A stretch of DNA of 64,000 nucleotides from Nemertoderma westbladi (lineage: Eukaryota > Animalia > Xenacoelomorpha): the NCBI GenBank assembly GCA_032718475.1, contig JAUCBJ010000968.1:1-64000 (forward strand), written 5' to 3'. Each line of letters opens with the position of its first letter. Position 1 is the stretch's first letter. Below are positions 1-64,000 of this stretch, one piece after another. The position numbers and the translations under genes are program-made. The notes beneath the pieces are model-generated. The model saw only the letters and a program-made list of their open reading frames with translations. It was not told the origin of the DNA and did not search any database.

Positions 1-139
1 ACATGCGCATGGCTTATTATTATTACATTATTACATATTATTACATTTACAGCGCACTATTATACATACTAGTCAGTTAGTGAGTAGGTACTGACTGTCA
101 GTCTCCCTGACACTGACTGTCTAGTGTTATACCAGTACT

Positions 140-2819
140 TATGCAAATATGTAAAGCATCACGGTATTATCTGCTCTACTACTTTGTATATAATACATAT
201 ATTAACTAGATTAGAGCCATACTTATGTTTTTACATGATTGACACTATGTCTAGTGTTGTATTCGTGGAGGATCAGGTGTATGCGCTGATAGATGCACTT
301 GGAATTTGGAAAGGACATCCAGCAAACTCTTCGCGTGACACTAAACATTAACCGGGATGCTCCCGATACGACCATCAAATCTATACTCGATGCTTTCCAA
401 ACTCACCTATGATCAAAGAGTAGTCTAGCTGTGGATGCAATAAAGTTCCACAAATGACAACAGAGACCCAATGAATCGTTTGATTCCTTTGCATTGCTCT
501 TGAGGAACTCGCAGACAGTGCCAAGCGCTGCGTACACTGTCGACACCAGCAGTTGGTGACGCAAATCCTCATTGGGATTCACTCTTCCGAAACTCGGACC
601 GAATTATTGAATGTCCTCCCACAACCCACATCCATCCAATCTCAATCCATGGAGGCAAACAAGAAAAATGAATCACTCATTGGAGGTACTAAACCAATCC
701 GGAAGGTTTCATCCTATAAACTATAAGCAGTAGAAGTCCCGATCTCAGTCTAAACAGCATTCCACTCACTCATGGGGTAAACCCCAAAGTAGCCCACATC
801 ACACATCAACGACCTCATTGCACTGCAAATATTGCAACCACAATCATTCTGTTGGTCATGACAACTGTCCAGCCAAGGATTCTACATGTTGTTGTTGTGG
901 AAAACCAGGTCACTTTCGGTCTGTCTGCAGCTCTTTGGGAAAAAGTAAACCAAAGAATAAACGTAATACAGTTCAAACCCGCATCTGTCATATCGATATG
1001 GAACCAGGACTTTGTTTCTTGGAATATATCCGGGTACACTCACAGACTCTCACAATGGATGTCGCCTTGGATGCGTCATGGCCCTGTCTGATTCAGGGGC
1101 CTCTGCTGCTGTCATGGAGGAGGCACTTAATCTATGGATGAAGGTGTCAGGTAAACTACCTCCTTCACCGTGTGCGAACCTGGTTGCAGCAAATGAGCTC
1201 CCACTCTATGTTATCGGGCGCCTCCCGATACAACTTTCATTCGAGGGTATAACTATTCCCACATAAATCTTTATATCAGATGAAGTAAAAGGCCTCATCC
1301 TTGACATGGAATTTACACAGAGACTCAGGGTCATCAAACCAGAGTTCGACAGAAGCCACGGTAGGTTTTCCCCTTACCTGGTAGCCATTCTCCCAGTGCA
1401 ACGGGCACTGTTAAATGAATAAACAACCTCAGGATGATGAAGTATCACATGAGTAATGAGTATACCACCAGCTCTAGTTGAAGAACAGGAGAAACTCATC
1501 ATCAATGAGTTAAGACACGTTTTTGATGAACAGTCACATAAACTTTCCTTAATGAATGGAATGGTTCTCCCAAGGGGCTGTACCTTCCCATGCCAATGGC
1601 CTGTCCAGTGCCATTCCCCCTGCGGAATAGTAGTATCGATGTTCGATGTGAGGTACTTGCCAATGTTAGCGAACCCACGGAATGGACACACCCGATGGCA
1701 GCGTTTTGGAAACCCAGTGGTACGCTCCACCTCTTAATAATCAGGTACTACTTATTACCCTACTCCCAACCCTCAAGCTGTCTTCTCCCAGTACGATGCA
1801 GAGGACCAATTATTCACCATCTTTGATGCTGCCTCAGGGTACTGGCAGGTTCCCCTTGACGAGGAATCCCAACCCCTAACTACTTTTGTGACACCATGGG
1901 GGCGATATAAACACCTGCACAGCACAATGGGGCTAATATCTAGCGGCGACAAATTCAATCTCCGTGGTGATGAAGCACTCGCAGGTATCCCGAACCTCCT
2001 CAAAGTCGTAGATCTACCATCCTCTACCACCGCACATTTGAGGAACATATGGCCAGGATCCACACCTTCCTGCAGCACTGTCGCATGTACTATATTTGCT
2101 TACACCCAAACAAAACCCAATTCGTACATTGAGAGGTACAATTCGATGGTTTTATCAGTGGTGCTGATGGAATCCATGCTGATCCAGCAAAGCTACCCAC
2201 AATCTCGGCCTTCCCCAGACCAACAAATATCACAGATCTTCTGAGTTTTGTTTGTCTGGTCGAGCAGTTGGCTCCATTTACCACTGAGATCTCGTCCGTA
2301 ATGGCCCCACTAAGTCCGCTCCTCATGTCATGGAATCCTTTCTTGTGGAACCGCGAACATAAACGAGCCTTTAATGCCACTAAATCGCTTCTCACATCTG
2401 CACTATTACTTGCGTCATTCAATCAAATGAAGGAGACCCAGCTAGAAACTGATGCCTTTCGCCGACACAGGCTCAGGTATGCTCTCTTTCAACGGCATGG
2501 CGATGACTGGCGACTGGTAGAGTGTAGCTCAAGCTTTATGAATGAAACAGAGGAAAGGTATGCCGCTGTGGGAGCTGGATTTGCTCGGTGTGGTATGGGC
2601 TACTACAAAATACCGTGTCTACACCTCCTTGGCCTCCCAACATACACTGTGGTGGTAGACCATCAGATATGTAAAGCATCACGGTATTATCTGATCTGCT
2701 AGATATATGAACTACTATTCCAGTTAAGTTCCAGTTACTGTTCCATAAGTTCCACTTATGTTTTTACATGTTTAACACTATCTCTAGTGTTTGTAGTGGT
2801 CTCCCACCACAGCACTACA
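140..2819 (+). mobile_element. Decayed Ty3/Gypsy LTR retrotransposon (gag, protease, RT, RNase H remnants; no integrase seen)
   Basis: Frameshifted fragments: gag zinc knuckle (CCCCGKPGHFRSVC, 818-1141); protease-like ALSDSGASAAVM (1012-1266); RT-like sequence (FDAASGYWQVPLDEES read at ~1820-1870, then TPWGRYK...MGLISSGD); RNase H (LETDAFR...WRLVECSSSFMNETEERYA...YTVVVDHQ, 2268-2702). ATATGTAAAGCATCACGGTATTATCTG...CTTATGTTTTTACATG occurs at ~147-260 and ~2667-2790, consistent with LTR remnants. Confidence 0.85.
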
Positions 2820-2874
2820 TTTACAGTGTTCCATAAGGATACCATAATTATCCCAATTATTTTAATTTTTACAG

Positions 2875-3047
2875 TTTGTGACACAATCTACTTAAATGAG
2901 CCAACTGGTACCATCAGATCGCCAAACCATCCAGAATTATATGCTCCCAATCTACAATGTGACTATCGTATAGAAGCTTACCCGGGAAAAATTATACAGC
3001 TTACGTTTTTGGCTTTCAGCACAGAAGACAATTTCGACAATTTAAAT
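2875..3047 (+). CDS. Exon: N-terminal half of a CUB domain (internal exon of predicted CUB-DEG/ENaC gene)
   Basis: ttttacag| acceptor and |gtaaga donor; encodes CDTIYLNEPTGTIRSPNHPELYAPNLQCDYRIEAYPGKIIQLTFLAFSTEDNFDNLN, the typical CUB pattern (G.I.SPN.P..Y..N..C.Y.I...G..I.LTF..F..E). Starts phase 1, ends phase 0. Confidence 0.92.
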
Positions 3048-3973
3048 GTAAGACAATTCATTTATAATAATAAATTATTTTAGCTAAGAATGTGCGAAAA
3101 TTTAAGTGTAAAATTTGAGTTTAGCTTGAAAATGAGTGATAGTCACTTAACTTAATAGCCTATTAGTGGCACAGTAGCATTTTGGTGTGGTGTGGTGAAG
3201 GCTGCTATTCTCCCGTCCTAAGTCGAAACCATGTAACTGGAAAAATGTAGTATTGAGGAATACTTACCTAAAATTAATGAATCTGCATTGGGCACGGCGA
3301 CATCTGCACACCAGAACATCTTACTTGTTTTAATTATAAAAAACAGGTACTTTTTCAATTATAAAAAAGCGGTACTTTTTAATAATATAATACAATCGAA
3401 ATGAATTAATATAAGAAACACTGATATTTAAAGAGGAACTGCCTATTTATTAGTCGAATGTTGAAAGATTTGATCATTTTGAAATAAAATATCTATAAAA
3501 TTTATATATAAGATCTCAGTTGGAATGGCCTCATTATCTCCGTACTTATTCAAGCTACACGTAATAATAGGACCAAAATCGCTCGTCACTGAACCTACCA
3601 ACATCTGTGGGAACATATTCGGATCCTGATTGCTAACATCCTCAGTTTCAATTTCGGTGTGGAACAACTATCTGTATGTGGACTTATATAACTCCGTATT
3701 ATAAACATTGAGTTTCAAGTATGTATGATGAGTGACCTCTATGAAAGACTTTCGAGAATGGCTATGGCTAATGAAACGTTTCATAGGGTTGGCAGCCTCA
3801 TCATAACATCTTCCTTATTTTTAATAGTAGGATATTTTTTTTAGTTGCCATTAGGGAATACAAATTTCAAATACCTAATACACTAAATGTTATGGACATG
3901 GGCAATCAATGAGATACAGTAGTTGTTTTAAATATCCCTCGTTATTCATGATTTGGGTTTCCTATAAACTGGA

Positions 3974-6900
3974 GCTTCAGATTGGTTTCTATGTGATTTA
4001 CTCTGCTTCAGATTGGTTTCTATGTGATTTACTCTGCATCAGATTGGTTTCTATGTGATTTACTCTGCATCAGATTGGTTTCTATGTGATTTACTCTGCA
4101 TCAGATTGGTTTCTATGTGATTTACTCTGCATCAGATTGGTTTCTATGTGATTTACTCTGCATCAGATTGGTTTCTATGTGATTTACTCTGCATCAGATT
4201 GGTTTCTATGTGATTTACTCTGCTTCAGATTGGTTTCTATGTGATTTACTCTGCATCAGATTGGTTTCTATGTGATTTACTCTGCATCAGATTGGTTTCT
4301 ATGTGATTTACTCTGCATCAGATTGGTTTCTATGTGATTTACTCTGCTTCAGATTGGTTTCTATGTGATTTACTCTGCATCAGATTGGTTTCTATGTGAT
4401 TTACTCTGCATCAGATTGGTTTCTATGTGATTTACTCTGCATCAGATTGGTTTCTATGTGATTTACTCTGCATCAGATTGGTTTCTATGTGATTTACTCT
4501 GCATCAGATTGGTTTCTATGTGATTTACTCTGCTTCAGATTGGTTTCTATGTGATTTACTCTGCATCAGATTGGTTTCTATGTGATTTACTCTGCATCAG
4601 ATTGGTTTCTATGTGATTTACTCTGCATCAGATTGGTTTCTATGTGATTTACTCTGCATCAGATTGGTTTCTATGTGATTTACTCTGCATCAGATTGGTT
4701 TCTATGTGATTTACTCTGCATCAGATTGGTTTCTATGTGATTTACTCTGCATCAGATTGGTTTCTATGTGATTTACTCTGCATCAGATTGGTTTCTATGT
4801 GATTTACTCTGCTTCAGATTGGTTTCTATGTGATTTACTCTGCATCAGATTGGTTTCTATGTGATTTACTCTGCATCAGATTGGTTTCTATGTGATTTAC
4901 TCTGCATCAGATTGGTTTCTATGTGATTTACTCTGCATCAGATTGGTTTCTATGTGATTTACTCTGCTTCAGATTGGTTTCTATGTGATTTACTCTGCAT
5001 CAGATTGGTTTCTATGTGATTTACTCTGCATCAGATTGGTTTCTATGTGATTTACTCTGCATCAGATTGGTTTCTATGTGATTTACTCTGCATCAGATTG
5101 GTTTCTATGTGATTTACTCTGCATCAGATTGGTTTCTATGTGATTTACTCTGCATCAGATTGGTTTCTATGTGATTTACTCTGCTTCAGATTGGTTTCTA
5201 TGTGATTTACTCTGCATCAGATTGGTTTCTATATGATTTACTCTGCATCAGATTGGTTTCTATGTGATTTACTCTGCATCAGATTGGTTTCTATGTGATT
5301 TACTCTGCATCAGATTGGTTTCTATGTGATTTACTCTGCATCAGATTGGTTTCTATGTGATTTACTCTGCATCAGATTGGTTTCTATGTGATTTACTCTG
5401 CATCAGATTGGTTTCTATGTGATTTACTCTGCATCAGATTGGTTTCTATGTGATTTACTCTGCTTCAGATTGGTTTCTATGTGATTTACTCTGCATCAGA
5501 TTGGTTTCTATGTGATTTACTCTGCTTCAGATTGGTTTCTATGTGATTTACTCTGCATCAGATTGGTTTCTATGTGATTTACTCTGCATCAGATTGGTTT
5601 CTATGTGATTTACTTTGCATCAGATTGGTTTCTATGTGATTTACTCTGCATCAGATTGGTTTCTATGTGATTTACTCTGCATCAGATTGGTTTCTATGTG
5701 ATTTACTCTGCATCAGATTGGTTTCTATGTGATTTACTCTGCATCAGATTGGTTTCTATGTGATTTACTCTGCATCAGATTGGTTTCTATGTGATTTACT
5801 CTGCATCAGATTGGTTTCTATGTGATTTACTCTGCATCAGATTGGTTTCTATGTGATTTACTCTGCATCAGATTGGTTTCTATGTGATTTACTCTGCATC
5901 AGATTGGTTTCTATGTGATTTACTCTGCTTCAGATTGGTTTCTATGTGATTTACTCTGCATCAGATTGGTTTCTATGTGATTTACTCTGCATCAGATTGG
6001 TTTCTATGTGATTTACTCTGCTTCAGATTGGTTTCTATGTGATTTACTCTGCATCAGATTGGTTTCTATGTGATTTACTCTGCTTCAGATTGGTTTCTAT
6101 GTGATTTACTCTGCATCAGATTGGTTTCTATGTGATTTACTCTGCATCAGATTGGTTTCTATGTGATTTACTCTGCATCAGATTGGTTTCTATGTGATTT
6201 ACTCTGCATCAGATTGGTTTCTATGTGATTTACTCTGCATCAGATTGGTTTCTATGTGATTTACTCTGCATCAGATTGGTTTCTATGTGATTTACTCTGC
6301 ATCAGATTGGTTTCTATGTGATTTACTCTGCATCAGATTGGTTTCTATGTGATTTACTCTGCATCAGATTGGTTTCTATGTGATTTACTCTGCATCAGAT
6401 TGGTTTCTATGTGATTTACTCTGCATCAGATTGGTTTCTATGTGATTTACTCTGCATCAGATTGGTTTCTATGTGATTTACTCTGCATCAGATTGGTTTC
6501 TATGTGATTTACTCTGCATCAGATTGGTTTCTATGTGATTTACTCTGCATCAGATTGGTTTCTATGTGATTTACTCTGCATCAGATTGGTTTCTATGTGA
6601 TTTACTCTGCATCAGATTGGTTTCTATGTGATTTACTCTGCATCAGATTGGTTTCTATGTGATTTACTCTGCATCAGATTGGTTTCTATGTGATTTACTC
6701 TGCATCAGATTGGTTTCTATGTGATTTACTCTGCATCAGATTGGTTTCTATGTGATTTACTCTGCATCAGATTGGTTTCTATGTGATTTACTCTGCATCA
6801 GATTGGTTTCTATGTGATTTACTCTGCATCAGATTGGTTTCTATGTGATTTACTCTGCATCAGATTGGTTTCTATGTGATTTACTCTGCATCAGATTGGT

Positions 6901-9900
6901 TTCTATGTGATTTACTCTGCATCAGATTGGTTTCTATGTGATTTACTCTGCTTCAGATTGGTTTCTATGTGATTTACTCTGCTTCAGATTGGTTTCTATG
7001 TGATTTACTCTGCATCAGATTGGTTTCTATGTGATTTACTCTGCATCAGATTGGTTTCTATGTGATTTACTCTGCATCAGATTGGTTTCTATGTGATTTA
7101 CTCTGCTTCAGATTGGTTTCTATGTGATTTACTCTGCATCAGATTGGTTTCTATGTGATTTACTCTGCATCAGATTGGTTTCTATGTGATTTACTCTGCA
7201 TCAGATTGGTTTCTATGTGATTTACTCTGCATCAGATTGGTTTCTATGTGATTTACTCTGCATCAGATTGGTTTCTATGTGATTTACTCTGCATCAGATT
7301 GGTTTCTATGTGATTTACTCTGCATCAGATTGGTTTCTATGTGATTTACTCTGCATCAGATTGGTTTCTATGTGATTTACTCTGCATCAGATTGGTTTCT
7401 ATGTGATTTACTCTGCATCAGATTGGTTTCTATGTGATTTACTCTGCTTCAGATTGGTTTCTATGTGATTTACTCTGCATCAGATTGGTTTCTATGTGAT
7501 TTACTCTGCATCAGATTGGTTTCTATGTGATTTACTCTGCATCAGATTGGTTTCTATGTGATTTACTCTGCTTCAGATTGGTTTCTATGTGATTTACTCT
7601 GCATCAGATTGGTTTCTATGTGATTTACTCTGCATCAGATTGGTTTCTATGTGATTTACTCTGCATCAGATTGGTTTCTATGTGATTTACTCTGCATCAG
7701 ATTGGTTTCTATGTGATTTACTCTGCATCAGATTGGTTTCTATGTGATTTACTCTGCATCAGATTGGTTTCTATGTGATTTACTCTGCATCAGATTGGTT
7801 TCTATGTGATTTACTCTGCATCAGATTGGTTTCTATGTGATTTACTCTGCATCAGATTGGTTTCTATGTGATTTACTCTGCATCAGATTGGTTTCTATGT
7901 GATTTACTCTGCATCAGATTGGTTTCTATGTGATTTACTCTGCATCAGATTGGTTTCTATGTGATTTACTCTGCATCAGATTGGTTTCTATGTGATTTAC
8001 TCTGCATCAGATTGGTTTCTATGTGATTTACTCTGCATCAGATTGGTTTCTATGTGATTTACTCTGCATCAGATTGGTTTCTATGTGATTTACTCTGCAT
8101 CAGATTGGTTTCTATGTGATTTACTCTGCATCAGATTGGTTTCTATGTGATTTACTCTGCATCAGATTGGTTTCTATGTGATTTACTCTGCATCAGATTG
8201 GTTTCTATGTGATTTACTCTGCATCAGATTGGTTTCTATGTGATTTACTCTGCATCAGATTGGTTTCTATGTGATTTACTCTGCATCAGATTGGTTTCTA
8301 TGTGATTTACTCTGCATCAGATTGGTTTCTATGTGATTTACTCTGCATCAGATTGGTTTCTATGTGATTTACTCTGCATCAGATTGGTTTCTATGTGATT
8401 TACTCTGCATCAGATTGGTTTCTATGTGATTTACTCTGCATCAGATTGGTTTCTATGTGATTTACTCTGCATCAGATTGGTTTCTATGTGATTTACTCTG
8501 CTTCAGATTGGTTTCTATGTGATTTACTCTGCATCAGATTGGTTTCTATGTGATTTACTCTGCATCAGATTGGTTTCTATGTGATTTACTCTGCATCAGA
8601 TTGGTTTCTATGTGATTTACTCTGCATCAGATTGGTTTCTATGTGATTTACTCTGCATCAGATTGGTTTCTATGTGATTTACTCTGCATCAGATTGGTTT
8701 CTATGTGATTTACTCTGCATCAGATTGGTTTCTATGTGATTTACTCTGCATCAGATTGGTTTCTATGTGATTTACTCTGCATCAGATTGGTTTCTATGTG
8801 ATTTACTCTGCATCAGATTGGTTTCTATGTGATTTACTCTGCATCAGATTGGTTTCTATGTGATTTACTCTGCATCAGATTGGTTTCTATGTGATTTACT
8901 CTGCATCAGATTGGTTTCTATGTGATTTACTCTGCATCAGATTGGTTTCTATGTGATTTACTCTGCATCAGATTGGTTTCTATGTGATTTACTCTGCATC
9001 AGATTGGTTTCTATGTGATTTACTCTGCATCAGATTGGTTTCTATGTGATTTACTCTGCATCAGATTGGTTTCTATGTGATTTACTCTGCATCAGATTGG
9101 TTTCTATGTGATTTACTCTGCATCAGATTGGTTTCTATGTGATTTACTCTGCATCAGATTGGTTTCTATGTGATTTACTCTGCATCAGATTGGTTTCTAT
9201 GTGATTTACTCTGCATCAGATTGGTTTCTATGTGATTTACTCTGCATCAGATTGGTTTCTATGTGATTTACTCTGCATCAGATTGGTTTCTATGTGATTT
9301 ACTCTGCATCAGATTGGTTTCTATGTGATTTACTCTGCTTCAGATTGGTTTCTATGTGATTTACTCTGCATCAGATTGGTTTCTATGTGATTTACTCTGC
9401 ATCAGATTGGTTTCTATGTGATTTACTCTGCATCAGATTGGTTTCTATGTGATTTACTCTGCATCAGATTGGTTTCTATGTGATTTACTCTGCATCAGAT
9501 TGGTTTCTATGTGATTTACTCTGCATCAGATTGGTTTCTATGTGATTTACTCTGCATCAGATTGGTTTCTATGTGATTTACTCTGCATCAGATTGGTTTC
9601 TATGTGATTTACTCTGCATCAGATTGGTTGCTATGTGATTTACTCTGCTTCAGATTGGTTTCTATGTGATTTACTCTGCATCAGATTGGTTTCTATGTGA
9701 TTTACTCTGCATCAGATTGGTTTCTATGTGATTTACTCTGCATCAGATTGGTTGCTATGTGATTTACTCTGCTTCAGATTGGTTTCTATGTGATTTACTC
9801 TGCATCAGATTGGTTTCTATGTGATTTACTCTGCATCAGATTGGTTTCTATGTGATTTACTCTGCATCAGATTGGTTTCTATGTGATTTACTCTGCATCA

Positions 9901-10107
9901 GATTGGTTTCTATGTGATTTACTCTGCATCAGATTGGTTTCTATGTGATTTACTCTGCATCAGATTGGTTTCTATGTGATTTACTCTGCATCAGATTGGT
10001 TTCTATGTGATTTACTCTGCATCAGATTGGTTTCTATGTGATTTACTCTGCATCAGATTGGTTGCTATGTGATTTACTCTGCATCAGATTGGTTTCTATG
10101 TGATTTA
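3974..10107. repeat. 31-bp minisatellite, ~200 copies, intronic
   Basis: Unit AGATTGGTTTCTATGTGATTTACTCTGCATC with a recurrent GCATC/GCTTC variant; nearly homogeneous. Confidence 0.98.
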
Positions 10108-10254
10108 AATTTACTGTGCATCCGATTAGTTGCTCTGCATGTTAATGAGCTTGCCTGTACAGATGTGTTATTGACATAAATCAAGTAACTGTAAGGTACT
10201 GTGTATTAATGCTCCAATGCCAAGGTAAAATAATTTAACTTGTCATTTCAGATA

Positions 10255-10489
10255 GGGGGGGAAACTGGACGCTTTAAAAATTCATCCCTCTCCAGGGGAA
10301 ATAACAGCTGATTATTCTCAAAAATAAAACTGTAACCTGTTCTATTGTGCTTAGTTTATTGTTTTGGTTAAAATAACGTGCCACTGTAACCTGCTGCTTT
10401 CCCTAAATTGAGAATTTAACATTGAGGCGGGATATTAATTCGCCAAGGCTGGTTTTGCGTCCAGTCCCCCCCCCCCCCCCCCCCCCCCC
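10255..10489. mobile_element. MITE-like element with poly-G/poly-C ends
   Basis: Ends GGGGG(AA)ACTGGACGC ... GCGTCCAGTCCCCC. Homologous sequence (CAGCTGTTATTT...GCGTCGAAAGTCCCCC) in opposite orientation at ~10780-10848, ~39835-39922 and ~59337-59590. Confidence 0.65.
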
Positions 10490-11446
10490 TGTCTCTGTCA
10501 TTTGCATGGTAAACGCATAGGCCTACAGTTACAGTACATGCTTTTCATTTACAACATGTGGTGGAATACATGACTTAGCAGACTCTTATTTAATTGTTAA
10601 TTCATTGCCAAATTGGAGACTGGGGGAAACAAATCCCATCACAAATTAATATCCAGCCTCAATGTTAAAAGCTCAATTTAGAGATATGAGTAGGTTACTA
10701 ACATTGGCACGTTATTCTAACCAAAACAATAAACTAAAGTCAATAGAACAGGGTACAGTTATATTTTTTGATTGGCTTCAGCTGTTATTTGATTCGAATT
10801 TCCCCTGGAGAGGGATGAATTTTTATTGCGTCGAAAGTCCCCCCTCCCCTATCTAGCCAATTGATAGAGCTCGTCTTCAGCCTTTGTCTTTTCAATATTA
10901 CTTTTACTTTAAATCTCACCTTGCCTCTAACACTATTCCTACTTATATCTAACTAAAACACATATACTGAAGAATCATCTACCTACCGACATCATCCCTG
11001 ATCAATTTTGGTTGTTTGAGAGTGATGCCCAGGTCCGCAGCCAGTATAAGGCGAAGGTAGGCACCGCCTACCTTCGTTGTGTGAGAGTGATGTGTGTGAG
11101 AGTGATGTCCAACCAAAATTTAGAATTATACATTAATATTTTCAAATGAAGAGGGATTCGGCATGGATTGCCTTTCTTATATGTACCTGTACCGTTGCCC
11201 AACCCAGAGATTGATGAGCAGAGGATAGGTAAAACTCAAGAGTGATGAGAACAATAATTACATTAACTCTTAAAACGGGTTCGAATTCATATGCCTATAC
11301 ATATTATGCTATTCCGTGATACAGTTCTTCCTACTAGTAGTTTTCATGAATTAGACAAACAACATACAATGCGATAAATCTCATTCCAGGCATAAATTGA
11401 CATATTGATTTACTGAGATGAGATGAGGAGTGTTATATGTTTTCAG

Positions 11447-12034
11447 TAGGGATGTGTGGATTGACCATTTTCATACCGACCAGGCCGGAGCCGGCGCCGG
11501 ATTTGTAAATAAATCCGGCCGGAGTTACGGCCATAGCCGCATTTTTTGTATATATCACAATAACCATTACATCATAACCTACGACTATTTGATAATTTGG
11601 TATAAAGGATTGATTTGATATTGTTGAATGTTAAAAATATGAAAATGAAATGAAATAAAGTGCAATACTTTAGTTTTTTTATACTGTCTGAGTTAAATTG
11701 GTTTTACTCGAGTTTCTAAATTGCCCGTCGAATATCTGAACTGGTCATTCACGGTGGCAAGTTTAATATAATAAGTTTAATACAATATAATAATTATTGA
11801 CTAGTGATAATTATTATATGGGCATGCATACGTGTACTATTATATACTGTATGTTAGGTGTTAGTGAGGCTGAGCCAATCCAAAATGATATTCTTGGCAA
11901 AAGTAGTCAGTCAGTCAGCTCAGCATGTAGATAGTCATAAAATGATAGCTCTGCTTCAGACTTTATCATATTCATAATATGAACGAATATGATAGAAATA
12001 TCCGTTGGCTTGGCGGATTCCCGGGACACCCCTA
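11447..12034. mobile_element. Non-autonomous hAT-type DNA transposon (MITE)
   Basis: Termini TAGGGATG ... CACCCCTA, flanked by an exact 8-bp direct repeat GTTTTCAG (11439-11446 and 12035-12042); subterminal CCGG-rich motifs. Confidence 0.8.
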
Positions 12035-12170
12035 GTTTTCAGACTATCCATATGGCGTTGTTTTTTTTAAGTTCCGTTTTTTGTAGTCAACTGTAAAAAA
12101 ATTTCATTAAAGTGTGATGAATCAAGTCCTATTATTGTTAGAACTTTAAGTTTAATGTTAAGAATTCAGA

Positions 12171-12331
12171 ATTCGAGTAGTGATGTATTCCACCGCCTAA
12201 CTATTCGAGTAGTGATGTATTCCACCGCCTAACTATTCGAGTAGTGATGTATTCCACCGCCTAACTATTCGAGTAGTGATGTATTCCACCGCCTAACTAT
12301 TCGAGTAGTGATGTATTCCACCGCCTAACTA
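12171..12331. repeat. 32-bp tandem repeat, 5 copies
   Basis: ATTCGAGTAGTGATGTATTCCACCGCCTAACT repeated without spacers. Confidence 0.95.
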
Positions 12332-12659
12332 TAATTAACTTATATTGTGGGGATTATGATGAAAATATTCTGATCGGAATATCTGTGATTCGTTACTGAT
12401 CGATAAAATATTATACATGGGGCTTCGCGCTTGTCAATTCCAAGTTGTGATGATAAATTACTTCCAGATACATCCTTTACTGTACATGTCGGGACAATAT
12501 AGAGTTGATAATTTCTGAAAAACTGATTGATAAATTGACTTTTGATAAATTCTATCAATTCTGATTGTGAGAGCCAGCACTGGAGGCGGCCCAAAGTGAC
12601 ATATTTTCTTACGTATTTAGATCCTTAAGTTTAATAGTTTCTGCTATAACTTCTTACAG

Positions 12660-12822
12660 GTTTATGACGGAATGGATTACAATGCTGCGCTAGTTGCTAC
12701 ATATTCGGGAAGTACTACACCTCCTCCTATGAATAGTTCTAATAACGCACTCTTTTTGAGATTCACTTCCGATTCAAGTGTAAATCAACCTGGATTTGAA
12801 GCCGCTTACATTGCTATTGATG
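12660..12822 (+). CDS. Exon: C-terminal half of the CUB domain
   Basis: ttcttacag| acceptor, |gtaagt donor; VYDGMDYNAALVATYSGSTTPPPMNSSNNALFLRFTSDSSVNQPGFEAAYIAID has the CUB VYDG and FTSDSSV...GF.A.Y motifs. Phase 0 start matches the 2875-3047 exon; ends phase 1. Confidence 0.93.
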
Positions 12823-13109
12823 GTAAGTTTCCGCCGAACAAAATAGTACCTAAAATTTGATGGATACCAATTGTCCGGGTACCAATGAATCTAGGATTCT
12901 ATTAAGTTCCAATGCCATTACGGAACACTGGCGTAATTCAATGGAAAATTATATCATTAAGGAATCTGTCAGTCCCACACATCCCATAGACACTAGACAG
13001 TATCCGTACAGAAAAGGCAGAATAATTTCTAAGTGCATAAGTATATAAACGATTGGTATCCTATTTACCCAAGATATGTTAATGGATGAATTATACCTAT
13101 CAATACATA

Positions 13110-13115
13110 TTTATT
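13110..13115 (-). promoter_or_regulatory. Candidate AATAAA polyadenylation signal of the nested BTB-BACK-TLDc gene
   Basis: TTTATT on + strand about 70 nt past the stop codon at 13185. Confidence 0.5.
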
Positions 13116-13184
13116 CATTTGTGCTACAGTCGCAGCCTTACAAGGTGATTCGTCACCTCGTCATGCCATTAATCACATTAGACA

Positions 13185-14173
13185 TCACCGCCGTACCCCC
13201 ACAGTAGTGATAGCTTGAACGCTCTCCTTTAATGTAAATACTTCGTAATCATGTATAGCGAAGCAGGCGTCGCCCATTAACAAAGATCCTGGTAGGTCCC
13301 GAGCTGAGTACGAATGGGGAAACCTACTCCGTGAGGCGTTGTTTACATTGCAATTGTTCGCGAGCATCAGATCGGGACCCGCACCAAATGTGGGCCCGTA
13401 ACTGGGATGGCTGCACACCGCGAAGGACGGTTGCTGAATCGGGAACTGCATGGGGGGATATTCCTCCTTGTTTGCGAGAGAGAATAGAAAGGTGTTGTTG
13501 GATTCGGAATACTTCCCCTCTGATTGGTAGCGGCCAGAGAGGCAGCCAACATCCCAGGCCACGTCGCTGTAACCCCCGCAGATGCAACCGTTGGTTCCCT
13601 GTACAATGATGTAAGTGGGAGTGTAACCATCGCAGAGCTGATGGAACGCCGGACCTGTGTAGCCGTCTCGTGATGCGCGGTACAGAAGCCGCCACTGCTG
13701 TCGCATACTACCGTACCACAGCGCGAGGTACCGCTGCAACGGTCTGTATTGGTTCGTGAGAATATCCGTATCCATGAACAGCCGATACACAATCCGCGGT
13801 TGAAGTCGCAGATCTGTTCCCATCTCCCACACCCTTCTCGGAATAGCCGCCATCCGATATCGCTCCAAACATATCTCATTAGGAATTATCCGTGTTGATT
13901 CAACCTCCTTGGCGAATATCCTCGACTCGATCAACATGAAGCGAATGAAGGGAAATAAAGGCTCTACGAGTTTCCTCACCCGCTCCCGATCGTCGTCATC
14001 CCATTGGTCGCTACGGATGTGCGTCTGCGCTTGGAAACAGGCCCATCGCATTACGGATCGCCACACTTCCGACTCCTCCATTATGAACATATCGGAGCTG
14101 AGGAGATAGATTATTGAGTCTGATGATTGCTCCAACCACGCTTGAGATAAAACACATTCCATGGAATTTTCTC
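13185..14173 (-). CDS. BTB-BACK-TLDc protein, exon 2 (BACK + TLDc domains)
   Basis: Acceptor ttattaattacag|GA. BACK motifs (LLSSD.F.MEESEVWRSVMRWA; LFPFIRF.LI). TLDc motifs (WRLLYRASRDGY...FHQLCDG..PT; GGYSDVAW; TFLFSL; YGPTFGAGPDL; FAIHDYEVF). 989 nt, in phase with exon 1. Confidence 0.93.
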
Positions 14174-14559
14174 CTGTAATTAATAAAAGTATCAATGGTA
14201 ATTAACAATATGTATGAATACTTTAGAGCAGTGGAAAGTTATATAGCATTGTCCACTTTCTGGAATACTTGTCTGAGCATGGTTACGACCGCAAAACAAA
14301 TAAAATAGAATAACAATTATTTGTTGAGTAATACAATGAATTTACAGTAATTAACTTAAAAATTACTTCATATAATAGCATATTTCAAAAAGGGAATCTC
14401 TTAATTAATATTTTTATATTCAGAAATTATTTAAAGAAGTTCAAAAAGTAAGAATAATTCATTCACATGCTGTTAAATGTGTGCTGTTCACATCACATAT
14501 CATCTTTCACGTTCGAAGTATAAACGTTCATTTTAGTTATTTTCTTTTCTTATTGTTTA

Positions 14560-15200
14560 CTAGTGGCGTGCAAGCACACGGGATGTAAATCTTCACCATT
14601 ACTACACAACATAGACAGATACAGGGAAACGTAGGTATTTTGTTTCAGCTGATGAAACAAAATACCTACGTTTCCCTCTCATGATTCTAATTACACCAAT
14701 TATTGTAGTATTACAGTTGACGGCCTACATCATTACTAAAATTCATTCACCTGGAATTAGTAATAAATTCACATTCGCCCATACCTTCACTGAGAAGGCT
14801 ATCAGCTGTATAAAATATTTAACACACACTAATGCTACCCTATTAAGAATTTCAAGTTCCTAAGGGCGTGGAGTTTAGCAAACAGTATGGGTGTACTAAG
14901 TACAATAATCTTGGCAACCTCATCGACTTATACTAAGCCTGTTCGAATTAGATAAAGCCATTCTTCATCATGAACACCAGCTGTTATTGGTGTTATTTTA
15001 CCATTGCGTCTATGGCACGTTTGTTTATTTCATATTTTGCAAAAACTAATGACTGTATTTTTCTGAAAATGGCTTTATATAATACACCCATTCAGACCAT
15101 ACTCTACAGGAGGGTACTAAAAACAACACAATTCACCGGATAGTTTCGGAGCCTTTCGTGTGTCAAACAAACAGACAGACAAACAGACACGATTTTCTTA
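14560..15200 (-). mobile_element. Probable non-autonomous Helitron-like element in the nested gene's intron
   Basis: ACTAG plus short hairpin (CGTG..CACG) at ~14560 and a (CAGA/CAAA)n tract at ~15165-15190, the same layout as the Helitrons at 44.8-57 kb. No clean TC terminus seen. Confidence 0.4.
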
Positions 15201-15539
15201 CAGTAAGTAAATCTGAAGATTTACCAATAAATAAATAAAGGGGAGATTTAACTTAAAGATTTCCTGTTCACTAGAAAGTGAATAATTGAGCAAGGAAGTG
15301 GCAGGGAGGCAGTGGTTGATCTGACGCTGGCTGTTAGTCTGAAACGGCTCGGTGCAGCTCTGGTTCAACCCCCATTGATGTGCTATCATTAATTTTTTAC
15401 ACATTGGTTACGGCAGAATGCAGGTTATTGTTTTCTATCCAATAGAAGTGTCTTTCTAGTAGGATCATAACTTTGTTAATGTACGTACAACAACTTGTTT
15501 GGGCAGCTACCAAACATCGAGGTCAGCCCTACAAATAAA

Positions 15540-16620
15540 TTATATTAAAAGCATGTCCAATCATAAAGCGAGTGGATTAGATGAAATCCCTGCAGAGGTA
15601 TGGAAAACAGGAGTGCTAAACAGTAAATTATTGGATGTTTGCAACCGGATGCTTAAAGTGCAACCGGATGTGGAAGGGGAAAAGAAAAGCGAAGACCAAT
15701 TTGGAATAAATGTAAATTAAATCCTCTCTCCAAAAATGGTAAATTCGGTATGCCAACACACTATCGTGGGATCAGTCTGCTTGTGGTAGCTGCTGAAATA
15801 TACATCAAAATGATTATATATTGAATCAGACCTCACATAGAGAAACTGCTGCTTAAGAGCCAAAACGGATTTCGACCAAGTAGATAAACAATAGCTCAGA
15901 TACTAACGATATGGAGGCTACTTCAAAAAAGTATTCGACTCCATCAATAGAGGTATAATGCTAGAAATGGTAAGAGCTTATGGAATACTAGAAGTAATTG
16001 TCGCTGGCATTGGATTGTTATATTGTGACAGAGGAGCACAGGTACTCTCACCGGATGGTGAAAATGAGTTCTTCTCAATCCTGACTGGCGTACTGCAAGG
16101 TGACACACTGACGCCATTACTATTCATAATTTATTACAGGGCCTATTGTATTACGCAATGAAGGCGGCCACAAAGTGAGACTATCTTTGATTCACACTAT
16201 AAGAACGCAAGTTCTTTCGAGCCACAGTGTACAGTTATACGAGAATGAAACCTGGACACTTGACGAAATCCCTTAAACAACGATTTTATTGCTGCTGCTC
16301 AAAAGACTACTAAGGGCAGCCCTAAACATCAGCTGGAGACATCAAACCATTCTTCATGAACACTGATTAATATTCAGTGGACATTGATGGGAAAGTAAAC
16401 ACGAGGTCTTCCCTGACCTTTACTGGCAAACAACAAACAACACAATGAAAGCATAGATGTGAACGACCAGCTCATATAGGCATATACACATACAGTATAG
16501 ACCAACTTGAAAGGGATACTGGACTTTGGAGAATCGAAATTGCGCCAACTATTGAGAATCGGGAAGTCTGGGAGAATCTCATTTCCACTGGCCGAGCTCG
16601 CTTGACCTAGTATGTAGTAG
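15540..16620 (+). mobile_element. Decayed RTE-clade-like non-LTR retrotransposon fragment
   Basis: KASGLDEIPAEVWK and GVLQGDTLTPLLFII reverse-transcriptase motifs with stops/frameshifts; 3' end CTCGCTTGACCTAGTATGTAGTAG homologous to the copy ending at ~35460. Confidence 0.85.
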
Positions 16621-16640
16621 GCCTATTACTTTGTTCTCAC

Positions 16641-17190
16641 CTATGAACTGAATAAATTTTCTGAGCATTTCTCGACGATAATCTTCATCAAAACTTCCCT
16701 GATTCATGAGATTAATTGACACGTTGAAAAGATGGCAAACGTTCTCAGGTGTCATCATTTTCAGCATGTGGTTTGTGCACTCATCCACAAGGTCAGGCAA
16801 ACCGAGATCCTGTGCCATAGCTAATAGTTGGAACACAGTGGAATCAAGAATGGTTATAGTACCCGTGTATATATATTTGAGAACGGGTTTAAATATATCC
16901 GGTTCGTACCCCCTCTGTTTAACAGTGAGATGTTTATTAGAGGGTTGAAATAATTCCTTGGCGTAGTTTTGTCGGTAGGACCTACAACGTGTCCATATCA
17001 TGAGTTTGTGTGCGAATACTTTAATCTCCTTTACTCCTATTATAAACTCGACGTCGGAACATTCAATGTCTTCTAAAAGACCCGCCAAATCTTCTATTAA
17101 AATATCATGAGTCACAACTTTTGTCTTTGTTTCAACTGCCTTTACATTTCTTTTCATCTCGTAACTGGTTTCAGAATCAGAGATATCCAT
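16641..17190 (-). CDS. BTB-BACK-TLDc protein, exon 1 (BTB/POZ domain)
   Basis: ATG at 17190; BTB motifs SDVEFIIG...FAHKLMI..RC, FKPVLKYIYTG, LLAMA..LGL.DLVDEC. Donor ATAG|gtgaga after 16641 (550 nt, phase 1). Spliced product is 512 aa. Confidence 0.92.
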
Positions 17191-17544
17191 CTTTGTTTAC
17201 TTTTTATTTGCTATAAGTAATACAATGAAGAAATAGAAATGTGACAATAATTATCAGATACGTATGATGACCGATTATTATGTATTTATCATTGGGTAAT
17301 TATCATATCATTAGTTTCTTGATTGTTATTGCATGGTGTACCTACAATAGGTTATTAGTAAACGAAAAGTTTATTTGCAACAAATATTACACAATAAATA
17401 CGTACAACATTAGCTAAATCTGCACAGTACACTTAATATTATGAGTTGTTTCCATCACGACTAATAAATTTATTTAAAACAAAGATCTCTAAGTTTGCCA
17501 AAAATATTTATCAAAGCAAACCATATTTGATCTCTTCAATATAG

Positions 17545-17773
17545 AGTTCGGTGACACGGGTTGGGCTGGTGAAGAAGCATCATTCTCGTTTCTTGGCGGC
17601 ACCAGTTTCACCGACAACGCCTGGAAGCAATTCCTAAAACGATCAACCATCAGCGATTACAGTGACGTGCTGCGATTAGCGATTTTTGATAAGGAACTTG
17701 TGCAAAAAGCCGGGCATGCTAAGGAAGATTTTATACTGCAATGCTCGTATAATGGTAGAGAATGCAATTATAC
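17545..17773 (+). CDS. DEG/ENaC channel exon (end of finger region; GH..EDFILQC motif)
   Basis: caatatag| acceptor, |gtaagt donor; encodes EFGDTGWAGEEASFSFLGGTSFTDNAWKQFLKRSTISDYSDVLRLAIFDKELVQKAGHAKEDFILQCSYNGRECNYT. Absent from the ORF track. Phase 1 start, phase 2 end. Confidence 0.88.
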
Positions 17774-19219
17774 GTAAGTTTTAATTTAACTTTATGAAAC
17801 TCCACGGCATACAAAATTACTTATTGTATCAATAATATTTCGGAATCCCTTAAATAACATGTATGCCATCTCTATCTGTATTACTCGAAGACTTTACAAC
17901 AAAGACTTTGCGCAGCGAATACATGGGAATTTAAAACCTGCAAATGGATCTGCGTTATTACAATATTGTAAGACCACTCAATGCTCAATACAAACTGAGA
18001 AATGATACATATATCCCCGTAGTGCGGGGCGAGAAAAAAAAGTGATTGAAGCCATAGCATAGGGGTACCTTTAACGAGTTGTCAGTACGTCTGTAGTCGT
18101 CCAATTCTTCATAATTAATAACTCGTTCATTCCTTGATGAAATTAAACCAAACTTGGTACGTATGTAGTCCGTCAAAAGTGTAGAAAGTATCTGAAATTT
18201 GGTCAAAAATGAGACAGTCTGTCAGTCGGTACCGGTAGTTTTAGACTTGATAAAAACCGAAATGAATCGGTCAATCATTGATGAAATTAAACCAAACTTT
18301 GTAAACATGTGGTCTGTTCAAGGTTTAGAAAGATTCTGAAATTCCTAGCCGGCGTATTTTTCAATACAAACAAGTACCCGGATTACAGCTTTTCAGGTTA
18401 TCTGAATCTCGTGCTGCGCGAAGGCCCCACGAATTAGAAGCATGTGTGTGTTCATCAAAGTTAGTTAATGGGCATATGAAGCCAGGTGCCTGGAGCAACT
18501 GAACAGTTTCAGTTAGTTAGGCCTATATAGTTTGTGGGGTTAGTCAAGATGGAGTCAAACCATTAATCCCGGATTACACACCTTTCGGTGACAAGATCCT
18601 CATAAACTCCATCCTAAATGATGTTGAAACAAGTATATCATTGAAAAGGCAGTGTATCCTTGATTATTACGATAAAAACTGGGTTTAACTTTAAGGAGGG
18701 GGGGGGGGGTGCTTTACGTCTCGGAGAGACCTCCAGGTTTTGAAGGATTAATATTAAGTACGACACAATATTTTTAATTTGTATTGAATATGCTGTAATT
18801 GTGTTTCTCTTTCTTTGAGATGGTTCTTGTAATAAAATTTTTTCTTATATATTTGTGTGTATGACCATTTTATATATACTTTTATTATTTGAGACCTCTA
18901 TATATTGAATATATAATATAGCCACCGGGGCGCAAGCCGGGAATGAAATTGAAAATTGAATTGATAGCGTGGTGACAGCGCGGTGACAGCCCGTTCACAA
19001 TTTATTTTTGTTCAGATTTTTGCATAGCAAAATGGAAAGAGGACACAATTTCGAATTTCACATTTTCTCACAATTTATCCCTGTTATCCAATCAGTAATA
19101 CTGCGGGAACCATTAAACCAACTTGCCTGTCAGATAAATAGATAGTCAGTATTTTTACTCCACCTTAATCACTTTCTTTTATTACGATCGACATTTACAG
19201 TACTAAATGTCAATTGCAG

Positions 19220-19326
19220 ATTTTTTAAAGAGGTAATTAATAAAAAGTACGGTCGTTGCTACATATTCAACGATGGGATAGACACCCAGGAAACGTACAA
19301 AACTACACAAACCGGTTCAGAATTTG
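19220..19326 (+). CDS. DEG/ENaC channel exon (YGxCYxFN signature)
   Basis: ttgcag| ... |gtaagt; FFKEVINKKYGRCYIFNDGIDTQETYKTTQTGSEFG; phase 2 to 1. Confidence 0.93.
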
Positions 19327-19864
19327 GTAAGTTTTTTCAATATTCTAACGGCCTTATTTTGCACGACAAGGTGTATTTCGATCAATTTAAAATATAATTT
19401 GATTGCGATTTTGAATAACATTGTGACCATGGAGCCAGAACAACACTCACCAAAACGTATCGTTTCGAGAAAAACGAAAAAACTATCTCATTTGCCTCAG
19501 TGTGGATCCCGTCTCATGATCCGATCCCAGGATTTTGGGTTTGTGTTTGAGTTTGTGGTTTTGCTTCCACTTGGGTTAGTGTGGTGTGGGTAGATTTACC
19601 TCTGATATTTTAACACTTTAATGTTATGTTGGTTATTCTGGTTCTCATATTATTTTCTCAATATATCTTCCAAATGGATACGGCAACGGCTCTATGATTT
19701 TAACATATGATGCATACATAACTCCATGTATTGTTCTGCCTATATATATTTATGCGACTCTGTCTCTACTTTACAGAGTTCTTAACCTATGTATTATTGA
19801 TTTATTAAACTTTTCACTAAAGGGTTGAAGTTGTATTATTGATTTATTAAACTTTTCACTAAAG

Positions 19865-20028
19865 GGTTGAAGTTGACGTTGAATGTAGAATCTGAAGAGC
19901 ACATTGGTCTATTGTCCCATGATTCTGGTGTAAGATTATCTATTAACCATCCGAAATACTTGGTTGTTCCCGAGATTGAAGGATACCAAATCCCTACCGG
20001 TATGAAATCATCCTTCTCTTTGAAAATG
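19865..20028 (+). CDS. DEG/ENaC channel exon (beta-ball/palm strands)
   Basis: GLKLTLNVESEEHIGLLSHDSGVRLSINHPKYLVVPEIEGYQIPTGMKSSFSLKM; ag| acceptor, |gtttgt donor; phase 1 to 0. Confidence 0.9.
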
Positions 20029-20116
20029 GTTTGTTAATCTTTATAATAATAACAATAATTAATTACTCAATTGAGTGAGATAGTTCAAAAATTTAGGATT
20101 ATAACGCGGAGACAAA

Positions 20117-23100
20117 GGTAATAGTGTAGTGCAGTGGCGCAGTGTAAGGATGGATGTAATAGAGTAGAGGGGAGCGCAGTGTGAGGATGGAGGTAATAGA
20201 GTAGAGGAGAGCGCAGTGTGAGGATGGAGGTAATAGAGTAGAGGGGAGCGCAGTGTGAGGATGGAGGTAATAGAGTAGAGGGGAGCGCAGTGTGAGGATG
20301 GATGTAATAGAGTAGAGGGGAGCGCAGTGTGAGGATGGAGGTAATAGAGTAGAGGGGAGCGCAGTGTGGGGATGGATGTAATAGAGTAGAGGGGAGCGCA
20401 GTGAGGGGATGGAGGTAATAGAGTAGAGGGGAGCGCAGTGAGGGGATGGAGGTAATAGAGTAGAGGGGAGCGCAGTGTGAGGATGGATGTAATAGAGTAG
20501 AGGGGAGCGCAGTGTGAGGATGGATGTAATAGAGTAGAGGGGAGCGCAGTGTGAGGATGGAGGTAATAGAGTAGAGGGGAGCGCAGTGTGAGGATGGATG
20601 TAATAGAGTAGAGGGGAGCGCAGTGTGAGGATGGAGGTAATAGAGTAGAGGGGAGCGCAGTGTGAGGATGGATGTAATAGAGTAGAGGGGAGCGCAGTAT
20701 GAGGATGGATGTAATAGAGTAGAGGGGAGCGCAGTGTGAGGATGGATGTAATAGAGTAGAGGGGAGCGCAGTGTGAGGATGGAGGTAATAGAGTAGAGGG
20801 GAGCGCAGTGTGAGGATGGAGGTAATAGAGTAGAGGGGAGCGCAGTGTGAGGATGGATGTAATAGAGTAGAGGGGAGCGCAGTGTGAGGATGGATGTAAT
20901 AGAGTAGAGGGGAGCGCAGTGTGAGGATGGATGTAATAGAGTAGAGGGGAGCGCAGTGAGGGGATGGAGGTAATAGAGTAGAGGGGAGCGCAGTGTGAGG
21001 ATGGAGGTAATAGAGTAGAGGGGAGCGCAGTGTGAGGATGGAGGTAATAGAGTAGAGGGGAGCGCAGTGAGGGGATGGAGGTAATAGAGTAGAGGGGAGC
21101 GCAGTGTGAGGATGGAGGTAATAGAGTAGAGGGGAGCGCAGTGAGGGGATGGAGGTAATAGAGTAGAGGGGAGCGCAGTGTGAGGATGGAGGTAATAGAG
21201 TAGAGGGGAGCGCAGTGTGAGGATGGAGGTAATAGAGTAGAGGGGGTCGCAGTGTGAGGATGTAGGTAATAGAGTAGAGGGGAGCGCAGTGCGGGGATGG
21301 AGGTAATAGAGTAGAGGGGAGCGCTGTGTGAGGATGGAGGTATTAGAGTAGAGGGGAGCGCAGTGAGGGGATGGAGGTAATAGAGTAGAGGGGAGCGCAG
21401 TGTGAGGATGGAGGTAATAGAGTAGAGGGGAGCGCAGTGTGAGGATGGAGGTAATAGAGTAGAGGGGGTCGCAGTGTGAGGATGTAGGTAATAGAGTAGA
21501 GGGGAGCGCAGTGCGGGGATGGAGGTAATAGAGTAGAGGGGAGCGCAGTGTGAGGATGGAGTAATAGAGTAGAGGGGAGCGCAGTGTGAGGATGGAGGTA
21601 ATAGAGTAGAGGGGAGCGCAGTGTGAGGATGGATGTAATAGAGTAGAGGGGAGCGCAGTGTGAGGATGGAGGTAATAGAGTAGAGGGGAGCGCAGTGTGA
21701 GGATGGAGGTAATAGAGTAGAGGGGAGCGCAGTGTGAGGATGGAGGTAGTAGAGTAGAGGGGAGCGCAGTGTGAGGATGGAGGTAATAGAGTAGAGGGGA
21801 GCGCAGTGTGAGGATGGCTGTAATAGATTAGAGGGGAGCGCAGTGTGAGGATGGAGGTAATAGAGTAGAGGGGAGCGCAGTGTGAGGATGGAGGTAATAG
21901 AGTAGAGGGGAGCGCAGTGTGAGGATGGAGGTAATAGAGTAGAGGGGAGCGCAGTGTGAGGATGGAGGTAATAGAGTAGAGGGGAGCGCAGTGTGAGGAT
22001 GGATGTAATAGAGTAGAGGGGAGCGCAGCGTGAGGATGGAGGTAATAGAGTAGAGGGGAGCGCAGTGTGAGGATGGAGGTAATAGAGTAGAGGGGAGCGC
22101 AGTGTGAGGATGGAGGTAATAGAGTAGAGGGGAGCGCAGTGTGAGGATGGAGGTAATAGAGTAGAGGGGAGCGCAGTGTGAGGATGGATGTAATAGAGTA
22201 GAGGGGAGCGCAGCGTGAGGATGGAGGTAATAGAGTAGAGGGGAGCGCAGTGTGAGGATGGCTGTAATAGAGTAGAGGGGAGCGCAGTGTGAGGATGGAG
22301 GTAATAGAGTAGAGGGGAGCGCAGTGTGAGGATGGAGGTAATAGAGTAGAGGGGAGCGCAGTGTGAGGATGGAGGTAATAGAGTAGAGGGGAGCGCAGTG
22401 TGAGGATGGATGTAATAGAGTAGAGGGGAGCGCAGTGTGAGGATGGCTGTAATAGAGTAGAGGGGAGCGCAGTGTGAGGATGGAGGTAATAGAGTAGAGG
22501 GGAGCGCAGTGTGAGGATGGAGGTAATAGAGTAGAGGGGAGCGCAGTGTGAGGATGGAGGTAATAGAGTAGAGGGGAGCGCAGTGTGAGGATGGAGGTAA
22601 TAGAGTAGAGGGGAGCGCAGTGTGAGGATGGATGTAATAGAGTAGAGGGGAGCGCAGCGTGAGGATGGAGGTAATAGAGTAGAGGGGAGCGCTGTGTGAG
22701 GATGGAGGTAATAGAGTAGAGGGGAGCGCAGTGTGAGGATGGAGGTAATAGAGTAGAGGGGAGCGCAGTGTGAGGATGGAGGTAATAGAGTAGAGGGGAG
22801 CGCAGTGTGAGGATGGAGGTAATAGAGTAGAGGGGAGCGCAGTGTGAGGATGGAGGTAATAGAGTAGAGGGGAGCGCAGTGTGAGGATGGAGGTAATAGA
22901 GTAGAGGGGAGCGCAGTGTGGGGATGGAGGTAATAGAGTAGAGGGGAGCGCAGGGTGAGGATGGATGTAATAGAGTAGAGGGGAGCGTAGTGTGAGGATG
23001 GATGTAATAGAGTAGAGGGGGCCGCAGTGTGAGGATGGAGGTAATAGAGTAGAGGGGAGCGCAGTGTGGGGATGGAGGTAATAGAGTAGAGGGGAGCGCA

Positions 23101-26100
23101 GGGTGAGGATGGATGTAATAGAGTAGAGGGGAGCGTAGTGTGAGGATGGATGTAATAGAGTAGAGGGGGCCGCAGTGTGAGGATGGAGGTAATAGAGTAG
23201 AGGGGAGCGCAGTGTGGGGATGGAGGTAATAGAGTAGAGGGGAGCGCAGTGTGGGGATGGAGGTAATAGAGTAGAGGGGAGCGCAGTGTGGGGATGGAGG
23301 TAATAGAGTAGAGGGGAGCGCAGTGTGAGGATGGAGGTAATAGAGTAGAGGGGAGCGCAGTGTGAGGATGGAGGTAATAGAGTAGAGGGGAGCGCAGTGT
23401 GAGGATGGAGGTAATAGAGTAGAGGGGAGCGCAGTGTGAGGATGGATGTAATAGAGTAGAGGAGAGCGCAGTGTGAGGATGGAGGTAATAGAGTAGAAGG
23501 GAGCGCAGTGTGAGGATGGAGGTAATAGAGTAGAGGGGAGCGCAGTGTGAGGATGGATGTAATAGAGTAGAGGAGAGCGCAGTGTGAGGATGGAGGTAAT
23601 AGAGTAGAGGGGAGCGCAGTGTGAGGATGGATGTAATAGAGTAGAGGGGAGCGCAGTGTGGGGATGGAGGTAATAGAGTAGAGGGGAGCGTAGTGTGAGG
23701 ATGGAGGTAATAGAGTAGAGGGGAGCGCAGTGTGAGGATGGAGGTAATAGAGTAGAGGGGAGCGCAGTGTGAGGATGGAGGTAATAGAGTAGAGGGGAGC
23801 GCAGTGTGAGGATGGAGGTAATAGAGTAGAGGGGAGCGCAGCGTGAGGATGGAGGTAATAGAGTAGAGGGGAGCGCAGTGTGAGGATGGAGGTAATAGAG
23901 TAGAGGGGAGCGCAGTGTGAGGATGGATGTAATAGAGTAGAGGGGAGCGCAGTGTGAGGATGGAGGTAATAGAGTAGAGGGGGGCGCCGTGTGAGGATGG
24001 AGTAATAGAGTAGAGGAGAGCGCAGTGTGAGGATGGAGGTAATAGAGTAGAAGGGAGCGCAGTGTGAGGATGGAGGTAATAGAGTAGAGGGGAGCGCAGT
24101 GTGAGGATGGAGGTAATAGAGTAGAGGGGAGCGCAGTGTGAGGATGGATGTAATAGAGTAGAGGGGGGCGCAGTGTGAGGATGGAGGTAATAGAGTAGAG
24201 GGGAGCGCAGTGTGAGGATGGCGGTAATAGAGTAGAGGGGAGCGCAGCGTGAGGATGGATGTAATAGAGTAGAGGGGAGCGCAGTGAGGGGATTGAGGTA
24301 ATAGAGTAGAGGGGAGCGCAGTGTGAGGATGGAGGTAATAGAGTAGAGGGGAGCGCAGTGTGAGGATGGAGGTAATAGAGTAGAGGGGAGCGCAGTGTGA
24401 GGATGGAGGTAATAGAGTAGAGTGGAGCGCAGTGTGAGGATGGATGTAATAGAGTAGAGGGGGGCGCAGTGTGAGGATGGATGTAATAGAGTAGAGGGGA
24501 GCGTAGTGTGAGGATGGAGGTAATAGAGTAGAGGGGAGCGCAGTGTGAGGATGGATGTAATAGAGTAGAGGGGGGCGCAGTGTGAGGATGGAGGTAATAG
24601 AGTAGAGGGGGGCGCAGTGTGAGGATGGATGTAATAGAGTAGAGGAGAGCGCAGTGTGAGGATGGAGGTAATAGAGTAGAGGGGAGCGCAGTGTGAGGAT
24701 GGATGTAATAGAGTAGAGGGGAGCGCAGTGTGAGGATGGAGGTAATAGAGTAGAGGGGAGCGCAGTGTGAGGATGGAGGTAATAGAGTAGAGGGGAGCGC
24801 AGTGTGAGGATGGAGGTAATAGAGTAGAGGGGAGCGCAGTGTGAGGATGGAGGTAATAGAGTAGAGGGGAGCGCAGTGTGAGGATGGATGTAATAGAGTA
24901 GAGGGGAGCGTAGTGTGAGGATGGAGGTAATAGAGTAGAGGGGAGCGCAGTGTGAGGATGGATGTAATAGAGTAGAGGGGAGCGCAGTGTGGGGATGGAG
25001 GTAATAGAGTAGAGGGGAGCGCAGTGAGGGGATGGAGGTAATAGAGTAGAGGGGAGCGCAGTATGAGGATGGAGGTAATAGAGTAGAGGGGGGCGCAGTG
25101 TGAGGATGGATGTAATAGAGTAGAGGGGGGCGCAGTGTGAGGATGGATGTAATAGAGTAGAGGGGAGCGTAGTGTGAGGATGGAGGTAATAGAGTAGAGG
25201 GGAGCGCAGTGTGGGGATGGAGGTAATAGAGTAGAGGGGGGCGCAGTGTGAGGATGGAGGTAATAGAGTAGAGGGGGGCGCAGTGTGAGGATGGATGTAA
25301 TAGAGTAGAGGGGGGCGCAGTGTGAGGATGGATGTAATAGAGTAGAGGGGAGCGTAGTGTGAGGATGGAGGTAATAGAGTAGAGGGGAGCGCAGTGTGAG
25401 GATGGAGGTAATAGAGTAGAGTGGAGCGCAGTGTGAGGATGGATGTAATAGAGTAGAGGGGAGCGCAGTATGAGGATGGAGGTAATAGAGTAGAGGGGGG
25501 CGCAGTGTGAGGATGGATGTAATAGAGTAGAGGGGGGCGCAGTGTGAGGATGGATGTAATAGAGTAGAGGGGAGCGTAGTGTGAGGATGGAGGTAATAGA
25601 GTAGAGGGGAGCGCAGTGTGAGGATGGATGTAATAGAGTAGAGGGGAGCGCAGCGTGAGGATGGATGTAATAGAGTAGATGGGAGCTCAGTGAGGGGATG
25701 GAGGTAATAGAGTAGAGTGGAGCGCAGTGTGAGGATGGATGTAATAGAGTAGAGGGGAGCGCAGTGTGAGGATGGAGGTAATAGAGTAGAGGGGAGCGCA
25801 GTGTGAGGATGGAGGTAATAGAGTAGAGGGGAGCGCAGTGTGAGGATGGAGGTAATAGAGTAGAGGGGGGCGCAGTGTGAGGATGGAGGTAATAGAGTAG
25901 AGGGGAGCGCAGTGTGAGGATGGAGGTAATAGAGTAGAGGGGAGCGCAGCGTGAGGATGGATGTAATAGAGTAGAGGGGAGCGCAGTGAGGGGATGGAGG
26001 TAATAGAGTAGAGTGGAGCGCAGTGTGAGGATGGATGTAATAGAGTAGAGGGGAGCGCAGTGTGAGGATGGAGGTAATAGAGTAGAGGGGAGCGCAGTGT

Positions 26101-29100
26101 GAGGATGGAGGTAATAGAGTAGAGGGGAGCGCAGTGTGAGGATGGATGTAATAGAGTAGAGGGGAGCGCAGTATGAGGATGGAGGTAATAGAGTAGAGGG
26201 GGGCGCAGTGTGAGGATGGAGGTAATAGAGTAGAGGGGAGCGCAGTGTGAGGATGGATGTAATAGAGTAGAGGGGAGCGCAGCGTGAGGATGGATGTAAT
26301 AGAGTAGATGGGAGCTCAGTGAGGGGATGGAGGTAATAGAGTAGAGTGGAGCGCAGTGTGAGGATGGATGTAATAGAGTAGAGGGGAGCGCAGTGTGAGG
26401 ATGGAGGTAATAGAGTAGAGGGGAGCGCAGTGTGAGGATGGAGGTAATAGAGTAGAGGGGAGCGCAGTGTGAGGATGGAGGTAATAGAGTAGAGGGGAGC
26501 GCAGTATGAGGATGGAGGTAATAGAGTAGAGGGGGGCGCAGTGTGAGGATGGATGTAATAGAGTAGAGGGGGGCGCAGTGTGAGGATGGATGTAATAGAG
26601 TAGAGGGGAGCGTAGTGTGAGGATGGAGGTAATAGAGTAGAGGGGAGCGCAGTGTGAGGATGGAGGTAATAGAGTAGAGGGGAGCGCAGCGTGAGGATGG
26701 AGGTAATAGAGTAGAGGGGAGCGCAGTGTGGGGATGGAGGTAATAGAGTAGAGGGGAGCGCAGTGTGAGGATGGAGGTAATAGAGTAGAGGGGGCGCAGT
26801 GTGAGGATGGAGGTAATAGAGTAGAGGGGAGCGCAGTGTGAGGATGGAGGTAATAGAGTAGAGGGGGGCGCAGTGTGAGGATGGAGGTAATAGAGTAGAG
26901 GGGAGCGCAGTGTGAGGATGGAGGTAATAGAGTAGATGGGAGCGCAGTGAGAGGATGGAGGTAATAGAGTAGAGGGGAGCGCAGTGAGGGGATGGAGGTA
27001 ATAGAGTAGAGGGGAGCGCAGTGTGAGGATGGAGGTAATAGAGTAGAGGGGAGCGCAGTGTGAGGATGGAGGTAATAGAGTAGAGGGGAGCGCAGTGTGG
27101 GGATGGAGGTAATAGAGTAGAGGGGAGCGCAGTGTGAGGATGGAGGTAATAGAGTAGAGGGGAGCGCAGTGTGAGGATGGAGGTAATAGAGTAGAGGGGA
27201 GCGCAGTGTGAGGATGGAGGTAATAGAGTAGAGGGGAGCGCAGTGTGAGGATGGAGGTAATAGAGTAGAGGGGAGCGCAGTGTGAGGATGGAGGTAATAG
27301 AGTAGAGGGGAGCGCAGTGTGAGGATGGAGGTAATAGAGTAGAGGGGAGCGCAGTGTGAGGATGGAGGTAATAGAGTAGAGGGGAGCGCAGTGTGAGGAT
27401 GGAGGTAATAGAGTAGAGGGGAGCGCAGTGTGGGGATGGAGGTAATAGAGTAGAGGGGAGCGCAGTGTGAGGATGGAGGTAATAGAGTAGAGGGGAGCGC
27501 AGTGTGAGGATGGAGGTAATAGAGTAGAGGGGAGCGCAGTGTGAGGATGGAGGTAATAGAGTAGAGGGGAGCGCAGTGTGAGGATGGAGGTAATAGAGTA
27601 GAGGGGAGCGCAGTGTGAGGATGGAGGTAATAGAGTAGAGGGGAGCGCAGTGTGAGGATGGAGGTAATAGAGTAGAGGGGAGCGCAGTGTGAGGATGGAG
27701 GTAATAGAGTAGAGGGGAGCGCAGTGTGAGGATGGAGGTAATAGAGTAGAGGGGAGCGCAGTGTGAGGATGGAGGTAATAGAGTAGAGGGGAGCGCAGTG
27801 TGAGGATGGAGGTAATAGAGTAGAGGGGAGCGCAGTGTGAGGATGGAGGTAATAGAGTAGAGGGGAGCGCAGTGTGGGGATGGAGGTAATAGAGTAGAGG
27901 GGAGCGCAGTGTGAGGATGGAGGTAATAGAGTAGAGGGGAGCGCAGTGTGAGGATGGAGGTAATAGAGTAGAGGGGAGCGCAGTGTGAGGATGGAGGTAA
28001 TAGAGTAGAGGGGAGCGCAGTGTGAGGATGGAGGTAATAGAGTAGAGGGGAGCGCAGTGTGAGGATGGAGGTAATAGAGTAGAGGGGAGCGCAGTGTGAG
28101 GATGGAGGTAATAGAGTAGAGGGGAGCGCAGTGTGAGGATGGAGGTAATAGAGTAGAGGGGAGCGCAGTGTGAGGATGGAGGTAATAGAGTAGAGGGGAG
28201 CGCAGTGTGAGGATGGAGGTAATAGAGTAGAGGGGAGCGCAGTGTGAGGATGGAGGTAATAGAGTAGAGGGGAGCGCAGTGTGAGGATGGAGGTAATAGA
28301 GTAGAGGGGAGCGCAGTGTGAGGATGGAGGTAATAGAGTAGAGGGGAGCGCAGTGTGAGGATGGAGGTAATAGAGTAGAGGGGAGCGCAGTGTGAGGATG
28401 GAGGTAATAGAGTAGAGGGGAGCGCAGTGTGAGGATGGAGGTAATAGAGTAGAGGGGAGCGCAGTGTGAGGATGGAGGTAATAGAGTAGAGGGGAGCGCA
28501 GTGTGAGGATGGAGGTAATAGAGTAGAGGGGAGCGCAGTGTGAGGATGGAGGTAATAGAGTAGAGGGGAGCGCAGTGTGAGGATGGAGGTAATAGAGTAG
28601 AGGGGAGCGCAGTGTGAGGATGGAGGTAATAGAGTAGAGGGGAGCGCAGTGTGAGGATGGAGGTAATAGAGTAGAGGGGAGCGCAGTGTGAGGATGGAGG
28701 TAATAGAGTAGAGGGGAGCGCAGTGTGAGGATGGAGGTAATAGAGTAGAGGGGAGCGCAGTGTGAGGATGGAGGTAATAGAGTAGAGGGGAGCGCAGTGT
28801 GAGGATGGAGGTAATAGAGTAGAGGGGAGCGCAGTGTGAGGATGGAGGTAATAGAGTAGAGGGGAGCGCAGTGTGAGGATGGAGGTAATAGAGTAGAGGG
28901 GAGCGCAGTGTGAGGATGGAGGTAATAGAGTAGAGGGGAGCGCAGTGTGAGGATGGAGGTAATAGAGTAGAGGGGAGCGCAGTGTGAGGATGGAGGTAAT
29001 AGAGTAGAGGGGAGCGCAGTGTGAGGATGGAGGTAATAGAGTAGAGGGGAGCGCAGTGTGAGGATGGAGGTAATAGAGTAGAGGGGAGCGCAGTGTGAGG

Positions 29101-31328
29101 ATGGAGGTAATAGAGTAGAGGGGAGCGCAGTGTGAGGATGGATGTAATAGAGTAGAGGGGAGCGCAGTGTGAGGATGGAGGTAATAGAGTAGAGGGGAGC
29201 GCAGTGTGAGGATGGAGGTAATAGAGTAGAGGGGAGCGCAGTGTGAGGATGGAGGTAATAGAGTAGAGGGGAGCGCAGTGTGAGGATGGATGTAATAGAG
29301 TAGAGGGGAGCGCAGTGTGAGGATGGAGGTAATAGAGTAGAGGGGAGCGCAGTGTGAGGATGGAGGTAATAGAGTAGAGGGGAGCGCAGTGTGAGGATGG
29401 AGGTAATAGAGTAGAGGGGAGCGCAGTGTGAGGATGGAGGTAATAGAGTAGAGGGGAGCGCAGTGTGAGGATGGAGGTAATAGAGTAGAGGGGAGCGCAG
29501 TGTGAGGATGGAGGTAATAGAGTAGAGGGGAGCGCAGTGTGAGGATGGAGGTAATAGAGTAGAGGGGAGCGCAGTGTGAGGATGGATGTAATAGAGTAGA
29601 GGGGAGCGCAGTGTGAGGATGGAGGTAATAGAGTAGAGGGGAGCGCAGTGTGAGGATGGAGGTAATAGAGTAGAGGGGAGCGCAGTGTGAGGATGGAGGT
29701 AATAGAGTAGAGGGGAGCGCAGTGTGAGGATGGAGGTAATAGAGTAGAGGGGAGCGCAGTGTGAGGATGGAGGTAATAGAGTAGAGGGGAGCGCAGTGTG
29801 AGGATGGAGGTAATAGAGTAGAGGGGAGCGCAGTGTGAGGATGGAGGTAATAGAGTAGAGGGGAGCGCAGTGTGAGGATGGAGGTAATAGAGTAGAGGGG
29901 AGCGCAGTGTGAGGATGGAGGTAATAGAGTAGAGGGGAGCGCAGTGTGAGGATGGAGGTAATAGAGTAGAGGGGAGCGCAGTGTGAGGATGGAGGTAATA
30001 GAGTAGAGGGGAGCGCAGTGTGAGGATGGAGGTAATAGAGTAGAGGGGAGCGCAGTGTGAGGATGGAGGTAATAGAGTAGAGGGGAGCGCAGTGTGAGGA
30101 TGGAGGTAATAGAGTAGAGGGGAGCGCAGTGTGAGGATGGAGGTAATAGAGTAGAGGGGAGCGCAGTGTGAGGATGGAGGTAATAGAGTAGAGGGGAGCG
30201 CAGTGTGAGGATGGAGGTAATAGAGTAGAGGGGAGCGCAGTGTGAGGATGGAGGTAATAGAGTAGAGGGGAGCGCAGTGTGAGGATGGAGGTAATAGAGT
30301 AGAGGGGAGCGCAGTGTGAGGATGGATGTAATAGAGTAGAGGGGAGCGCAGTGTGAGGATGGAGGTAATAGAGTAGAGGGGAGCGCAGTGTGAGGATGGA
30401 GGTAATAGAGTAGAGGGGAGCGCAGTGTGAGGATGGAGGTAATAGAGTAGAGGGGAGCGCAGTGTGAGGATGGAGGTAATAGAGTAGAGGGGAGCGCAGT
30501 GTGAGGATGGAGGTAATAGAGTAGAGGGGAGCGCAGTGTGAGGATGGAGGTAATAGAGTAGAGGGGAGCGCAGTGTGAGGATGGAGGTAATAGAGTAGAG
30601 GGGAGCGCAGTGTGAGGATGGAGGTAATAGAGTAGAGGGGAGCGCAGCGTGAGGATGGAGGTAATAGAGTAGAGGGGAGCGCAGTGTGAGGATGGAGGTA
30701 ATAGAGTAGAGGGGAGCGCAGTGTGAGGATGGAGGTAATAGAGTAGAGGGGAGCGCAGTGTGAGGATGGAGGTAATAGAGTAGAGGGGAGCGCAGTGTGA
30801 GGATGGAGGTAATAGAGTAGAGGGGAGCGCAGCGTGAGGATGGAGGTAATAGAGTAGAGGGGAGCGCAGCGTGAGGATGGAGGTAATAGAGTAGAGGGGA
30901 GCGCAGTGTGAGGATGGAGGTAATAGAGTAGAGGGGAGCGCAGCGTGAGGATGGAGGTAATAGAGTAGAGGGGAGCGCAGTGTGAGGATGGAGGTAATAG
31001 AGTAGAGGGGAGCGCAGTGTGAGGATGGATGTAATAGAGTAGAGGGGAGCGCAGTGTGGGGATGGAGGTAATAGAGTAGAGGGGAGCGCAGCGTGAGGAT
31101 GGAGGTAATAGAGTAGAGGGGAGCGCAGTGTGAGGATGGATGTAATAGAGTAGAGGGGAGCGCAGCGTGAGGATGGAGGTAATAGAGTAGAGGGGAGCGC
31201 AGTGTGAGGATGGATGTAATAGAGTAGAGGGGAGCGCAGTGTGAGGATGGAGGTAATAGAGTGGAGGGGAGCGCAGTGTGAGGATGGATGTAATAGAGTA
31301 GAGGGGAGCGCAGTGTGAGGATGGATGT
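20117..31328. repeat. 37-bp purine-rich minisatellite, ~300 copies, intronic
   Basis: Unit GTGTGAGGATGGAGGTAATAGAGTAGAGGGGAGCGCA with single-base variants; about 11.2 kb. Confidence 0.98.
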
Positions 31329-32203
31329 CTTTAATAAAAGTTAATATTTAAATGATAGAATCTTTTAGGCTCATTTATTCAGGAAATCCTGTTTACCAAC
31401 ATAGGTAATCTTCCTCAGTAAACTCTTCTAAAGCTTTTATAAATTAATTTTTTGTTTGTGATACATCATGTCCCAAAAATTTGAATCGTTTTTGGTTAGA
31501 ATATCTTTGCCAAATTTCTACCAAATTACTTGGTTTTGATATCAACTGTATTAATTCCGAAAATGGGTTGATATATGGAAATTGAAAATGGATTTGGGTG
31601 GATATCGTTTCCGGAACGGGGGTATTGGCTATAAGGATAATAAGATAATAATAATATCTGAGAATTAAATCTTGAAGGTAACCTGAATATCGGTTTACAC
31701 AATAATTGCTAGACACCGAAGGGATGTATGTAGATTGAGGCAACCTGGCTTTATGATATCACCAAGAATTAGAACAGAAAGCGAAAATAAATAATAATTC
31801 TGACTCAAAAAGTTTACCAAAGTGAAAAAATTCGATTTTAACAATTTTACAATAAGATCAAACTCGTTAAGACGATCCTCCAATTTATTAATTAAACGAT
31901 AAACTAACATAGACATAGATATTAATTACATATTTGTAGACCTACTGTATGATTGCATTATCACACCACTTTGCACTCAGACTTACACGCGCACATGATG
32001 ACTTCGTGTTTCCGTTTGAGGGCGCCATGCCCCCCCCCCCCCCCCCCCCCTTCAAATGCTAGGGGGGGGGGGGGGGAGGGGCAACTGGCCCCCCGGCACC
32101 CCTTGGATCAGCGATCCGCCGCTTTTCTTAGCTACCGTTCAACACTTTGTTCCAGGGCATTCTAATAACGTATTCCATCTAATTGTTCATATATTATTTA
32201 CAG

Positions 32204-32417
32204 CAAAAGATTCGCAAACAAGGAAAACCGTATGGTAATTGCGCTACGAAATGGTCGGATATTCCGAGTCTGGATGGGTTGACAGTCGCTGGTAACTATA
32301 CGAGACGAGCCTGTGAGAAGTATTGTCTGGCTAAAAAGGTGCTGGCCGAATGTGGATGTGCAGACAATTACATCCTAGAGAACACAACAATTTGTAAACC
32401 AATTAATATAACCCAAG
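32204..32417 (+). CDS. DEG/ENaC channel exon (cysteine-rich thumb, part 1)
   Basis: tttacag| ... |gtgata; QKIRKQGKPYGNC...YTRRACEKYCLAKKVLAECGC...TICKPINITQ; phase 0 to 1. Confidence 0.93.
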
Positions 32418-32442
32418 GTGATACATTATAATGACACCATAA

Positions 32443-32745
32443 CCCTTAATACAACAACCATTTTTAGGGGATCAGAGCCCCCCCCCCCCCCCCCCCCCCC
32501 ACCCCCCCTATTTTTTTTCAAATTTCAATAAAATGCTACGAAATTTGGCATGATCATAGATCGGCACCTTTTCTAGTTCGAAATCGTCAAACCATCTTCA
32601 CCCAACACGCCATCTTCATTATTATTAGCCGCCATCTCACGCATTATTTTTTACTTCAATCACAGCTACCTAGAATTCTAGAATATTAATTATTATTTAA
32701 AACGTCTAAAAACCGACCCCCTAAAAATGATTGTTGTATTAAGGG
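32443..32745. mobile_element. piggyBac-like MITE
   Basis: About 28-bp TIRs CCCTTAATACAACAA(C/T)CATTTTTAGGGG; flanks ATAA (left) and TTAA (right). Confidence 0.7.
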
Positions 32746-33107
32746 TTAAGGTTTATATAACATTGACAACTTTATTGTGGTAAACACTACAAAGACAAAA
32801 ATAGATCTAAATTGTAGCGAAAATGTAATTATTATTATTTTGAAGAATAATGCTACTTTATGTGTAATGAATGGGAGAATCTTTTAGGCTCGTTAAGCCA
32901 AGGAATGCCTGGTCACCACCATGGGTGATGATCATCTTTCACAGTAAATCCTTCCACTCTCTTTCCCAAGTAAACAAAATGAGCCTTTGGCATAAAAAAA
33001 AATCCCGCAAACAAATGAGAGCGAATTAATTTTTTATCACCACAAATGATAAAACCAAATGTTTGTGGCGGTCATTGATATTCAAATTACCGTAAGTCTT
33101 TTTCCAG

Positions 33108-33238
33108 AAAAGTGTCGCTTGCGTGTCTACAACAGTTACAAAACGCAGAAATTCAACTGTAGTTGCCATCCTGCTTGTTACCAAGAGAACTACCAAGCGT
33201 TCAGTAGCGCCTCTCGATGGCCTTCTCAACAATACATG
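33108..33238 (+). CDS. DEG/ENaC channel exon (thumb part 2; WPS motif)
   Basis: tttccag| ... |gtaagt; EKCRLRVYNSYKTQKFNCSCHPACYQENYQAFSSASRWPSQQYM; phase 1 to 0. Confidence 0.93.
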
Positions 33239-33799
33239 GTAAGTGATTTACATTAAAGCTGCAGTTTGATGGCCAATTGAATTATGACCGAGAATTTGGT
33301 CTTTGCAATTAAAACCAAAACTAAATAAATTATGGCAGGCTACAGTAGTGCCCAGGTACAGGTTGGATATGCATCTATGCAATAGTAATGCAAGCATAAC
33401 ACAGAAGGCAAACTTGGATCAGGGTAACAAAAGGGCCCCTACAGTCGGTAGCAGTGCTATAGGCCTTGGATAGGCGGAAGGTAATCAACTAACGTCTAGC
33501 CATGTAGACCATGTCGGCGGAAAGTAATTAACCAACGGCGGTCTACTGCGAAGACGCTTGTAGGAGTTGCGACCGCGAGCGGTTTACTCCCGCAATTGAA
33601 AGATATGAGAATGATAACCAAACCACCCAGAATAATTACAACACAAAGTGGAGGAACAGAATAACAATGCGAGACATACAGCTCGTCCAACTAATTGGTC
33701 CGGACCACAGAATCGTATCTGCAGGAGTCAGACTCAGTTTGAGAAATATAAATATAATTTGTGCCCATCACGCCAGCAAACACAGGACAAGCAAGCGAA

Positions 33800-35460
33800 T
33801 CAACATGACTGGCGAATGGGCGACTGAGAATTGACAATGCAGATAGAAAAAAGATGATAGCCCAGAAGAACGTGTTGGGAAATGGAAAGATAACTTCAGC
33901 AACTTGCTTGGGCAGTCACAAAACAACGAGTTCAGACCTACAAGGAATATATAATATGACAATATGCAATGTATAGAAACAAGGTACTTCACACCTGCCA
34001 TACTCCAGAGAAGCTGAACAGGTATGGAAAACAGGAGTGCTGAACAAACCATCCTTTATTGGATGTTTGCATAAGGATGCTGAAAGGGGAAAATCCATCA
34101 CCAATTCGGACTAAATGTCAACTTTTTTTTTGAACAAAGATACGCCTCCATCGAGACAAATTTGTTTTACTAATTAATAATAATAAATAGCACAATAAGG
34201 TATGTATATGAAGCAAGGAAGTCAACTTTTTAAAGCCTCTTCTCCAAAAAGGAGACCTCGGTGTACTCCGGGATGAGTCTCCTTGTGGTAGCTGCCAAAA
34301 TATACAACGATACGGGAATTTCCGGTTTGGGGGGCACTAAAACGCTAAAAAACGCATGTGTCTAAAACACTTGTCTGTTAGCAAAACACTTAGAAAATTT
34401 TTCTCATATTCATTTCTACATTGTCTATATGTGAAAAGACTCTGATATTTTTCTCAAATTTCCCGGTCTCCTCGGGGAAATAGCGGGAAAAAAGAAAGAA
34501 AAATTTTCCCAAAATTTTTAAAGATTTTAGATAAACATGGTTTTCTCAATCCATATTTTTATTATACATAACAGCATAATCTGAGTATAATAATAGCTAT
34601 TAATAACTTCTTCTACAAAATTCAGATTTCGGGCCGTGAAATTAACTGTACTGGGCAATATGGGTCATTTTGAACCACAACAGCCAACAAACTGTGTGTA
34701 AAATGTTTTTATTCGATTATTTCTAAACAAAGGACATGAGCTAGGGAGGTAGTAAGTAGTAGTACATATTATAAACCAAAAGACACTCTCGGATGTCACT
34801 AAGTAACAACCCCCTGCACTGTAGAATTCAAAAGTTACCAAGCTGCATTCATTGCATTGGGTCAATTTAACCCATATCGGCCGTACTGGAGTTTTTAAAT
34901 GTTGATGGAAACTTGACGACAATTGATAATATAATCAAATATAGAGGTTGAGATTTCCAGTACCTTGGGATACCATCTAGAAATCAGATCTCTCCAGACA
35001 CCTGAAGACTAAGTTCTTTCGAGCCACAGTGGAAAGTGTATTTATATACGGGCTGTGAGACCTGGACACTGACTAAATCACTTGAACGACGAATTGATGG
35101 TTGCTACACAAGACTACTAAGGGCAGCCCTAAACATCAGCTGGAGACAACACATGACAAACGCCGAGCTTTATGGTACAATACTACCTGTATCAACCACC
35201 CTCCGTGAAAGCAGATTACGATTCAGCGGGTACTTTCTAGAGAAGTAAAGACGAGGTCATACCAGATCTACTTTTCTGGCAACCAATACAAGGAAATGTG
35301 ACTATGTGAAAAAGGACTATGGCATACTGTATATAGACCAACTTGAAAGGTATACTGGACTTGGGAGAAACGAAATTGCGATATCTATGGAGAATCGGGA
35401 AGCCTGGAAGGATCTCATTTCGACTGTCCGAATTCGCTCAACCTAGTAGTAGTAGTAGTA
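33800..35460 (+). mobile_element. Decayed, internally deleted RTE-like LINE, interrupted by an unrelated insertion (~34310-34970)
   Basis: Shares blocks with 15540-16620 (GTATGGAAAACAGGAGTGCT; AAGTTCTTTCGAGCCACAGTG; GGGCAGCCCTAAACATCAGCTGGAGAC). ORF YTGCETWTLTKSLERRIDGCYTRLLRAALNISW; ends in (TAG)n tail at ~35443-35460. Confidence 0.82.
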
Positions 35461-35933
35461 CCATGGTTTGTCCAGAATTCTTCCCAAAAATTGGTCTAAA
35501 TTAGTTTTGAAAGAGTCGAGGGAACAATTAGACATATTGAGTAGATTTGAGGTAAAACGTTGAACAATTTAGGTCCAACAACACCAAAACTTTCTCCGAT
35601 AAGTTATTATTCTATCCGGAACTCCTTTTGAAATAGACTGGAACACAAAGAAACGGCTCTTACGGTTATTATATAAGTAGTTTTTATTTTATGATCAATA
35701 AGTTAGGAACTTTGTTAAAGTTAGTTAGTTAGCAAAGTTAGGATATTTGTTATTTAATATTTTCCAGTATATATTATTAGGTATCTTTCAAGGCGCCTTT
35801 CAATTGAATATATTTAAAGTTCTGTAAACGTTCCCAATAATTTCTACATACATAGAAACTATGATACTAGAACTAGTTCTAGTACTATCTGAGTACTTGG
35901 GATATAATTTATTTATGCATTTTTAACTTTTAG

Positions 35934-36058
35934 TGGTACTTTATGGAGAGACTAAGTGAAAATCAGTCTGAGTCAATGGATTCTATTGCCAGTAAATTCA
36001 TTCAACTTTTAGCATCGGACCCAGTGAATCCTGGAAGAAATGCCATGGACGTAATGAG
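35934..36058 (+). CDS. DEG/ENaC channel exon (knuckle region)
   Basis: ttttag| ... |gtattg; WYFMERLSENQSESMDSIASKFIQLLASDPVNPGRNAMDVMR; phase 0 to 2, exactly bridging the neighbouring exons. Confidence 0.82.
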
Positions 36059-36404
36059 GTATTGTTGGGCAGGGCTTTGTTAATTTGTGGTTATTAACCA
36101 GTGAATTACATATATATTATATAAGTTTATTGTCAGATAAAGATAATGGTTAAACAAAAAATAAAATAAATTTGCACATACAAACTCAAATAATAACGGT
36201 ATTCCAACAGCATCCGAAATCAGTAAAAGCGTTATCAGACCAACAATTGCATTGCAAATTCAAATAGTTAACAAAAGTACAGTACAGCACATACAAAATA
36301 CAGCACGTAAAAACTAAATAATTACTCACCAACCTACCCACCGAAAATTTGAGTGATATTTGTCCAAAAATAAACATATTTTGTAGCTATCGTTATTTGG
36401 GAGG

Positions 36405-38362
36405 AGGCCTACTATATACATAGTATATTGTACTCGTAGGCCTACTATAAACATAGTATATTGTACTCGTAGGCCTACTATATACATAGTATATTGTACT
36501 CGTAGGCCTGCTACTATATACATAGTATATTATACTCGTAGGCCTACTATATACATACATAGTATATTATACTCGTAGGCCTACTATATACATAGTATAT
36601 TATACTCATAGGCCTACTATATACATAGTAGGCCTACTATATACATAGTATATTATACTCGTAGGCCTACTATATACATAGTATATTATACTCGTAGGCC
36701 TACTATATACATAGTATATTGTACTCGTAGGCCTGCTACTATATACATAGTATATTATACTCGTAGGCCTACTATATACATACATAGTATATTATACTCG
36801 TAGGCCTACTATATACATAGTATATTATACTCATAGGCCTACTATATACATAGTAGGCCTACTATATACATAGTATATTATACTCGTAGGCCTACTATAT
36901 ACATAGTATATTATACTCGTAGGCCTACTATATACATAGTATATTGTACTCGTAGGCCTGCTACTATATACATAGTATATTATACTCGTAGGCCTACTAT
37001 ATACATACATAGTATATTATACTCGTAGGCCTACTATATACATAGTATATTATACTCATAGGCCTACTATATACATAGTATATTATACTCGTAGGCCTAC
37101 TATATACATACATAGTATATTATACTCGTAGGCCTACTATATACATAGTATATTATACTCGTAGGCCTACTATATACATAGTATATTGTACTCGTAGGCC
37201 TGCTACTATATACATAGTATATTATACTCGTAGGCCTACTATATACATACATAGTATATTATACTCGTAGGCCTACTATATACATAGTATATTATACTCA
37301 TAGGCCTACTATATACATAGTAGGCCTACTATATACATAGTATATTATACTCGTAGGCCTACTATATACATAGTATATTATACTCATAGGCCTACTATAT
37401 ACATAGTAGGCCTACTATATACATAGTATATTATACTCGTAGGCCTACTATATACATAGTATATTATACTCGTAGGCCTACTATATACATAGTATATTAT
37501 ACTCGTAGGCCTACTATATACATAGTATATTAGACTCGTAGGCCTACTATATACATAGTAGGCCTACTATATACATAGTAGGCCTACTATATACATAGTA
37601 GGCCTACTATATACATAGTATATTATACTCGTAGGCCTACTATATACATAGTATATTAGACTCGTAGGCCTACTATATACATAGTATAGTATACTCGTAG
37701 GCCTACTATATACATAGTAGGCCTACTATATACATAGTATATTAGACTCGTAGGCCTACTATATACATAGTAGGCCTACTATATACATAGTATATTATAC
37801 TCGTAGGCCTACTATATACATAGTATATTATACTCGTAGGCCTACTATATACATAGTATATTATACTCGTAGGCCTACTATATACATAGTATATTATACT
37901 CGTAGGCCGACTATATACATAGTATATTAGACTCGTAGGCCTACTATATACATAGTATAGTATACTCGTAGGCCTACTATATACATAGTAGGCCTACTAT
38001 ATACATAGTAGGCCTACTATATACATAGTATATTATACTCGTAGGCCTACAATATACATAGTATATTATACTCGTAGGCCTACTATATACATAGTATATT
38101 ATACTCGTAGGCCTACTATATACATAGTATATTATACTCGTAGGCCTACTATATACAAAGTATATTACACTCGTAGGCCTACTATATACATAGTAGGCCT
38201 ACTATATACATAGTATATTATAGTCGTGGCCTACTATATACATAGTATATTATACTCGTAGGCCTACTATATACATAGTATATTATAGTCGTGGCCTACT
38301 ATATACATAGTATATTATACTCGTAGGCCTACTATATACATAGTATATTATACTCGTAGGCC
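36405..38362. repeat. 33-bp/20-bp quasi-palindromic minisatellite
   Basis: TAGGCCTACTATATACATAGTATATTATACTCG mixed with the short unit TAGGCCTACTATATACATAG. Confidence 0.95.
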
Positions 38363-38418
38363 ATTGATATAGAATTCTAAAATAATATATGCGGCAATTG
38401 TATATTATTTACTTTCAG

Positions 38419-38659
38419 AGAGAATTTGGTGCGCGTTGAAATATTTATGGAATCCTACGATTACCAATTTATAAACGAGAAAGCCCAGTACATCTGGTCG
38501 GACCTTCTAAGCGACTTTGGTGGAACTATAGGACTCTATTTAGGACTAAGCGCCATATCTGTAGTAGAAATGTTTGAAGCTCTTATGTCTTTTATCCGAG
38601 TTCTTATTTTACAATCTCAACGGAAAGTGTCTCCTATTGACCTTCGCAGTAAAGTGTAG
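38419..38659 (+). CDS. DEG/ENaC channel terminal exon (TM2, GxS filter, C-terminus)
   Basis: tttcag| acceptor, phase 2; RENLVRVEIFMESYDYQFINEKAQYIWSDLLSDFGGTIGLYLGLSAISVVEMFE...KV*, the DEG/ENaC TM2 signature. Confidence 0.96.
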
Positions 38660-40509
38660 CTACGCTGTTCACAGAATGAAATCGTGTCGCGCTGTTAGTT
38701 GGTCTCATTGCCAATAAGGTAGACAATGAATGAAGATGATGAAATGAATAGTTTTATCATTCTATAAACTCTTAATTTCGCGTATTTAATTGGTTTAAAT
38801 TGTATATTTTTCGATTTACTGATATATTTTCCGCCCTCAAGGAGTTAAATATTGCTGTTTATGTCTTTCTTGTTAGGGAACGTTTAAAAGGATTGAATTA
38901 GAACACGGCTGTAACTAACCAAAACTCTAAGCGAACTAAAATGAATAGAAACAATTAATCAATCAGTAACCATTTCGAATTTTGCGTGTAATTAAGTAAC
39001 TTATTAATTACTCTGTAAATTTTAATTATTACCAGTAGAAGTCAGTTGCGGATCTACGGTATATTACTCCCGGGGTAACAACGCCCCTGAGCGTAGCAAT
39101 TATTTTCTTCATTAAACAATATGAAATTACTATTTTTACTTTATTAAATAGTTATCAATTACTATTACTTGTAGTAGTATTTGTAAAGAAATATGAGGAG
39201 AAAATACGTGTTTCCATCCATGAAATTCGCACCCTTTGAATCATTTTGTGACCATGCCAGCTACATGCCGCTACATGGGGTTGGGGTCGCTGGTAGGGTC
39301 TACAACTTTGAGGTTACTTTGATACCGGTTTATTTAAAAAAAAACTCACAGAACAGCATGTTTTTTTTATGTACTGTAATAGTATTATGTATTAGTAAAT
39401 GTTTACATTCTTGGTGTAAAGGAGTACACAAAGAGTGTGCTGATATAAGTGGTTATGTGCAATTTGATATAAATTTCAGATTACGTGAAATATATGCCTG
39501 ATATTTATAGTTTTAGTTGGTTTTGGGATAGGGAATTCAACGGTATCGTACAGTTTCCAAAAGTATGTGGATCATGAGATTTTAAAATCGGTAATTGAAT
39601 AATATTAAAAGATATTTCCTATACTCTAACAAGCGAAGATACGGTACAAATCGAAAAATAGTTTCAATGAGAAAAATTGTAGTGGGGGTGCTCGGATCGT
39701 CACGAAAAAATCATTTCATACTGTACGTACATATGGGCCTCCATCGAAATAGTAGGCCTACATGTGGCACCATATTTTAACCAAATCAAGTAACTAAAGT
39801 CAACAGAACTGCGGAGCAGTTTGATTTTTTAGTGTAATCAGCTGTTATTTGCGTTGATTTTCCACTCTAGAGAGGGATGAATTTTGATTGCGTCGATATC
39901 CCCCCCCCCCCCCCCCCCCCCCATCTGGTGAATTATATGTTTTGAATTGATTTAGTAAATTAATTATTGCAGTACGTTGGTGAGGTTTACGATTTGGATA
40001 TTTTTTACTGAAGTTAAAAGACAGAAGGACCAGTATACATTTTATGAGCCCCTCTAAGAATAAAGTGATGACATCATCAACACTCGTATACATAGTCTAC
40101 AGGTCGATACCAAAGTGTGTGTCACCTGTGTCATCTTTAACTAAACTTACAATTAACTTAAGTTTGTCCTTTTATGGAAATCCTGCGCCTGCTCAACTCC
40201 ATCAGTTGTTGGAAGTTATCAATGAAGTCGCTGATTCTGGGACTTTTGATGATCTAGAGGAGGATAGTTGGTGCTACCGGACTAACGTAGGTGATGATTA
40301 ATCGCTATATGTTTCAGAATCAATAGCAGACTACTCGGTGTGGAGATGTTGCAAGGAGCTGCAGTATTTCAGAGTTTCAATTGAAGATTCATGGCTGTAT
40401 CTTGTAAAACGTGATGTGACGAAATCAGTGAGAGTAGACAAACAATATATATACCAGAACCAGCTGTTTGCATGAACATAACAAATTGCAAATACATACA
40501 ATATCTAAG

Positions 40510-40806
40510 AAGTAAAGTAAAGTGAAGTTTTCTTCTTCCATTAGGCCATAGATTGTGAGAAATCCTTACGACTTATTTCCACTGCGATCCCCCCAGAACT
40601 ATACTACCCAAAGGATTCTGGTACCCATATAGCTGCTACTATTTAATGATGCAAGGCAGAGAGACGTCCTGTATACGTATAGTCCCTTTAAAGCATTCGT
40701 GCTGAAACGAAAACTACCCTAGCCACCATGCTGGGATCGAACCCTTGACCGCCGGAGAGAAGTTCGGATTTAAGGCAATGGATTTAACCACTACGTTAAG
40801 GTGGGA
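40510..40806 (-). mobile_element. tRNA-derived SINE
   Basis: On the minus strand: A-box-like GTAGTGGTTAAA and B-box GGTTCGATCCC at the head (~40805-40722), ~200-nt body, short CTTTA-repeat tail at ~40510-40525. No intact cloverleaf seen. Confidence 0.65.
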
Positions 40807-41589
40807 CTTAAACCATGTATCTAGCAACTTTCTAGTCTATCTAGTGTTAAGATATCTAGTTAGTGCAGAGTTCATCCAATCAATAGTATTGAAGTAAAGT
40901 TTGTCTGTACTAAATTAAAATCCCCTTATTATTTACATCGTTGCTCTAGGAAATTCAATTTTGATAATTTCGATGCAGCTACATTTATTATGTAGATTCA
41001 ACATAATCTAAGATAGCTTTGAAATGCTCAAACGTAAAAAAAGGAATGAAAAATTATTCTATATTTACTGCGCGATTTTTAATGGATTATGATGTGGTGC
41101 GCAACGAGCCAATTTCACGTGCGCGGTGATCTCGAAACACCAAAGCGTACCGCCGCGTTCATGCATGAATTCCAACCCGGGCGCCCCCTTATAATAATCC
41201 AAAGTATACGCTATACCAGTTATACTATGGATCTAATCTGAGACAACATTATGTGTGTGTATATTAATCGATGTGTGCACATCATTGTAGTCCCAAATCC
41301 ATTTGTGAACACCCACGTTTTTCAATTCAAATGTGAACTATTAAAATAAGTGTGTACACAAAAAATTTACGACGACGACGACAGACAACTCGCCAATGGC
41401 ACCCATATGCTAAGGCTTCGTTCACTTCGTGGCTCGCCCCACAGAAGAAGCCTACCGACCACCTGCCGGAACAGAAATAATATAATTTTGGATTTACTTT
41501 CAATATCAGTACCGGTAACGGTAGGCCTCCATTATTACAGTATTAATGGATATGCACAATGTTGTACACACCCCGAATTATGGTACTCT

Positions 41590-41822
41590 TAAGAGTGTTC
41601 GTTCTTATTTTAAGTGTGCATGTTCTTATTTTAAGAGACCATGTTCTTATTTTAAGAGCACTTTTAGAGTGATTGTTCTTACTTTAAATGTCCGCGTGTT
41701 CTTATTTGAAGCGCCAATATTCTTTTTTAAGTGTTCGTGTTCTTATTTTAAATGCTCATGTTCTTTCTTTAAGCAGTTAAGTGTCCGTGATCTTATTTTA
41801 AGAGTCCGTGTTCTGATTTAAC
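41590..41822. repeat. Degenerate ~21-bp tandem repeat
   Basis: Recurrent TGTTCTTATTTTAAG core. Confidence 0.7.
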
Positions 41823-41938
41823 TTGTGTAGGGGTAGGCCTACACATTATTTTAATTTGAATTGGAGGGTCCACTCAGCCTTTCATCCATTGGGGTCGATA
41901 AAATGAGTACCAGTAAATTACTGGGAGCAAAAACAAGG

Positions 41939-42045
41939 GATATGAGTAGCGCCCATCCTTACCGTCGGGTAGCAGATATGAGTTGCGCCCACCCCTACCC
42001 TCGGGTAGCAGATAGGAGTAGCGCCCACCCCTACCCTCGGTAGCA
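41939..42045. repeat. 36-bp tandem repeat, 3 copies
   Basis: GATATGAGTAGCGCCCACCCCTACCCTCGGGTAGCA-like units abutting the LINE tail. Confidence 0.85.
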
Positions 42046-43785
42046 CTACTACTACTAGTATCGGCATGCTGCATTGCAGCTGCATTTTTAAGAATGCTGT
42101 GCCGGCTTGTCGACAAAATTGCACCGCCACAACTCCCTATCACCCATGACATTTGCTAGTTCATCCGCATCTTCAAGACCAGTGTCCTTTAAGATGCGTC
42201 TCAAGAAATTAATGGGCTGTCCACCATGCTTATTCACTCCATGAGGCTGCTAAAGTACAAGATTATGCACTGGCTGGTCCTCACGGCGAAAGCAATGTCC
42301 TGCAAAGCGGAGGCGATTTTGTTCTAGTGTCAAGCTTGGGGGAACCAATGAGACACCTCCAATGTTATATAGTGTCTGGTTGGAGATGTGTGCATTGTAC
42401 TTGACACAATGAACCCGGCGTAGCATTCTTGTGAATGTGCCATCCAGAGATTTGGTGTCCTCAGCAGTTAGAGCCCAGCATGGACTCCCATAGAGGAGTA
42501 CTGGAACCACTGCTGCTCTAAATAATCGGACCTTAAGTTTCCGATTAAATCTCGGTGACTTCCAAATCCTGGAAAGCCTATTCAAGGCTGCCCATGCCTT
42601 TCCCTTACGTATTCGAAGGTCCTCATCTGACTTCCGGATCCACGATCCCAGGTAACAGAAGTCGTCCACATGCTCAAGCATACCATCCTTTGAGCTTATG
42701 CTCATCTGATCAGAGACTTGCTGAGAACTTTCAAAGTTAACTGTCAAAATTTTGGCCTTTCTGGAGTTAATAAAAAGACCAACACTAGAAGCAGCATGTT
42801 CTAATGAGCTGAGGAGCCGTTGGGCTCCCTCTAGTGATTCTGAGAGTACTCCTAAGTCACCAGCAAAGTCTAGATCGGTTAGGTACTTGGCAGGATTTCC
42901 TCGACTTCTGGAGCCAGTGGGTGGAGTTATCATCACCCCATCATCATTATGATGATCTAAGGACATGCGTAGAACATAGTCAACCACAATTATGAACAAG
43001 AATGGTGCAAGTGTGTCTCCCTGGAGGACGCCCAATAACACTTAAAATGGTTCTGTGTCACCATCAACAGTAGACACAAATGTTGTCGAACCATCGTATA
43101 CTGATCTGATTGCTGCAATAATTTCATCAGAAATCCCATATAATGAAAGTATGCTGAACATACGTGAGCGGGAGACTGAATCAAAGACCTTGAAGAAGTC
43201 AACAAAGATAACAGCCAGATGCCTGTCTTTAGTTTTTGATAACTCTTCAATTATCCTTCTAAGTGCCAAAATGGGTTCCATGGTCCCACGACCTTTACGG
43301 AACCCATTCTGATTTCCACGGAGCAGTCTCTCAATGGGATCCCTGATGCGATTTAATATAATTCTATTGTATAGCTTTGCAGCAATCGAGATCAATGAGA
43401 TTCCCCGAAAAGAACCATAGTGTTAGGTTGCCCTTCTTGGGAACTGGCACCAACTTATTTGTTTTCATTTCTTGTGGGACTCTTGTTGTTCGGTACATGT
43501 CTACTATGATGGGATAGATGAGCTTTAAACACTCAGGTATTTTAAAGACCTCAGGGGGAACACCATCTACTCCACTGGCACGATTGGTCTTAATGCTCTT
43601 TGCAGCAGCCTTCACTTCTGCAAAGGAGATATCGCCAATGGGAATATCTGGGAGTACAGACTCAGACACTTTTACTTCTATAAAGTTATCAGGCAATACC
43701 CTGTCATTATTGAGGAGCTTTTCAAAGTGGGCCTTCCAACCATTGAGTCGATCGGCTGGTGATTCAGCCTTAACCTTGGTGGTTG
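42046..43785 (-). mobile_element. 5'-truncated RTE-clade-like LINE; RT domain broken by frameshift/stop
   Basis: ORFs 43364-43900, 43042-43395 and 42250-43041 give RASGVDGVPPEVFK, QNGFRKGRGT, FVDFFKVFDS, GVLQGDTLAPFLF, LDFAGDL (FADD mutated), FCYLGS, RLRFAGHC. (TAG)n tail at 42046-42058; near-TSD CTCG(G)GTAGCA at ~42036 and ~43786. Confidence 0.92.
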
Positions 43786-44767
43786 CTCGGGTAGCAGCTA
43801 TCGAAAGAGGAGCCTTCGGGTCGCCTCGGCCGACGGTTTGCTTTGCTTGCAAAACGTGGGTGTTAACAAATAGATTTGGGACGACTATGAAGATGTTCAC
43901 AAATCAATTAATAATATATTATTTATTATTTATTTATTTAAATTCGGACTTGCCGACAATAAAAGTTTAAAAATATGGCGCAAACACAAATGACAGATAT
44001 CGACACAGAAAGTATATCTACACAGATTATCTACACAGAAAGTAGCCCATTAAATAAAATGTGCACAGCACAGCACTATAGTAAAAATTTATATAAATTA
44101 AAATGCACCATAATATGATCTATTCTGCAATGTTAAAGTATCAAAGTATCTTAGGATCAAGTTGTGTTTTTGGTGAAAACTGAGGCAGTTAGTATACCGG
44201 TACGGGTACACACACCTAATTTTGGGGTATAACTTTTCGCCGTATCCGTATCCGTATGCATTTGCCATATCCGTATGTACCGTAATGGATTCCTATGGAG
44301 AATAATCCGTATGTGATTTTAGAGATTAGGCATTGCGGACCAGTAAGAAGTGCACATCACACATGCAGACTGAAGACAGGTAGGCCTACTTAAAGCTAAG
44401 TGATGTAAAGAGTATGGCTGCCGCTACCTTTTGTCAAATAAACAATGCAGGACAGGTCCAGGATGAGTGACAGCCGGTGTCCGCCAGCCCCGGGATGAGC
44501 CAGCAGTGCAGTACCTATTAACCATAACTCTTCTTGACGCCGCTTGGAAATCTAACCGTGATTAACGGAACCGTGATTTATTTTTGAACTGTTTTTCCAC
44601 CAACCTGGGCTATAGAATGTTGTTGGTTGCTACAGTACTGCAGTATATGGCACTAACATAGTATAGACTGATAGAAGCAGCAATGAGAATGCTAAGGGAA
44701 TAAATATTCGCACAGATATTGAAAACCGTCGTGTCAGTCTGTCCTTCTTTGTGAATTTATTAACATA

Positions 44768-46975
44768 CTAGAAAGCCTGTGGCCCTTCGGGCCACAGCTT
44801 TCTAGTGCACGTGCAGATGATATATGAATATGTGTGGGAGATTGGAGAACTGCATACGGAACAGACACCATCATTAAATAAAACACCACCCCCATAAGAG
44901 ATAACTGTCAAGTTTCAACTTTAGTCAGATTGTAAATAACAAAATTGGTGTAGATGTTCACATTCAGACTTCTACAGTAGCGGTAGACTGAAGAACTGTA
45001 GACGACTCTGGGACTCAGTAAAGATACAGAATATGCTGTAGTAGATTCCTGCCAAGTTTCAGCTCAAAGGGATTAAAAAGAACCAATTGGGATGAGGTGT
45101 TCACTATCAGACAATTCGCCCTCTAGCGGCAGATAGGGGAACTGTATACAACTCTGCGACTCCGTAAAGGTAGAGCCTATGCTGTAGTAGATGCCTACCA
45201 AGTTTCAGTCTAAACCGTTTGTAAATAACAAAGTTGGAGAAGATGTTAACTTTCAGACATTTCACCCTCTAGCGGTAGACTGGGGAAGTGTATAGGACTC
45301 TGCAACTCCGTAAAGATAGAGCCTAGGACGTAGTAGATACCTGCCAAGTTTCAGCTCAAAAGGATTAAAAAGAACCAAATGGGATGAGGTTTTCACTATC
45401 AGACAATTCGCCCTCTTGCGGCTGACTGTGGAACTGTAGACGACTCTACTACTCCGCAAATATATAGCCTATGCTATAGTAGATGCCTACCAAGTTTCAG
45501 TCTAAAAGGATTGTAAATAACAAAGTTGGAGAAGATGTTAACTTGCAGACATTTCGCCCTCTAGCGGTAGACTGGGAAATTGTAGACGACTCTGCGACTC
45601 AGTAAAGATACAGCCTATGCTGTAGTAGATGCCTACCAAGTTTCAGTCAAAACTGATTGTAAATAATAAAGTTGGAGAAGATGTTAACTCTCAGACATTT
45701 AGCCCTCTAACGGTAGACTGGGGAACTGTAGACAAATCAGTGACTCCGGAAATATACAGCCTATGCTGCAGTATATAGCTACCAAGTTTCAGCTCAAAAG
45801 CATTAAAAATAACAAAGTTGGAGAAGATGTTAACTTGCAGACATTTCGCCCTCTAGCGGTAGACTGGGAAATTGTAGACGACTCTGCGACTCAGTAAAGA
45901 TTCAGCCTATGCTGTAGTAGATGCCTACCAAGTTTCAGTCAAAACGGATTGTAAATAATAAAGTTGGAGAAGATGTTAACTCTCAGACATTTAGCCCTCT
46001 AACGGTAGACTGGGGAACTGTAGACAACCCAGTGACTCCGGAAATATACAGCCTAAGCTGCAGTATATAGCTACCACGTTTCAGCTCAAAAGCATTAAAA
46101 ACAACCCTATAAGATCAGGTTTTCACTATCGGATAATTCGCCCTCTAGCGGCAGACGGTGGAACTTCAGACGGCTCTGAGTATTACGTTGCAACGAGTTA
46201 GGGCGAGACCTATCTAACGAGCTATAGTAAGCGAGATTTCATCGAGATTAGATGTATAATATTAGATAAAATAATAATATAGTAAGTATAGGCCTACAGA
46301 AATAATTATTTTACTTTTAATATTCATAACAGTAAAACAAAAATGTTATAAACCTCTCCTTCCATGCAGCCAATGATTGAGAAAGCAGAATTACTCTGAG
46401 CAATTCGCAACAGACAACCCAAACCCACCCCAATCAACACTCCAGCCTGCTTGCTCCTTATCTGTGCCCAGCCAGCTAGCTGCGAGTTCAATAATTACCT
46501 TAACGTTGCTATGATACAGAAAACAATCCTTCCCTATTAAATAACTATAGGCCCATTCGATCGTGCTTGGCGAATATGACATATTTATACACTATTTGAT
46601 TTTTAATCAATAAATAATCATACATATTTATATTAAACACTCGAATAAAATAAAAACTTTGTGAGAATGGGACACGGCGAATCTACCCATGTTAATTTTA
46701 TACCAGGTGGGATAAATGTTAGCCCTCTAAATCATTAATTACCGATAGAAGAACCGAAATAATTCGATAAATTTCGCCCGAAAATCACGAAAATCGCCCT
46801 CTAGCGGCAGACGGGCGAACTTCAGACGGCTCTGAGTATTACGTTGCAACGAGTTAGGGCGAGACCTTTCTAACGAGCTATAGCAAGCGAGATTTCATCG
46901 ATATGGGTTCGATTGTATAGCCGATGACAAACACACAGACAGACAGACAGACAATCGAGATTTATATATATTAGA
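44768..46975 (-). mobile_element. Non-autonomous Helitron, type A, copy 1 (146-bp internal satellite)
   Basis: Minus-strand 5'-TC(TAATATATATAAA), (TGTC)n tract, 3' hairpin ending CTAG followed by T. AAAGTTGGAGAAGATGTTAAC recurs at 146-bp spacing (~45522, 45668, 45814, 45960). Confidence 0.82.
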
Positions 46976-49365
46976 CTAGAAAGCCAGTGGCCCTTCGGGC
47001 CACGGCTTTCTAGTTCACAAGCCTATTCACCATTCCAAACATTAATTAATTAATTAACTTAACAAAACTTCATATGATTGAGAATGTTCTCTCAAACAAA
47101 AGACTGATGCTGTTTTACTTTTTCAGATATCTACACTGGTCAACATCCTTCACATAGATGCAGCCTTATGATGTAGTACTGTAGACCTCTGACAATTATA
47201 AGCGTAAAAGCATTTTTAATAAATAAATGTGAGAATGTTTTTACTTTTCAGATTCAGATATTTCGCACCCTAGCAGTAGACTGGAAATCCGGAGACTGGT
47301 TAGCGTCCTCCCCATACAAACAGCCTATGGTCAAGCATACCTTTCCCAAGTATAAGCAAAAAAGCATTAGAAACAACGAAATGGGAGAAGGATTTCACTT
47401 GAGACATTTCACCCTCTAGCGGCAGACTGAGAAATTGCAGATTGGTCACAGTTTTCCACGAACACGCAGTCTATGGTGTAGTAGACCTCTGACAATTATC
47501 AGCCTAAAAGCATTAGAAACAACGAAACGGGATAAGGTTTTCACTTTCAGACATTTCGGCCCCTAGCGGCCGAATGGAGAACTGCAGTTTGTTCGGCGTC
47601 TTACCTAGACACACACCCTATGGTGTATTACACATCTGGCAAGTGTCAGCCTGAAAGCATATTAATAACGAAATGGGATAAGGTTTTCACTTTCAGACAT
47701 TTGGCCCCCTAGCGGTAGACTGGATAAATGCAGACTGGTTCTAACTCCTCCCCAAACACACAGTCTATGGTGTAGTAGACCTCTGTCGAGTATCAGCAAA
47801 AAAGCATTATAAACAATGAAATGCATAAAGGTTTTCACTTTCAGACATTTCACCCTCTAGCGGCAGACTGAGAAATTGCAGATTGGTCACAGTTTTCCAC
47901 GAACACGCAGTCTATGGTGTAGTAGACCTCTGACAATTATCAGCCTAAAAGCATTAGAAACAACGAAACGGGATAAGGTTTTCACTTTCAGACATTTCGG
48001 CCCCTAGCGGCCGAATGGAGAACTGCAGTTTGTTCGGCGTCTTACCTAGACACACACCCTATGGTGTATTACACATCTGGCAAGTGTCAGCCTGAAAGCA
48101 TATTAATAACGAAATGGGATAAGGTTTTCACTTTCAGACATTTGGCCCCCTAGCGGTAGACTGGATAAATGCAGACTGGTTCTAACTCCTCCCCAAACAC
48201 ACAGTCTATGGTGTAGTAGACCTCTGTCGAGTATCAGCAAAAAAGCATTATAAACAATGAAATGCATAAAGGTTTTCACTTTCAGACATTGCGCCCCCTA
48301 GCGGAAGACAGAGCTATTGCAAATTGGTCTTAGTTCTCCACAAACACGCAGTCTTTGATGTAGTAGACCTCTGACAAGTATCAGCCTAAAAACATTAGAA
48401 ACAACGAAACGGGATAAGGTTTTCACGTTCAGACATTTCGCCCCCTAGCGGCCAAATGGAGAACTGCAGTTTGTTCGGCGTCTTACCTAGACACACACCC
48501 TATGGTGTAATACAAATCTGCCAAGTGTCAGCCTAAAAGCATTATTAATAACGAAATGGGATAAGGTTTTCACTTTCAGACATTTGGCCCCCTAGCGGTA
48601 GACTGGAGAAATGCAGACTGGTTCTAGCTCCTCCCCAAACACGCAGTCTTGGTGTAGTAGACCTCTGCCAAGTATCAGCAAAAATGCAGTATAAACAACG
48701 AAATGGGTGAAGGTTTTCACTTTCAGACATTGCGCCCCCTACCGGCAGACAGATGAATTTCAGATTATTCAGAGTTCTCTACAAACACGCAGTCTATGGT
48801 GTAGTCGACTTCTGCCAAGTATCAGCAAAAAAGCATTATAAACAACGAAATGGGATAAGGTTTTCACTTTCAGATATTGCTCCCCCTAGCGGCAGACTGG
48901 GGAATTGCAGATTGGTCAGCATCCTCCGAAAACACACAGCCTATGGTGTAGTAGACCTCTGCCACGTATCAGCTAAAAGGCATTAATAATAACGAAATGG
49001 GAGAAGGTTTTCAGTTTCTGACATTTCGCCCCCTTCCCCTAGCGGCAGACTGGAGAACTGCAGATTGATCAGTGTCTTCCCAAACACACAGTCTATGGTC
49101 AGGAACGTATCTGCAAAGTATCATTTAGAACAGATTGAGTCTGATGGTGCAACCGCTGTTATAGAGTTTCCTACAGAATGAACTGCTAGGCCTACTGCGC
49201 TACCGGTACCAAATTCACGAAATCTGCATTCACGCAAACAAACGCGTAAAATAAGACTCGAGATAGCGACAGTGCACGTGCTCGTGACGAGAGCTTTCGT
49301 TCGATGTATCGCGAGCTCAGATTGGTGCTTGTGTGTAGAAACGTATAGCTTGGACAGACAAACAA

Positions 49366-49396
<31 letters not shown>

Positions 49397-49417
49397 CATG
49401 ATATTTATATATATAGA
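46976..49417 (-). mobile_element. Non-autonomous Helitron, type B, copy 1 (~147-bp internal satellite)
   Basis: Same termini; monomer GATAAGGTTTTCACTTTCAGACATT..CCCCCTAGCGG...TGCAG; 441-bp (3-monomer) duplication at 47403/47844. Confidence 0.82.
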
Positions 49418-51562
49418 CTAGAAAGCCCGTGGCCCTTCGGGCCACGGCTTTCTAGTTCACAAGCCTATTCACCATTCCAAACATTAGATTAATTAAGAAT
49501 GGGAGAAGGATTTCACTTTCAGACAATTCGTCCCCTAGTGGCGGACTGGAGAACTTCAGACTGGTCAACGTCCTTCCCAAAGACGCAGCTTATGATGTAG
49601 TACAGTAGAACTCTGCCAAGTATCAGCCTAAAAGCATTTTTAATAAATAAATGTGAGAATGTTTTGACTTTTCAGACATTTCGCACCCTAGCAGTATACT
49701 GGAGAACTGCAGACTGGTTAGCATCCGCCCCAAACACACAGCCTATGGTGTAGTACCTTTCCCAAGTATAAGAAAAAAAGCATTAGAAACAACGAAATGG
49801 GAGAAGGTTTTCATGTCAGACATTTCACCCTCTAGCGGCAGACTGAGAAATTGCAGATTGGTCAGAGTTATCCGCAAACACGCAGTCTATGGTGTAGTAG
49901 ACCTCTGCCAAGCATCAGCCTAAAAGCATTATAATCATCGAAATGGGAGAGGGTTTTCACTTTCAGACATTTCGCCCCCTAGCAGCCGAATGCAAAACTG
50001 CAGTTTGTTCGGCGTCCTCCCCAGATACACACCCTATGGTGTAATACACATCTGCCAAGTGTCAGCCTGAAAGCATATTAATAACGAAATGGGATGAGGT
50101 TTTCACTTTCAAGACATTTGGCCCCCTATCGGTAGACTGGATAAATGCAGACTGGTTCTAGCTCCTCCCCAAACACACAGCCTATGGTGTAGTAGACCAC
50201 TGCCAAGTATGCCTTATAAACAATGAAATGCATAAAGGTTTTCATTTTCAGACATTGCGCCCCCTAGCGGCAGACAGAGCTATTGCAGATTGGTCAGCGT
50301 TCTCCATAAACACACAGTCTTTGATGAAGTAGACCTCTGACAAGTATCAGCCTAAAAACATTATAAACATCAAATGGGATAAGGTTTTCACATTCAGATA
50401 TTCTCCCCCTAGCGGCCGAATAGATAACTGCAGGTTGTTCGTCGTCCTCTCCAGACACACACCCTATTGTGTAATACACATCTGCCAAGCGTCAGCCTAA
50501 AAGCATTAAAAACAACGAAATGGGTGAAGGTTTTCACTTTCAGACATTGCGCCCCCTACCGGCAGGTAGAGGAATTGCAGATTATTCAGAGTTCTCTACA
50601 AACACGCAGTCTATGGTGTAGTAGACTTCTGCCAAGTACCAGCAAAAAAGCATTATAAATAACGAAATGGGTGAAGGTTTTCACTTTCAGACATTGCGCC
50701 CCCTAGCGGCAGACAGAGGAATTGCAGATTGGCCAGAGTTCTCCACAAACACGCAGTCTATGGTGTAGTAAACTTCTGCCAAGTAACAGCAAAAAAACAT
50801 TATAAATAACGACATGGGATAAGGTTTTCACTTTCGGATATCTCTCCCCCTAGTGGCGGACTGGGGAATTGCAGATTGGTCAGCATCCTCCGCAAACATA
50901 CAGCCTATGGTGTAGTATACCTCTGCCACGTATCAATTAAAAGGCCTTAATAATAACGAAATGGGAAAAGGTTTTCAGTTTCGGACATTTCGCCCCCTAG
51001 CGGCAGACAGGAGATCTGCAGATTGATCAGTGTCCTCCCAAACATGCAGTCTATGGTCAGAAACATATCTGCAAAGTATCATTTATAACAGATTGAGACT
51101 GATGGTGTAACCGCTGTTATAGAGTTTCCCGCTGGTTGATCAGTGATTTGGCCGAAAATGGTTACAGTATGGTATAGCCCAATTTGACCACAATAATACG
51201 CATTCACGCATAAATGATACATAAAATTAGCCTCGATATAACGACGTTTCGCGTCCATGTGCTCGGGGCAGTCTGCATCACGTAGATGCGCATCAAAAAA
51301 TAGCATAATAGTCGAGACCCAACATGTAGAGTGACAGAATGAACTGCTAGGCCTAACGCGCTACCGGTACCAAATTCACGAAATCTGCATTCACGCAAAC
51401 AAATGCGTAAAATAAGACTCGAGATAGCGACAGTGCACGTGCTTGTGACGAGAGCTTTCGTTCGATGTATCGCGAGCTCCGATTGGTGCTTGTGTGTAGA
51501 AACGTATAGCTTGGACAGACAAACAAACAGACAGACAGACACATGATATTTATATATATAGA
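49418..51562 (-). mobile_element. Non-autonomous Helitron, type B, copy 2
   Basis: Starts CTAGAAAGCCCGTGGCCCTTCGGGCCACGGCTTTCTAG; ends (CAGA)n...TTTATATATATAGA. Confidence 0.82.
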
Positions 51563-53755
51563 CTAGAAAGCCTGTGGCCCTTCGGGCCACAGCTTTCTAG
51601 TGCACGTGCAGATGATATATGAATATGTGTGGGAGATTGGAGAACTGCATACGGAACAGACACCATCATTAAATAAAACACCACCCCCATAAGAGATAAC
51701 TGTCAAGTTTCAACTTTAGTCAGATTGTAAATAACAAAATTTCCAGAAAATGATCACTTTCAGATCCACCCTCTACCTGCGGACTGGTGAAATGCAGACG
51801 GCGCTGCAGTTTGGTAAAGGTGGGGTTTATGGTGAAGTAAAATGCCTGCCTTTCAAGTTTCAGCTTAAACAGATTGTAAATAACAAAATTGGTGTAGATG
51901 TTCACATTCAGACTTCTAGCGGTAGACTGAAGAACTGTAGACGACTCTGGGACTCCGTAAAGATACAGAATATGCTGCAGTAGATTCCTGCCAAGTTTCA
52001 GCTCAAAGGGATTAAAGAGAACCAATTGGGATGAGGTGTTCACTATCAGACAATTCGCCCTCTAGCGGCAGATAGGGGAACTGTATACAACTCTGCGACT
52101 CCGTAAAGGTAGAGCCTATGCTGTAGTAGATGCCTACCAAGTTTCAGTCTAAACCGTTTGTAAATAACAAAGTTGGAGAAGATGTTAATTTTCAGACATT
52201 TCACCCTCTAGCGGTAGACTGGGGAAGTGTATAGGACTCTGCAACTCCGTAAAGATAGAGCCTAGGATGTAGTAGATACCTGCCAAGTTTCAGCTCAAAA
52301 GGATTAAAAAGAACCAAATGGGATGAGGTTTTCACTATCAGACAATTCGCCCTCTTGCGTCTGACTGTGGAACTGTAGACGACTCTACTACTCCGCAAAG
52401 ATATAGCCTATGCTATAGTAGATGCCTACCAAGTTTCAGTCTAAAAGGATTGTAAATAACAAAGTTGGAGAAGATGTTAACTTTCATACATTTCGCCCTC
52501 TAGCGGCAGACGCGGGTACTGTAGACAACTCTGCGCGACTCAGTAAAGATATAGCCTATGCTGTAGTAGATGCCTACCAAGTTCAGTCTAAATGGATTAT
52601 AAATAACAAAGTTGGAGAAGATGTTAACTTGCAAACATTTCGCCCTCTAGCGGTAGACTGGGAAATTGTAGACGACTTTGCGACTCAGTAAAGATTCAGC
52701 CTATGCTGTAGTAGATGCCTACCAAGTTTCAGTCAAAACGGATTGTAAATAATAAAGTTGGAGAAGATGTTATCTCTCAGACATTTAGCACTCTAACGGT
52801 AGACTGGGGAACTGTAGACCACCCAGTGACTCCGGAAATATACAGCCTATGCTGCAGTATATAGCTACCAAGTTTCAGCTCAAAAGCATTAAAAACAACC
52901 CAATAAGATCAGGTTTTCACTATCGGATAATTCGCCCTCTAGCGGCAGACGGGGGAACTTCAGACGGCTCTGAGTATTACGTTGCAACGAGTTAGGGCGA
53001 GACCTATCTAACGAGCTATAGTAAGCGAGATTTCATCGAGATTAGATGTATAATATTAGATAACATAATAATACAGTAAGTATAGGCCTATAGAAATAAT
53101 TATTTTTACTTTTAATATTCATAACAGTAAAACAAAAATGTTATAAACCTCTCCTTCCATGCAGCCAATGATTGAGAAAGCAGAATTACTACAACCCAAA
53201 CCCACCCCAATCAACACTCCAGCCTGCTTGCTCCTTATCTGTGCCCAGCCAGCTAGCTGCGAGTTCAATAATTACCTTAAGGTTGCTACAGAAAACAATC
53301 CTTCCCTATTCAATAACAATAGGCCAATTCGATCGTGCTTGGCGAATATGACATATTTATACACTATTTGTTTTTTAATCAATAAATAATCATACATATT
53401 TATATTAAACACTCGAATAAAATAAATACTTTGTGAGAATGGGACACGGCGAATCTACCCATGTTAATTTTATACCAGGTGGGATAAATGTTAGCCCTCT
53501 AAATCATTAATTACCGATAGAAGAACCGAAATAATTCGATAAATTTCGCCCGAAAATCACGAAAATCGCCCTCTAGCGGCAGACGGGCGAACTTCAGACG
53601 ACTCTGAGTATTACGTTGCAACGAGTTAGGGCGAGACCTTTCTAACGAGCTATAGCAAGCGAGATTTCATCGAGATGGGTTCGATTGTATAGCCGATGAC
53701 AAACACACAGACAGACTGACTGACTGACAGACAATCGATATTTATATATATTAGA
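51563..53755 (-). mobile_element. Non-autonomous Helitron, type A, copy 2
   Basis: Colinear with and highly similar to 44768-46975. Confidence 0.82.
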
Positions 53756-55909
53756 CTAGAAAGCCCGTGGCCCTTCGGGCCACGGCTTTCTAGTTCACAA
53801 GCCTATTCACCATTCCAAACATTAGATTAATTAATTAACTTAACATAATTAACAAAACGTCACATGATTGAGTGTTCTCTCAAACAAAAGGACTGAAGCT
53901 GTTTTACTTTTCAAATTTCTACATAATACGTACAACGTACAACGTATTATGCTACTTAGGTTGTATAAAGTAGATAAATAACTGCCAAGTATCATTTCCA
54001 AAGGATTACAAATAGTAAAAATATGGAAGAAGGTTAAACTGTAGAACTGCAGGTGGTTATCATCCTCGTAAACACAAACTATAGTTTATTTAGTTTAGTA
54101 GGTACTGTACAGTACTTTTAGATCGCTGCCAAGAATAAACTCTAAAATAATTTAAATGGGAGAAGGATTTCACTTTCAGACAATTCGTCCCCTAATGGCG
54201 GACTGGAGAACTGCAGACTGGTCAACGTCCTTCCCAAAGACGCAGCTTATGATGTAGTACAGTAGACCTCTGCCAAGTATCAGCCTAAAAGCATTTTTAA
54301 TAAATAAATGAGAGAATGTTTTCACTTTTCAGACATTTCGCACCCTCTAGCAGTATACTGGAGAACTGCAGACTGGTTAGCATCCGCCCCAAACACACAG
54401 CCTATGGTGTAGTATACCTTTCCCAAGTATAAAAAAAAAGCATTAGAAAAAACGAAATGGGAGAAGGTATTCATTTCAGACATTTCACCCTCTAGTGGTA
54501 AGACTGTGGAATTGCAGATTTGTCAGAGTTCTCCACAAAAACGCAGTCTAGGGGGTAGTAGACCTCTGCAAAGTATCAGCATAAAAGCATTATTAATAAC
54601 GAAATGGGTGAAGGTTTTCACTTTCAGACATTTCGCCCCCTAGTGGCAGACAGAGGAATTGCAGATTGGTCAGAGTACTCCACAAACACGCAGCCTATGG
54701 TGTAGTAGACCTCTGCCAAGTATCAGCCTATAAGTACTATAAACAACGAAATGGGATAAGGTTTTCACTTTTAGATATTTCGCCCCCTAGCGGCCGAATG
54801 GAGAACTGCAGGTAGTTGGGCGTCCTCCACAGACACACACCATATGGTGTAATACACATCTGCCAAGTGTCAGCCTAAAAGCATTATTAATAACAAAATG
54901 GGATAAGGTTTTCACTTTCAGACATTTGGCCCCCTAGTGGCAGACAGAGGAATTGCAGATTGGTCAGAGTTCTCCACAAACACGCAGCCTAGGGTGTAGT
55001 AGACCTCTGCCAAGTATCAGCCTATAAGTATTATAAACAACGAAATGGGATAAGGTTTTCACTTTCAGATATTTCGCCCCCTAGCGGCTGAATGGAGAAC
55101 TGCAGGTTGTTGGGCGTCCTCCACAGACACTCACCAAATGGTGTAATACACATCTGCCAAGTGTCAGCCTAAAAGCATTATTAATAACGAAATGTGATAA
55201 GGTTTTCACTTTCAGACATTTGGCCCCCTAGCGGTAGACTGGAGAAATGCAGACTGATTCTAGCTCCTCCCCAAACACGCTGTATGGTGTAGTAGACCTC
55301 TGCCAAGTATCAGCAAAAAAGCATTATAAACAAAGAAATGGGATAAGGTTTTCACTTTCAGATATTTCTCCCCCTTGCGGCAGACTGGGGAATTGCAGAT
55401 TGGTCAGCATCCTCCCCAAACACACAGCCTATGGTGTAGAAGACCTCTGCCATGTATCAGCTAAAAGGCTTTAATAATAACGAAATGGGAGATGTTTTAA
55501 GTTTCGGATATTTCGCCCCCTAGCGGCAGACTGGAGAACTGCAGATTGATCAGTGTCCTCCCAAACACACAGTCTATGGTCGGGAACAGATCTACAAAGT
55601 ATCATTTAGAACAGATTAAGTCTGGTATCAAAAAGTAGCATAATAGTCGGACCTAACATGTATAGTGACAGAATGAACTGCTAGGCCTAACTGCGCTACC
55701 GGTACCAAATTCACGAAATCTGCATTCACGCAAACAAACGCGTAAAATAAGACTCGAGATAGCGACAGTGCACGTGCTCGTGACGAGAGCTTTCGTTCGA
55801 TGTATCGCGAGCTCCGATTGGTGCTTGTGTGTAGAAACGTATAGCTTGGACAGACAAGCAGACAGACAGACAGACAGACAGACAGACACATGATATTTAT
55901 ATATATAGA
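53756..55909 (-). mobile_element. Non-autonomous Helitron, type B, copy 3
   Basis: Same terminal hairpin, satellite and TATATATAGA end. Confidence 0.82.
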
Positions 55910-56279
55910 TAACAGTAAAACAAAAATGTTATAAACCTCTCCTTCCATGCAGCCAATGATTGAGAAAGCAGAATTACTCTTGAGCAATTCGCAACAGACA
56001 ACCCAAACCCACCCCAATCAACACTCCAGCCTGCTTGCTCCTTATCTGTGCCCAGCCAGCTAGCTGCGATTTCAATAATTACCTTAACGTTGCTATGATA
56101 CAGAAATCCTTCCCTATTCACTACAGCACTAAGAATAGGCCAATTCAATCGTGCTTGGCGAATATGACATATTTATACACTATTTGATTTTTAATCAATA
56201 AATAATCATACATATTTATATTAAACACTCGAATAAAATAAATACTTTGTGAGAATGGGACACGGCGAATCTACTCATG

Positions 56280-57168
56280 TTAATTTTATACCAGATGGGA
56301 TAAATGTTACCCCTCTAAATAATTAATTACCGATAGAAGAACCGAAATGATTCGATACATTTCGCCCGAACGAACACAAAATACGCATTCACGCAAGCAA
56401 ACGCGTAAAATTAGCCTCGAGATTGCGATAGTTTACGTGCTCAGGACGAGAGCTTTCGATCGATGTATCATTTGCTCAGATTGGTGCATGTGTGTCGGAG
56501 CGTATAGCTTGGACAGACTCACAGACTCATAGACTCACAGACTCACAGACAGACAGAGGATATTTATATATAGATTAATTTTATACCAGATGGGATAAAT
56601 GTTACCCCTCTAAATAATTAATTACCGATAGAAGAACCGAAATGATTCGATACATTTCGCCCGAACGAACACAAAATACGCATTCACGCAAGCAAACGCG
56701 TAAAATTAGCCTCGAGATTGCGATAGTTTACGTGCTCAGGACGAGAGCTTTCGATCGATGTATCATTTGCTCAGATTGGTGCATGTGTGTCGGAGCGTAT
56801 AGCTTGGACAGACTCACAGACTCATAGACTCACAGACTCACAGACAGACAGAGGATATTTATATATATAGATTAATTTTATACCAGATGGGATAAATGTT
56901 ACCCCTCTAAATAATTAATTACCGATAGAAGAACCGAAATGATTCGATACATTTCGCCCGAACGAACACAAAATACGCATTCACGCAAGCAAACGCGTAA
57001 AATTAGCCTCGAGATTGCGATAGTTTACGTGCTCAGGACGAGAGCTTTCGATCGATGTATCATTTGCTCAGATTGGTGCATGTGTGTCGGAGCGTATAGC
57101 TTGGACAGACTCACAGACTCATAGACTCACAGACTCACAGACAGACAGAGGATATTTATATATATAGA
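56280..57168 (-). repeat. Three tandem ~296-bp copies of a Helitron 5'-terminal fragment
   Basis: Near-identical units starting ~56280, 56576 and 56873, each ending CAGACAGACAGAGGATATTTATATATAGA. Confidence 0.88.
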
Positions 57169-58496
57169 TAGATAATATATGTACCTTTACTTTCCCTGTT
57201 TCGGGGCCAGTAGGCCCTATTTAGTTAACCATATGCAACCAAGTGCGAACAAGTCCAACCTAGTGCCAGTTAGTCAAACCACCTGTCAGCGAGTGCAACC
57301 GGGTGCCAGTAGTAGGTAATTAATCTTAAGTCCAACCGGGCGGCCAGGTGTCAGTACAATAAAACAAGCGCTTTGGCGCATCCCGGCTGAAGAACGGTAT
57401 TAGTACGTTTGAACGACACTAGCCAAACAATCCTGAAATCAGATAGAAACTGATAAAAATTGTTACCGGTACCGGTATATCAGTATTGTTAGGCCTACTG
57501 TTACTTACTGGGCCTACTGTTAGTGTACTGTACTCGTGTACTGGGAAACTTATCGAGACTGAGGAGCGCGCTATTGAGTTTGCACAAAGCGTGGAGCTTC
57601 TCCCCCGAACTCTACAACAAAATGGGCAACCAACCCTACGTCTTTGTCCTTTTCCGCCATTTCCGGGTTGTACTGCGCAATCTAAAATTACGCTGGTGAA
57701 GGACAGGCAGACAGGGGATTCATGCAGCTTGTTTGGCGTTTGACACGACGGTTTTCAATATCTGTGCGAATATTTATTCCCTTAGCATTCTCATTGCTGC
57801 TTCTATCAGTCTATACTATGTTAGTGCCATACTGCAGTACTGTAGCAACCAACAACATTCTATAGCCCAGGCAGCCAGGTTGCAGGTTGGTGGAAAAACA
57901 GTTCAAAAATAAATCACGGTTCTGTTAATCACGGTTAGATTTCCAAGCGGCGTCAAGAAGAGTTATGGTTAATAGGTACTGCACTGCTGGCTCATCCCGG
58001 GGCTGGCGGACACCGGCTGTCACTAATCCTGGACCTGTCCTGCATTGTTTAGGCCTATTTGACAAAAGGTAGCGGCAGCCATACTCTTTACATCACTTAG
58101 CTTTAAGGCGTCAGGTTTTCTTCAGTCTGCATGTGTGCTGTGCTGCTGTGCACTTCTTACTGGTCCGCAATGCCTAATCTTTAAAATCACATACGGATTA
58201 TTCTCTATAGGAATCCATTACATACGCGTATGTGCGTGCATACGGATACGGCAAATGCATACGGATACGGATACGGCGAAAAGTTATACCCCTAATTTTG
58301 GCTCAGATTAGAGGCCATTGTATTACACAGCATACAGACTGACAGAGCTACCCGGTAAAAGTGCCCTCTACACTGCTCTATACATACATACCGGTACAGT
58401 GCTTCCCGCTCCCGGCAGCTCGGTACCGTACCAGCGTACCGGTAACATAAGAACCACTGTACATTGTAGGCCTGCCGTTACCACCAATACACTAAA

Positions 58497-59132
58497 ATGG
58501 AGACCTACGACGAACTAAAAGCCTCTCTAAAGGCTTTAATAAATAAAAAGTCGGGAATTGAGTCGGAGATTAAAGAACTCACGTCGGTTCTGGAATCCCA
58601 AGGTAATGTAGGAATGCAGACAGCATTGGTAGACTCCGAGGGTTTCCCGAGGGCGGACGTCGACGTGTTCTCGGTAGTGACGACGAGACAGCAGATAAAT
58701 CGACTACAAAACGACCACAAAACGCTGATGCTTGACATCGAGGAACGCTTAAACGCGCTGCACCAGCGGGAACGGGAGGACAAGGAGTTCCGAGCGCATG
58801 TTAGTGTTCCTGTCCACGTTCCGCACCCTAGCGAGCCGTTCCTCACCGTGGACGCGGTAGCCGAAGAGAGTCCGGCGGAGCGGGCCGGGTTGCTGCTCGG
58901 GGATCGGATCACTCAGTTCGGTTCCATTACGGCGGGGAACTTTGAGGAACTGCGTAACATCTCGGATGTTGTCGGTCACAGTCAGGGGAAGAGCGTTCCG
59001 CTTATAGTGGTGCGTGGGGAACGTAAGGAGTTGGTCCATCTGTCATTAGTTCCTCAGCTGTGGAAGGGAAGGGGTTTGATTGGTTGTCTCATAAACATTA
59101 TTAGTAAGTCTGAATCTGATTATGATAGATAA
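58497..59132 (+). CDS. PSMD9: 26S proteasome non-ATPase regulatory subunit 9 (p27/Nas2 chaperone); intronless ORF
   Basis: 211 aa: Nas2 N-domain (K..IE.EI...L; LVDSEGFPRADVDV; LQNDHK.LM..IE..L..LH), PDZ (SPAERAGL..GD.I..FGS) and the C-terminal L.P..W.GRGL.GC motif. Confidence 0.95.
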   Translation: METYDELKASLKALINKKSGIESEIKELTSVLESQGNVGMQTALVDSEGFPRADVDVFSVVTTRQQINRLQNDHKTLMLDIEERLNALHQREREDKEFRAHVSVPVHVPHPSEPFLTVDAVAEESPAERAGLLLGDRITQFGSITAGNFEELRNISDVVGHSQGKSVPLIVVRGERKELVHLSLVPQLWKGRGLIGCLINIISKSESDYDR

Positions 59133-59336
59133 TTGTAACTATAAGCCTACCGGTACCTTCCCTTATCTATTATTAGTTGTAACTATTTTTATATTATATT
59201 GTTATTCATTAACATCAGTAAATCTATTAGTATTTCTATTCTACGAAACTGGGCGATGTTTTTTCTGGGTCTTTCTTTCACATTGGGATAATAGGGGTTA
59301 CAGACGACACCATCACCTGAAATAGTGTCCAAATTC

Positions 59337-59590
59337 GGGGACAGAGGGCGAAACTTAACGCAAATTCCATCTCGGCGAATTAATATCTAATATCCTGCCT
59401 CAATGCTAAATTATAAATTTAGGGGAATATATCAGGTTTCAGTGGCACTTATTATAACCAAAACAATAAACAGAAGTCAGTATAACAACAAGTTACGGTT
59501 TTATTTTTGAGAGTAATCAGCTGTTATTTGCGTCGAATTTCCCCTGGAGATTGAGGAATTTAATTGCGTCGAAAGTCCCCCCCCCCCCCC
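59337..59590. mobile_element. MITE-like element, same family as 10255-10489 in opposite orientation
   Basis: GGCGAATTAATATC...CCTCAATG...AACCAAAACAATAAAC...TAATCAGCTGTTATTT is the reverse complement of blocks in 10255-10489. Confidence 0.65.
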
Positions 59591-59739
59591 TTGATGGAAT
59601 TTGAAAATCAGGTTCTGATGGAAATTCTCGTACATTTTTTATACAAAGTTTAACTAATCCGAAACATCAGCCAGGAGAAGTACATACAGGACAACATTTG
59701 AGAAATTTCAATTGAGAACTGAATCAATTTTGACTAATT

Positions 59740-60562
59740 TCAGTTACTTACAGTTTCAGTATTAAAAAATGTAGCATTTCAGTTACAGTTACAGTATTAC
59801 AAAATTGAGCATTTCAGTTACAGTATTACAAAATTGAGCATTTCAGCTACAGTTTCAGTATTACAAAATTGAGCATTTCAGTTACAGTTTCAATATTACA
59901 AAATTGAGCATTTCAGTTACAGTTTCAATATTACAAAATTGAGCTTTTCAGTATTACAAAATTGAGCATTTCAGTTACAGTTTCAATATTACAAAATTGA
60001 GCATTTCAATATTACAAAATTGAGCATTTCAGTTACAGTATTACAAAATTGAGCATTTCAGTTACAGTTTCAGTATTACAAAATTGAGCATTTCAGTTAC
60101 AGTATTACAAAATTGAGCATTTCAGCTACAGTTTCAGTATTACAAAATTGAGCATTTCAGTTACAGTTTCAATATTACAAAATTGAGCATTTCAGTTACA
60201 GTTTCAATATTACAAAATTGAGCTTTTCAGTATTACAAAATTGAGCATTTCAGTTACAGTTTCAATATTACAAAATTGAGCATTTCAGTATTACAAAATT
60301 GAGCATTTCAGTATTACAAAATTGAGCATTTCAGTTACAGTTTCAATATTACAAAATTGAGCATTTCAGTTACAGTTTCAATATTACAAAATTGAGCTTT
60401 TCAGTATTACAAAATTGAGCATTTCAGTATTACAAAATTGAGCATTTCAGTTCCAGTTACAGTATTACCAAATTGAGCATTTCAGTTACAGTTTCAGTAT
60501 TAGAAAATTGAGCATTTCAGTTTCAGTTACAGTATTGATCCTTATAAAATTTCAGTTTCAGT
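59740..60562. repeat. Variable 23/29/35-bp tandem repeat
   Basis: Core CAGTATTACAAAATTGAGCATTT plus 0-2 hexamers CAGTTA/CAGTTT. Confidence 0.92.
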
Positions 60563-61859
60563 TATAGAATCAATATATTATCCCACGTAGTTTGCAGTCA
60601 TTGAATGAAATATGTCAGTAAAGGCTGAGCTCTTTTCACCTTGGTGTAGGATAGATATATGACGACCAAAGGAAGAGAACGAGCATAACGAGGCTGATAA
60701 AGCTAATAATAATAATAATCTAATAATAATCGCGGGCTAATAATTCCTGAGACCTTCAAAACGTATGTACCTATTTGTGCTAAAATCAATAAATTTTAAG
60801 TACAAAAAAAAACAAAGTCTCTGGCTCTGGTTCCGGTATTTTTCAAACTGATTCTCTCGGTAGGTCTCTGGCTCACCGGTATTAAGAAAAACAGGTCTCT
60901 GTTTCAACTCTACACATTATCGACCTTCATTCATACTCACTCCCAATTGTTTTTTCAATGGTTTTGAGTTCAAAGCTCAAAGGTTTACTACTTGTTTACA
61001 TAACATAATATTAACTCGTTATCTTTCATAACCCATCGATATTTATTTATTTAATTCTCATTCGTAATACCTTCCACTGGCATAACACGTTTTTATTTCA
61101 AATTGTTTCTTCTTACGTAGATGAATCACCATTTTTCTGGAAGTAAATGTTTGCATTCACTTGTATTTAAGCATTCGTGCGCCGAATTCATTTCTGTAAT
61201 ATTTGCTTTTCGTGCATGTATCTTGACTAGAAATTATAGGATTTTTTTTATTTATTTTTATTAGAAATTGACTAACGTTTTGACTGACATTTATTTTTTC
61301 TCATGTTATATTGGACATTCTGTGCTCACAATATATAATATTACATAATATAATATATTATAACGATATATTACATAAAATATTATATAATTCCTAATAT
61401 TCATAATTCATAATATACGAAGAATTATTATATTTTTGTACAAGAGCTTTATTATACTTTTTTTTCATTGCATATAAAATGTGTAAAAGTGTAAAAATGT
61501 ATCTTACTTACTAGCATTACTTAGTTGGCATCGATTCGATTAGCAGCAATTCAATATTTGAAAATTTATATTAGTAATTGAGATTTACAAGTTGAAGTTA
61601 CCCTTGATCTAACTATCTACTACTACTATAATTATGGTTTATTGTGACATAAAATACAAGAATAGACCATATCCTGAAATAGCCTACATTGTCTTTAATT
61701 CATGCACCCCCCAAATTTTTCAAGAAATCTTAATGAAAATGAAAATCATTATAAAAACTAACTACATAAAAGGTGCCCCCCTCCCACTTAATAGGGTTAA
61801 GTTTCAAGAGACTTAAAATTTTGGTTCGGCGTATATTTTATTAAATTACTTGAGTATTG

Positions 61860-64000
61860 TAAGTTATTAGTTTGATAACACCAAAGTAATTTATTAGTTG
61901 GATAACACAAAAGTAATTTAATGTTTGGATAACACCAAAGTAAGTTGTTAGTTGGATAACACCAAAGTAAGTTAATAGTTGGATAACACCAAAGTAAGTT
62001 ATTAGTTGGATAACACAAAAGTAATTTAATATTTGGATAACACCAAAGTAAGTTGTTAGTTGGATAACACCAAAGTAAGTTAAGAGTTGGATAACACCAA
62101 AGTAAGTTGTTAGTTGGATAACACCAAAGTAAGTTAATAGTTGGATAACACCAAAGTAAGTTAATAGTTGGATAACACCAAAGTAATTTAATATTTGGAT
62201 AACACCAAAGTAAGTTAATAGTTGGATAACACCAAAGTAAGTTGTTAGTTGGATAACACCAAAGTAAGTTAATAGTTGGATAACACCAAAGTAAGTTAAT
62301 AGTTGGATAACACCAAAGTAATTTAATAGTTGGATAACACCAAAGTAAGTTAATAGTTGGATAACACCAAAGTAAGTTGTTAGTTGGATAACACCAAAGT
62401 AAGTTATTAGTTGGATAACACCAAAGTAATTTAATATTTGGATAACACCAAAGTAAGTTATTAGTTGGATAACACAAAAGTAATTTAATGTTTGGATAAC
62501 ACCAAAGTAAGTTGTTAGTTGGATAACACCAAAGTAAGTTAATAGTTGGATAACACCAAAGTAAGTTATTAGTTGGATAACACAAAAGTAATTTAATATT
62601 TGGATAACACCAAAGTAAGTTGTTAGTTGGATAACACCAAAGTAAGTTAATAGTTGGATAACACCAAAGTAAGTTGTTAGTTGGATAACACCAAAGTAAG
62701 TTAATAGTTGGATAACACCAAAGTAAGTTAATAGTTGGATAACACCAAAGTAATTTAATATTTGGATAACACCAAAGTAAGTTATTAGTTGGATAACACA
62801 AAAGTAATTTAATATTTGGATAACACCAAAGTAAGTTTTGTTAGTTGGATAACACCAAAGTAAGTTAATAGTTGGATAACACCAAAGTAAGTTGTTAGTT
62901 GGATAACACCAAAGTAAGTTATTAGTTGGATAACACCAAAGTAATTTAATATTTGGATAACACCAAAGTAAGTTATTAGTTGGATAACACAAAAGTAATT
63001 TAATATTTGGATAACACCAAAGTAAGTTGTTAGTTGGATAACACCAAAGTAATTTAATATTTGGATAACACCAAAGTAAGTTATTAGTTGGATAACACAA
63101 AAGTAATTTAATATTTGGATAACACCAAAGCAAGTTATTAGTTGGATAACACAAAAGTAATTTAATATTTGGATAACACCAAAGTAAGTTGTTAGTTGGA
63201 TAACACCAAAGTAAGTTAATAGTTGGATAACACCAAAGTAAGTTGTTAGTTGGATAACACCAAAGTAAGTTATTAGTTGGATAACACCAAAGTAATTTAA
63301 TATTTGGATAACACCAAAGTAAGTTATTAGTTGGATAACACAAAAGTAATTTAATATTTGGATAACACCAAAGTAAGTTGTTAGTTGGATAACACCAAAG
63401 TAAGTTAATAGTTGGATAACACCAAAGTAAGTTGTTAGTTGGATAACACCAAAGTAAGTTAATAGTTGGATAACACCAAAGTAAGTTAATAGTTGGATAA
63501 CACCAAAGTAATTTAATATTTGGATAACACCAAAGTAAGTTATTAGTTGGATAACACAAAAGTAATTTAATATTTGGATAACACCAAAGTAAGTTGTTAG
63601 TTGGATAACACCAAAGTAAGTTAATAGTTGGATAACACCAAAGTAAGTTGTTAGTTGGATAACACCAAAGTAAGTTAATAGTTGGATAACACCAAAGTAA
63701 GTTAATAGTTGGATAACACCAAAGTAATTTAATATTTGGATAACACCAAAGTAAGTTATTAGTTGGATAACACAAAAGTAATTTAATATTTGGATAACAC
63801 CAAAGTAAGTTGTTAGTTGGATAACACCAAAGTAAGTTAATAGTTGGATAACACCAAAGTAAGTTGTTAGTTGGATAACACCAAAGTAAGTTATTAGTTG
63901 GATAACACCAAAGTAATTTAATATTTGGATAACACCAAAGTAAGTTATTAGTTGGATAACACAAAAGTAATTTAATATTTGGATAACACCAAAGCAAGTT
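61860..64000. repeat. 27-bp minisatellite, runs off the window end
   Basis: TTGGATAACACCAAAGTAAGTTATTAG with a few recurring variants (GTTAATAG, GTTGTTAG, TTTAATAT, ACAAAAG). Confidence 0.97.

What the first reader, a model, noticed from the sequence alone, without database searches (positions are those of the whole stretch)
2875..38659. Predicted DEG/ENaC ion channel with a CUB domain spliced into its extracellular finger region
Seen: nine + strand exons with GT-AG sites whose phases chain without a break (1-0, 0-1, 1-2, 2-1, 1-0, 0-1, 1-0, 0-2, 2-stop). The first two form one full CUB domain; the second ends ...AYIAID-G|gt. The next exon (17545) starts in phase 1 and reads into GHAKEDFILQC, YGRCYIFN, the thumb cysteines, WPS and TM2. 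I found no TM1 or start exon between the CUB and ENaC exons, and that interval is occupied by an antisense gene. Known: DEG/ENaC subunits have TM1 upstream of this point; the finger is the hypervariable ligand/protease-sensing region; CUB domains are extracellular, often Ca2+-assisted protein-binding modules, and CUB proteins (Neto, SOL-1, LEV-10) act as separate auxiliary subunits of other channel families. Inference: a trimeric channel with its own built-in receptor/tether module, possibly with more modules upstream because the CUB is phase-1 bounded. I know of no functional characterisation of this architecture, but unannotated homologues may exist.
Basis: partly seen in the sequence, partly recalled or inferred. 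Interest (0 to 1): 0.9.

Follow-up and report, generated by a model that had tools for sequence, protein, structure and literature searches.

The report
Sodium channel with built-in CUB module
This animal gene encodes an ENaC-type ion-channel subunit whose outer 'finger' likely carries a spliced-in CUB protein-binding domain, a layout also seen in uncharacterised acoel-worm channels, which would let an extracellular protein partner anchor and probably open the channel.

Summary
The nine exons, their phases and the open 515-residue frame are confirmed. Exons 1-2 are one CUB domain and exons 4-7 and 9 match DEG/ENaC. The window holds no TM1 exon, so the gene starts upstream and the CUB exons lie inside it. 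The CUB-to-core splice has no RNA evidence (no run listed), but relatives support the layout. Acoel worms have many TM1-LDLa-CUB-core proteins, including RefSeq models. A predicted fold of one places the modules between finger helices alpha1 and alpha2, where ENaC has its GRIP domain. Related starfish, acorn-worm and amphioxus channels carry LDLa, SRCR, kringle, F5/8 or ShK modules in the same stretch. The window gene is a separate deep branch with a one-disulfide CUB and a short, furin-free linker. Most likely it is a partner-tethered or partner-gated cation-channel subunit; function is untested. Ten paper searches found no description; nematode EGAS (EGF plus ASC) is the nearest precedent. 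The scan's notes showed no CUB-ENaC elsewhere, only a different knuckle insert (e1-8148048).

The parts
2875..3047 (+). Exon 1 in window: N-terminal half of the CUB domain (phase 1-0); upstream exons (TM1, beta1-beta2, alpha1, perhaps more modules) lie outside the window
   Evidence: CUB 1-51, E 2.5e-10; best solved match cubilin
12660..12822 (+). Exon 2: C-terminal half of the CUB domain (phase 0-1), consensus GTAAGT donor at the domain end
   Evidence: (CUB 61-110, E 8e-9)
17545..17773 (+). Exon 3: short linker, finger alpha2-alpha3 and palm beta3 (phase 1-2); helix names inferred from the relative's model
19220..19326 (+). Exon 4: beta-ball/palm segment (phase 2-1)
   Evidence: (ASC 169-201)
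19865..20028 (+). Exon 5: palm/beta-ball strands (phase 1-0); its acceptor lies in a 42-bp tandem duplication
   Evidence: (ASC 206-260)
32204..32417 (+). Exon 6: first part of the cysteine-rich thumb (phase 0-1)
   Evidence: (ASC 272-330, E 1.6e-8)
33108..33238 (+). Exon 7: end of the thumb and the WPS motif (phase 1-0)
   Evidence: ASC 349-383
35934..36058 (+). Exon 8: long knuckle, a length shared with acoel-type relatives (phase 0-2); no Pfam ASC hit, supported by splice sites, frame and alignment
38419..38659 (+). Exon 9: beta11-beta12, TM2 with Ser at the DEG position and a G-L-S filter, short tail ending in a class I PDZ-type motif (motif recalled)
   Evidence: (ASC 403-454, E 2.2e-14)
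13185..17190 (-). Nested antisense two-exon BTB-BACK-TLDc gene (512 aa) filling most of the CUB-to-core intron; not part of the channel

Best explanation
The exons encode a DEG/ENaC channel subunit that likely carries a CUB domain spliced into the finger loop between helices alpha1 and alpha2, and this CUB is predicted to bind an extracellular protein partner, probably with Ca2+, so that binding or pulling on the partner would shift the finger against the thumb and open the pore. Shown: exon structure, CUB and ASC identity, 13 conserved core cysteines, a normal TM2, no TM1 in the window, and the same layout in relatives. Inferred, about 0.85: the 12822-17545 splice and an upstream TM1. Inferred from the family: trimer, possibly heteromeric, and cation conduction. 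Inferred, weakest: the partner acts on gating rather than only on position. Only about 25 residues separate the CUB from the helix matching alpha2, with no furin site, so force or docking could pass directly to the finger.
For: 20 of 24 hits to an acoel-type query carry both CUB and ASC (the query region included a CUB, so this count is biased upward). Without that bias, 5 of 42 relatives found through exon 3 alone have a CUB hit and 4 more have other modules. 13 of 22 CUB-bearing relatives have TM1 before the CUB. They include RefSeq XP_075238800.1 (Convolutriloba) and XP_063721483.1 (Symsagittifera). AlphaFold2 model of XP_075238800.1: pLDDT 76.5, pTM 0.61. Its core aligns to FaNaC (Z 32.8, 411 residues, rmsd 4.7) and gamma-ENaC (Z 32.0, 351, rmsd 3.3), and residues 293-421 to neuropilin-1 CUB (Z 18.7, 119, rmsd 2.1). 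ENaC's GRIP domain lies between alpha1 and alpha2 (PMC6197857, passages). This corner binds the agonist in FaNaC and is a proposed matrix-tether site in mechanosensitive members (PMC11026163, passages). The window CUB keeps the Tyr, Glu, Asp, Asp positions of Ca2+-binding CUBs (alignment; signature recalled). A splice-site scan found no phase 1-to-1 exon between 12900 and 17544. The core shares a long knuckle and two other sites with acoel CUB channels.
Against: No transcript data for the junction. The window core never fell inside the acoel CUB clade: it grouped with ambulacrarian/amphioxus channels at 88/84 and 95/87 and was unresolved in a third tree, although a sister position to the acoel group is not rejected (AU p 0.209). 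Its CUB lacks the second cysteine pair and is closer to a tolloid CUB (39%) than to the 19 channel CUBs compared (24-33%), so the acoel proteins support the layout by analogy, perhaps not by descent. Acoel linkers are 80-222 aa with a furin site in 18 of 21, against 62 aa and none here. The nearest precedent, EGAS-1 to -4, gave no current as homomers in oocytes (PMC10424705, passages). No partner is known.
Confidence: 0.45

Rival explanations
1. Same gene structure, but the CUB only positions or clusters the channel (at a synapse, cilium or matrix site) or recruits an auxiliary protein, and gating is by something else such as protons, peptides or ions.
For: CUB proteins such as Neto, SOL-1 and LEV-10 cluster or tune other channels (recalled; Neto2 appears among CUB matches). 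Module type varies freely among relatives while the core stays conserved, and several relatives fill the same loop with low-complexity sequence only. The tail ends in a PDZ-type motif (motif recalled). In the modelled acoel relative the CUB hangs on a disordered 59-residue linker.
Against: In the window gene the linker to alpha2 is only about 25 residues, and this loop is the gating-control site in ENaC and FaNaC.
Confidence: 0.27
2. The CUB is an autoinhibitory cap, like ENaC's GRIP domain, that keeps the channel shut until a protease cuts the loop.
For: Same position as GRIP. Furin-type sites follow the CUB in 18 of 21 acoel-type linkers and occur in the finger of most module-free relatives.
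Against: The window linker has no R-x-K/R-R site. One cut after the CUB would leave it tied to the N-terminal half. A site upstream of the CUB cannot be checked.
Confidence: 0.11
3. The CUB exons belong to another same-strand gene nested in the channel's long finger intron, or are always skipped, and exon 17545 joins an upstream TM1-side exon directly.
For: No RNA test was possible. The phase match is a one-in-three event. The CUB resembles cubilin/tolloid CUBs more than channel CUBs. Reading through the exon 2 donor reaches a stop after 12 codons. Eight weak phase-1 terminal-exon candidates of 25-49 codons exist in 12900-17544.
Against: The donor is a consensus GTAAGT exactly at the domain end. 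None of the eight candidates has a hit from the fetched relatives at those positions, and most lie inside the antisense gene or LINE debris. Close relatives have a CUB in this very position.
Confidence: 0.12
4. The gene is a non-conducting subunit or a decaying copy.
For: Long branch (1.5 changes per site); repeat-laden introns; acoel relatives have lost the pre-TM1 HG motif and mostly have a G-W-S filter.
Against: No stop or frameshift in 515 codons and all 16 splice ends in use are canonical. All 13 core cysteines are kept and the window's own TM2 is canonical.
Confidence: 0.05

Closest known systems
Vertebrate ENaC alpha/beta/gamma/delta (SCNN1; PDB 6WTH, 9BLR), clade B DEG/ENaC
   Same: Best solved matches of the family profile (E 9e-86 for beta-ENaC); same core fold (Z 32.0); an extra element between finger alpha1 and alpha2.
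   Different: The extra element is a whole CUB domain, not a GRIP sheet. The window linker has no furin site and the tail has no PY motif.
FaNaC (Aplysia 7YVB, Malacoceros 8ON7)
   Same: Same fold (Z 32.8); ligand acts at the finger (PMC11026163).
   Different: FaNaC binds a short peptide in a pocket of the finger helices and has no appended folded module.
C. elegans EGAS-1 to -4 (EGF plus ASC)
   Same: DEG/ENaC-type proteins with an added extracellular module, expressed in sensory neurons (PMC9478639).
   Different: EGF, not CUB. I did not test where the EGF sits or whether EGAS is related to this clade. No current was seen in oocytes (PMC10424705).
Uncharacterised acoel LDLa-CUB DEG/ENaC models (XP_075238800.1, XP_063721483.1, XP_063714445.1) and modular relatives in Patiria, Ptychodera and Branchiostoma
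   Same: CUB or other modules just before the same finger/palm segment; long knuckle shared with the acoel group.
   Different: Only 27-34% core identity to the full-length ones; window gene lies outside the acoel clade; one-disulfide CUB, short linker, canonical filter. These are database models, not studied proteins.

Membership tests
DEG/ENaC superfamily (Pfam ASC) | ASC-type extracellular domain in the right order | tested here: met
   Exons 4-7 and 9 match PF00858 in order; relatives' model aligns to ENaC/ASIC/FaNaC
DEG/ENaC superfamily (Pfam ASC) | Conserved extracellular cysteines | tested here: met
   13 core cysteines, each present in 33-34 of the 34 aligned rows; the 14th lies in the exon outside the window
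DEG/ENaC superfamily (Pfam ASC) | TM2 with G-x-S filter | tested here: met
   G-L-S, Ser at the DEG position (motif names recalled)
DEG/ENaC superfamily (Pfam ASC) | TM1 and pre-TM1 HG motif | not testable with these tools
   Not in the window; no genome held. TM1 present in 13 of 22 CUB-bearing relatives, HG absent in the acoel ones shown
DEG/ENaC superfamily (Pfam ASC) | Trimer conducting amiloride-sensitive cation current | not testable with these tools
   Needs expression and electrophysiology
CUB domain (PF00431) | Profile match over the whole domain | tested here: met
   Positions 1-51 and 61-110, each above the curated cut-off
CUB domain (PF00431) | Second cysteine pair of canonical CUBs | tested here: not met
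   Only two cysteines; loop shortened by about six residues. One-disulfide CUBs exist (recalled), so this marks a subtype
Ca2+-binding CUB subset | Tyr, Glu, Asp, Asp signature | tested here: met
   Present at the aligned columns; signature recalled, binding not tested
Vertebrate ENaC (SCNN1) | GRIP domain with furin sites; C-terminal PY motif | tested here: not met
   CUB and furin-free linker instead; no PY motif. The part of the finger upstream of the CUB is not visible
Acoel LDLa-CUB DEG/ENaC group | Core falls inside or next to the group in a tree | tested here: inconclusive
   Never inside; sister position not rejected, AU p 0.209
Acoel LDLa-CUB DEG/ENaC group | Long knuckle and two aromatic signature sites | tested here: met
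   Knuckle 53 aa; 48-72 in 18 of 18 complete acoel-type rows, 33-38 in 12 of 12 complete others (3 incomplete rows left out). W/F after the first thumb-side Cys in 20 of 20 against 0 of 13; Phe site in 18 of 20 against 1 of 13
Acoel LDLa-CUB DEG/ENaC group | Two-disulfide CUB followed by a long linker with a furin site | tested here: not met
Acoel LDLa-CUB DEG/ENaC group | LDLa module before the CUB | not testable with these tools
   Upstream of the window
EGAS (EGF plus ASC) | EGF domain | tested here: inconclusive
   No EGF family hit in the nine exons; upstream exons unseen

The most novel reading that the evidence does not exclude
An ENaC-related lineage in acoels, echinoderms, hemichordates, amphioxus and this animal uses the alpha1-alpha2 finger loop as a socket for interchangeable recognition modules (CUB, LDLa, SRCR, kringle, F5/8, ShK, TSP1). 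These are ionotropic receptors for proteins, glycans or matrix, retargeted by exon shuffling. The CUB was gained at least twice, and ENaC's GRIP domain is the vertebrate occupant of the same socket.
Probability: 0.3. Interest if true: 0.9.

Novelty: new variant of a known kind. Interest (0 to 1): 0.7.

Why it matters
The DEG/ENaC stimuli I know of are small or physical: protons, peptides, bile acids, proteases, force. A subunit with its own protein-binding domain at the gating-control loop would be a fast channel for macromolecular cues, or a mechanosensor with a built-in tether. The tether model for DEG/ENaC force sensing has lacked a defined, removable tether domain; here one can be deleted or swapped as a unit. 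The family also gives a natural series (no module, one CUB, LDLa plus CUB, 1,100-residue arrays) on a conserved core. It bears on where ENaC's GRIP domain came from and on how acoels, whose putative chemosensory cells are marked by amiloride-sensitive channels (PMC8097308, passages), sense their surroundings. Whether those markers are the CUB-bearing genes was not checked.

Tried and rejected
RNA test of the junction: no RNA holder was listed for 12600-20050, so no reads were laid; this is not evidence either way. No whole genome is held, so the upstream exons could not be sought. A word-seeded search with exon 3 among longer proteins found nothing at E<=0.01 (21 candidates). The Atlas gave no usable hit for exon 3 or for the acoel relative. 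Docking of the relative's CUB on its channel core gave no answer. Placing the animal: the PSMD9 ORF is about 50% identical to sea urchin, fish and bivalve proteins alike and two window ORFs are not in the collection by exact sequence, so the phylum stays open; a xenacoelomorph is a guess from the knuckle signature. Rejected: a TM1 or start exon between the CUB and exon 3; an extra phase 1-1 linker exon (a simple matrix trained on this window's sites, which scored 3 of 10 true acceptors poorly in leave-one-out and could miss weak sites); exon 3 as a first exon (no in-frame Met until exon 5). Literature searches found no paper on CUB-, LDLa- or kringle-bearing DEG/ENaCs. The zero is weak because the phrase could not match the slash form. 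Supplements of the phylogeny papers were not read and may list these sequences.
Full report
Observation. The window is animal DNA with long satellite arrays, LINE and LTR debris. Exons 1 and 2 cover Pfam CUB 1-51 and 61-110; exons 4-7 and 9 match ASC in order. All 13 cysteines of the channel core are conserved across a 34-row alignment, and TM2 has a G-L-S filter with Ser at the DEG position. The intron between CUB and core holds an intact two-exon BTB-BACK-TLDc gene on the other strand.

Is the CUB part of the channel? No RNA run was listed and no genome is held, so the splice is not shown. Four indirect results favour it. First, no TM1 or beta1-beta2 exon exists in the window: a profile from 30 relatives gives no hit better than E 0.36, while tblastn with all 78 proteins then held recovered eight of the nine exons, all but exon 8. 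The gene's start therefore lies upstream, and the CUB exons sit inside it on the same strand. Second, exon 2 ends in a consensus donor at the domain boundary, and a splice-site scan found no phase 1-1 exon before 17545, only eight weak terminal-exon candidates. Third, relatives have this layout. Exon 3 alone found 42 proteins; 5 have a CUB hit and 4 others have LDLa, SRCR, kringle, F5/8 or ShK. A search with one of them returned 24 proteins, 20 with both CUB and ASC (the query included a CUB). In 13 of 22 CUB-bearing proteins a TM1-like helix precedes the CUB. Named members are RefSeq models from the acoels Convolutriloba macropyga and Symsagittifera roscoffensis. Some records fill contigs of 2.6-3.0 kb (P0031, P0057, P0060), as transcripts would. 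One 637-aa piece holds CUB and core together and equals residues 258-894 of a RefSeq model, which suggests an uninterrupted frame (inference). Fourth, the window core shares a long knuckle and two aromatic sites with the acoel-type proteins and not with the others.

Against simple orthology. In three trees of the core (34, 33 and 33 rows; P0053 dropped for lack of an anchor match, other fragments not included) the window protein is a long branch outside the acoel clade. It joined the echinoderm, hemichordate and amphioxus group at 88/84 and 95/87 and was unresolved once. A sister position to the acoel group is not rejected (AU p 0.209). Its CUB has one cysteine pair instead of two, lacks the acoel hairpin insertion, and is 39% identical to a tolloid CUB against 24-33% to 19 channel CUBs. 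Its linker to the palm anchor is 62 residues with no furin site; the 21 acoel-type linkers are 80-222 residues and 18 have one. The CUB may thus have been gained separately. The animal could not be placed.

Where the module sits. The spliced window protein could not be folded as one piece, so I folded the Convolutriloba relative with a 32-sequence alignment (pLDDT 76.5, pTM 0.61). After TM1, two strands and a long helix ending at 188 come the LDLa region (low confidence), a well-folded CUB, a disordered linker (421-479), and then the remaining finger helices and palm. The core aligns to FaNaC, gamma-ENaC and ASIC1 at Z 24-33 and the CUB to neuropilin CUB at Z 18.7. By the order of elements the insert lies between alpha1 and alpha2. 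That is the site of ENaC's GRIP domain (PMC6197857, passages) and the corner where FaNaC binds its peptide and where matrix tethers are proposed (PMC11026163, passages). Among the 60 solved chains shown for the family profile, channels and CUB/LDLa proteins are separate entries; beta-ENaC is the best match.

The wider family. Patiria channels carry six or seven LDLa repeats, one with SRCR; a Ptychodera channel has four LDLa and ShK; a Branchiostoma channel has a finger of about 1,100 residues with F5/8 and kringle; a Convolutriloba protein has CUB, two SRCR, a weak SUEL lectin hit and TSP1. P0021 and P0030 include TM1; P0019, P0040 and P0065 are incomplete at the N-terminus. Other starfish, brittle star, urchin and crinoid members have only low-complexity sequence there, mostly with furin-type sites. 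The loop behaves as a socket.

Mechanism. I commit to a partner-tethered, partner-gated cation channel (0.45). The CUB keeps the positions of the Ca2+ site (signature recalled) and lies about 25 residues from the helix matching alpha2, so binding or tension could move the finger as peptide binding does in FaNaC. Rivals are localisation only (0.27), CUB exons outside the channel (0.12), a protease-released cap (0.11) and a silent or decaying subunit (0.05). The gene structure alone I put at about 0.85.

Comparison with what is known. It works like a clade B DEG/ENaC (clades per PMC9822975 and PMC10507113, passages; clade assignment here rests on the best profile match, not on a tree with reference channels). 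It is not a vertebrate ENaC and is not shown to belong to the acoel group. C. elegans EGAS proteins, with an added EGF domain, are the nearest published precedent (PMC9478639, passages) and gave no oocyte current (PMC10424705, passages). Ten searches found no description of CUB-bearing members; other papers in those lists were seen as listings only. Term look-ups in four DEG/ENaC phylogeny or review papers showed no passage on CUB or LDL domains (the 'cub' hits displayed were journal DOIs, and those were not all identified). Their supplements were not read, and most subscription papers are not in the library.

Verdict. A real, intact gene fragment and a new variant of a known kind: already latent in RefSeq for acoels, apparently undescribed, function untested. 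Interest 0.7.

Noticed in passing
window 13185-17190 (-): Intact two-exon BTB-BACK-TLDc gene (512 aa) nested antisense in the channel intron; its start codon is 355 bp from the exon 3 acceptor and its own intron holds LINE debris.
   Followed up: partly
window 58497-59132 (+): Intronless PSMD9/Nas2 gene (211 aa, Nas2_N plus PDZ), about 50% identical to diverse animal orthologues; could be the main copy or a retrocopy.
   Followed up: partly
window about 140-2800 (+): Degraded Gypsy-like LTR element (zinc knuckle, protease, RT and RNase H pieces, read by eye) with short direct repeats at 144-261 and 2664-2795, ending about 80 bp before the CUB exon.
   Followed up: partly
window 3977-10107, 20137-31325, 36405-38362, 61859-64000: Large homogeneous satellites: 31 bp x 198 (99%), 37 bp x 302 (97%, extreme GC skew), a 33-bp family, and 27 bp x 79; the first three lie in introns of the channel gene.
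   Followed up: no
window 19790-19875 (+): Exact 42-bp tandem duplication spanning the exon 5 acceptor, giving a second upstream AG that would lead into a stop.
   Followed up: no
window 44978-57169: Arrays of 146-147-bp repeats with interspersed copies of another element and a 297-bp triplet.
   Followed up: no
P0015, P0029, P0048-P0064: Acoel-type LDLa-CUB channels lack the pre-TM1 HG motif and mostly have a G-W-S filter, so their selectivity or gating may be unusual.
   Followed up: partly
P0030 (XP_078661500.1), P0065, P0019, P0021, P0040: DEG/ENaC models with very large modular fingers: F5/8 plus kringle; CUB-SRCR-SRCR-TSP1; LDLa arrays with SRCR; LDLa plus ShK.
   Followed up: partly
window 42253-43903 (-): LINE reverse-transcriptase fragments in three frames.
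   Followed up: no
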